Assembly: GCA_964016885.1 (NCBI GenBank)
Contig: CAXHJY010000552.1
Coordinates: 1 to 64,000, forward strand
Length of the DNA: 64,000 nt
Reading direction: 5' to 3'
From: Eledone cirrhosa
Taxonomy: Eukaryota
Of this stretch, positions 1 to 64,000 are shown piece after piece. Both the position numbers and the translations under genes were made by a program. Below the pieces are notes generated by a model, which saw only the letters and a program-made list of their open reading frames with translations, made no database searches and had not been told where the DNA came from. Numbering within the stretch: the stretch's first letter is position 1; the number at the start of each line of letters is the position of its first letter.

Positions 1-12
1 TGTATATATATG

Positions 13-99
<87 letters not shown>

Positions 100-141
100 G
101 TATATATATGTATATATATATATAGTTATAATATATGTATG

Positions 142-172
<31 letters not shown>

Positions 173-846
173 GTATATATATGTATATATATGTATATAT
201 ATGTATATATATATATATGTATATATATGTATATATATATATATGTATATATATATATGTATATATATGTATATATATTTATATGTATATATATATGTAT
301 ATATATGTATATATATATATGTATATATATGTATATATATGTATATATATATATGTATATATATGTATATATATGTATATAGTATATATATGTATATATA
401 TGTATATATATGTATATGTATATATATGTATATATATGTATATATATATATGTATATATATGTATATATATGTATATGTATATATATGTATATATATGTA
501 TATATATATGTATATATATGTATATATATGTATATATATATGTATATATATGTATATATATATGTATATATATGTATATATGTATATGTATATATATATA
601 TGTATATATATGTATATATGTATATGTATATATATATATGTATATATATGTATATATATGTATATATATGTATATATATGTATATATATATATATATGTA
701 TATATATGTATATATATGTATATATATGTATATATATGTATATATATGTATATATATATATATATATGTGTATATATGTATATATATGTATATATGTATA
801 TATATATGTATATATATGTATATATATATATATATGTGTATATATG

Positions 847-877
<31 letters not shown>

Positions 878-992
878 GTATATATATATGTATATATGTA
901 TATATATATGTATATATATGTATATATATATATATATATGTGTATATATGAATATATATGTATATATATATATGTATATATATGTATATATG

Positions 993-1025
<33 letters not shown>

Positions 1026-1064
1026 GTATATATATGTATATATGTATATATATATATATGTATA

Positions 1065-1105
<41 letters not shown>

Positions 1106-1202
1106 GTATATGTGTATATATATGTATATATTCATATGTATATATATATATATGTATATATATGTATATATATATATGTATATATATATATGTATATATA
1201 TG

Positions 1203-1235
<33 letters not shown>

Positions 1236-2020
1236 GTATATATATGTATATATATATATATATATATGTATTATATGTATATATATATATGTATATATAT
1301 ATGTATATATGTATGTGTATATATATATGTATATATATATATATGTATATATGTATGTGTATATATATATGTATATATATGTATATATATATATGTATAT
1401 ATATATGTATATATATGTATATATATATATGTATATATATATGTGTATATATATGTGTATATATATGTGTATATATATATATGTATATATATATGTATAT
1501 ATATGTGTATATATATATATGTATATATATATATATGTATATATATATGTATATATATGTATATGTATATATATGTATATATATATATGTATATATATAT
1601 ATGTATATATATATGTATATATATGTATATATGTATATATATATATGTATATATATATATATGTATATATATATATGTATATATATGTATATATATGTAT
1701 ATATGTATATGTATATATATTATATATATGTATATATATGTATATATGTATATATGTATATATATATATGTATATATATATGTATATATGTATATATGTA
1801 TATGTATATATATATGTATATATATGTATATATGTATATGTATATATGTATATATATATATGTATATATATATATGTATATATATATATGTATATATATA
1901 TATGTATATATGTATATGTATATATGTATATATGTATATGTATATATGTATATATATATATGTATATATATATATGTATATATGTATATATATATATGTA
2001 TATATGTATATATATATATG

Positions 2021-2065
<45 letters not shown>

Positions 2066-2632
2066 ATATGTATATGTATATATGTATATATATATGTATA
2101 TATATATATGTATATATATATATATGTATATGTATATATGTATATGTATATATGTATGTATATATATATGTATATATATATGTATATATATATGTATATA
2201 TGTATATATATGTATATGTATATATATGTGTATATATATATATATGTGTATATATATGTGTATATATATATGTGTATATATGTATATGTATATATATGTA
2301 TATGTATATATATGTATATGTATATATATGTATATGTATATATATATATATGTATATATATATGTATATGTATATGTATATATATATATGTATATATGTA
2401 TATGTATATATATATATGTATATATATGTATATATATGTATATATATGTATATATGTATATATGTATATATATGTATATATGTATATATATGTATATATG
2501 TATATATGTATATATATGTATATATGTATATATATGTATATATATGTATATATATATATATGTATATATGTGTATATATGTATATATGTATATATATATA
2601 TGTATATATGTATATATATATATGTATATATG

Positions 2633-2663
<31 letters not shown>

Positions 2664-2718
2664 GTATATATATGTATATATATATATATATGTATATATG
2701 TATATATATGTATATATG

Positions 2719-2749
<31 letters not shown>

Positions 2750-2815
2750 GTATATATATATATGTATATATATGTATATGTATATATATGTATATGTATA
2801 TATATGTATATATGT

Positions 2816-2863
<48 letters not shown>

Positions 2864-2914
2864 GTATATATATGTATATATATATATATGTATATGTATA
2901 TATGTATATATATG

Positions 2915-2949
<35 letters not shown>

Positions 2950-2978
2950 GTATATGTATATATATGTATATATATATG

Positions 2979-3013
<35 letters not shown>

Positions 3014-3024
3014 GTATATATATG

Positions 3025-3059
<35 letters not shown>

Positions 3060-3070
3060 GTATATATATG

Positions 3071-3105
<35 letters not shown>

Positions 3106-3144
3106 GTATATATATGTATATATATATATATATGTATATATATG

Positions 3145-3177
<33 letters not shown>

Positions 3178-3196
3178 GTATATATGTATATATATG

Positions 3197-3247
<51 letters not shown>

Positions 3248-3499
3248 GTATATATATGTATATATATATGTATATATATGTATATATATATGTATATATA
3301 TGTATGTATATGTATATGTATATATATATGTATATATATGTATATATATGTATATATATGTATATATATGTATATATATGTATATATATGTATATATATG
3401 TATATATATGTATATATATGTATATATATGTATATATATATATATGTATATATGTATATATATATATATGTATATATATGTATATATGTATATGTATAT

Positions 3500-3567
<68 letters not shown>

Positions 3568-3990
3568 GTATATATATATATGTATATATATGTATATATA
3601 TGTATATATATGTATATATATGTATATATATGTATATATATGTATATATGTATATATATGTATATTATATATATGTATATATATGTATATATATGTATAT
3701 ATATGTATATATATGTATATATATGTATATATATGTATATATATATATATATGTGTATATATGTATATATATGTATATGTATATATGTATATATATGTGT
3801 ATATATGTATATATATATGTGTATATATGTATATATATGTATATATATATATATGTATATATATGTATATATGTATATATATATATATGTATATATATGT
3901 ATATATATATGTATATATGTATATATGTATATATATGTATATATATGTATATATATGTATATATGTATATATATATATGTATATATATTG

Positions 3991-4039
<49 letters not shown>

Positions 4040-4273
4040 GTATATATATGTATATATATATATGTATATATATGTATATTATATATGTATATATATATAT
4101 GTATATATATATATATGTATATATGTATGTGTATATATATATATGTATATATATATGTATATATATATATGTATATGTATATATGTATGTGTATATATGT
4201 ATATATATATGTATATATATATGTATATGTATATATGTATGTGTATATATATATATATGTATATATGTATGTG

Positions 4274-4304
<31 letters not shown>

Positions 4305-4657
4305 GTATATATGTATATATGTATATGTATATATATGTATATATATGTATATATATGTATATATATGTATATATATATATGTATATGTATATATATGTAT
4401 ATATGTATATGTATATATATATATGTATATGTATATATATATATGTATATATATGTATATATATGTATATGTATATATATATATGTATATATATGTATAT
4501 GTATATATATGTATATGTATATATATATATATGTGTATATGTATATATATATATATGTATATATGTATGTATATATATATGTATATGTATATATATGTAT
4601 GTATATATATGTATATATATATATATGTATATATGTATGTATATATATACGTATATG

Positions 4658-4699
<42 letters not shown>

Positions 4700-4751
4700 T
4701 ATGTATATGTATATGTATATATATGTATATATATATGTATATATATGTATA

Positions 4752-4788
<37 letters not shown>

Positions 4789-4827
4789 GTATATGTATAT
4801 ATATGTATATATATATGTATATATATG

Positions 4828-4900
<73 letters not shown>

Positions 4901-4913
4901 GTATATATATATG

Positions 4914-4944
<31 letters not shown>

Positions 4945-5017
4945 GTATATATATATGTATATATATATGTATATATATATGTATATATATATGTATATAT
5001 ATATGTATATATATATG

Positions 5018-5050
<33 letters not shown>

Positions 5051-5071
5051 GTATATATATATATATATATG

Positions 5072-5154
<83 letters not shown>

Positions 5155-6953
5155 GTATATATATATATATATGTATATATATATGTATATATATATATAT
5201 ATGTATATATATATGTATATGTATGTATATATGTATGTATATATATATATGTATATATATATGTATGTATATATGTATGTATATATATATGTGTATATAT
5301 GTATATATGTGTATATATGTATATATGTATATATGTGTATATATGTATATATGTGTATATATGTATATATGTGTATATATGTATATATGTGTATATATGT
5401 ATATATATATATATATGTGTATATATGTATATATATATGTGTATATATGTATATATATATATATGTGTATATATGTATATATATATATATGTGTATATAT
5501 GTATATATATATATATGTGTATATATGTATATATATATATGTGTATATATGTATATATATATATGTGTATATATGTATATATATATATGTGTATATATGT
5601 ATATATATATATATGTGTATATATGTATATATATATATATGTGTATATATGTATATATATATATGTGTATATATATGTATATATATATATGTGTATATAT
5701 GTATATATATATATATGTGTATATATGTATATATATATATGTGTATATATATGTATATATATATATATATGTGTATATATGTATATATATATATATGTGT
5801 ATATATATGTATATATATATATATATGTGTATATATGTATATATATATATATGTGTATATATATGTATATATATATATATATGTGTATATATGTATATAT
5901 ATATATATGTGTATATATATGTATATATATATATATATGTGTATATATGTATATATATATATATATGTGTATATATGTATATATATATATATATGTGTAT
6001 ATATATGTATATATATATATATGTGTATATATATGTATATATATATGTGTATATATATGTATATATATATGTGTATATATATGTATATATATATATATGT
6101 GTATATATGTATATATATATATATGTGTATATATGTATATATATATATATGTGTATATATGTATATATATATATATGTGTGTATATATGTGTATATATAT
6201 ATATATGTGTGTATATATGTGTATATATATATATATGTGTGTATATATGTGTATATGTGTGTATATATGTGTATATATGTATATGTGTATATATGTATAT
6301 GTGTATATATATATATGTGTATATATATATATATGTATATGTATATGTATATATATATATGTATATGTATATATATATGTATATGTATATGTATATATAT
6401 ATGTATATATATATGTATATATGTATATATGTATATGTATATATATATGTATATATATATGTATATATGTATATATATATGTATATATATATGTGTATGT
6501 ATATATGTGTATATATATATATATATGTATATGTATATATGTATATATATATGTATATATGTATATATATATGTATATGTATATATGTATATATATATGT
6601 ATATGTATATATGTATATATATATGTATATGTATATATGTATGTATATATGTATATATGTATGTATATATGTATATGTATATATGTATGTATATATGTAT
6701 ATATGTATATGTATATATGTATATGTATATGTATATATGTATATGTATATATGTATGTATATATGTATGTATATATGTATGTATATATGTATATATGTAT
6801 GTATATATGTATGTATATATGTATGTATATATGTATATATGTATGTATATATGTATGTATATATGTATATATATATATGTATACATATATATATATATAT
6901 ATATGGTGCTCGAACATATATGTATATATATATGTATACATATATATATATAT
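1..6953. repeat. Giant compound (TA)n/TG microsatellite, running off the left window edge
   Basis: Nearly uninterrupted alternating purine-pyrimidine TA runs punctuated by TG, with almost no C on the + strand. It explains all Y/I/M/V/C/H/T-only ORFs here. Confidence 0.99.
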
Positions 6954-9398
6954 GGTGCTCGAACCAACGAGGTGCCACAAAAACGTCCTAGACTTAATTT
7001 TCAGCAATCACACTGACAATATCCACAATATTGCAGTGGAGAAAACTCTACTCTCTGATCATGACATGGTTCTCTGTGATCTGAGATTCCACCGTCCAAT
7101 ATACAAACCCAATGTCATCTCTCCTGTCCATCCGTTTGACGCTGGGAAGCGATCAGTCATGATCTTGCACATGTCGACTGGTCCTTCATGCACACTCATA
7201 CACCCACTAACATCAAAAAGTCCTTTCAGACATTTGTGGACACTGTTACAAACATATGTGCTAAATACACCCCATTAAGAACTATAAACATATCTAAGAG
7301 CAGAATCCCTAGAAATAGAAAAACGCTCATCAGAAAAATTAAGAGAACGAACAAAAAAATCAACAAGCTGAAATACTGTCAGCAGCAACACATCAACTTG
7401 ACTGCCATTTCATCACTCGAGATTAATAAACATAACCTCCAAAACAACATAATGTCCCTCATCAACAATCAGAGAAGAGCTGAAGAGGCCTGGGCCATTG
7501 AGAAGATCAAACTCAATCCCAAAGTGTTCTTTTCATTTGCAAAAAAACACAAAATCACTGGCTCTACTGTTGGCCCTCTAATTGATGAAAATGGCACTCT
7601 TCAAGACAATGCTAAAACCATGGGTGAGATACTGCAGAAACAATACTGCTCTGTTTTCAGCAATCCTGATATGGCCGATCTGGGCTGTATCGGCGATGTT
7701 ACTCCCCATTACACCTTATCGGACATAACGTTTGGCACTCCTGATGTCTTAGCGGCAATAAAGGAAATCAAGCATAATTCAGCAGTAGGTCCCGATAGGT
7801 TCCCTGCTTGTGTCTTGAAGGCGTGTCAACACCAACTTGCATCTCCTCTTGCCAATCTGTGGCGGAACTCACTGGATGCTGGATATGTGCCAGAAAACCT
7901 TCTATCCCAGTCTGTTGTCCCAGTTTTCAAAAAGGGAAACAAATCCCTTGCCGTGAATTACCGTCCAATCTCACTCACCTCTCATATCATTAAGGTATTT
8001 GAGAGAGTGGTGAGATCGCGAATGACCCACTTCCTTGAGAGTAACAATATGCTGAACTCCAACCAGCATGGATTCCGTAATGGAAGGGATTGCCTGACGC
8101 AGCTACTGCATCACTTTGATGACATTTTGAGAGCCTTGGGAGAGGGTTCCAACACTGATGTTATCTACCTTGATTTCAGCAAGGCCTTTGACAGGGTTGA
8201 TCATAACATTCTACTGAGAAAGCTGTCCAATATTGGTGTCACTGGAAAGCTGCTGCAGTGGATCAAGAGCTTCCTGTCAAACAGAACCCAACATGTTGTA
8301 GTTGAAGGAGTCAAATCCAGCCCAGCCAAAGTCAGTAGTGGGGTCCCACAAGGCACTGTGTTGGGCCCACTTCTCTTCATCATCTATATTAATGACATCA
8401 CTGACATCATCAAACACAGCAACATTAAAATTTTCGCTGATGATTCCAAGCTCCAAAAGGTCATCAATGGCGTGGATGACCGGATAAGCCTTCAGTCAGA
8501 TCTACTGGCTGTTACCCAATGGGCGGAAAAGAACATGTTACTGAACGAAGACAAATTCGAACTGATCCACTTTGGAAAAGAGGATGATCTGAAACTCCCG
8601 TACTCCCTTCCCTCCGGGGAAACTCTCGTGGCATCTAACAACATCAGAGACTTGGGAGTAACCGTGGACAGCAACATAAGCTGGGCCACGCATATAAGCA
8701 GCAAAGTTGACATGGCCCGCAGAATGTGTTCCTGGATCCTCAGAACCTTCCAGTCGAGAGATTCCCACACCATTATCCTTCTCTTCTCTACTTTTGCCCG
8801 ACCACATCTTGAATACTGTTGTCCACTGTGGTCTCCCCACACGAAACAAAGTATCATGAAACTTGAAGCTCCTCAAAGGGCAATCACGAAAAAGATAGAT
8901 GGCATGTCAGACCTTGACTACTGGGGTCGACTAGAAAACCTGAAACTTTACTCACTCCAACGTCGCCGTGAGCGTTATATTATCTGCATGATGTGGAAAA
9001 TGTTCCATCATCACTGCCCAAATGATGTTGGCATCGCCTTCAAGATACACCCAAGGCTTGGGCCCCGTGCTATCCGTCCCATACAAAAATCTAAATCGCA
9101 ACTCATAACAACAATACGGCACAATTATTTCACCTCAATCGGCCCTGCTCTCTTCAACATCACACCAGGAAACGTCAAAACAGAAACTGACCACACAAAA
9201 TTCAAGAAGTCTTTGGACAAATTCCTCCAAGTAATCCCGGACAAACCACCCACACCCGGATATGTCTCCGCAAACAGTAATTCTCTTCTCGAATGGGCCA
9301 TGGTGCCCAAATCCTGAATTGAAAGACTTCGCCAGGTCGTGCTATTAAGTTAGACATGGCCTGGGCCAATACTGGCCAAAACATTTCAAAGTTAAGTT
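6954..9398 (+). mobile_element. 5'-truncated CR1-like non-LTR retrotransposon (end of APE endonuclease, RT, short 3' UTR)
   Basis: Begins with the endonuclease tail [21 protein letters not shown]. After a frameshift near 7141 (..PFD / [16 protein letters not shown]..) the RT ORF follows. The element ends at AAAGTTAAGTTA and is flanked on both sides by TA microsatellite. Confidence 0.93.
7188..9317 (+). CDS. LINE ORF2 remnant: reverse transcriptase domain and CR1-type C-terminus (709 aa, N-terminally truncated)
   Basis: Motifs [40 protein letters not shown], catalytic [33 protein letters not shown]. Confidence 0.92.
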
Positions 9399-10296
<898 letters not shown>

Positions 10297-10297
10297 C

Positions 10298-10690
10298 GAC
10301 ACCTGGAATATAGCTTAAGAGAAATTTGAAGATAATGATATGATAGGCGCCCAATATTTTGAATTGGTTTATAGAATTCTCTTGGCCTTTCTCACTGTAA
10401 GTAGAACTTTAAAGAATTAGCTTTTAAAGAATTTCCGTTTTCTTTAAATCCACCAACCATGACCCACCCCCAACGATTTTATAGACACCTGAAATATAAG
10501 CATTGTTAGCTTAAGAGAAACTTAAAAATAAGGAGTGGCATCCCATTCTGAACTTGTTTACAGAATTCTTTCTGCCTTTGTCACTCTAAATATAAATTAT
10601 AGCTTTAAAGAATTAGCTTTTAATGAATTCCCTTTCTATCAACCAATGACCTCTACCAATTCCACTCCCCACCCTCTCTTACCACCTGAA
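10298..10690. repeat. Diverged tandem duplication, period about 186 bp
   Basis: GACACCTG..AATAT..AGCTTAAGAGAAA..AGAATTCT..CTTTAAAGAATTAGCTTTTAA begins at 10298 and again at 10484. A partial third start lies near 10682. Confidence 0.8.
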
Positions 10691-10856
10691 AAGAGCTATA
10701 AATACAACATTTATTTTTGGAAAGCCAGCTTCCTGATGATTTCTAAAGAATGAAACAGTTCTAGTCCTGTAGAATCTCATCTATATTAAAACTTTTATAC
10801 TCTGCTATGTATTGAGTACCTTACTGTGGTTACCTCCGATTCAACCCGGAATAACG

Positions 10857-10896
<40 letters not shown>

Positions 10897-10899
<3 letters not shown>

Positions 10900-10996
10900 G
10901 GTGTCCCCACCCAAAATGTATACACACTGATTACCTGTACAGGAAATATCTATTAGAATTGTGTTGAAGCATGTATACATATTTTGGAACACCCTG
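10897..10996. mobile_element. 100-bp Tc1/mariner-type MITE
   Basis: Imperfect terminal inverted repeats CAGGGTGTCCCCACCCAAAATGTATACA and TGTATACATATTTTGGAACACCCTG. The left flank is TA at the end of a (TA)n run and the right flank is CA. Confidence 0.75.
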
Positions 10997-11272
10997 CACA
11001 CGACCACATGCACTATATTTCATAATTGTTTCTACTTTTGGCACAAGGCCAGCACTATATTTCATAATGTTTCAAGCTTAGATAGAACCTATTCATCAAA
11101 TGGATAAAAATCAGAGCCTCTTGTTTTTACAGACTATTCTTTGTTGCGTGATTCGCCACAGGTGGAGAAGTGGCATGTCACAATAGCCAGTCAGCTCCAT
11201 GTAATTCAGATCTGTTATACATTTATATCTGTTGAGATGGGCCTCTTTGATATATATATATATATATATATA

Positions 11273-11660
11273 CACGTGGTTTTGTCTTTGCGTGCAATTG
11301 TTCTCTCCACTCCACATATGACGTATTATCTTCATTTTTTCCGTTCATTGCCAGAGAACGTCTCTATGAACCACCTAATAGAATATTAGTCTACGACTTC
11401 TTTTATACCATAAACGTGGTTCTGTCTTTACGTGTAATTGTTTTTCACCGCTCCTATTAATGATGTATTATATTCGTTTTTTCCCGTTCTTTACCAGGGA
11501 ACGTTTCCACGAACCAAAGTATTGTCTTCCTGTCTTTCTCCGCTTGCAACGTTTTTTGAAATATTCACTTCTGCGTTCACAGATTGACTTTGTTAGTTTC
11601 AGAAGATCCCGTTAAGGGTGAAATCAGCAATTCTTTGCTTAAACTTTAATCTGTTATTTT
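11273..11660 (+). repeat. Diverged ~140-bp tandem duplication followed by a hammerhead-like motif; possible Penelope pseudo-LTR remnant
   Basis: ACGTGGTT.TGTCTTT.CGTG.AATTGTT..GAACGT.TC.A.GAACCA occurs at about 11274 and 11414. CAGAAGATCCCGTTAAGGGTGAAAT lies at 11600-11624. Confidence 0.5.
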
Positions 11661-11794
11661 AATAAATATATACATATATATATAATATTGAAATTATAGA
11701 GATGTTAGGGCAAAAACGAACGAGTGTGGATAGGAGGATCAGCTAGACGCCTTGTTGGTAAAGAACGACGCAATAAATTTTTCTGTGATTACAT

Positions 11795-12875
11795 ACTATA
11801 TGGAGTAGGTATTCTGTTAGTAGAAAAATAGGTAGATAATGTAATCACAGTAAACAGTAAATGACAGAATCGTTAAACTCAGGATGGTTGTAGGTAGAAC
11901 AACTGTAGCTATTATATCTGCATATACACCACAATTGAGACTAACAGATGAACTAAAAGATGACTTTTATGCAGACTATTTCTCTGGTGGGTGACAAGGG
12001 ACTCTTATTCAAAGCAAGAGACTTTAACAGGCATGTTGGGTTATAGGTTTAGTGCTAGAAATGAGAAAGGATCTAATGTCCTTGAATTCTGTGACACTAA
12101 TGAACTAACTTTAAAAAAACCAGACAACTACTTGAACAGCTATAGTTCAGGAGAGCACACTAGTCCAAAAGATTCATCATCAACAGGTGATGAGATAGAG
12201 CGATGGTTGTAAACACAAAATCCCTCCCTGGTGAGGAATGCACCTCTCAACATAAACTAGTAGTCAGTACTTTGTCAATTAGGATTAGACGAACTTGGGG
12301 ACAGAAAGCAACCTGGAGGAGGATATGAAAGTTGAAGGAGCCCTCAGCCAGTAACAACTTTAGAAATATCTTGTTTGATGCTTTTGACATAGCAACATAT
12401 AAAGGAGCAGTGGGAGTTCCTTTGAGACAATCTACTGAAGGCCACAAACAAGATATGTGGCTGGAGCAGTATAGTAACTTGCTGGTTGAATAGTAGGGTG
12501 GATGAAACAATTAAGACTGAGACCAACATGGAAAGAATAGCAAAATGGGGGAAGCTGAGATCATTACCAAGAAGCTAGGAGAGAGGCTTGGCAACAACTA
12601 TACTTTGCAAGATGGGAAGCAGAAAATAAAAAGTTAATACATGTTTTGTGACACGAGGATCAAAGACATAAGGTGCTCAGGATTGCAAGGCAGTGTGTCG
12701 GGGAAAATAATGATGTTGTTGGAGAAAAGTGTGTCCAAGATGACAATGGTGCATTTGTACTCACTCTCATTGAAAAGAAGGCAAGATGAAAATGTCACAA
12801 TGAGAAACTGATGAATGAGGGTAATGCATGGGAGAAAGACATGAAGACAGGTAAAGCAGCTGGATCATCAAAGTG
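11795..12875 (+). mobile_element. Degenerate RTE-clade LINE fragment (endonuclease and linker), with many stops and frameshifts
   Basis: Broken peptides GVGILLVEK, IISAYTPQ, DFNRHVG, RNEKGSNVLEFCDTNEL, KSLPGEECTSQHKLVV and MKTGKAAGSS. Confidence 0.8.
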
Positions 12876-12986
12876 TAAATGAACTGATATATTTCACTGT
12901 GATATCCATTAAATACTTTCATATTGTTTACCTTTTATCATTGCTTCTCCTTTTTGTTTGTTTCTCCCGTTGTTCTTCCTTGGCAG

Positions 12987-13097
12987 CAGTAAGAATGAAC
13001 GTGTTGATGATAATACTGTTGTACGAGCTCGAGGTTTACCATGGCAGTCGTCTGATCAAGACATTGCTAGGTTTTTTAAAGGACTCAATATAATGAG
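12987..13097 (+). CDS. ESRP: ESRP1/2 / fusilli-like splicing regulator, internal exon (start of RRM1)
   Basis: Polypyrimidine tract and CAG acceptor. Translates [36 protein letters not shown](R), matching ESRP/fusilli RRM1. Donor AG|GTAAGA, phase 2. Missed by the ORF track. Confidence 0.95.
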
Positions 13098-13220
13098 GTA
13101 AGAAGAGCTACATTTCTTGTTTTAATTGGTGGCTTTACATAAGGCTTTACATAATTTCAGAGGTTTAATTCCTGGCAGTGTATTGTGTCTATAATACATC
13201 ACTTATTTTGTTTTATTTAA

Positions 13221-13425
13221 GGGTAGCACATTGGCAGAATTGTAGAACATAAGAAATACTTTGTCTTTTAACTCTTTAAGTTCTGAGTTGAAATCTCACC
13301 AAGGTTACCTTCCATCCTACCAGGGTTGATAAAGTGCTAGTCATGTATTGTCGATAAAGTAATCGACTTACCTCTTCTCCCTCTTCCCCACAAATTGTTG
13401 GCTTTGTGCCTAAATTAGAAATCCT
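13221..13425 (+). mobile_element. Degenerate SINE-like dispersed repeat
   Basis: TTGGCAGAATTGTAGA..GTTCTGAGTTGAAATC..GGTTGATAAA..AAATTAGAAA. Related to the - strand copy at about 55925-56052 and a weak copy near 53105. Confidence 0.6.
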
Positions 13426-13639
13426 TATTTTATTGTTTGTTGATTTTAATTTTCCCCAAATAGGTTTTATTTTCTAAAGCACTTTAAAGATTTATTAATG
13501 GGGGTGGGGAATATTTATTAACCTAGGTTTATATAATTATGATTTACAAAAGAAACAAATCAAAATATTAGTCGAGTATCATTTTTTCTGATTAACTACA
13601 ACAGAAAATTTTGGCAAGCACTGTAACAGAGTACACTCT

Positions 13640-13912
13640 ATAAAGTGGTTGGTGATAGGAAGGGCATCTAGCTGCAGAAATCTTGCTAAACAGAGAGCCA
13701 AGAGGACTCATCAGTTGTGTCGAAGACATGATAACCTCCCTATGCAGAGCCATGATCAAATGCACTCTGTAGAAAGTACAAACATATGTAACCAAGATGC
13801 TCCCAGCCCATCTGAGAGGTCAATAGTGGCTCTGATTATGTACTTAGTCAGTAGTGAATCATCCATCCCTTGCTAGCAGAGAAAATGAGTATTAAATAAT
13901 AATAATGATGAT
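13640..13912 (+). repeat. Dispersed retroposon 3' part ending in (ATG/ATA)n, copy 1
   Basis: GGTGATAGGAAGGGCATCTAGC..CCAGCCCATCTGAG..CTTGCTAGCAG..ATTAAATAATAATAATGATGATG is similar to 17840-18090. Confidence 0.65.
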
Positions 13913-14298
13913 GTTTCAAAAATGTACCATGTATCCTAAAGGATAACAGTTAAAATCGTGCTGTGGTCCACACTGTATCCTTCTAGAGTTAATAAAATAA
14001 TATAATATACCAGGGTCAGTAGAATCAATTGTTTCTGCCCCCAACTATGTTCCCTTGTATTAGGAATTGTCATTTTTGTGGGAGATCACATTGACCTTTG
14101 GTAATCATAGTAATCTTAGATCTGTGGAGTGCTTTGATTGGCCTTGGTGTTTCTTGTTTTACCTGTAGGGGAGAGTTTCTTTGATATAGTATTGTATCTG
14201 TTGTTGTTTTAAGTCACCAAAACAACCAGTAATTCGTATTCCACATTTGTACTGTCTCCAACTTTTGAGTCCAATAAAGATTTTTTTTCCTTACATAG

Positions 14299-14474
14299 AG
14301 GTGGTGTGGCACTATGTCTTAGTCAACAAGGTCGGCGGAATGGAGAAGCTTTGATCTGGTTTGAAAGTGAAGAACATCGTGATCTTGCTATGAAGAGACA
14401 CAAACATCATATTGGCCAACGCTATATCGAAGTATATAAATCTTCTGGCAAGGATTTTATCAATGTGGCTGGAG
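14299..14474 (+). CDS. ESRP: ESRP1/2 / fusilli-like internal exon (rest of RRM1)
   Basis: TTTTTTTTCCTTACATAG acceptor. Translates [58 protein letters not shown]. Donor G|GTAAGA. Phase is compatible with both neighbouring exons. Confidence 0.96.
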
Positions 14475-15206
14475 GTAAGATGATTATGTGCTCTGTTTTC
14501 TCTCTCTCTCTCTCCCCTTGGTTGTATTTATATGGCAAGCAACTTGATCAGGGTCAGTATTGAAACTGAAGCAGATGCATCATGGAAGATTCCTTGAGCC
14601 ACAATTATACTTGTCCTGTGACTTGATCTGAGACTGTATGTTGAAACTGAAGCAATTAGTGTAGAAGAGTCATTGCAGCCATTAAAAAAGTACAACTGTT
14701 ATATTCACATTTCATTTATTTTGTAAGATGTTCATGGCACCACTGCATTGCAGTAGAATTGTATCAGTGACCAATTTGCAGAAGTACGATGAATATTTTG
14801 ACACCACTGAAAATAAATGTAAAGTGAATATAAAAATGTATGCTAATGTGGAAGATGGATGTTAAACAATGATGATGATCATGTGTGTTTAATGGGTAAA
14901 AATGATTATTCCGCAATGTAATTGCTTTCTCCTGATCTGATGATACCAACATAAGTTATGAGTCAACAAGGATCAGGATAAAATCTGGAATCCAAGGAAA
15001 TTGGTGAAACTGTTTACAATAATTAGTTATCTTGGACATGTCATTTACCATAATCTCAGATTGACCCAAACCTCAGTTAAATTGAATAGACAGAAACTGT
15101 GTGGAAGCCCATCAGATCGATTATACCTTTGATTCAGTGGTCAAGCCTTATCATATATTATCATGTTGATTACATTATGGGTGCACATATGTGAAATACT
15201 CAACCA

Positions 15207-15551
15207 GTAAAGTAAAGACGCTCTTCGGTCACAAATGACCATGGGATTTTGCACCTAGAAAGTTCCCTGCCGAGGTACAAGTCCGGGAAAGGTTGTTTGT
15301 GGAAGACAAGCAGTCACCCAACCATACCAGTCTCCCCTCTCCACACCACCGATGTTGTCCAAGGGAAAGACAAAGGCCAATACAGCTTGGCACCAGTGAC
15401 GTCGCAACTTGTTTCTGTAGCTAAGTGAACTGAAGCAACATGTAATAAAGTGTCTTACTCAAGGACACAATGCAAAGCCCAGTCCGAGATCAAACTTACA
15501 ACCTCACGATTGTAAGCCCCATACTCTAACCACTAAGCCGTGCACCTTTAC
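15207..15551 (-). mobile_element. Full-length tRNA-derived SINE with a 12-bp target-site duplication
   Basis: The - strand shows box A GGCTTAGTGG, a degenerate box B, the TGTGTCCTTGAGTAAGACACTT core and a (TTTAC)n tail. TSD AATACTCAACCA at 15195-15206 and 15552-15563. Confidence 0.88.
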
Positions 15552-16149
15552 AATACTCAACCACTTACTAATTGAATAAGCAGGTTGATCGAACAACTGA
15601 ATACTCATCAAAACTGACCCAGATGCAATTACTTTTTATTTTACTTAGTCAATAAGAAAGTTCATAGAATTTGATAAATTCAATATTTGTGAGGAGTGAA
15701 GGATCTAATATTTTAGATTGTTTGCCTTTTATTTAGAGATGAGGAAGATGGCTAAACAGATGTTATAACATGGGTTTTAAGCAAGTAAATTTATACCATA
15801 CAAATAACACTACTTTTCTCTATCACTTCCTTATTCACAGACGAAGGGCAAGAGGAGCAAATGATTAATTTCTTCACTCTACTCTCATCACATTAATGGA
15901 ACTTGAGCTCTCCTCACAACTTAGCAGATCTATTGACCTACAAGAAATTGCAGCCAAATCTCCTCCAAATCATACCATACCTTTTTTTAAGAAGAGGAAA
16001 TAAAACATTATTTAATGTTTTCTTTGAGATCACAAGTCTGCTTGATGAGTTAATCTGGGACTAAATAAAAATTGTCTTAGTCTAAGTTTATATTGATATC
16101 CTTTTATTCATAGAATGTTTGACCCAAAACATATTAAATATTCATTTAC

Positions 16150-16826
16150 TCTTTCCACCTCTTTTTAGCTCTCTCTCCTGCCACATTCTCTTCCTCTCAC
16201 ATTCTCTTCCTCTCTCCTCCCACACTCTCTTCCTCTTTCTTCCTCTCTCCTCCCACACTCTCTTCCTCTTTCTTCCTCTCTCTTCCTCTTTCTTCCTCTC
16301 TCCTCCCACACTCCCTTCCTCTTTCTTCCTCTCTCCTCCCACACTCCCTTCCTCTTTCTTCCTCTCTCCTCCCACACTCTTCCTCTCTCTTATTCCTCTC
16401 TCCTCCTCTCTCTCTTCCTCTCTCCTCCTCTCTCTCTTCCTCTCTCCTCCTCTCCCTCCTCCCCTCTTCTCCTCCTCCTTCTCTCTTCTCCTCTCTCTCC
16501 TCCTCTCTCTCCTCCTCTCTCTCGCTCTCTCTCTCCCTCTCTTCCTCTTCCTCTCCCCTCTCTCTCTCTCCCCTCTCCCTCTTCCTCTCTATCCCCCTCT
16601 CCCTCTCTATCCCCCTCTCCTTCTCTCCCTCTCTCCCCATCTTCCTCTTCCTCTCTCTTCCTCTCTTCCTCTCTCCCTCTTCCTCTTCCTCTCTCCCTCT
16701 TCCTCTTCCTCTTCCTCTCTTCCTCTTTCTCTCTTCCTCTTTCTCTCTCTCTTTCTCTCTCCCTCTTCCTCTTTCTCTCTCTCTTCCTCTTTCTCTCTCT
16801 CTTTCTCTCTCCCTCCCTCTCTCTCT
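16150..16826. repeat. ~680-bp CT-rich polypyrimidine tract with ~33-bp subrepeats
   Basis: Almost only C and T. TCTTCCTCTCTCCTCCCACACTC is repeated at about 16205-16380. Confidence 0.97.
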
Positions 16827-16875
16827 AACATTTTAAACATTTATCAAGTCACATTTCTTTGCCAATTGTTTATAG

Positions 16876-16970
16876 GGAACAATCTGGAAGCCCAGGCCTT
16901 CTTATCAAGAGGTGGACAGGTGATCATACGCATGCGAGGACTGCCTTTCACAGCAACTGTACAACAAGTG
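16876..16970 (+). CDS. ESRP: ESRP1/2 / fusilli-like internal exon (linker and start of RRM2)
   Basis: TTGTTTATAG acceptor. Translates GNNLEAQAFLSRGGQVIIRMRGLPFTATVQQV. Donor GTG|GTGAGT, phase 0. The following exon was not found in the window. Confidence 0.95.
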
Positions 16971-17464
16971 GTGAGTAGTTGTCATCAGGTTTTGTGCCCT
17001 TGAATAGATATGTTAGTGTTAACATACTTCCTGTCTACATCTGATGGAGGATTTATGGATAGATTGAAGGGATTGGTGTGTGGGTGGCTGGTTGAAGGGA
17101 CAGATTAAGGGTTAAGAGATAGAAATGGATAGGCACACACAGATGGCTGATGGATGGTGTAAAATGTAAACAAATGTGAATATATTTTGTTACTCTTCAT
17201 ATATAGAAAAACAGAAAGGGTTGCTTTTACATGTTTCACTGCTAGTTGACTGTTCATCAGTAAACAAGCATCTTTATCTTTATCCTTCTGCCTACAGAGG
17301 ACTCTTAACAAATCTTTAATCAAACACAAACAGGGACCAGTATAATTTGAATAATGTGCATTTGTTGGAGACAATTAGTTAAATGATAAATATTTAATGC
17401 TCAACACGGTATATGTTAAAAAGTGCAAGATATATCTAATGTAGGTATAATTACAGTTTTTTAA

Positions 17465-17600
17465 GACATATGGCTTAGTGGTTAGGGCATTGAGCTCACA
17501 ATTATGAAGTTAGGGGTTCAATTTCCAGATCAAGTGATGCTTTGTATCCTTGAGTAAGGCACTTCATTGCACATTTTTCTACTTGACTCAAAAGTCTTGT
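17465..17600 (+). mobile_element. tRNA-derived SINE head
   Basis: Box A TGGCTTAGTGG, box B GGTTCAATTTCC, core TGTATCCTTGAGTAAGGCACTTCATT. Confidence 0.8.
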
Positions 17601-17839
17601 ATTCTCAGTTGTTTTCCACCAATAAAAATGAGATAATCTCTGAGCTTCATGCAACTCATGCAAGCATGGAAAAACATGGAAAACGATTACTTTCTCTATT
17701 TAACTACAGAATATAGATTATAAGAGTCACTGTGAAAACATAATAGATATGAAAACATATATTTTGATCTTTTGTCAAGTTTATTATTTTTAAACAGAAC
17801 AGGTATTTGTTCAACCGTGTTGGTGACATTCTGTAAAGA

Positions 17840-18090
17840 GGCTGGTGATAAGAAAGGCATCCAGCTATTGAAAATTTGCCAAGGGGTTGAGAAGACCCTT
17901 CAATTGTATCAAAGACGTGACAACCTTCCCAGTGTTGCTGCCATGATTGTAGAGTGCAGGAACATGAGAGATCAGATCACCCTCCAGCCCATCTGAGGGA
18001 TCAGTGGCTGTGATTAACTACTGATTTGGTTTGTGACAACTCATCCTGTCCTTGCTAGCAGGGAAAAATCATTAAATGATGATGATGATA
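17840..18090 (+). repeat. Dispersed retroposon 3' part ending in (ATG)n, copy 2
   Basis: Similar to 13640-13912. Confidence 0.65.
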
Positions 18091-18937
18091 TAGATGTTTG
18101 CTTTTTGTTAATGCATAGCTACTTGTCTATCCATCCTTCCAACAATTTTTCTAAGTGTACTAGGTGCACTTTATCATGGTACCAGTGCTTTACAGTCCTC
18201 AGTGTATTTTATTGTGAAACTAGCACTAACATTTTAGAGAGTGTACAAGGTCCATTTTATTTTGACACCAGCAATAAAACTACAGTGTACTGGAATGCAT
18301 TTTAACATGATACTAGCACAAGAAAGGTTTCATGCTTGTCTAGACTGAAGAGTCCTCACAAACCCTATATTGTCTCTGTTCGATTGCCAAAACTGTAACC
18401 CCTTGTCTCTCACCATATGTATTTTGCCACAGTGCTTGTACATGTGGACAGGTATTATGATATATCACCAATCCTCTCGGTTCTGTTATTTGTAATATTA
18501 TCTTTTCTTTTTTTTGTTCGAGGTAATTTACTTTTTCAGTGAATCATCTATGTTTATCTGAAAATAAATGTTGTAGTTACTTCATTTGTTAGCTTTTAAG
18601 TTATATTTTTCTATTTTTCTCTCTTCAACATTGAGCTTTTTAAGCAGTGTAGTAGATTAAGTTCTGCTACGTGATTTTTGTGGCAAATACTTGCTGTTAC
18701 ATCATGTAGCAAGTTTTTGTGTTGTGCTCTAGGTATTATGTTAAAGTTTAACCAAGAGTTTGTCACTCTTCTGAGAGGAGGATAGAGTTGACATTTGCTC
18801 TAGATCAATAGACTAAATAATTTTCAAACAATAAAAAGGAAAGGTAAGGATCTGATCATCAGATTAGAATAAGAAAACTTTTCCATTGGTCCTTCCATTG
18901 CTGATACTATCTGCTGGTCACAGATAGCATCAGCAAG

Positions 18938-19028
18938 TATTTTGCTCAACACATGTTGCCTGGTCCAGGAATTGAACCCCCAATCTTATGATCATGACTC
19001 TAACTCCTTAACAACTAGACCACACCCT
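18938..19028 (-). mobile_element. tRNA-derived SINE head fragment
   Basis: The - strand reads GTGTGGTCTAGTTGTTAAGG..GGGTTCAATTCCTGG..TTGAGCAAAATACTT. Confidence 0.7.
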
Positions 19029-19743
19029 TCACAAATAGATAACTGATACTTATAAAATGATTTATCTCCACTGTATTGCTTTCTAGCATTGGCACAATGC
19101 TAGAAATCAGTATCATTTTCTGACAGGACTGGGTCAATGAAACTGCTCCCACACAGATGTTCACTGGAACTATTTTTGTCAACCCACGAAGTATGATAAG
19201 CAAAGTTTAAAGTTCAGTTTAACAAAGTTCAAAGTTCGGTTTAGCAAAAATTAAACTCTGAACATTATTTAAACCTTAAGTCAGCCCTGATCAGCCTTAG
19301 GATCAACAACATTCCATCCCTTGACTACATCCCATCATTTTCTGTATTTGGGATTACATTGTCCAATCTACCATTTTTCTTAAAGGATATGGCTCTTATT
19401 TCTAGTTGGTCAAATGGCTACAGAGAGATGCAGATGGTTAGGTATCTTATGTCATATTTGGAGCTATAAGAACCTGATCCCCCAGAATTTTATCCTCGTA
19501 TTTTCATAATACAAAAATAGGGTATTTCGACAAAACAAGAGCTAAATGGGTGAAAAACAAATAAATGTGTGATTACTATTGTATTATTATATTTTAGTAT
19601 ATTTAAGGTAGGATGAAAGTAACTTGTTCTGAAATTCCTTTATTTAAATATAAAATTATAATCTTTAATCATTACATATCTTTGGTACTGCTTATGCTGT
19701 TAATATTTGATAGTTGTTATGATGCAAATATCTGATAATCATT

Positions 19744-22700
19744 ATGGTGCTAACATCTTTGGTAGTCATAGTGGTACTAACATCTTTGGTAGTCATAGTG
19801 GTACTAACATCTTTGGTAGTCATAGTGGTGCTAACATCTTTGATAGTCATAGTGGTGCTAACATCTTTGGTAGTCATAGTGGTGCTAACATCTTTGGTAG
19901 TCATAGTGGTGCTAACATCTTTGGTAGTCATAGTGGTGCTAACATCTTTGGTAGTCATAGTGGTGCTAACATCTTTGGTAGTCATAGTGGTGCTAACATC
20001 TTTGGTAGTCATAGTGGTGCTAACATCTTTGGTAGTCATAGTGGTGCAAACATCTTTGGTAGTTATAGTGGTGCTAACATCTTTGGTAGTCATAGTGGTG
20101 CTAACATCTTTGGTAGTTATAGTGGTGCTAACATCTTTGGTAGTTATAGTGGTGCTAACATCTTTGATAGTCATAGTGGTGCTAACATCTTTGGTAGTTA
20201 TAGTGGTGCTAACATCTTTGGTAGTTATAGTGGTGCTAACATCTTTGGTAGTCATAGTGGTGCTAACATCTTTCGTAGTTCTAGTGGTGCTAACATCTTT
20301 CGTAGTTCTAGTGGTGCTAACATCTTTGGTAGTCATAGTGGTGCTAACATCTTTGGTAGTTATAGTGGTGTTAATATCTTTGGTAGTTATAGTGGTGCTA
20401 ACATCTTTGATAGTCATAGTGGTGCTAACATCTTTGGTAGTTATAGTGGTGCTAACATCTTTGATAGTCATAGTGGTGCTAACATCTTTGATAGTCATAG
20501 TGGTGCTAACATCTTTGATAGTCATAGTGGTGCTAACATCTTTGGTAGTCATAGTGGTGCTAACATCTTTGGTAGTCATAGTGGTGCTAACATCTTTGGT
20601 AGTCATAGTGGTGCTAACATCTTTGGTAGTCATAGTGGTGCTAACATCTTTGGTAGTTATAGTGGTGCTAACATCTTTGGTAGTTATAGTGGTGCTAACA
20701 TCTTTGGTAGTTATAGTGGTGCTAACATCTTTGGTAGTTATAGTGGTGCTAACATCTTTGGTAGTTATAGTGGTGCTAACGTCTTTGATAGTCATAGTGG
20801 TGCTAACATCTTTGGTAGTCATAGTGGTGCTAACATCTTTGGTAGTTCTAGTGGTGCTAACATCTTTGATAGTCATAGTGGTGCTAACATCTTTGGTAGT
20901 CATAGTGGTGCTAACATCTTTGGTAGTCATAGTGGTGCTAACATCTTTCGTAGTTCTAGTGGTGCTAACATCTTTGGTAGTCATAGTGGTGCTAACATCT
21001 TTGGTAGTTCTAGTGGTGCTAACATCTTTGGTAGTTATAGTGGTGCTAACATCTTTGATAGTTATAGTGGTGCTAACATCTTTGGTAGTTATAGTGGTGC
21101 TAACATCTTTGGTAGTTATAGTGGTGCTAACATCTTTGGTAGTCATAGTGGTGCTAACATCTTTGGTAGTTATAGTGGTGCTAACATCTTTGGTAGTCAT
21201 AGTGGTGCTAACATCTTTGGTAGTCATAGTGGTGCTAACATCTTTGGTAGTTCTAGTGGTGCTAACATCTTTGGTAGTCATAGTGGTGCTAACATCTTTG
21301 GTAGTTCTAGTGGTGCTAACATCTTTGATAGTTATAGTGGTGTTCACATCTTTGATAGTTATAGTGGTGCTAACATCTTTGGTAGTTATAGTGGTGCTAA
21401 CATCTTTGGTAGTCATAGTGGTGCTAACATCTTTGGTAGTTATAGTGGTGTTCACATCTTTGATAGTTATAGTGGTGCTAAACTCTTTGGTAGTTATAGT
21501 GGTGCTAACATCTTTGGTAGTTATAGTGGTGCTAACATCTTTGGGAGTTATAGTGGTGCTAACATCTTTGGTAGTTATAGTGGTGCTAACGTCTTTGGTA
21601 GTTATAGTGGTGCTAACATCTTTGGTAGTTATAGTGGTGCTAACATCTTTGGTAGTTATAGTGGTGCTAACATCTTTGATAGTCATAGTGGTGCTAACAT
21701 CTTTGGTGGTCATAGTGGTGCTAACGTCTTTGGTAGTTATAGTGGTGTTCACATCTTTGGTAGTTATAGTGGTGCTAACGTCTTTGGTAGTTATAGTGGT
21801 GCTAACGTCTTTGGTAGTTATAGTGGTGCTAACGTCTTTGATAGTCATAGTGGTGCTAACATCTTTGGTAGTTATAGTGGTGTTAATATCTTTCGTAGTC
21901 ATAGTGGTGCTAACGTCTTTGGTAGTCATAGTGGAACTAACATATTTGGTAGTTATAGTGGTGCTAACATATTTGGTAGTTATAGTGGTGCTAAGATATT
22001 TGGTAGTTATAGTGGTGCTAACATCTTTGGTAGTTATAGTGGTGTTAATATCTTTGGTAGTCATAGTGGTGCTAACGTCTTTGGTAGTCATAGTGGTGCT
22101 AACGTCTTTGGTAGTCATAGTGGTGCTAACATCTTTGGTAGTTATAGTGGTGTTAATATCTTTCGTAGTCATAGTGGTGCTAACGTCTTTGGTAGTCATA
22201 GTGGAACTAACATATTTGGTAGTTATAGTGGTGCTAACATATTTGGTAGTTATAGTGGTGCTAAGATATTTGGTAGTTATAGTGGTGCTAACATCTTTGG
22301 TAGTTATAGTGGTGCTAATATCTTTGGTAGTCATAGTGGTGCTAACGTCTTTGGTAGTCATAGTGGTGCTAACATCTTTGGTAGTTATAGTGGTGATAAC
22401 ATCTTTGGTAGTTATAGTGGTGCTAACATCTTTGGTAGTTATAGTGGTGCTAACATCTTTGGTAGTTATAGTGGTGCTAACATCTTTGGTAGTTATAGTG
22501 GTGCTAACATCTTTGGTAGTTATAGTGGTGTTAATATCTTTGGTAGTCATAGTGGTGCTAACGTCTTTGGTAGTCATAGTGGTGCTAACATCTTTGGTAG
22601 TTATAGTGGTGCTAACATCTTTGGTAGTTATAGTGGTGCTAACATCTTTGGTAGTTATAGTGGTGCAAACATCTTTGGTAGTTATAGTGGTGCTAACATC

Positions 22701-25700
22701 TTTGGTAGTTATAGTGGTGCTAACGTCTTTGGTAGTTATAGTGGTGTTAACGTCTTTGGTAGTTATAGTGGTGCTAACGTTTTTGGTAGTTATAGTGGTG
22801 CTAACATCTTTGGTAGTTATAGTGGTGCTAACGTCTTCGGTAGTTATAGTGGTGCTAACATCTTCGGTAGTTATAGTGGTGTTAACGTCTTTGGTAGTTA
22901 TAGTGGTGCTAACGTCTTTGGTAGTTATAGTGGAGTTAACATCTTTAGTAGTTATAGTGGTGTTAACGTCTTTGGTAGTTATAGTGGTGTTAACGTCTTT
23001 GGTAGATATAGTGGTACTAACGCCTTTGGTAGTTATAGTGGTGTTAACGTCTTTAGTAGTTATAGTGGTGTTAACGTCTTTAGTAGTTATAGTGGTGTTA
23101 ACGTCTTTGGTAGTTATAGTGGTGCTAACGCCTTTGGTAGTTATAGTGGTGCTAACATCTTTGGTAGTTATAGTGGTGCTAACGTCTTCGGTAGTTATAG
23201 TAGTGCTAACGTCTTCGGTAGTTATAGTGGTGCTAACATCTTTGGTAGTTCTAGTGGTGCTAACATCTTTGGTAGTTCTAGTGGTGCTAACATCTTTGGT
23301 AGTTATAATGGTGTTAACGTCTTTGGTAGTTATAGTGGTGCTAACGTCGTTGGTAGTTATAGTGGTGCTAACGTCGTTGGTAGTTATAGTGGTGCTAACG
23401 GCTTTGGTAGTTATAGTGGTGCTAACATCTTTGGTAGTTATAGTGGTGCTAACATCTTTGGTAGTTATAGTGGTGCTAACATTTTTGGTAGTTATAGTGG
23501 TGCTAACATCTTTGGTAGTTATAGTGGTGCTAACGTCGTTGGTAGTTATAGTGGTGTTAACGTCTTTGGTAGTTATAGTGGTGCTAACGTCTTTGGTAGT
23601 TATAGTGGTGCTAACATCTTTGGTAGTTATAGTGGTGCTAACGTCTTTGGTAGTTAGAGTGGTGCTAACGTCGTTGGTAGTTATAGGGGTGCTAACGTCT
23701 TTGGTAGTTATAGTGGTGCTAACGTCTTTGGTAGTTATAGTGGTGCTAACGTTTTTGGTAGTTATAGTGGTGCTAACGTCTTTGGTAGTTATAGTGGTGC
23801 TAACGTCTTTGGTAGTTATAGTGGTGCTAACGTCGTTGGTAGTTATAGTGGTGCTAACGTCTTTGGTAGTTATAGTGGTGCTAACGTCTTTGGTAGTTAT
23901 AGTGGTGCTAACGTCTTTGGTAGTTATAGTGGTGCTAACATCTTTGGTAGTTATAGTGGTGCTAACATCTTTGGTAGTTATAGTGGTGCTAACATCTTTG
24001 GTAGTTATAGTGGTGCTAACATCTTTGGTAGTTATAGTGGTGCTAACATCTTTGGTAGTCATAGTGGTGCTAACATCTTTGGTAGTCATAGTGGTGCTAA
24101 CATCTTTGGTAGTTATAGTGGTGCTAACATCTTTGGTAGTTATAGTGGTGCTAACGTCTTTGGTAGTTATAGTGGTGCTAACGTCTTTGGTAGTTATAGT
24201 GGTGCTAACGTCTTTGGTAGTTATAGTGGTGCTAACATCTTTGGTAGTTATAGTGGTGCTAACATCTTTGATAGTCATAGTGGTGCTAACATCTTTGGTA
24301 GTCATAGTGGTGCTAACGTCTTTGGTAGTTATAGTGGTGCTAACGTCTTTGGTAGTTATAGTGGTGCTAACGTCTTTGGTAGTCATAGTGGTGCTAACAT
24401 CTTTGGTAGTTATAGTGGTGTTAATATCTTTCGTAGTCATAGTGGTGCTAACGTCTTTGGTAGTTATAGTGGTGCTAACATCTTTGGTAGTTATAGTGGT
24501 GCTAAGATCTTTGGTAGTCATAGTGGTGCTAACATCTTTGGTAGTTATAGTGGTGCTAACATCTTTGGTAGTTATAGTGGTGCTAACATCTTTGGTAGTT
24601 ATAGTGGTGCTAACATATTTGGTAGTTATAGTGGTGCTAACATCTTTGGTAGTTATAGTGGTGTTAATATCTTTGGTAGTTATAGTGGTGCTAACATCTT
24701 TGGTAGTTATAGTGGTGCTAACATCTTTGGTAGTTATAGTGGTGCTAACATCATTGGTAGTCATAGTGGTGCTAACATCTTTGGTAGTTATAGTGGTGCT
24801 AATATCTTTGGTAGTTATAGTGGTGTTAACGTCTTTGCTAGTTATAGTGGTGCTAACATCTTTGGTAGTTATAGAGGTGCTAACATCTTTGGTAGTTATA
24901 GTGGTGCTAATGTCTTTGGTAGTTATAGTGGTGTTAATATCTTTGGTAGTTATAGTGGTGCTAACATCTTTGGTAGTTATAGTGGTGCTAAGATCTTTGG
25001 TAGTTATAGTGGTGCTAACATCTTTGGTAGTTATAGTGGTGTTAATATCTTTGGTAGTCATAGTGGTGCTAACGTCTTTGGTAGTCATAGTGGTGCTAAC
25101 GTCTTTGGTAGTCATAGTGGTGCTAACATCTTTGGTAGTTATAGTGGTGCTAACATCTTTGGTAGTTATAGTGGTGCTAACATCTTTGGTAGTTATAGTG
25201 GTGCTAACATCTTTGGTAGTTATAGTGGTGCTAACATCTTTGGTAGTTATAGTGGTGTTAACATCTTTGGTAGTTATAGTGGTGCTAACATCTTTGGTAG
25301 TTATAGTGGTGTTAATATCTTTGGTAGTAATAGTGGTGTTAACGTCTTTGGTAGTCATAGTGGTGCTAACATCTTTGGTAGTTATAGTGGTGCTAACATC
25401 TTTGGTAGTTATAGTGGTGTTAATATCTTTGGTAGTTATAGTGGTGTTAATATCTTTGGTAGTTATAGTGGTGCTAACGTCTTTGGTAGTTATAGTGGTG
25501 CTAACATCTTTAGTAGTTATAGTGGTGTTAATGTCTTTGGTAGTTATAGTGGTGCTAACGTCTTTGGTAGTTATAGTGGTGTTAACGTCTTTAGTAGTTA
25601 TAGTGGTGCTAACATATTTGGTAGTTATAGTGGTGCTAACGTCTTTGGTAGTTATAGTGGTGTTAACGTCTTTGGTAGTTATAGTGGTGCTAACATCTTT

Positions 25701-28700
25701 GGTAGTTATAATGGTGTTAACGTCTTTGGTAGTTATAGTGGTGCTAACGTCGTTGGTAGTTATAGTGGTGCTAACGTCGTTGGTAGTTATAGTGGTGCTA
25801 ACGGCTTTGGTAGTTATAGTGGTGCTAACATCTTTGGTAGTTATAGTGGTGCTAACATCTTTGGTAGTTATAGTGGTGCTAACATTTTTGGTAGTTATAG
25901 TGGTGCTAACATCTTTGGTAGTTATAGTGGTGCTAACGTCGTTGGTAGTTATAATGGTGTTAACGTCTTTGGTAGTTATAGTGGTGCTAACGTCTTTGGT
26001 AGTTATAGTGGTGCTAACATCTTTGGTAGTTATAGTGGTGCTAACGTCTTTGGTAGTTAGAGTGGTGCTAACGTCGTTGGTAGTTATAGTGGTGCTAACG
26101 TCTTTGGTAGTTATAGTGGTGCTAACGTCTTTGGTAGTTATAGTGGTGCTAACGTTTTTGGTAGTTATAGTGGTGTTAACGTCTTTGGTAGTTATAGTGG
26201 TGCTAACGTCTTTGGTAGTTATAGTGGTGCTAACGTCTTTGGGAGTTATAGTGGTGCTAACGTCTTTGGTAGTTATAGTGGTGCTAACATCTTTGGTAGT
26301 TATAGTGGTGCTAACATCTTTGATAGTCATAGTGGTGCTAACATCTTTGGTAGTCATAGTGGTGCTAACATCTTTGGTAGTCATAGTGGTGCTAACATCT
26401 TTGGTAGTCATAGTGGTGCTAACATCTTTGGTAGTCATAGTGGTGCTAACATCTTTGGTAGTTATAGTGGTGCTAACATCTTTGGTAGTTATAGTGGTGC
26501 TAACGTCTTTGGTAGTTATAGTGGTGCTAACGTCTTTGGGAGTTATAGTGGTGCTAACGTCTTTGGTAGTTATAGTGGTGCTAACATCTTTGGTAGTTAT
26601 AGTGGTGCTAACATCTTTGATAGTCATAGTGGTGCTAACATCTTTGGTAGTCATAGTGGTGCTAACATCTTTGGTAGTCATAGTGGTGCTAACATCTTTG
26701 GTAGTTATAGTGGTGCTAACATCTTTGGTAGTTATAGTGGTGCTAACGTCTTTGGTAGTTATAGTGGTGCTAACGTCTTTGGTAGTTATAGTGGTGCTAA
26801 CGTCTTTGGTAGTTATAGTGGTGCTAACATCTTTGGTAGTTATAGTGGTGCTAACATCTTTGATAGTCATAGTGGTGTTAATATCTTTGGTATTTATAGT
26901 GGTGCTAACATCTTTGGTAGTTATAGTGGTGTTAACATCTTTGGTAGTTATAGTGGTGCTAACATCTTTGGTAGTTATAGTGGTTCTAACGTCTTTGGTA
27001 GTTATAGTGGTGCTAACGTCTTTGGTAGTTATAGTGGAGCTAACGTCTTTGGTAGTTATAGTGGTGCTAACATCTTTGGTAGTTATAGTGGTGCTAACAT
27101 CTTTGGTAGTTATAGTGGTGCTAACATCTTTGGTAGTTATAGTGGTGCTAACATCTTTGGTAGTTATAGTGGTGCTAACATCTTTGGTAGTCATAGTGGT
27201 GCTAACATCTTTGGTAGTCATAGTGGTGCTAACATCTTTGGTAGTCATAGTGGTGCTAACATCTTTGGTAGTTATAGTGGTGCTAACATCTTTGGTAGTT
27301 ATAGTGGTGCTAACGTCTTTGGTAGTTATAGTGGTGCTAACGTCTTTGGGAGTTATAGTGGTGCTAACGTCTTTGGTAGTTATAGTGGTGCTAACATCTT
27401 TGGTAGTTATAGTGGTGCTAACATCATTGGTAGTCATAGTGGTGCTAACGTCTTTGGTAGTTATAGTGGTGCTAACATCATTGGTAGTCATAGTGGTGCT
27501 AACATCTTTGGTAGTTATAGTGGTGCTAATATCTTTGGTAGTTATAGTGGTGCTAATATCTTTGGTAGTTATAGTGGTGTTAACGTCTTTGCTAGTTATA
27601 GTGGTGCTAACATCTTTGGTAGTTATAGTGGTGCTAACATCTTTGGTAGTTATAGTGGTGCTAACATCTTTGTTAGTTATAGTGGTGCTAACATATTTGG
27701 TAGTTATAGTGGTGCTAACATATTTGGTAGTTATAGTGGTGTTAATATCTTTGGTAGTTATAGTGGTGCTAACATCTTTGGTAGTTATAGTGGTGCTAAC
27801 ATCTTTGGTAGTTATAGTGGTGCTAACATCTTTGGTAGTTATAGTGGTGCTAACATCTTTGGTAGTTATAGTGGTGTTAATATCTTTGGTAGTTATAGTG
27901 GTGCTAACATCTTTGGTAGTTATAGTGGTGCTAACATCTTTGGTAGTTATAGTGGTGCTAACATCATTGGTAGTCATAGTGGTGCTAACATCTTTGGTAG
28001 TTATAGTGGTGCTAATATCTTTGGTAGTTATAGTGGTGTTAACGTCTTTGGGAGTTATAGTGGTGCTAACATCTTTGGTAGTTATAGTGGTGCTAACATC
28101 TTTGGTAGTTATAGTGGTGCTAATGTCTTTGGTAGTTATAGTGGTGTTAATATCTTTGGTAGTTATAGTGGTGCTAACATCTTTGGTAGTTATAGTGGTG
28201 CTAAGATCTTTGGTAGTTATAGTGGTGCTAACATCTTTGGTAGTTATAGTGGTGTTAATATCTTTGGGAGTCATAGTGGTGCTAACGTCTTTGGTAGTCA
28301 TAGTGGTGCCAACGTCTTTGGTAGTTATAGTGGTGCTAACATCTTTGGTAGTTATAGTGGTGCTAACATCTTTGGTAGTTATAGTGGTGCTAACATCTTT
28401 GGTAGTTATAGTGGTGCTAACATCTTTGGTAGTTATAGTGGTGCTAACATCTTTGGTAGTTATAGTGGTGTTAATATCTTTGGTAGTCATAGTGGTGTTA
28501 ACGTCTTTGGTAGTCATAGTGGTGCTAACATCTTTGGTAGTTATAGTGGTGCTAACATCTTTGGTAGTTATAGTGGTGTTAATATCTTTGGTAGTTATAG
28601 TGGTGTTAATATCTTTGGTAGTTATAGTGGTGCTAACGTCTTTGGTAGTTATAGTGGTGCTAACGTCTTTGGTAGTTATAGTGGTGTTAACGTCTTTAGT

Positions 28701-31700
28701 AGTTATAGTGGTGTTAACGTCTTTGGTAGTTATAGTGGTGCTAACATCTTTGGTAGTTATAGTGGTGCTAACGTCTTTGGTAGTTATAGTGGTGTTAATG
28801 TCTTTGGTAGTTATAGTGGTGCTAATATCTTCGGTAGTTATAGTGGTGCTAACATCTTTGGTAGTTATAGTGGTGCTAACATCTTTGGTAGTTATAGTGG
28901 TGCTAACATCATTGGTAGTCATAGTGGTGCTAACATCTTTGGTAGTTATAGTGGTGCTAATATCTTTGGTAGTTATAGTGGTGTTAACGTCTTTGCTAGT
29001 TATAGTGGTGCTAACATCTTTGGTAGTTATAGTGGTGCTAATATCTTTGGTAGTTATAGTGGTGTTAACGTCTTTGCTAGTTATAGTGGTGCTAACATCT
29101 TTGGTAGTTATAGTGGTGCTAACATCTTTGGTAGTTATAGTGGTGCTAACGTTGTTGGTAGTTATAGTGGTGTTAACGTCTTTGGTAGTTATAGTGGTGC
29201 TAACGTCTTTGGTAGTTATAGTGGTGCTAACGTCGTTGGTAGTTATAGTGGTGCTAACGTCGTTGGTAGTTATAGTGGTGCTAACGTCTTTGGTAGTTAT
29301 AGTGGTGCTAACGTCTTTGGTCGTTATAGTGGTGCTAACATCTTTGGTAGTTATAGTGGTGCTAACATCTTTGGTAGTTATAGTGGTGTTAACATCTTTG
29401 GTAGTTATAGTGGTGTTAACATCTTTGGTAGTTATAGTGGTGTTAACATCTTTGGTAGTTATAGTGGTGTTAACATCTTTGGTATTTATAGTGGTGCAAA
29501 CGTCTTCGGTAGTTATAGTGGTGTTAACATCTTTGGTAGTTATAGTGGTGCTAACATCTTTGGTAGTTATAGTGGTGCTAACGTCTTTGGTAGTTATAGT
29601 GGTGCTAACGTCTTTGGTAGTTATAGTGGTGCTAACGTCTTTGGTAGTTATAGTGGTGCTAACGTCTTTGGTAGTTATAGTGGTGCTAACATCTTTGGTA
29701 GTTATAGTGGTGCTAACATCTTTGGTAGTTATAGTGGTGCTAACATCTTTGGTTGTTATAGTGGTGCTAACATCTTTGGTAGTTATAGTGGTGCTAACAT
29801 CTTTGGTAGTTATAGTGGTGCTAACATCTTTGATAGTTATAGTGGTGTTAACGTCTTTGGTAGTTATAGTGGTGTTCACGTCTTTAGTAGTTCTAGTGGT
29901 GCTAACGTATTTCGTAGTTCTAGTGGTGTTAAGGTCTTTGGTGGTTACAGTGGTGTTAACATCTTTGGTATTTATAGTGGTGCAAACGTCTTTGGTAGTT
30001 ATAGTGGTGTTAACATCTTTGGTAGTTATAGTGGTGTTAACGTCTTTGGTAGTTATAGTGGTGTTCACGTCTTTAGAAGTTATAGTGGTGCTAACGTCTT
30101 TAGTTGTTATAGTGGTGCTAACGTCTTTGGTAGTTATAGTGGTGCTAACGTCTTTGGTAGTTATAGTGGTGTTAACGTCTTTGGTAGTTATAGTGGTGTT
30201 AACGTCTTTGGTAGTTATAGTGGTGTTAACGTCTTTGGTAGTTATAGTGGTGTTAACGTCTTTGGTAGTTATAGTGGTGTTAACGTCTTTGGTAGTTATG
30301 GTGGTGCTAACGTCTTTGGTAGTTATGGTGGTGCTAACGTCTTTGGTAGTTATAGTGGTGCTAACGTCTTTGGTAGTTATAATGGTTTTAACGTCTTTGG
30401 TAGTTATAGTGGTGCTATCATCTTTGGTAGTTATAGTGGTGTTAATATCTTTGGTAGTCATAGTGGTGCTAACGTCTTTGGTAGCCATAGTGGTGCTAAC
30501 ATCTTTGGTAGTTATAGTGGTGCTAACATCTTTGGTAGTTATAGTGGTGCTAACATCTTTGGTAGTTATAGTGGTGCTAACATCTTTGGTAGTTATCGTG
30601 GTGCTAACATCTTTGGTAGTTATCGTGGTGCTAACATCTTTGGTAGTTATAGTGGTGCTAACGTCTTTGGTAGTTATAGTGGTGCTAACGTCTTTGGTAG
30701 TTATAGTGGTGCTAAAGTCTTTGGTAGTTATAGTGGTGTTAATATCTTTCGTAGTCATAGTGGTGCTAACGTCTTTGGTAGTCATAGTGGTGCAAACGTC
30801 TTCGGTAGTTATAGTGGTGTTAACATCTTTGGTAGTTATAGTGGTGCTAACATCTTTGGTAGTTATAGTGGTGCTAACATCTTTGGTAGTTATAGTGGTG
30901 CTAACATCTTTGGTAGTTATAGTGGTGCTAACATCTTTGGTAGTTATAGTGGTGCTAACATCTTTGGTAGTTATAGTGGTGCTAACATCTTTGGTAGTTA
31001 TAGTGGTGTTAACTTCTTTGGTAGTTATAGTGGTGTTCACGTCTTTAGTAGTTCTTGTGGTGCTAACGTATTTCGTAGTTCTAGTGGTGTTAAGGTCTTT
31101 GGTGGTTACAGTGGTGTTAACATCTTTGGTATTTATAGTGGTGCAAACGTCTTTGGTAGTTCTAGTGGTGTTAATGTCTTTGGTAGTTATAGTGGTGTTA
31201 ACATCTTTGGTAGTTATAGTGGTGTTAACGTCTTTGGTAGTTATAGTGGTGTTCACGTCTTTAGTAGTTATAGTGGTGCTAACGTCTTTAGTTGTTATAG
31301 TGGTGCTAACGTCTTTGGTTGTTATAGTGGTGCTAACGTCTTTGGTAGTTATAGTGGTGTTAACGTCTTTGGTAGTTATAGTGGTGTTAACGTCTTTGGT
31401 AGTTATAGTGGTGTTAACGTCTTTGGTAGTTATGGTGGTGCTAACGTCTTTGGTAGTTATGGTGGTGCTAACGTCTTTGGTAGTTATAGTGGTGCTAACG
31501 TCTTTGGTAGTTATAATGGTTTTATCGTCTTTGGTAGTTATAGTGGTGCTAACATCTTTGGTAGTTATAGTGGTGTTAATATCTTTGGTAGTCATAGTGG
31601 TGCTAACGTCTTTGGTAGTCATAGTGGTGCTAACATCTTTGGTAGTTATAGTGGTGCTAACATCTTTGGTAGTTATAGTGGTGCTAACATCTTTGGTAGT

Positions 31701-34700
31701 TATAGTGGTGCTAACATCTTTGGTAGTTATAGTGGTGCTAACGTCTTTGGTAGTTATAGTGGTGTTAATATCTTTCGTAGTCATAGTGGTGCTAACGTCT
31801 TTGGTAGTCATAGTGGTGCTAACATCTTTGGTAGTTATAGTGGTGCTAACTTCTTTGGTGGTTATAGTGGTGCTAAGATCTTTGGTAGTTATAGTGGTGC
31901 TAACATCTTTGGTAGTTATAGTGGTGTTAATATCTTTGGTAGTCATAGTGGTGCTAACGTCTTTGGTAGTCATAGTGGTGCTAACATCTTTGGTAGTTAT
32001 AGTGGTGCTAACATCTTTGGTAGTTATAGTGGTGCTAACATCTTTGGTAGTTATAGTGGTGCTAACATCTTTGGTAGTTATAGTGATGCTAACATCTTTG
32101 GTAGTTATAGTGGTGCTAACATCTTTGGTAGTTATAGTGGTGTTAATATCTTTGGTAGTCGTAGTGGTGTTAATGTCTTTGGTAGTCATAGTGGTGCTAA
32201 CATCTTTGGTAGTTATAGTGGTGCTAACATCTTTGGTAGTTATAGTGGTGCTAACATCTTTGGTAGTTATAGTGGTGTTAATATCTTTGGTAGTCATAGT
32301 GGTGCTAACGTCTTTGGTAGTCATAGTGGTGCTAACATCTTTGGTAGTTATAGTGGTGCTAACATCTTTGGTAGTTATAGTGGTGCTAACATCTTTGGTA
32401 GTTATAGTCGTGCTAACGTCTTTGGTAGTTATAGTGGTGCTAACATCTTTGGTAGTTATAGTGGTGCTAACATCTTTGGTAGTTATAGTGGTGCTTACAT
32501 CTTTGGTAGTTATAATGGTGTTAACATCTTTGGTTGTTATAGTGGTGTTAACGTCGTTGGTAGTTATAGTGGTGTTAACATCTTTGGTAGTTATAGTGGT
32601 GCTAACATCTTTGGTAGTTATAGTGGTGCTAACATCTTTGGTAGTTATAGTGGTGCTAACATCTTTGGTAGTTATAGTGGTGCTAACGTCTTTGGTAGTT
32701 ATAGTGGTGCTAACATCTTTGGTAGTTATAGTGGTGCTAACATCTTTGGTAGTTATAGTGGTGCTAACATCTTTGGTAGTTATAATGGTGTTAACATCTT
32801 TGGTTGTTATAGTGGTGTTAACGTCGTTGGTAGTTATAGTGATGTTAACATCTTTGGTAGTTATAGTGGTGCTAACGTCTTTGGTAGTTATAGTGGTGCT
32901 AACGTCTTTGGTAGTTATCGTGGTGCTAACATCTTTGGTAGTCATAGTGGTGCTAACATCTTTGGTAGTTATAGTGGTGCTAACATCTTTGGTAGTTATA
33001 GTGGTGCTAACATCTTTGGTAGTTATAGTGGTGCTAACATCTTTGGTAGTTATAGTGGTGCTAACATCTTTGGTAGTTATAGTGGTGCTAACATCTTTGG
33101 TAGTTATAGTGGTGCTAACATCTTTGGTAGTTATAGTGGTGCTAAAGTCTTTGGTAGTTGTAGTGGTGCTAACATCTTTGGTAGTTATAGTGGTGCTAAC
33201 ATCTTTGGTAGTCATAGTAGTGCTAACGTCTTTGATAGTCATAGTGGTGCTAACCTTTTTGGTAGTCATAGTGGTGCTAACGTTTTTGGTAGTTATAGTG
33301 GTGCTAAGATCTTTGGTAGTTATAGTGGTGCTAACATCTTTGGTAGTTATAGTGGTGCTAACATCTTTGGTCGTTATTTGTGGTGCTAACATCTTTGGTA
33401 GTTATAGTGGTGCTAACATCTTTGGTAGTTATAGTGGTGCTAACGTCTTTGGTAGTTATAGTGGTGCTAACGTCTTTGGTAGTTATAGTAGTGCTAACGT
33501 CTTTGGTAGTTATAATGGTGTTAACGTCTTTGGTAGTTATAGTTGTGCTAACGTCTTTGGTAATTATAGTGGTGCTAACGTCTTTGGTAGTTATAGTGGT
33601 GTTAACGTCGTTGGTAGTTATAGTGGTGTTAACGTCTTGGGTAGTTATAGTGGTGCTAACGTCTTGGGTAGTTATAGTGGTGCTAACGTCTTTGGTAGTT
33701 ATATTGGTGCTAACATCTTTGGTAGTTATAGTGGTGCTAACGTCGTTGGTAGTTATAGTGGTGTTAACGTCTTTGGTAGTTATAGTGGTGCTAACGTCTT
33801 TGGTAGTTATAGTGGTGTTAACGTCTTTGGTAGTTATAGTGGTGCTAACAACTTAGGTAGTTATAGTGGTGTTAACATCTTTGGGAGTTATAGTGGTGCT
33901 AACGTCGTTGGTAGTTATAGTGGTGTTAACGTCTTTGGTAGTTATAGTGGTGTTAACGTCTTTGGTAGTTATAGTGGTGCTAACGTCTTTGGTAGTTATA
34001 GTGGTGCTAACATCTTTGGTAGTTATAGTGGTGCTAACAACTTTGGTAGTTATAGTGGTGCTAGCATCTTTGGTAGTTATAGTGGTGCTAACGTCGTTGG
34101 TAGTTATAGTGGTGTTAACGTCTTTGGTAGTTATAGTGGTGCTAACGTCTTTGGTAGTTATAGTGCTGCTAACGTCGTTGGTAGTTCTAGTGGTGCTAAA
34201 ATATTTGGTAGTTCTAGTGGTGCTAACGTATTTCGTAGTTCTAGTGATGCTAACGTATTTCGTAGTTCTAGTGGTGTTAACGTCTTTGGTGGTTATAGTG
34301 GTGTTAACATCTTTGGTATTATAGTGGTGCAAACGTCTTCGGTAGTTATAGTGGTGCTAACATCTTTGGTAGTTATAATGGTGTTAACATCTTTGGTAGT
34401 TCTAGTGGTGTTAACATCTTTGGTATTTATAGTGGTGTTAACATCTTTGGTGTTTATAGTGGTGCTAACATCTTTGGTAGTTATAGTGGTGTTAACATCT
34501 TTGGTAGTTATAGTGGTGCTAACATCTTTGGTAGTTATAATGGTGCTAACGTCTTTGCTAGTTATAGTGGTGCTAACATCTTTGGTAGTTTTAGTGGTGC
34601 TAACATCTTTGGTAGTTATAGTGTTGTTAACGTCTTTGGTAGTTATGGTGGTGCTAACATCTTTGGTAGTTATAGTGGTGTTAACGTCTTTGGTAGTTAT

Positions 34701-37700
34701 AGTGGTGTTAACATGTTTGGTAGTTATGGTGGTGCTAACATCTTTGGTAGTTATGGTGGTGCTAACATCCTTGGTAGTTATGGTGGTGCTAACATCTTTG
34801 GTAGTTATAGTGGTGTTAACGTCTTTGGTAGTTATAGTGGTGTTAACATGTTTGGTAGTTATGGTGGTGCTAACATCTTTGGTAGTTATGGTGGTGCTAA
34901 CATCTTCGGTAGTTATAGTGGTGCTAACATCTTTGGTAGTTATGGTGGTGCTAACATCTTTGGTAGTTATAGTGGTGTTAACATCTTTGGTAGTTATAGT
35001 GGTGTTAACATCTTTGGTAGTTAGGGTGGTGCTAACATCTTTGGTAGTTATAGTGGTATTAACATCTTTGGTAGTTATAGTGGTGTTAACATCTTTGGTA
35101 GTTATAGTGGTGCTAACATCTTTGGTAGTTATAGTTGTGCTAACGTCTTTGGTAGTTATATTGGTGCTAACATCTTTGGTAGTTATATTGGTGCTAACAT
35201 CTTTGGTAGTTATAGTGGTGCTAACATCTTTGGTAGTTATAGTGGTGCTAACGTCTTTGGTAGTTATAGTGGTGCTAACATCTTTGGTAGTTTTAGTGGT
35301 GCTAACATCTTTGGTAGTTTTAGTGGTGCTAACATCTTTGGTAGTTATAATGGTGCTAACATCTTTGGTAGTTATAGTGGTGCTAACATCTTTGGTAGTT
35401 ATAGTGGTGCTAACATCTTTGGTAGTTATAGTGGTGCTAACATCTTTGGTAGTTATAGTGGTGCTAACATCTTTGGTAGTTATAGTGGTGCTAACATCTT
35501 TGGTAGTTATAGTGGTGCTAACATCTTTGATAGTCATAGTGGTGCTAACATCTTTGGTAGTTATAGTGGTGCTAACGTCTTTGGTAGTTATAGTGGTGCT
35601 AACATCTTTGGTAGTTATAGTGGTTCTAACGTCTTTGGTAGTTCTAGTGGTGTTAACATCTTTGGTAGTTATAATGGTGCTAACATCTTGGGTAGATATA
35701 GTGGTGTTAACGTCTTTGGTAGTTCTAGTGGTGCTAACATCTTTGGTAGTTATAGTGGTGCTAACGTCTTTGGTAGTTATAGTGGTGCTAACATCTTTGG
35801 TAGTTCTAGTGGTGCTAACGTCTTTAGTAGTTATAATGGTTCTAACATCTTTGGTAGTTATAGTGGTGTTAACATCTTTGGTAGTTATAGTGGTGCTAAC
35901 ATCTTTGGTCGTTATAGAGGTGCTAACTTCTTTGGTAGTTATAGTGGTGCTAACTTCTTTGGTAGTTATATTGGTGATAACGTCTTTGGTAGTTATAGTG
36001 GTGTTAACATCTTTCGTAGTTATAGTGGTGTTAACGTCTTTTGTAGTTATAGTGGTGCTAACATCTTTCGTAGTTATAGTGGTGCTAACGTCTTTGGTAG
36101 TTATAGTGGTGTTAACGTCTTTGGTAGTTATAGTGGTGTTAACATCTTTGGTAGTTATAGTGGTGCTAACGTCTTTGGTAGTTATAGTGGTGTTAACATC
36201 TTTGGTAGTTATAGTGGTGTTAACATCTTTGGTAGTTCTAGTGGTGCTAACATCTTTGGTAGTTATAGTGGTGCTAACGTCTTTGGTAGTTATAGTGGTG
36301 TTAACGTCTTTGGTAGTTATAGTGGTGTTAACATCTTTGGTAATTATAGTGGTGCTAACGTCGTTGGTAGTTATAGTGGTGTTAACATCTTTGGTAGTTC
36401 CAGTGGTGTTAACATCTTTGGTAGTTATAGTGGTGTTAACGTCTTTGGTGGTTATAGTGGTGCTAACGTCGTTGGTAGTTATAGTGGTGTTAACGTCTTT
36501 GGTAGTTATAGTGGTGTTAACATCTTTGGTAATTATAGTGGTGATAACGTCGTTGGTAGTTATAGTGGTGTTAACATCTTTGGTAGTTATAGTGGTGTTA
36601 ACATCTTTGGTAATTCTAGTGGTTTTAACATCTTTGGTAGTTATAGTGGTGCTAACATCTTTGGTAGTTATAGTGGTGCTAACGTCTTTGGTAGTTATAG
36701 TGGTGCTAACATCTTTGGTAGTTTTAGTGGTGCTAACATCTTTGGTAGTTATAATGGTGCTAACATCTTTGGTAGTTATAATGGTGCTAACATCTTTGGT
36801 AGTTATAGTGGTGCTAACATCTTTGGTAGTTATAGTGGTGCTAACATCTTTGGTAGTTATAGTGGTGCTAACATCTTTGGTAGTTATAGTGGTGCTAACA
36901 TCTTTGGTAGTTATAGTGGTGCTAACATCTTTGGTAGTTATAGTGGTGCTAACATCTTTGATAGTCATAGTGGTGCTAACATCTTTGGTAGTTATAGTGG
37001 TGCTAACGTCTTTGGTAGTTATAGTGGTGCTAACATCTTTGGTAGTTATAGTGGTTCTAACGTCTTTGGTAGTTCTAGTGGTGTTAACATCTTTGGTAGT
37101 TATAATGGTGCTAACATCTTTGGTAGTTATAATGGTGCTAACATCTTGGGTAGATATAGTGGTGTTAACGTCTTTGGTAGTTCTAGTGGTGCTAACATCT
37201 TTGGTAGTTATAGTGGTGCTAACGTCTTTGGTAGTTATAGTGGTGCTAACATCTTTGGTAGTTCTAGTGGTGCTAACGTCTTTAGTAGTTATAATGGTTC
37301 TAACATCTTTGGTAGTTATAGTGGTGTTAACATATTTGGTAGTTATAGTGGTGCTAACATCTTTGGTCGTTATAGAGGTGCTAACTTCTTTGGTAGTTAT
37401 AGTGGTGCTAACTTCTTTGGTAGTTATAGTGGTGATAACGTCTTTGGTAGTTATAGTGGTGTTAACATCTTTCGTAGTTATAGTGGTGTTAACGTCTTTT
37501 GTAGTTATAGTGGTGCTAACATCTTTCGTAGTTATAGTGGTGCTAACGTCTTTGGTAGTTATAGTGGTGTTAACGTCTTTGGTAGTTATAGTGGTGTTAA
37601 CATCTTTGGTAGTTATAGTGGTGCTAACGTCTTTGGTAGTTATAGTGGTGTTAACATCTTTGGTAGTTCTAGTGGTGCTAACATCTTTGGTAGTTATAGT

Positions 37701-40700
37701 GGTGCTAACGTCTTTGGTAGTTATAGTGGTGTTAACATCTTTGGTAATTATAGTGGTGCTAACGTCGTTGGTAGTTATAGTGGTGTTAACATCTTTGGTA
37801 GTTCCAGTGGTGTTAACATCTTTGGTAGTTATAGTGGTGTTAACGTCTTTGGTGGTTATAGTGGTGCTAACGTCGTTGGTAGTTATAGTGGTGTTAACGT
37901 CTTTGGTAGTTATAGTGGTGTTAACATCTTTGGTAATTATAGTGGTGATAACGTCGTTGGTAGTTATAGTGGTGTTAACATCTTTGGTAGTTATAGTGGT
38001 GTTAACATCTTTGGTAGTTCTAGTGGTGTTAACGTCTTTGGTAGTTATAGTAGTGCTAACGTCTTTGGTAGTTATAGTGGTGCTAACATCTTTGGTAGTT
38101 ATAGTCGTGTTAACGTCTTTGGTAGTTATAGTGGTGTTAACATCTTTGGTAGTTATAGTGGTGTTAACGTTTTTGGTAGTTATAGTGGTGTTAACGTCTT
38201 TGGTAGTTATAGTGGTGTTAACGTCTTTGGTAGTTATAGTGGTGCTAACGTCTTTGGTAGTTATAGTGGTGCTAACGTCTTTGGTAGTTATAGTGGTGCT
38301 AACGTCTTTGGTAGTTATAGTGGTGTTAACATCTTTGGTAGTTATAGTGGTGTTAACATCTTTGGTAGTTATAGTGGTGCTAACATCTTTGGTAGTTATA
38401 ATGGTGCTAACATCTTTGGTAGTTATAGTGGTTCTAACGTCTTTGGTAGTTCTAGTGGTGTTAACATCTTTGGTAGTTATAATGGTGCTAACATCTTGGG
38501 TAGATATAGTGGTGTTAACGTCTTTGGTAGTTCTAGTGGTGCTAACATCTTTGGTAGTTATAGTGGTGCTAACGTCTTTGGTAGTTATAGTGGTGCTAAC
38601 ATCTTTGGTAGTTCTAGTGGTGCTAACGTCTTTAGTAGTTATAATGGTTCTAACATCTTTGGTAGTTATAGTGGTGTTAACATCTTTGGTAGTTATAGTG
38701 GTGCTAACATCTTTGGTCGTTATAGAGGTGCTAACTTCTTTGGTAGTTATAGTGGTGCTAACTTCTTTGGTAGTTATAGTGGTGATAACGTCTTTGGTAG
38801 TTATAGTGGTGTTAACATCTTTCGTAGTTATAGTGGTGTTAACGTCTTTTGTAGTTATAGTGGTGCTAACATCTTTCGTAGTTATAGTGGTGCTAACGTC
38901 TTTGGTAGTTATAGTGGTGTTAACGTCTTTGGTAGTTATAGTGGTGTTAACATCTTTGGTAGTTATAGTGGTGCTAACGTCTTTGGTAGTTATAGTGGTG
39001 TTAACATCTTTGGTAGTTCTAGTGGTGCTAACATCTTTGGTAGTTATAGTGGTGCTAACGTCTTTGGTAGTTATAGTGGTGTTAACGTCTTTGGTAGTTA
39101 TAGTGGTGTTAACATCTTTGGTAATTATAGTGGTGCTAACGTCGTTGGTAGTTATAGTGGTGTTAACATCTTTGGTAGTTCCAGTGGTGTTAACATCTTT
39201 GGTAGTTATAGTGGTGTTAACGTCTTTGGTGGTTATAGTGGTGCTAACGTCGTTGGTAGTTATAGTGGTGTTAACGTCTTTGGTAGTTATAGTGGTGTTA
39301 ACATCTTTGGTAATTATAGTGGTGATAACGTCGTTGGTAGTTATAGTGGTGTTAACATCTTTGGTAGTTATAGTGGTGTTAACATCTTTGGTAATTCTAG
39401 TGGTTTTAACATCTTTGGTAGTTATAGTGGTGCTAACATCTTTGGTAGTTATAGTTGTGCTAACGTCTTTGGTAGTTATATTGGTGCTAACATCTTTGGT
39501 AGTTATATTGGTGCTAACATCTTTGGTAGTTATAGTGGTGCTAACATCTTTGGTAGTTATAGTGGTGCTAACGTCTTTGGTAGTTATAGTGGTGCTAACA
39601 TCTTTGGTAGTTTTAGTGGTGCTAACATCTTTGGTAGTTATAATGGTGCTAACATCTTTGGTAGTTATAGTGGTGCTAACATCTTTGGTAGTTATAGTGG
39701 TGCTAACATCTTTGGTAGTTATAGTGGTGCTAACATCTTTGGTAGTTATAGTGGTGCTAACATCTTTGGTAGTTATAGTGGTGCTAACATCTTTGGTAGT
39801 TATAGTGGTGCTAACATCTTTGATAGTCATAGTGGTGCTAACATCTTTGGTAGTTATAGTGGTGCTAACGTCTTTGGTAGTTATAGTGGTGCTAACATCT
39901 TTGGTAGTTATAGTGGTTCTAACGTCTTTGGTAGTTCTAGTGGTGTCAACATCTTTGGTAGTTATAATGGTGCTAACATCTTTGGTAGTTATAATGGTGC
40001 TAACATCTTGGGTAGATATAGTGGTGTTAACGTCTTTGGTAGTTCTAGTGGTGCTAACATCTTTGGTAGTTATAGTGGTGCTAACGTCTTTGGTAGTTAT
40101 AGTGGTGCTAACATCTTTGGTAGTTCTAGTGGTGCTAACGTCTTTAGTAGTTATAATGGTTCTAACATCTTTGGTAGTTATAGTGGTGTTAACATATTTG
40201 GTAGTTATAGTGGTGCTAACATCTTTGGTCGTTATAGAGGTGCTAACTTCTTTGGTAGTTATAGTGGTGCTAACTTCTTTGGTAGTTATAGTGGTGATAA
40301 CGTCTTTGGTAGTTATAGTGGTGTTAACATCTTTCGTAGTTATAGTGGTGTTAACGTCTTTTGTAGTTATAGTGGTGCTAACATCTTTCGTAGTTATAGT
40401 GGTGCTAACGTCTTTGGTAGTTATAGTGGTGTTAACGTCTTTGGTAGTTATAGTGGTGTTAACATCTTTGGTAGTTATAGTGGTGCTAACGTCTTTGGTA
40501 GTTATAGTGGTGTTAACATCTTTGGTAGTTCTAGTGGTGCTAACATCTTTGGTAGTTATAGTGGTGCTAACGTCTTTGGTAGTTATAGTGGTGTTAACAT
40601 CTTTGGTAATTATAGTAGTGCTAACGTCGTTGGTAGTTATAGTGGTGTTAACATCTTTGGTAGTTCCAGTGGTGCTAACATCTTTGGTAGTTATAGTTGT

Positions 40701-43700
40701 GCTAACGTCTTTGGTAGTTATATTGGTGCTAACATCTTTGGTAGTTATATTGGTGCTAACATCTTTGGTAGTTATAGTGGTGCTAACATCTTTGGTAGTT
40801 ATAGTGGTGCTAACGTCTTTGGTAGTTATAGTGGTGCTAACATCTTTGGTAGTTTTAGTGGTGCTAACATCTTTGGTAGTTATAATGGTGCTAACATCTT
40901 TGGTAGTTATAGTGGTGCTAACATCTTTGGTAGTTATAGTGGTGCTAACATCTTTGGTAGTTATAGTGGTGCTAACATCTTTGGTAGTTATAGTGGTGCT
41001 AACATCTTTGGTAGTTATAGTGGTGCTAACATCTTTGGTAGTTATAGTGGTGCTAACATCTTTGGTAGTTATAGTGGTGCTAACATCTTTGATAGTCATA
41101 GTGGTGCTAACATCTTTGGTAGTTATAGTGGTGCTAACATCTTTGGTAGTTATAGTGGTTCTAACGTCTTTGGTAGTTCTAGTGGTGTTAACATCTTTGG
41201 TAGTTATAATGGTGCTAACATCTTTGGTAGTTATAATGGTGCTAACATCTTGGGTAGATATAGTGGTGTTAACGTCTTTGGTAGTTCTAGTGGTGCTAAC
41301 ATCTTTGGTAGTTATACTGGTGCTAACGTCTTTGGTAGTTATAGTGGTGCTAACATCTTTGGTAGTTCTAGTGGTGCTAACGTCTTTAGTAGTTATAATG
41401 GTTCTAACATCTTTGGTAGTTATAGTGGTGTTAACATCTTTGGTAGTTATAGTGGTGCTAACATCTTTGGTCGTTATAGAGGTGGTAACTTCTTTGGTAG
41501 TTATAGTGGTGCTAACTTCTTTGGTAGTTATATTGGTGATAACGTCTTTGGTAGTTATAGTGGTGTTAACATCTTTCGTAGTTATAGTGGTGTTAACGTC
41601 TTTTGTAGTTATAGTGGTGCTAACATCTTTCGTAGTTATAGTGGTGCTAACGTCTTTGGTAGTTATAGTGGTGTTAACGTCTTTGGTAGTTATAGTGGTG
41701 TTAACATCTTTGGTAGTTATAGTGGTGCTAACGTCTTTGGTAGTTATAGTGGTGTTAACATCTTTGGTAGTTATAGTGGTGTTAACATCTTTGGTAGTTC
41801 TAGTGGTGCTAACATCTTTGGTAGTTATAGTGGTGCTAACGTCTTTGGTAGTTATAGTGGTGTTAACGTCTTTGGTAGTTATAGTGGTGTTAACATCTTT
41901 GGTAATTATAGTGGTGCTAACGTCGTTGGTAGTTATAGTGGTGTTAACATCTTTGGTAGTTCCAGTGGTGTTAACATCTTTGGTAGTTATAGTGGTGTTA
42001 ACGTCTTTGGTGGTTATAGTGGTGCTAACGTCGTTGGTAGTTATAGTGGTGTTAACGTCTTTGGTAGTTATAGTGGTGTTAACATCTTTGGTAATTATAG
42101 TGGTGATAACGTCGTTGGTAGTTATAGTGGTGTTAACATCTTTGGTAGTTATAGTGGTGTTAACATCTTTGGTAATTCTAGTGGTTTTAACATCTTTGGT
42201 AGTTATAGTGGTGCTAACATCTTTGGTAGTTATAGTGGTGCTAACGTCTTTGGTAGTTATAGTGGTGCTAACATCTTTGGTAGTTTTAGTGGTGCTAACA
42301 TCTTTGGTAGTTATAATGGTGCTAACATCTTTGGTAGTTATAATGGTGCTAACATCTTTGGTAGTTATAGTGGTGCTAACATCTTTGGTAGTTATAGTGG
42401 TGCTAACATCTTTGGTAGTTATAGTGGTGCTAACATCTTTGGTAGTTATAGTGGTGCTAACATCTTTGGTAGTTATAGTGGTGCTAACATCTTTGGTAGT
42501 TATAGTGGTGCTAACATCTTTGATAGTCATAGTGGTGCTAACATCTTTGGGAGTTATAGTGGTGCTAACGTCTTTGGTAGTTATAGTGGTGCTAACATCT
42601 TTGGTAGTTATAGTGGTTCTAACGTCTTTGGTAGTTCTAGTGGTGTTAACATCTTTGGTAGTTATAATGGTGCTAACATCTTTGGTAGTTATAATGGTGC
42701 TAACATCTTGGGTAGATATAGTGGTGTTAACGTCTTTGGTAGTTCTAGTGGTGCTAACATCTTTGGTAGTTATAGTGGTGCTAACGTCTTTGGTAGTTAT
42801 AGTGGTGCTAACATCTTTGGTAGTTCTAGTGGTGCTAACGTCTTTAGTAGTTATAATGGTTCTAACATCTTTGGTAGTTATAGTGGTGTTAACATATTTG
42901 GTAGTTATAGTGGTGCTAACATCTTTGGTCGTTATAGAGGTGCTAACTTCTTTGGTAGTTATAGTGGTGCTAACTTCTTTGGTAGTTATAGTGGTGATAA
43001 CGTCTTTGGTAGTTATAGTGGTGTTAACATCTTTCGTAGTTATAGTGGTGTTAACGTCTTTTGTAGTTATAGTGGTGCTAACATCTTTCGTAGTTATAGT
43101 GGTGCTAACGTCTTTGGTAGTTATAGTGGTGTTAACGTCTTTGGTAGTTATAGTGGTGTTAACATCTTTGGTAGTTATAGTGGTGCTAACGTCTTTGGTA
43201 GTTATAGTGGTGTTAACATCTTTGGTAGTTCTAGTGGTGCTAACATCTTTGGTAGTTATAGTGGTGCTAACGTCTTTGGTAGTTATAGTGGTGTTAACAT
43301 CTTTGGTAATTATAGTGGTGCTAACGTCGTTGGTAGTTATAGTGGTGTTAACATCTTTGGTAGTTCCAGTGGTGTTAACATCTTTGGTAGTTATAGTGGT
43401 GTTAACGTCTTTGGTGGTTATAGTGGTGCTAACGTCGTTGGTAGTTATAGTGGTGTTAACGTCTTTGGTAGTTATAGTGGTGTTAACATCTTTGGTAATT
43501 ATAGTGGTGATAACGTCGTTGGTAGTTATAGTGGTGTTAACATCTTTGGTAGTTATAGTGGTGTTAACATCTTTGGTAGTTATAGTGGTGTTAACATCTT
43601 TGGTAGTTCTAGTGGTGTTAACGTCTTTGGTAGTTATAGTAGTGCTAACGTCTTTGGTAGTTATAGTGGTGCTAACATCTTTGGTAGTTATAGTCGTGTT

Positions 43701-46700
43701 AACGTCTTTGGTAGTTATAGTGGTGTTAACATCTTTGGTAGTTATAGTGGTGTTAACGTTTTTGGTAGTTATAGTGGTGTTAACGTCTTTGGTAGTTATA
43801 GTGGTGTTAACGTCTTTGGTAGTTATAGTGGTGCTAACGTCTTTGGTAGTTATAGTGGTGCTAACGTCTTTGGTAGTTATAGTGGTGCTAACGTCTTTGG
43901 TAGTTATAGTGGTGTTAACATCTTTGGTAGTTATAGTGGTGCTAACATCTTTGGTAGTTATAATGGTGCTAACATCTTTGGTAGTTATAATGGTGCTAAC
44001 ATCTTTGGTAGTTATAGTGGTTCTAACGTCTTTGGTAGTTCTAGTGGTGTTAACATCTTTGGTAGTTATAATGGTGCTAACATCTTGGGTAGATATAGTG
44101 GTGTTAACGTCTTTGGTAGTTATAGTGGTGCTAACGTCTTTGGTAGTTATAGTGGTGCTAACATCTTTGGTAGTTCTAGTGGTGCTAACGTCTTTAGTAG
44201 TTATAATGGTTCTAACATCTTTGGTAGTTATAGTGGTGTTAACATCTTTGGTAGTTATAGTGGTGCTAACATCTTTGGTCGTTATAGAGGTGCTAACTTC
44301 TTTGGTAGTTATAGTGGTGCTAACTTCTTTGGTAGTTATAGTGGTGATAACGTCTTTGGTAGTTATAGTGGTGTTAACATCTTTCGTAGTTATAGTGGTG
44401 TTAACGTCTTTTGTAGTTATAGTGGTGCTAACATCTTTCGTAGTTATAGTGGTGCTAACGTCTTTGGTAGTTATAGTGGTGTTAACGTCTTTGGTAGTTA
44501 TAGTGGTGTTAACATCTTTGGTAGTTATAGTGGTGCTAACGTCTTTGGTAGTTATAGTGGTGTTAACATCTTTGGTAGTTCTAGTGGTGCTAACATCTTT
44601 GGTAGTTATAGTGGTGTTAACGTCTTTGGTAGTTATAGTGGTGTTAACATCTTTGGTAATTATAGTGGTGCTAACGTCGTTGGTAGTTATAGTGGTGTTA
44701 ACATCTTTGGTAGTTCCAGTGGTGTTAACATCTTTGGTAGTTATAGTGGTGTTAACGTCTTTGGTGGTTATAGTGGTGCTAACGTCGTTGGTAGTTATAG
44801 TGGTGTTAACGTCTTTGGTAGTTATAGTGGTGTTAACATCTTTGGTAATTATAGTGGTGATAACGTCGTTGGTAGTTATAGTGGTGATAACGTCGTTGGT
44901 AGTTATAGTGGTGTTAACATCTTTGGTAGTTATAGTGGTGTTAACATCTTTGGTAATTCTAGTGGTTTTAACATCTTTGGTAGTTATAGTGGTGCTAACG
45001 TCTTTGGTAGTTATAGTTGTGCTAACGTCTTTGGTAGTTATATTGGTGCTAACATCTTTGGTAGTTATATTGGTGCTAACATCTTTGGTAGTTATAGTGG
45101 TGCTAACATCTTTGGTAGTTATAGTGGTGCTAACGTCTTTGGTAGTTATAGTGGTGCTAACATCTTTGGTAGTTTTAGTGGTGCTAACATCTTTGGTAGT
45201 TATAATGGTGCTAACAGCTTTGGTAGTTATAGTGGTGCTAACATCTTTGGTAGTTATAGTGGTGCTAACATCTTTGGTAGTTATAGTGGTGCTAACATCT
45301 TTGGTAGTTATAGTGGTGCTAACATCTTTGGTAGTTATAGTGGTGCTAACATCTTTGGTAGTTATAGTGGTGCTAACATCTTTGATAGTCATAGTGGTGC
45401 TAACATCTTTGGTAGTTATAGTGGTGCTAACGTCTTTGGTAGTTATAGTGGTGCTAACATCTTTGGTAGTTATAGTGGTTCTAACGTCTTTGGTAGTTCT
45501 AGTGGTGTTAACATCTTTGGTAGTTATAATGGTGCTAACATCTTTGGTAGTTATAATGGTGCTAACATCTTGGGTAGATATAGTGGTGTTAACGTCTTTG
45601 GTAGTTCTAGTGGTGCTAACATCTTTGGTAGTTATAGTGGTGCTAACGTCTTTGGTAGTTATAGTGGTGCTAACATCTTTGGTAGTTCTAGTGGTGCTAA
45701 CGTCTTTAGTAGTTATAATGGTTCTAACATCTTTGGTAGTTATAGTGGTGTTAACATATTTGGTAGTTATAGTGGTGCTAACATCTTTGGTCGTTATAGA
45801 GGTGCTAACTTCTTTGGTAGTTATAGTGGTGCTAACTTCTTTGGTAGTTATAGTGGTGATAACGTCTTTGGTAGTTATAGTGGTGTTAACATCTTTCGTA
45901 GTTATAGTGGTGTTAACGTCTTTTGTAGTTATAGTGGTGCTAACATCTTTCGTAGTTATAGTGGTGCTAACGTCTTTGGTAGTTATAGTGGTGTTAACGT
46001 CTTTGGTAGTTATAGTGGTGTTAACATCTTTGGTAGTTATAGTGGTGCTAACGTCTTTGGTAGTTATAGTGGTGTTAACATCTTTGGTAGTTCTAGTGGT
46101 GCTAACATCTTTGGTAGTTATAGTGGTGCTAACGTCTTTGGTAGTTATAGTGGTGTTAACATCTTTGGTAATTATAGTAGTGCTAACGTCGTTGGTAGTT
46201 ATAGTGGTGTTAACATCTTTGGTAGTTCCAGTGGTGCTAACATCTTTGGTAGTTATAGTTGTGCTAACGTCTTTGGTAGTTATATTGGTGCTAACATCTT
46301 TGGTAGTTATATTGGTGCTAACATCTTTGGTAGTTATAGTGGTGCTAACATCTTTGGTAGTTATAGTGGATTTAACGTCTTTGGTAGTTATAGTGGTGCT
46401 AACATCTTTGGTAGTTTTAGTGGTGCTAACATCTTTGGTAGTTATAATGGTGCTAACATCTTTGGTAGTTATAGTGGTGCTAACATCTTTGGTAGTTATA
46501 GTGGTGCTAACATCTTTGGTAGTTATAGTGGTGCTAACATCTTTGGTAGTTATAGTGGTGCTAACATCTTTGGTAGTTATAGTGGTGCTAACATCTTTGG
46601 TAGTTATAGTGGTGCTAACATCTTTGATAGTCATAGTGGTGCTAACATCTTTGGTAGTTATAGTGGTGCTAACGTCTTTGGTAGTTATAGTGGTGCTAAC

Positions 46701-49700
46701 ATCTTTGGTAGTTATAGTGGTTCTAACGTCTTTGGTAGTTCTAGTGGTGTTAACATCTTTGGTAGTTATAATGGTGCTAACATCTTTGGTAGTTATAATG
46801 GTGCTAACATCTTGGGTAGATATAGTGGTGTTAACGTCTTTGGTAGTTCTAGTGGTGCTAACATCTTTGGTAGTTATACTGGTGCTAACGTCTTTGGTAG
46901 TTATAGTGGTGCTAACATCTTTGGTAGTTCTAGTGGTGCTAACGTCTTTAGTAGTTATAATGGTTCTAACATCTTTGGTAGTTATAGTGGTGTTAACATA
47001 TTTGGTAGTTATAGTGGTGCTAACATCTTTGGTCGTTATAGAGGTGCTAACTTCTTTGGTAGTTATAGTGGTGCTAACTTCTTTGGTAGTTATAGTGGTG
47101 CTAACTTCTTTGGTAGTTATAGTGGTGATAACGTCTTTGGTAGTTATAGTGGTGTTAACATCTTTCGTAGTTATAGTGGTGTTAACGTCTTTTGTAGTTA
47201 TAGTGGTGCTAACATCTTTCGTAGTTATAGTGGTGCTAACGTCTTTGGTAGTTATAGTGGTGTTAACGTCTTTGGTAGTTATAGTGGTGTTAACATCTTT
47301 GGTAGTTATAGTGGTGCTGACGTCTTTGGTAGTTATAGTGGTGTTAACATCTTTGGTAGTTCTAGTGGTGCTAACATCTTTGGTAGTTATAGTGGTGCTA
47401 ACGTCTTTGGTAGTTATAGTGGTGTTAACATCTTTGGTAATTATAGTGGTGCTAACGTCGTTGGTAGTTATAGTGGTGTTAACATCTTTGGTAGTTCCAG
47501 TGGTGTTAACATCTTTGGTAGTTATAGTGGTGTTAACGTCTTTGGTGGTTATAGTGGTGCTAACGTCGTTGGTAGTTATAGTGGTGTTAACGTCTTTGGT
47601 AGTTATAGTGGTGTTAACATCTTTGGTAATTATAGTGGTGATAACGTCGTTGGTAGTTATAGTGGTGTTAACATCTTTGGTAGTTATAGTGGTGTTAACA
47701 TCTTTGGTAGTTCTAGTGGTGTTAACGTCTTTGGTAGTTATAGTAGTGCTAACGTCTTTGGTAGTTATAGTGGTGCTAACATCTTTGGTAGTTATAGTCG
47801 TGTTAACGTCTTTGGTAGTTATAGTGGTGTTAACATCTTTGGTAGTTATAGTGGTGTTAACGTTTTTGGTAGTTATAGTGGTGTTAACGTCTTTGGTAGT
47901 TATAGTGGTGTTAACGTCTTTGGTAGTTATAGTGGTGCTAACGTCTTTGGTAGTTATAGTGGTGCTAACGTCTTTGGTAGTTATAGTGGTGTTAACATCT
48001 TTGGTAGTTATAGTGGTGCTAACATCTTTGGTAGTTATAATGGTGCTAACATCTTTGGTAGTTATAGTGGTGCTAACATCTTTGGTAGTTATAGTTGTGC
48101 TAACGTCTTTGGTAGTTATATTGGTGCTAACATCTTTGGTAGTTATAGTGGTGCTAACATCTTTGGTAGTTATAGTAGTGCTCACATCTTTGGTAGTTAT
48201 AGTGGTGCTCACATCTTTGGTAGTTATAGTGGTGCTCACATCTTTGGTAGTTATAGTGGTGCTAACATCTTTGGTAGTTATAGTGGTTCTAACGTCTTTG
48301 GTAGTTCTAGTGGTGTTAACATCTTTGGTAGTTATAATGGTGCTAACATCTTTGGTAGTTATAATGGTGCTAACATCTTGGGTAGATATAGTGGTGTTAA
48401 CGTCTTTGGTAGTTCTAGTGGTGCTAACATCTTTGGTAGTTATAGTGGTGCTAACATCTTTGGTAGTTATAGTGGTGCTAACGTCTTTGGTAGTTATAAT
48501 GGTTCTAACATCTTTGGTAATTATACTGGTGTTAACATCTTTGGTAATTATAGTGGTGTTAACATCTTTGGTAGTTATAGTGGTGCTAACGTCTTTGGTA
48601 GTTATAGTGGTGCTAACTTCTTTGGTTGTTATAGTGGTGCTAACGTCTTTGGTAGTTATAGTGGTGTTAACATCTTTCGTAGTTATAGTGGTGTTAACGT
48701 CTTTTGTAGTTATAGTGGTGCTAACATCTTTCGTAGTTATAGTGGTGCTAACGTCTTTGGTAGTTATAGTGGTGTTAACGTCTTTGGTAGTTATAGTGGT
48801 GTTAACATCTTTGGTAGTTATAGTGGTGCTAACGTCTTTGGTAGTTATAGTGGTGTTAACATCTTTGGTAGTTCTAGTGGTGCTAACATCTTTGGTAGTT
48901 ATAGTGGTGCTAACGTCTTTGGTAGTTATAGTGGTGTTAACGTCTTTGGTATTTATAGTGGTGTTAACATCTTTGGTAATTATAGTGGTGCTAACGTCGT
49001 TGGTAGTTATAGTGGTGTTAACATCTTTGGTAGTTCCAGTGGTGTTAACATCTTTGGTAGTTATAGTGGTGTTAACGTCTTTGGTGGTTATAGTGGTGCT
49101 AACGTCGTTGGTAGTTATAGTGGTGTTAACGTCTTTGGTAGTTATAGTGGTGTTAACATCTTTGGTAATTATAGTGGTGATAACGTCGTTGGTAGTTATA
49201 GTGGTGTTAACATCTTTGGTAGTTATAGTGGTGTTAACATCTTTGGTAGTTCTAGTGGTGTTAACGTCTTTGGTAGTTATAGTAGTGCTAACGTCTTTGG
49301 TAGTTATAGTGGTGCTAACATCTTTGGTAGTTATAGTCGTGTTAACGTCTTTGGTAGTTATAGTGGTGTTAACATCTTTGGTAGTTATAGTGGTGTTAAC
49401 GTTTTTGGTAGTTATAGTGGTGTTAACGTCTTTGGTAGTTATAGTGGTGTTAACGTCTTTGGTAGTTATATTGGTGCTAACATCTTTGGTAGTTATAGTG
49501 GTGCTAACGTCTTTGGTAGTTATAGTGGTGCTAACGTCTTTGGTAGTTATAGTGGTGTTAACATCTTTGGTAGTTATAGTGGTGCTAACATCTTTGGTAG
49601 TTATAATGGTGCTAACATCTTTGGTAGTTATAGTGGTGCTAACATCTTTGGTAGTTATAGTTGTGCTAACGTCTTTGGTAGTTATATTGGTGCTAACATC

Positions 49701-51685
49701 TTTGGTAGTTATAGTGGTGCTAACATCTTTGGTAGTTATAGTAGTGCTCACATCTTTGGTAGTTATAGTGGTGCTCACATCTTTGGTAGTTATAGTGGTG
49801 CTCACATCTTTGGTAGTTATAGTGGTGCTAACATCTTTGGTAGTTATAGTGGTTCTAACGTCTTTGGTAGTTCTAGTGGTGTTAACATCTTTGGTAGTTA
49901 TAATGGTGCTAACATCTTTGGTAGTTATAATGGTGCTAACATCTTGGGTAGATATAGTGGTGTTAACGTCTTTGGTAGTTCTAGTGGTGCTAACATCTTT
50001 GGTAGTTCTAGTGGTGCTAACATCTTTGGTAGTTATAGTGGTGCTAACATCTTTGGTAGTTATAGTGGTGCTAACGTCTTTGGTAGTTATAATGGTTCTA
50101 ACATCTTTGGTAATTATAGTGGTGTTAACATCTTTGGTAATTATAGTGGTGTTAACATCTTTGGTAGTTATAGTGGTGCTAACGTCTTTGGTAGTTATAG
50201 TGGTGCTAACTTCTTTGGTTGTTATAGTGGTGCTAACGTCTTTGGTAGTTATAGTGGTGTTAACATCTTTCGTAGTTATAGTGGTGTTAACGTCTTTTGT
50301 AGTTATAGTGGTGCTAACATCTTTCGTAGTTATAGTGGTGCTAACGTCTTTGGTAGTTATAGTGGTGTTAACGTCTTTGGTAGTTATAGTGGTGTTAACA
50401 TCTTTGGTAGTTATAGTGGTGCTAACGTCTTTGGTAGTTATAGTGGTGTTAACATCTTTGGTAGTTCTAGTGGTGATAACGTCTTTGGTAGTTATAGTGG
50501 TGTTAACATCTTTGGTAATTATAGTGGTGCTAACGTCGTTGGTAGTTATAGTGGTGTTAACATCTTTGGTAGTTCCAGTGGTGTTAACGTCTTTGGTAGT
50601 TATAGTAGTCCTAACGTCTTTGGTAGTTATAGTGGTGTTAACGTCTTTGGTAGTTATAGTGGTGTTAACATCTTTGGTAATTATAGTGGTGCTAACGTCG
50701 TTGGTAGTTATAGTGGTGTTAACATCTTTGGTAGGTCTAGTGGTGTTAACGTCTTTGGTAGTTATAATGGTGTTAACATCTTTGGTAGTTCTAGTGGTGC
50801 TAACATCTTTGGTAGTTATAGTGGTACCAAGGTCTTTGGTAGTTATAGTGGTGCTAACGTCTTTGGTAGTAATATTGGTGCTAACGTCTTTGGTAGTTAT
50901 AGTGGTGCTAACGTCTTTGCTAGTTCTATTGGTGCTAACATCTTTGGTAGTTATAGTGGTACCAAGGTCTTTGGTAGTTATAGTGGTGCTAACGTCTTTG
51001 GTAGTTCTAGTGGTGTTAACGTCTTTGGTAGTTCTAGTGGTGCTAACGTCTTTGGTAGTTATAGTGGTGCTCACATGTTTGGTAGTTATAGTGGTGCTAA
51101 CGTCTTTGGTATTTCTAGTGGTGTTAACGTCTTTGGTAGTTATAGTGGTGCTAACATCTTTGGTAGTTATAGTGGTGCTAACATCTTTGGTAGTTATAGT
51201 GGTGCTAACATCTTTGGTAGTTATAGTGGTGCTAACATCTTTGGTAGTTATAGTGGTGCTAACATCTTTGGTAGTTATAGTGGTGCTAACATCTTTGGTA
51301 GTTATAGTGGTGCTCACATGTTTGGTAGTGATAGTGGTGCTAACGTCTTTGGTAGTTATAGTGGTGCTAACGTCTTTGGTAGTTATAGTGATACCAAGGT
51401 CTTTGGTAGTTATAGTGGTACCAAGGTCTTTGGTAGTTATAGTGGTACCAAGGTCTTTGGTAGTTATAGTGGTGCTAACATCTTTGGTAGTTATAGTGGT
51501 GTTAACGTCTTTGGTAGTTCTAGTGGTGCTAACGTCTTTGGTAGTTATAGTGGTGCTCACATGTTTGGTAGTTATAGTGGTGCTAACGTCTTTGGTAGTA
51601 ATAGTGGTGCTAACGTCTTTGGTAGTTATAGTGGTGCTAACGTCTTTGCTAGTTCTAGTGGTGCTAATGTCTTTGATAATAGTTA
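19744..51685. repeat. ~32-kb tandem array of about 1,180 copies of a 27-bp unit, consensus GTGGTGCTAACATCTTTGGTAGTTATA
   Basis: The 27-bp period is directly visible (9-aa period in translation). Units are degenerate at both edges, and only two 1-bp indels are evident (about 33378 and 34319). Confidence 0.99.
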
Positions 51686-51799
51686 GGATGCTAAATGTCT
51701 TACAACTATAATTGTTTGCAAGATGCTCTTTAAAATAAAGTACAAATCCTTGAGTACTAAAAGGAATTATGATTACTATAAGAGAAGAGAGTATGTTCA

Positions 51800-51945
51800 T
51801 GTGGCCTAGTGGCAAGAGTGTTAGGCTTATAATCATAATGTTGTGGGTTCAATCATCAGATCCTTCTGCACATTGTATTCTTGAGCGAGACACTTCATTT
51901 CACATTACTGTACTTCACTCAACTGAAAATTGAGTACCCAAAGCA
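51800..51945 (+). mobile_element. tRNA-derived SINE head
   Basis: Box A TGGCCTAGTGG, box B GGGTTCAATC, core TGTATTCTTGAGCGAGACACTTCATTTCAC. Confidence 0.8.
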
Positions 51946-52229
51946 GCTTGAGATTAACCATCTGACAGATTGACGTCCCACTGAGGGAGAGAGATTATGT
52001 ATTCTATTTTTTAATGCCTCATAAGCCTAGATAAGTTCTGACCTGATGTAACACTAAGCGTGTGACAGACTTTTAAAATAATAAGCAAAGAAAGTGAAAT
52101 TATGATGGCTTTTAGTGAAGAAAATAAAACAAATAAAATATTGATTTATAACCTCAATCTTTGTTTTTAATGACTGAGAGAAATGAAGTGGTTGATCCAA
52201 TGTGTGAAATATTTCTATAATTAGCAGTT

Positions 52230-52480
52230 TTAATACTAACCCACATGAAACTGGCCTTGGTGCAATGATACAAAATTGTCTATTTCAGAGGGTTTATATT
52301 TATCTCAAAACCATTCAAAATAATTTTATGTACAAACTTTTGTTATGTTCCAAACATCAACTTCATAATGAGAAAGTTAGTTATATTTCTAAATCCCTCC
52401 AAATTCTTGACTATTTTCAAAATTGTTTAAAAATCATAAACTGTGTCTTTCATTAGAAAATGGTCATGAAATGGTTAAGT
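52230..52480. repeat. Old non-autonomous DNA-transposon-like repeat, copy 1
   Basis: ATGATACAAAA..TATTTATCT.AAAACC..TCCAAACA.CAACTT.ATAATG..CTAAATCC.TCCAA..CTTTCATTAGA is shared with 54790-55027. Confidence 0.6.
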
Positions 52481-52681
52481 GTTTATGTGACTATTATGGA
52501 CACATTATTGAAGTTTGCTTGTTTTTGTTTCCTATCAAACTAGTATTGCATGTTTATATTTGACTGATGGAAGCATGGCAGCCCCTGTGACTTCTGAAGA
52601 CAGTTTTTAGACTGGGAAGATTCATACAGAATTATAAAGTGGAGTTCATAAACCTATTTGAAGAGAATGCATTTGATTTAA

Positions 52682-52883
52682 CCCTTTAGTATTTACATTA
52701 CTCTATATTTACTATTATATTTTCACGGTAAAGGCTTTAACTCACATAATTATCTCACATAATATCGAATCTATGAGATTTTGATATTATTTATTTTGAG
52801 AACAATACCTTAACATCAGTATGAGTGAACAGAAAGAGGTGAAAGATTTCTGACCAGATACAGCTGGTTTAAATGCTAAAGGG
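52682..52883. mobile_element. 202-bp piggyBac-type MITE
   Basis: TTAA|CCCTTTAGTATTTACA ... TTTAAATGCTAAAGGG|TTAA: CCC-starting terminal inverted repeats and a TTAA duplication. Confidence 0.85.
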
Positions 52884-53239
52884 TTAAATAAATGCCAAAA
52901 TGAAAATTAAAAAAAGGAATACAGTTTTTCAGAAACTAGTAATGTTCAATCATGAGATCATTCAAGGAAAATATGTTGCTTTCAGATGAAAAGTTATTGG
53001 CTTAAATATGAGGTTGAACATCTTACCATTTTCTAACAATTGTTGTAAGAAATCAATTCTGAATCATATTACATCTTTATTGCCATTGTGACTCTAAAGT
53101 AATGATGGTAGATTTGTTGAATTGTTGAAGTGGTAGTGTTTGTTTTGGCTCTTTACATTCTCGGTTTAAATCCCACTGTAGCCTATTTTTGTCTTATTGT
53201 TCTTATTCCTGGGAGGGTTGTGGGGGCAGAGTTCTTAAA

Positions 53240-53565
53240 CACACTTTCTAGCAGGTCCTGTCAGAAGCAACCATCTCTTTTGATTTGGCAGGATTCCCAA
53301 GTGAGATCAGCCAAGTTCATGGATGTTATCCAACAATTTTGCTCGAGATCTACCACTGGGTCTTTTATCAGTTGGTTTTGCCCCTAAAATCTGTCCAGCA
53401 GATCTTTCCTTAGACATTCTAACCACTTGTCCATAGTATCGGAACTATGATCTCTCAATTTGGAGAAGTTGCGACTCTACCTGGAGTGATTCTCTGATCT
53501 CCAGGCTAGGCACTCTGACGCTTCAAAGAAACTTCATTTTAGCTGCTTGTATTTGCAATCGTATT
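53240..53565 (-). mobile_element. Degenerate RTE-clade LINE 3' fragment
   Basis: The - strand peptides QIQAAKMKFL and IERS*FRYYGQVVRMSKER..KRPSGRSRAKLLDNI resemble RTE ORF C-termini. Confidence 0.7.
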
Positions 53566-54304
53566 TTGTTGTGGACTTAGTCCGTTGCTAGATTTAATAC
53601 CATCCCCTGGCCTTTAAGTACTTTTAGTGGAGTCAACTCTGATACAAGCATTTGGTATAGGTTTCTGATTTGCAGGTACCTTCCTCTCTCCCTCAGAAAA
53701 GGTCATGGACATGGCACTCCCTTCCTGACAAAACAATACAAAAAAAGACATTTTCAAATTACTTACCATATATTCTTTACATTACCTGTTTCAATAGATG
53801 ATTTATTTTATATAAAACTCAAATACCTTTATGTCTCAATACTACAAAGGAAAGTAATATTACAAAGACAAACTTCTGTATATTATATTTGGGATTCAGA
53901 CAACCTAGTTTTCTTACCTTACAAATTACATGATAACAGTCGACAACATACTCCCTTTTTGTGATAATCATGTTTACCCATTATGTTTGATACGGTTTAC
54001 TTTTCATATTCATATTCTCCCAATACACTTTCTTTTTTTTTTTTAACAGCAGTAATTTTATTAGCAATTTAGAAGGAATTATAATGTCCTTCCTGTATGT
54101 TATGTTTTGTATTTATAACAAAACCTGTTAAGGTGGGGTTACATAAAAGACATTTTTCTCAGCAATTTTTTACGGTGTTAGACTTCTTTCAATGATAGAC
54201 ACAAAATATTGTTTTTTTTTGTAGTCTTTAAACTATAACATAGAAACATTCCAATTTGTCCTGGTTGTTCTATTGAGTAGGAAACTTGTCAGAAAAGTTG
54301 GTGT

Positions 54305-54632
54305 AGGCACAGGCATGGTTGAGTGGTTAAGGAGTTCACTTTGCAACCAGTTGGATCTGGGTTCTGTCCCACTGTATGGCAACGTGGGTTAATGTATTTT
54401 ACTATAGCCTCAGATTGACCAATGCTTGCAAGGGAAATTTAGTAAGGGAAACTTGAGAGGCCATTATGTATATCCATGTCTGTGTTTATATCCCCTAAAT
54501 TAGCAGTTTTACAAAAGAGATTGATAAAATATCAGGCTTAAAAACAAAGGAATATTGAGGTTGATATGATCAACTAAATCAAGGTGGTGCTCTTGCACAA
54601 CCATAGTCTACTGATTGAAACAAGTAAAAGAA
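54305..54632 (+). mobile_element. Degenerate tRNA-derived SINE
   Basis: GGCATGGTTGAGTGGTTAAG..GGGTTCTGTCCCACTG head and a TGAAACAAGTAAAAGAATAAA tail. Confidence 0.65.
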
Positions 54633-54789
54633 TAAATGAATTTTCTAAAGGTAGAGTAATTTGTCCCAGAAAATAAAAAGAAGGGCTTATAGTTTTTGCA
54701 CTCAAGGCTTTGTTATATAAATAGAATTATAAACTAAGGGAACACATCAGGCTGATTGAGAAAAATTAAATGTATTCAATATTTATCTT

Positions 54790-55027
54790 TATCCCTTTTG
54801 ATACCAAACTGCCTTGAGTTGACCTGAATTCTATGATACAAAACTTTATTTTAATGTGTTTATATTTATCTAAAAACCTCCCATACTTTTATACAAGAAC
54901 CTTTTAAGTTATACTCCAAACACCAACTTAATAATGTTACTTAGTTACATTACTAAATCCTTCCAATTTCTTAATTTTTTTTTCACAAAGTTTCTTTCAT
55001 TAGAGATATGACAATGAAAAGATTAAA
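54790..55027. repeat. Old non-autonomous DNA-transposon-like repeat, copy 2 (possibly piggyBac-like ends)
   Basis: Similar to 52230-52480. Ends are TTAT-CCCTTT and AAAAGA-TTAA. Confidence 0.55.
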
Positions 55028-55924
55028 CAATTTATAGCAAAAATTTCTTTCATTAATGTAAAAGACATAAAGCTGAACTTTTGTTGAGATAAATAAAAAT
55101 ACTAAAATCTGAGAAAACTTGTGACGGTTTCTGTGTTGGCATAAAACAGTCATGTTGAGCCTGATGAAATCTTAAAAATTCATGTTTGTCTGTTTTCCAT
55201 CGGCAACCATCACTGAAATATCCTCCTTTTGGTTTCTATATTTATTTCCTGTTTTAACCTGAACTTATACAGACGTTCTTGTTTGTCTAAATATTGGATA
55301 AGGGAGAATTTAAAAAAAAAAAAACTAATAATACACTTATTTGCATTGGTTGGTTGCTTGGCTTAATGTGCATACCATACTTCCAGTCCTCTCCCCTCGT
55401 ATTGACACTGATTCAATACAACTCTGACTGTTGGAATTCCTCTATTTGTTTATTAATCACTTTTCTGCCTTGTCTTTCTATTATAACATACATAACTAAC
55501 CATTTACAGTAAAAAACAAAACAATGAAATGAAGGATGGGGAAGAATGCTTGGGTGTTTTGCCTAAGTGATGAACCTGTTATCTCCTAAATGTCAAACTT
55601 TTAGTATATTCTGCCTGTTATTTCAACCTGGTTAACAAAAAGAATGTTTATTACAGTTGGCAAAAGGTGGTATCTTAAGTATAAGTGTATTCTGCTGTAG
55701 AGCTCGGTGAGAGGAGAGGGTTGCTTAGTGCTCTTGTGAGTGGGATTTGATAGACATATATAGATATGTATGAACCCATAATTCCTGTTGGAGTCATAGC
55801 AGCATTGTAATGTCATATAGCATTTCTTGGGCATTTTTAAAACCTGATGGAACCCATTTCTTCTAAAGAAGGAGGGAGAGAGAGAGAATGATAGAAATAA
55901 ATAAGAGAAATGTAGAAGAAATAA

Positions 55925-56052
55925 CTCCAGTATTGGACTGGTTAGTTATCAACCTCAAAAGAATGAAAATTTACCTTGACGGGATTTGAACTCAGAACAA
56001 ATTCCACAAAGCATTTTACCCAACACTCTAACAATTCAGCCAATCTACCACC
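55925..56052 (-). mobile_element. Degenerate SINE-like repeat
   Basis: The - strand reads TTGGCTGAATTGTTAGAG..GTTCTGAGTTCAAATCCCG..GAGGTTGATAA, the same family as 13221-13425. Confidence 0.6.
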
Positions 56053-56849
56053 CACATATATATATACAGATAGATAGAGAGATATTGATTGATTGGTTTG
56101 TTTCTGTTTACAAAACAAGAAAAAGTACTCAATACATAAAGTAGGGTTTGTATATTTCATTAGAATCTGGTGCTTCTTGAGTCATTACTATGTTTACTTG
56201 CCCTATTATTCCAATGACCCATTTGGATAATTGGCCACATGAAATTCTGAGCAATGATTCAAGAAACTTCTAGTGTGTGTGTGTGTGTGTGTGTAAGTTG
56301 GTGCATGTGCCCCCTTTGTCAAAAACATAACTTAGTGATTCGATAAATAGGAATCAATGAAATATGTTCCAGACTTAAATAAATACTAAGGTCAATATCA
56401 TCAACCATTGATGGTCATACTTCAGTTACTGAAACCAGTAAAAAAAATATCTTCTATTGAGAACTGTTTCTTTATATCTGTCATATCTCTTGCAGTTTTA
56501 CATGGTTTTCACTTAATCAATATACTGTGATGTAAATGTCATTCTAAAAGTAGTAAAGGAAATCAGACAACTATAATTTCAATTGCAATCCAGTTCAATT
56601 ATTTTTTTTCCCATGCTTACAATTTTTCTCTGAGAACAAACCATTATATGTATTTGTGTGTGTTTGACCTGGTAATTGAATTATTCTCAATACAAGCGCA
56701 TAAAACACCTCGTGAACATATTTATTCACTGCATTTTCTTATGTTGACTCATTTATAAAAATTCTATTTCTTTTCTCATGGCTATTATTACCATTTTCTA
56801 TAGTTTGTAATGTTTATAAGTAAACGTAATTCTACCACATGAACACAAC

Positions 56850-57125
56850 TATGACTGTATGGTTGAAAAGTTTGCTTCACAATCATGAGGTTCTAGGTTT
56901 TATCCCACTGTGTGGCATCTTGGCAAGTGACTTGGGTCACTGCAAGCCTTGTCAGTGAAATAGAATAGACAGAAACTATAGAATCCCATTGGATGTACTA
57001 TACCTATAATTCAAAGGTCTAGCTTTGTTACATTGTGTAACGTTGATTCTGTTTGAGGATTACGTTGATGGTATATATGGTGTATGTTGGACATTCAGTT
57101 GAATGAACAACTGAATGCTTATCAA
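56850..57125 (+). mobile_element. Degenerate tRNA-derived SINE
   Basis: Head TGGTTGAAAAGTTTGCTTCACAATCATGAGG..ATCCCACTGTG. The body GACAGAAACT..GAACAACTGAAT is shared with about 15085-15610. Confidence 0.6.
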
Positions 57126-57514
57126 TTAAATTTCAGAAAGGAATCTATATTAAACAAAATATCATTTTTTTTACCACCTCTTAACTTTGAAATAAAAGCT
57201 ATTGACCAAGTAATAACTTAATAAATGATGACATAATTTTTATATAAGTGTGTGTGCGCACGCGCACGCACACGCACAGACAGACAGACAAATTTCTGTT
57301 TATTTGCCACTAGGGCACAAAAGAAAGGGACATGTACATGGGTGGGGGGAGTTTACATAAAAATCAAGTAAGAAAAATATAACAAACAAAATAATAACAA
57401 GAAGGTCCTCAATAGGGAGGGATCGTTTTGGGGTCACACACACCCCCGAAAAAAAGTGTGCGACCCTTCTCCACGGGAGCACAAAGAGAGGGTGCTCCCT
57501 TCTTTCTGTTCCAC

Positions 57515-60500
57515 CTACAGGCTGAGGTAGAGAGAAGGCCCATTCACACGGGCCATTCTCGCAACTTTCACCCACCTTTCATAAAACTGGCTGGAGTGGA
57601 GCACCTCTCTCTCCATCCTGATCCTTCTTCCGAAATGGTATCGGAAGAAAAGGACCAGTTGTTGGCCGGAGAGAAAGGTGTCCGACCTCAGCCCTTTTAG
57701 ACGCGTCCACCATATAGCCTCTTTTACCATGGCTATTACACAGAGGAAGACCGCCTCTCCTTCATTTTTGAAGGGGGAGGCGGCTTGATCGTTACAATGG
57801 ACTCGGTGGTCAACCTAATTGGTCCCACCCGTGACAGTAGTTGTTCGACATAGCCCCACAGATCAGCAACGCCCAGGCAGTGCACCAATGCGTGCGCGAC
57901 GGTTTCCTCGTCGCGCATGCATCTCGGACAGATCTTTTTCGAGGGGTCCCTACCCGGGCGCCCGTGTCTGTAGAGCTTATCCCGAACGGGCAGAGCCCCT
58001 CGGTAGCACTGCCAGGCCAAGGACTTCTGGAAGTTGTCCATAGGTCCCGGGCCGAAAGTCCTACCGAATAGACTGGCCAGTTCGTCCTCCTCCATGCCTA
58101 GGGCTTCTCCGAGGGCGTCGTCGCACCCGCTAACCACCAGCCCTCTATAGAATGACGAGGTGGAGTCTCCGTCGATAGCCGGGTCCGCCTGCCAGAGAGC
58201 CGTGAGCACCTGGGCACACTCGGTGTGCCAGTCGCCCAGTTTTCTCGGTCTTTGCTTCACCCAGGACTGCAGCTCGGTGAGCGAGACGAGCCTCGGGAAG
58301 GCTCGCCTCACAAACGGGGCCCACACCGGTTGACCGGTGAGGAATACGTGGAGGTGCCTTAGCCTCAATGCGTGTTTACGCATTTTTAGCCACGGCATCC
58401 CCAGCCCTCCTTTCAAAGGGTGTTGACAGCAGATGGATCTCCTCACCAGAGGAGACCTCTTCTTCCAAAGGAAATAAAAGAGGGCGCGCTCCATTTTGGC
58501 GAGGATCTCACCCAGGCAAGGCACGACAGTCAAGCGGTAATAGATGACGGACGCTATGTAAGCGTTCGCCACCTCCGCCCGACCTTTCAGGGATAGTTTG
58601 CACTCGGCCCACTTCTGGGTCAGTGCAAACACCCTATTCGTCACCTCACCCCAGTTTTTCTCCACCTGGAGGTCCGGTCCGAACCAGACCCCAAGCAACT
58701 TCACCGGGCCCTCCGTCCACCGTCCGACGATGCCGTCGCACGACATCGCTTTGCCTCTCCACTCGCCGAGTTGCAAAGCGACTGACTTGTCCCGGTTCAG
58801 CTTAGCCCCTGTCAACCTTTCGTACTCCTCCAGTAAGGTGCCGATTGCCTCGATTTCCGAGGCGGTCGACACCATTACTGTTACGTCATTGGCGTAGGCC
58901 GACACCGCTTTGCGCAATCCCGGTTCCAAAGGGATGCCCTGCAACAACTCCAACTTCCGCAGTAGTGGCTCGAGAGTCAATACATACAGAAGGGAGGAGA
59001 GAGGGCACCCCTGTCGGATGGAGCGGGTGATTTCGAACGGCTCCGAAAGGTAGCCGTTCACCTTGACTCTAGAGCAGATGCGGCTGCTGTGCATGGCAGT
59101 GATCCAGCCCCTGAAAACGGGTCCGAACCCAGCCGCCGCTAGCACCACATCCAGGTAACCATGGTCCACCCTATCGAACGCTTTAGACTGATCTAAATTT
59201 ATCAGGGCCCCACCAAAGCCGGGTTCATTCCCAACCCTCTCTATGATGTATCGCATGAGGTGGAGGTTGTCGTGGATGGACCTGGATGGGATAGCGCATG
59301 TCTGCGCATCTCCCACCAGGCCCCCCACGACAAGCGCCAACCTCTTCGCCAAAATCTTTAACTCTGCATTTAGCAGAGTTATGGACCTAAAATTACTAAT
59401 GTCATCCCCCTTGTTCTCGTCCTTCCTCACTAGCGAGACTACGCCCTTGGTCAGAGAACAGGGAATTCTCCTGTTCTGTTGCCAGTTGCAGTAGACCGCC
59501 TCGAGGAGATCGGGGAACAAGTCCGGCATATTAATATATAGTTCGTAGGGCAGACCATCGAGTCCTGGAGATTTGCGTTTGCCGCATAGGCTCAGCACGT
59601 CCCCTATTTCAGCAGCTGAGATCGGCCCGTCGCAGGACCTCGCCTCCCTGTCCGAAAGACGCGGCAGGCTGTCGAGGTATGGACCGAAATCCACATCTCC
59701 AACCGGCTCCCCGCCCCTCCCGAACAATTGGGCAAAGTGCCTTTGAAAGGCCTCGCACATTTGCTTAGGTTCAAGGATCACCCGTCCATCCTGGTCTCGC
59801 AAAGACCGGATAGTGGATTTAATCCCACTTTTCGCTTCTGTCACGCGGGCCCAGCTAACAGCTTTGGTCCCCTCGTTTCCCAGAGCACGTATTTTGCTTC
59901 GGACAACGCAGCCTTCGTGTTTCGCGTCGAAGAACTGGTTCAAGACCGTTCTCGATGCTTGCACTCTGGCCACGTTGCCGCTTCTCATTGCCTCTTCAAC
60001 ATTAACTACCAACTCCCTTTCCTTCCTATTTCTATCTGAGGCTAACTCCTTACTAACTCCTATTGAAACTACTCTAATCTCTCTTTTTAGAGAGCCCCAC
60101 CACCTGTTGTTGACGATGGCGCCCGTCAACTGCTCCTTAACTAAGGTTCTAATCCGGTCCCTGTAAGCTCTACTTGCCGGTAAGGACAAGTTGAGCTTCC
60201 AGTAACCGGGCCCCTGCCTATGCGTTCTATCAAGGTGGACTACGCAGGTCACTAATTTGTGGTCTGAATAGCCCACCATGAGCATTTCTGGACAACTTAA
60301 AAAGTCCCTATCCTTAATTCTAACTAAGAACCTATCTAGGTACGATCTAGATTGACCACTGTTATTTGACCAGGTCCAGGTTGGTACAGTCGGAAAATCT
60401 AGTCGGTATCTATCGGCCAGGTCGAATCGGCCGATTAACCCCTTAAGGCTGTTACACCCCCTTCTATCGGGACATGCCCCTACATAGTCCCAACGTGCAT

Positions 60501-60939
60501 CTAGGATACCATTCCAGTCCCCCACTAAAAGCAAGGAGCGGGACGTCCCTAGAAAAGTCTCCAGACGATGGAAGAAGTCCGACCGCATTGCCCCAAAAGG
60601 GGCGTATACGGCGACAAGCCTAAAAGCTTCGCCTTCACCATTGCCAAGGTCCAAAACCACGAGTCGACCCTCCGGGTCCAAGTGTACCGTCTGTGTAGCG
60701 AGACCCAGATGTTTTTGCAGCAGAACGACAACCCCACCCCCACCTCCAGGCTGACAGAGAGATGCGTGCATCTCAAAGTCATCAAAGGTGGGGGTTAGCT
60801 GTCGCATGCTGCTTATCCGGGCCTCGCAAATAACCATCACATTTACACATTGTGACCTGAGGTCACTTAGAAGTTTAGCTTGCTTCCAAAGTGAGCCCAG
60901 GCCACGCGCATTTAGACAACCTACTCTTAAGACAGCCAT
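57515..60939 (-). pseudogene. LINE ORF2 (APE endonuclease, RT, C-terminal CCHC), inactivated
   Basis: APE motifs LNARGL, VYAP, GDWN, LDRFL, SDH. RT motifs [29 protein letters not shown], and YAND in place of YADD. Zinc motif CPRC..ETVAHALVHC. A frameshift near 57775 splits off the C-terminus (..MVKEAIWWTRLKG.. to 57515). Confidence 0.9.
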
Positions 60940-60962
60940 GTTGGTGGCAAAGAGAGAGGCAC

Positions 60963-62711
60963 TTACCTCTCTGCGTCCCGGGGTTCGGGTCGCTCAGTTT
61001 CCATGGGGCTGGTGGAGGGGTTGATGGGTGGGGTGGTGGTTTGTGGTGGTGTGGGGGTATTAGTGTGTGGAGGGGTTGGGATCTTTGGAGTTGTGTGGGT
61101 GTTTGAGGAGGGGAGGGGAAAACCTTTCAGGAGGACGCGGTTGAGTGGCCTGGTGCAGGGTGGGCCCGCGTCCTCAGGGTAAATGTCTTTCAAAGTTTTG
61201 AAAATCTCAAGTGGGATTTTCGCCATTTTCAGGTTAGGGAGCCCCATTGCCGTTACGAAATTCGGCCCTTCGGTTTGTATTGAAGGGTTGGTTTTTATTT
61301 TTAAAGTTAGGTTTTCATTGTTTTTGTTTATGTATGTGTAGAGTTTTTGTGTTGTTGTGTTTGTTTTTGCTTGTTGTTGTTGAGTGAGTTTGCGTTTTAT
61401 TGTCTGTGTTGTGTTGTCAGGTGGGGTTATTTTTGTTTGTGTGGTGTGTGTACGTTTTTTTCTTTTCACTTTTTGGAAGGGAGCCCCCTCGTCTTCCGAC
61501 GATATGAGCTCCTCTTCCGTATTGGAGGGGAGGGGTATATCTCCGGGTTGTGTATGAACTGTTTTTGTATTTGTGTTCTGTGGGGTGGGGCTGGGTGGGA
61601 CCGTGTTTTGGGTTGTTTTCTTGAGCTGTTGTTGTTGTGGTGGTGGTGGTGGTGTTGGTTTTTGTTGTCGTTCTGGTGGTGATGGTAGTGTATTTTGTTG
61701 TTTTTGTGATGGTGGTGCTGGTTGTTTTTGTTGTTGTTGTGGTGTTTGTAGCAGTGGTTTTTTTGTTGTTAGTAGAGGGCAGGCCGTCCTCATGTGACCT
61801 CTGCCAGCGCAGTGGTAACATGAGGGTCTCCTGCCTTCCACTGTGATATTTATGAAGGTTCGCCCATCCAGTAGCACTCGGTCGGGTATTCCGGAGATTC
61901 TCTCAGGTGTCATCTGTAAGAGAACCTCCAGACTTTTCCCCCCGAACAGTCCACTGGTGGACTCCCCTGCTGAAATGAGTATGTCCTTATCTAGGTCGGT
62001 AAATCCTGTTAGGACGGACCAGATGTTAATTTCTGGCGTAGGGCTCCACATTCTTATCCTTTGTGTTCTTCTTCCTTTATATGTAGGGAAGAAGGTGTAT
62101 TGTGGTGACACTATAGGTGCCACCGAATATTTCTGAGCCAGCATTTCGTCCTTCATTCGGACCATAATGCTGGCATACAGCTTTCCTCTTTGAATAAAGA
62201 GTATGTCGTCTTTAATTTCTTTCAGAACCAGCTCAATTTGACTTTCGGTCAATTGCGCTGGCTTTCTCGTTTCGTTGGTTATGGTTCTGTAGGTTATGGT
62301 ATTCTTGTAAATCTGTTGACGCACTTCTTCTGGGGAGTTGATCGTAAAAGAACCATCCTCCCCAAAAGATACGTATTTTCTAGCCTCTAGCAAATTTTCC
62401 TTAGCGTTCGTGATGTCAATGGGTTTGTATTCCGTGGCTTTCCTGAGTGTTTGGGCAAAAGAAATTTTGTTGTCTGTGTTTGTTGTTGTAATGTTGTTGG
62501 TTTCCTTATTTGTGGTGTTATTTTTTTCCTGAAAATTAATTTTTCCATTTGAATTAAAATTCTTTTTTTTTTCATTGGAGAGGAGGGGCTGTTCAACAGT
62601 TTGAACTGTTGTTCCCTCTTTCCCGCTTGTTTTTTTGGTTGGCGTGGCGTTCGCTTCCAATATGGCGATATCGTTTTCGACGATAACGTTATCAACGATA
62701 TCGATAAACAT
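60963..62711 (-). CDS. LINE ORF1 nucleic-acid-binding protein with a CCHC zinc knuckle (582 aa)
   Basis: Open frame directly upstream of ORF2, with VEGRRPSCYHCAGRGHMRTAC (C-x2-C-x4-H-x4-C), a P/Q/T-rich region and basic FQKVKRKKR. Confidence 0.9.
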   Translation of the reverse strand: MFIDIVDNVIVENDIAILEANATPTKKTSGKEGTTVQTVEQPLLSNEKKKNFNSNGKINFQEKNNTTNKETNNITTTNTDNKISFAQTLRKATEYKPIDITNAKENLLEARKYVSFGEDGSFTINSPEEVRQQIYKNTITYRTITNETRKPAQLTESQIELVLKEIKDDILFIQRGKLYASIMVRMKDEMLAQKYSVAPIVSPQYTFFPTYKGRRTQRIRMWSPTPEINIWSVLTGFTDLDKDILISAGESTSGLFGGKSLEVLLQMTPERISGIPDRVLLDGRTFINITVEGRRPSCYHCAGRGHMRTACPLLTTKKPLLQTPQQQQKQPAPPSQKQQNTLPSPPERQQKPTPPPPPQQQQLKKTTQNTVPPSPTPQNTNTKTVHTQPGDIPLPSNTEEELISSEDEGAPFQKVKRKKRTHTTQTKITPPDNTTQTIKRKLTQQQQAKTNTTTQKLYTYINKNNENLTLKIKTNPSIQTEGPNFVTAMGLPNLKMAKIPLEIFKTLKDIYPEDAGPPCTRPLNRVLLKGFPLPSSNTHTTPKIPTPPHTNTPTPPQTTTPPINPSTSPMETERPEPRDAER

Positions 62712-63077
62712 TTCTGAAATATTTATTTTTTCACCCCAAAAGGGATGAAAATATATTTACCCTACGTCTAGAGTCCCAGACTAGGGGTTAGAGTTAATGA
62801 TACAAAAGAATTCAAAAAAATTCACTCACAAATATAGCAGGTAAAATTCCAAATCACAGAGCGATATGAAACACGTCTACTATCCTCAGACAGACAGACA
62901 GACAGTAGGCTGACCATGCCTTGCTCATACAGGAACTGATTTTGGCTTGATTTCTACACCTGGATGCCCTTCCTAACACCAACCTCATTTACAGTGACTG
63001 CTTTTTTGCCGTGGCACCTCCACGACCACTTTGCAGTGGAATGATAGGGACTGGGGTCCCTATCATCTCATTTCTAC

Positions 63078-63180
63078 AGTGTCTTGCTCAAGGAAACAAC
63101 ACATCACCCGGTCTGAGAATTGAACTCACAACCTTTCGATTGCAAGGCCAATGCTCTAACTACTAAGCCATGTGCCTCCA
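63078..63180 (-). mobile_element. tRNA-derived SINE head
   Basis: The - strand reads GGAGGCACATGGCTTAGTAGTTAGAG..GAGTTCAATTCTCAG..CCTTGAGCAAGACAC. Confidence 0.8.
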
Positions 63181-63209
63181 TTATGTGTGTGTGTGTGTGT
63201 GTGTGTGAA

Positions 63210-64000
63210 AGGTAAACAGAAATAACACAATCGGTACAGTATATAGAAAGGATATATTAGGTTAACGCTTGATATGGTAGGAAGAGGGTCTTAACCTTTT
63301 GGACGCTAGTCCTTCATCAGAAGAAAGAATGAAAAATAAGATAGTTTGACGGACGGGCGGGATGGAATTGGAAAAAATGTCTTTAGATAAAAATAACAGG
63401 TCCATTCATGTTGACATCTCTTGCAAAACTGTTGATGCTGGTGTTTTGTGTATGATTTATTTTTTAGAAAAGTGGATGATGGAACGCGTCTACCTGAAAT
63501 GGAAAAAAAAAACGTTTTGTAAAAAGAGCTATACTTGAGTACATGTGTAAGCATGTCTGTGTTGTTATACATCCATACGAAGCTAAGAAGAAATGTGTGT
63601 GTGTGTGTGCATGTAAGTACGAAGCTATGAGCAAAAGTATGTTAATATAAGGGTGTGTATGTGTGTATACAGAGCAGTGAAGGGAATAGTGGAGTGAGCA
63701 TATAGTCGGCATGTACTAATTGTAAGAGATGTTAATGATCAAGAGAAAGTGATAGGAATCTAGGGGTGTGATAATGGACGGGGTATTAGAGAAATTGGGG
63801 AGGTGAGTTGAGTTCAAGAGGGGAATAGGACCCAAGGCAGTGAATCGGACTTTGTTCAGTACTGGTGTGCGAGGCCTGTGATCCATGATGTAAAAGGACA
63901 CCCAGGACTGAAACATGTAGGGAAGAATGACCAGGAGAACAGAAATGATGGGCAACAGGAGTATCCAAACCGTGTCATATGTCCCTCAAATGTTCAGCAA
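63210..64000 (-). mobile_element. Penelope-like element 3' fragment (GIY-YIG endonuclease tail and pseudo-LTR), running off the right edge
   Basis: The - strand peptide AEHLRDI*HGLDTPVAHHFCSPGHS..VSVLGVL..EQ..IHCLGSYSPLELN resembles Penelope GIY-YIG C-termini. A hammerhead-like motif lies downstream at about 63290-63322. Confidence 0.72.

Follow-up and report, generated by a model that had tools for sequence, protein, structure and literature searches.

A 32-kb minisatellite in an intron of the octopod ESRP gene, with sense-strand UGGUG words that probably arose by chance

Does a splicing factor gene that carries a long tandem repeat of its own product's binding word regulate itself through that repeat, or has the repeat merely expanded where it happened to arise? 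This question is raised by the ESRP gene of the octopod Eledone cirrhosa. The window analysed here is a stretch of 64,000 nt, and half of it is occupied by a 27-nt tandem array lying in an intron of this gene, with GUGGUG, a published SELEX hexamer of ESRP1, recurring on the sense strand. The initial annotation had interpreted the array as a candidate autoregulatory RNA sponge. The locus lends itself to a clean test, since it offers a defined protein, a defined motif and a defined intron.

The host gene is ESRP, as had been proposed, and it is the only ESRP gene of the octopod. The three exons in the window (Table 1) match human ESRP1 (E 8e-26, with ESRP1 as the best PDB match) as well as cephalopod ESRP, and the top database matches carry the names ESRP1-like or fusilli. 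The traits of the ESRP/Fusilli/SYM-2 family were found, namely three quasi-RRMs nearest to those of ESRP1 and an N-terminal exonuclease-like domain; the 116-aa frame of qRRM1 was not assigned to any Pfam family. The first exon has a tandem NAGNAG acceptor (12987 or 12990), in agreement with the Octopus isoforms that contain or lack a Ser. The gene is spread across at least three contigs, the qRRM1-3 exons being on C579 and the N-terminal exons on C4 and C1766, and the final ~150 codons were not found in the contig searches.

The array begins 2,775 nt 3' of the exon that opens qRRM2, which agrees with the distance of about 2.8 kb given originally. The next ESRP exon, encoding the remainder of qRRM2, whose location beyond the array had been left to be confirmed, was found at contig positions 75,784-75,999 (piece L002). 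Therefore, the qRRM2-splitting intron encloses the whole array. The ESRP protein sequence continues from 16970 to 75784 with no gap, which rules out an exon inside the array. In each of the 13 cephalopod isoforms aligned, the two flanking exons occur side by side and thus appear constitutive, a comparison that rare or decaying forms would escape. In sequencing run X4 (library type not on record; the run and the assembly may share a source study), a 2,284-nt contig contains 16874-16970 without mismatch and then diverges from the intron sequence. This contig is unbranched, with a depth of 14.6, and holds the exon at an offset fitting a normal full-length mRNA, bearing in mind that such contigs drop rare forms. 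In these 13 isoforms and this contig, no regulated exon, poison exon or alternative splice site was found beside the array. The idea that the units act as decoy 3' splice sites was rejected on the same unbranched contig, which is a weak test.

Table 1. Features of the ESRP locus and its tandem array (positions of the window)
Feature	Position	Strand	Basis or remark
ESRP exon, start of qRRM1	12987..13097	+	sequence, tblastn, isoforms
ESRP exon, remainder of qRRM1	14299..14474	+	tblastn and human ESRP1 match
ESRP exon, linker and first qRRM2 strand (RGLPF loop), flanks the array intron on its 5' side	16876..16970	+	sequence match
GT..AG phase-0 intron in qRRM2, 58,813 nt	16971..75783 (past window end 64000)	+	exon matches
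2-3 degenerate proto-units at the left edge, 25-26 nt spacing	19668..19744	+	sequence; 25-nt tandem match 19702-19758
27-nt minisatellite, 1,182 units	19745..51675	+	Tandem Repeats Finder, parse
36-unit block between the two register shifts	33381..34327	+	holds 4 of 15 singletons, enriched in rare variants
Degenerate terminal unit(s) at the right edge	51676..51713	+	sequence
Non-LTR retrotransposon, antisense, in the array intron	57736..62756	-	frames of 597 aa and 1,085 aa (endonuclease, RT, zf-RVT)

The array is certainly non-random as a repeat. Tandem Repeats Finder reported a period of 27 and 1,182.6 copies, with 92% matches and 0% indels, and unit-by-unit parsing gave 176 distinct unit types. 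It can be seen that, first, only two register shifts occur, both of a single base (+1 at 33381 and -1 at 34327). Two off-register units in 1,182 compare with 6-36 per 130-184 units in four control arrays from the same genome, and with 0/85 and 1/59 in two further ones. Secondly, a higher-order repeat of 206 units (5.6 kb) builds up the right half, where as many as 38 consecutive units recur exactly, and no strong period of this kind is seen over the first 13 kb. At the left edge the proto-units do not have the UGGUG position intact. These features, head-to-tail units within 10-60 nt at one locus, with variant units and a history of duplication, are those by which a minisatellite is recognised.

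It might be asked whether the 32-kb length is partly a product of the assembly. The 5.6-kb repeats of the right half are near-identical and may not be spanned by reads, their 206-unit periodicity and long exact runs would suit such an error, and the gene lies on several contigs, of which C579 both starts and ends in TA-rich microsatellite. Against this, the first 13 kb lack a strong higher-order period, the many distinct units with their shifting variant frequencies are unlike a copied block, and up to 19743 the left flank is covered by X1 contigs that agree with the assembly at every base. An inflated length seems improbable, and it would alter the number of sites, not the reading of a genuine array. 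A search of sequencing runs with the array (19745-29000), limited to near-identical words and to part of the runs, listed no RNA data set; the four rows it gave, from one study and one organism, have shares of 0.06-0.18 and carry no weight for expression, nor does the want of other organisms for conservation. The reduced-representation runs X5 and X6 covered dispersed repeats of the flank, not the unique flank.

Since the period equals nine codons, the array could also be a coding repeat, either as a 10,655-codon plus-strand frame of VLTSLVVIV units or as a nested minus-strand gene for a Thr-rich, mucin-like protein. The plus-strand frame, with an ATG at 19744 and its end at 51711, is open throughout, the two register shifts cancel each other, and 67% of the variant counts are silent in it (permutation p=0.03). 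However, the consensus alone leaves three of the six frames open, and the p value is the best of six frames, rests on duplicated variants and involves a commonest variant of CpG type. Val, Leu and Ile would together make up roughly three quarters of the plus-strand product, which is implausible; the Thr-rich frame is interrupted between 34293 and 33401 (p=0.14), and the GANIFGSYS frame contains stops (p=0.95). Arrays of period 35 and period 50 are equally free of off-register indels. Protein searches with 90-aa array translations, covering two of the three frames that are open, gave no match at E 1e-10, a result of little weight for low-complexity queries. Taken together, a coding function seems very improbable.

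We then consider the words themselves. TGGTG occurs 1,124 times on the plus strand (overlaps counted), GTGGTG 1,035 times and TTTGGTAG 928 times, and the reverse complement of TGGTG was found nowhere on the plus strand across the array. Each unit contributes one UGGUG at its junction and a second GGU, giving 2,254 GGT on the sense strand versus 6 on the antisense strand. The initial figure of about 1,180 UGGUG motifs was thus right for the units and mildly too high for the motif. Similarly, the pattern of AGUGGUG with a second half is real, but "nearly every unit" was too generous, as both halves are intact in 791 of 1,181 (67%). The unit reads UGGUGC or UGGUGU, so that TGGTGG occurs only 24 times in 32 kb, and its UGG triplets stand singly, 12 and 15 nt apart. 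The predicted unpaired probability of UGGUG, 0.038, is within the intron background (median 0.019, mean 0.111).

Could ESRP bind such RNA? In human ESRP1, GGU is clamped in qRRM2 by R331, G332, L333, F335, D372, R397, Y398 and E400. The octopod qRRM2 keeps all the residues so named, with RGLPF, GDAF and RYIE present. Binding of ESRP to the array is therefore plausible, and judging from these sequences the repeat RNA would likely be bound in vitro.

To judge whether the match exceeds chance, the rest of the genome provides the proper reference. All 162 exact and all 1,168 two-mismatch matches of the unit in the genome fall inside the array; the genome-wide scattering that the initial annotation would have counted against its own proposal does not occur, and a dispersed or centromeric satellite family is ruled out. 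In a sample of 112 pieces (700 kb, a small sample taken from chromosome-scale contigs only, with ten ESRP-linked loci excluded), a single array filled 6 of 52 pieces of 10 kb (periods 7, 16, 22, 23, 25 and 46) and 4 of 60 pieces of 3 kb (periods 23, 35, 50 and 227), 10 of 112 in all. Both control arrays that were examined proved single-locus and of equal or greater length: 49 of 49 matches lay within 47 kb for C2 and 16 of 16 within 34 kb for C3, the arrays being at least 47 and 34 kb long. Single-locus giant arrays are thus ordinary in this genome. We found no report of giant locus-specific minisatellites from any cephalopod in the literature searched, and this side result is perhaps more important than the ESRP motif match. 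High motif density is not confined to the ESRP intron either. One of the ten sampled arrays, L015, holds 1,058 TGGTG on a single strand of its 10-kb piece and is thus three times as dense as the ESRP array; half of the ESRP array's TGGTG density is reached in 22 of 700 sampled 1-kb windows, from 10 of the 112 pieces, and its GGU density is equalled or exceeded in 19 of 700.

TGGTG is present on a given strand in 3.1% of random non-repeat 27-mers. Among real minisatellites it occurs in 15 of 174 strand-units, or in 3 of 74 when only periods 20-35 are counted, which places the overall chance at about 3-9%. For GTGGTG the figures are 0.75%, 4/174 and 0/74, respectively, and two or more GGT in a unit are expected by chance in 4.7%. 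The ESRP1 SELEX list comprises twelve hexamers, of which three were considered, and a wider list would raise these rates. For the ESRP gene alone, the chance that an array carries its own gene's motif on the sense strand was estimated at about 2% (about 0.35 array in a gene of at least 165 kb, times 0.05), assuming that arrays are as frequent in introns as elsewhere. As to conservation, none of the 27 five-mers of the unit is intact more often than TGGTG (0.927; runner-up 0.899). The expectation that the GTGGTG positions would vary less than others was borne out in the raw counts of a base-matched test (p=0.03), but not when duplicated variants were collapsed to independent origins, estimated by rough clustering (p=0.25), nor in a per-column test (p=0.08). 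The motif match exceeds chance only weakly. Because giant repeats are common in this genome, the UGGUG match is likely a coincidence rather than the mark of a self-regulating sponge. The initial annotation had itself cautioned that a 5-mer match can be coincidental. UGGUG-dense repeats also occur at random places in the genome.

The preferred reading, which we hold to be probable, is that of a 27-nt minisatellite confined to one locus, which expanded locally, is transcribed and spliced out, and contains ESRP-type words by chance. It would have grown in place by slippage and unequal crossing-over, as established minisatellite biology suggests, while its whole-unit length changes, degenerate edges and 5.6-kb higher-order repeat are seen directly in the sequence. 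It would be transcribed passively with the ESRP pre-mRNA and then removed by splicing, presumably with no selection on the motif; incidental binding of ESRP to the nascent intron is plausible and compatible with this. Several points speak against so passive an origin, namely the own-gene match at about 2%, the rank of TGGTG among the five-mers and its raw p value, the lack of GTGGTG in 74 strand-units of period 20-35, the unusual regularity of the array and the kept qRRM2 contacts. An evolved sponge is nevertheless not supported, given the commonness of giant arrays, the collapsed p value and the lack of a regulated exon nearby in the isoforms and contig described above. If the passive origin is correct, this genome has many giant minisatellites of the single-locus kind, of which the array is but one, and it cautions that short words of RNA-binding proteins often arise by chance in such arrays.

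The best functional rival, which we consider unlikely, is feedback in cis. ESRP could coat the ~2,250 GGU sites of its own nascent intron, delay the joining of the qRRM2 exons and so detain the intron, with repeat length setting the ESRP level; high ESRP might then yield less mature ESRP mRNA, or divert the downstream exons to back-splicing in the manner of DOCK1. The retained GGU contacts, the best-kept TGGTG and the known autoregulation of ESRP1, albeit at a different site, are all consistent with it. Weighed against it are the isolated UGG triplets and the scarcity of UGGUGG, the sampled windows that are equally or more GGU-dense, motif columns without clear extra conservation, and the spliced X4 contig, unbranched at the exon 3' end (contigs in which rare forms drop out). 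A feedback device of this kind is improbable on present evidence. If it were real, a splicing factor would regulate itself through a giant tandem array housed in one of its introns, repeat-dependent intron detention by ESRP1 would be joined with splicing-factor autoregulation, with repeat length as a dial for a regulator of epithelial splicing, and the many giant arrays of this genome might be able to tune splicing.

Action in trans, the main idea of the initial annotation, seems very improbable. Nascent or excised intron RNA would lower free nuclear ESRP, perhaps within a nuclear focus; it would arise only in ESRP-expressing cells, and its sites per molecule are of the same order as those of the PTBP1-binding RNA PNCTR. 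However, unless intron RNA is stabilised, the two alleles carry only a handful of nascent copies of it, so that the nascent intron of one locus would make a poor sponge, whereas PNCTR is a dedicated transcript. Moreover, with 2.24 TGGTG per kb per strand, the genome holds about 6.7 million per strand, of which the array is 0.02%. In run X4 the intron 5' of the array appears as scattered 151-nt pieces with a depth of 2.3-2.4 versus 14.6 for the exon, a poor measure of level.

Among known systems, the closest is human DOCK1. Mammalian ESRP prefers UGGUGG or UGGUGGUGG, and ESRP1 binds a GGU repeat deep in DOCK1 intron 1, with intron detention; 31 + 21 = 52 copies of UGGUGGUGG are spread across ~5 kb, with evidence from CLIP and deletion (PMC10853802). 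The ESRP array resembles it as a GGU-containing sense-strand repeat within a long intron. It differs in its 1,182 units with isolated UGG triplets, in its 32 kb and in lying in the regulator's own gene; the DOCK1-type clustering of optimal UGGUGGUGG or UGGUGG is absent (24 TGGTGG). ESRP1 itself autoregulates at an alternative 5' splice site of exon 12. This site, close to the 3' end of the gene, has competing splice sites beside it and decides over a nuclear localisation signal (PMC9550651, PMC5478600). Both cases have UGG words in ESRP's own pre-mRNA, with binding to the array putative; unlike the exon 12 site, the array has its nearest exons at 2.8 kb and 24 kb, and the aligned isoforms show both to be constitutive. 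PNCTR is a nuclear RNA that is abundant and has a transcription unit of its own; it has 2,178 PTBP1 motifs and ~36 copies per cell and reaches 7-27% of PTBP1, with binding shown and a nuclear body (PMC6224606). Very many motifs per molecule are common to both (1,124 UGGUG versus 2,178), but the array belongs to an intron, and the gene is that of the regulator itself. The repeats in Drosophila Y introns are reportedly bound by proteins encoded by other genes. These Y-linked genes have giant, satellite-filled introns (PMC6508621). They share with the array a long tandem repeat in an intron, which here too would be part of the pre-mRNA, but they are megabase-sized and belong to spermatocytes, whereas the array intron measures 59 kb. 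Finally, hypervariable minisatellites (VNTRs) have head-to-tail units of 10-60 nt at one locus, interspersed variants, degenerate edges and higher-order duplication; typical human ones are far shorter than 32 kb. The array shows all of these hallmarks, and its length is matched by other arrays of the same genome.

Upstream of the array, a 27-nt minisatellite, three exons code for qRRM1 and the first part of qRRM2 of an ESRP protein. The best PDB match of the qRRM1 exon is human ESRP1 (E 8e-26), the top named database matches of the qRRM2 exon are ESRP1-like, with Argonauta first at 93%, and the ESRP exons are close to their counterparts in Octopus vulgaris, O. sinensis, O. bimaculoides and Argonauta without being identical, which suggests another octopod. 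The window covers the first 64 kb of its contig (91,032 nt), in a 3.0 Gb genome, and the gene continues beyond it (Table). Since no ESRP residues are missing between the exon ending at 16970 and the one carrying the rest of qRRM2, the intron is 16971-75783 (58,813 nt). Within this intron, 2.8 kb precede the array and 24 kb follow it; the initial annotation was right in starting the array about 2.8 kb past the qRRM2 exon, and the next ESRP exon does lie beyond the array, the point that it asked to have confirmed. The 5' ESRP exons lie on two other contigs, C4 and C1766; a single ESRP copy was found in the genome (one of the searches being stricter at first look), and the last ~150 codons were not located among its contigs. 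For Octopus ESRP, isoforms with and without a Ser are annotated, which the NAGNAG acceptor explains.

Features of the ESRP locus outside the array
Feature	Position	Strand	Remark
Reverse transcriptase frame, 725 aa	7140-9317	+	upstream of the window's first ESRP exon
NAGNAG acceptor	window 12984-12989		ESRP exon
Non-LTR retrotransposon	57736-62756	-	same intron as the array, antisense to ESRP
Second, small minisatellite, 48 nt x 16 copies	contig 68,156-68,910		same intron as the array
Rest of qRRM2 exon	starts at contig 75,784	+	beyond the window
Further downstream ESRP exons	contig 78,486 and ~80,370		

The retrotransposon, which we take to be L1/Tx1-like, has frames of 597 aa (with a CCHC-like knuckle) and 1,085 aa (endonuclease, RT and zf-RVT), and the reverse transcriptase frame is flanked by two TA-rich microsatellites. 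TA/TG microsatellites of 4.5-9 kb were seen in several ESRP introns as well as at the breaks of the gene, on the ends of contigs C4, C1766 and C579 (which bears the window); the loci are window 1-6954 and four further sequence pieces, L003, L024, L028 and L029.

Tandem Repeats Finder reported a single array (19745-51675, period 27, 1,182.6 copies, 92% matches), parsed into 1,182 units of 176 types, the most frequent occurring 293 times. Register shifts are limited to a pair, +1 at 33381 and -1 at 34327, and off-register units (2/1,182) are fewer than in most control arrays. The array proposed at 19744..51685 is therefore real, but the ~1,180 UGGUG words ascribed to it are slightly fewer: TGGTG occurs 1,124 times on the + strand, GTGGTG 1,035 times and TTTGGTAG 928 times. 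The ..AGUGGUG..TTTGGTAG-type pattern, said to recur in nearly every unit, has both halves intact in 791 of 1,181. GGU occurs 2,254 times (1.9 per unit). A branch-point-like YUAAC was seen in 1,072/1,182 units, with UAG 17-18 nt downstream of it in 1,073; the unit is slightly 3' splice site-like, but its pyrimidine tract is poor and an AG comes earlier. Splicing to either AG would lead to a stop within three codons.

Every genomic match to the unit falls in the array, both for an exact 39-mer (162/162) and at up to 2 mismatches (1,168/1,168), so the repeat is not dispersed, and on this point one of the checks set in the initial annotation came out in its favour. This single-locus state is not unusual here. 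We sampled 112 pieces (700 kb; 52 evenly chosen of 10 kb and 60 further of 3 kb), a 10-kb piece counting as filled when one array took at least 9.5 kb. One array filled 6 of the 52 and 4 of the 60 (10/112, ~9%), each with a different unit; two that were followed are both single-locus, spanning at least 47 kb and at least 34 kb. Tandem repeats make up 25-29% of the sample, and giant minisatellites form a large part of this genome. Minisatellites grow by slippage and unequal exchange, and the ESRP array probably grew in place in this way, which fits its degenerate first and last units and the higher-order repeat of 206 units in its right half.

The motif match is most likely due to chance. GUGGUG is among the ESRP1 SELEX hexamers (PMC4566030), so the unit does carry an ESRP-type word; however, the top in vivo motif, UGGUGG (PMC9550651), alternatively given as UGGUGGUGG (PMC10853802), occurs as TGGTGG only 24 times in the whole array. 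Among random non-repeat 27-mers of this genome, circularised and counted per given strand, 3.1% contained TGGTG, 0.75% GTGGTG and 4.7% at least two GGT. Real minisatellite units gave 15/174 and 4/174 strand-units for the two words (3/74 and 0/74 at periods 20-35 only). Half the array's density was reached in 22/700 1-kb windows of the sample for TGGTG and in 9/700 for GTGGTG, and one of the ten giant control arrays, a 7-nt array at C4:130,000,001-130,010,000 (L015:1-10000), carries 1,058 TGGTG on the minus strand within 10 kb, a density three times that of the ESRP array. We estimate the coincidence at ~2% for the ESRP gene alone; because splicing regulators that recognise short motifs number in the tens per genome, about one such gene-motif match would be expected in a genome like that of Eledone cirrhosa.

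Selection on the motif was weighed next to chance. With 92.7% of units keeping it intact, TGGTG ranks first of 27 five-mers (runner-up 89.9%). The initial annotation proposed to test whether the motif positions vary less than others; a base-matched test gave p=0.03 on raw counts, but p=0.25 after rough collapse to independent mutation origins, and the per-column test gave p=0.08. The raw value overweights, since later duplication multiplies one mutation. Intactness is 0.88-0.93 in the recently duplicated right half versus 0.95-0.99 in the left, and edge units lack the UGGUG word. The evidence is mixed and leans neutral. From predicted local folding, UGGUG would be largely paired (unpaired probability 0.038; background median 0.019, mean 0.111, n=43), which bears weakly either way.

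The + strand also holds an open frame of 10,655 codons, from an ATG at 19744 in the first unit to 51711, kept open by two cancelling single-base shifts. That the array is a coding repeat seems extremely improbable: variants do lean silent in this frame (p=0.03, best of six), but three frames are open from the consensus alone, Val, Leu and Ile would make up about three quarters of the product, the clear in-phase stop sits where rare variants abound anyway (4/15 singletons), and period-35 and period-50 arrays are equally free of off-register indels.

Binding of ESRP to the nascent intron is plausible from sequence, since the residues by which human qRRM2 clamps GGU (R331, G332, L333, F335, D372, R397, Y398 and E400; PMC10853802) have counterparts in the RGLPF, GDAF and RYIE stretches of the Eledone cirrhosa exons, and the array abounds in GGU. 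By analogy with DOCK1, whose intron 1 has an ESRP1-bound GGU repeat in human, bound ESRP might detain the intron that splits its own RNA-binding domain and so give negative feedback. We consider this unlikely. The flanking exons are adjacent in 13/13 cephalopod isoforms, which differ at the NAGNAG acceptor and towards the C-terminus, and known ESRP1 autoregulation acts elsewhere, at the exon 12 alternative 5' splice site; fly isoforms are described in PMC5478600. Four sequencing runs were compared with the array's left flank (16835-19743). In one, X4, an unbranched contig (2,284 nt, depth 14.6) matches 16874-16970 exactly at its positions 999-1095 and then diverges from the intron. These positions are what an mRNA with a leader of 78 nt, ~722 codons of coding sequence and a short trailer would give, and we read it as normally spliced ESRP mRNA, the run kind being unrecorded and the junction to 75,784 inferred. 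Isoforms, autoregulation site and X4 contig thus gave no measurable sign of detention.

Less likely than such feedback in cis is the autoregulatory sponge originally proposed, in which intron RNA would titrate ESRP in trans; we regard it as very improbable. At a background of 2.24 TGGTG per kb the array contributes, per strand, ~0.02% of the TGGTG words in the genome, and introns are short-lived. For PNCTR, in contrast, it takes ~36 copies per cell before 7-27% of PTBP1 is reached (PMC6224606).

Taken together, the qRRM2 intron of ESRP does contain a giant minisatellite confined to one locus, which is most likely a passenger whose motif match arose by chance. In our limited searches, neither this array nor any giant single-locus minisatellite of a cephalopod turned up as already described, nor, among the 20 listed of 759 matches, did a splicing factor that regulates itself through an intronic satellite of its own gene. 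As a structure, the array belongs to a known kind, the single-locus giant minisatellites.
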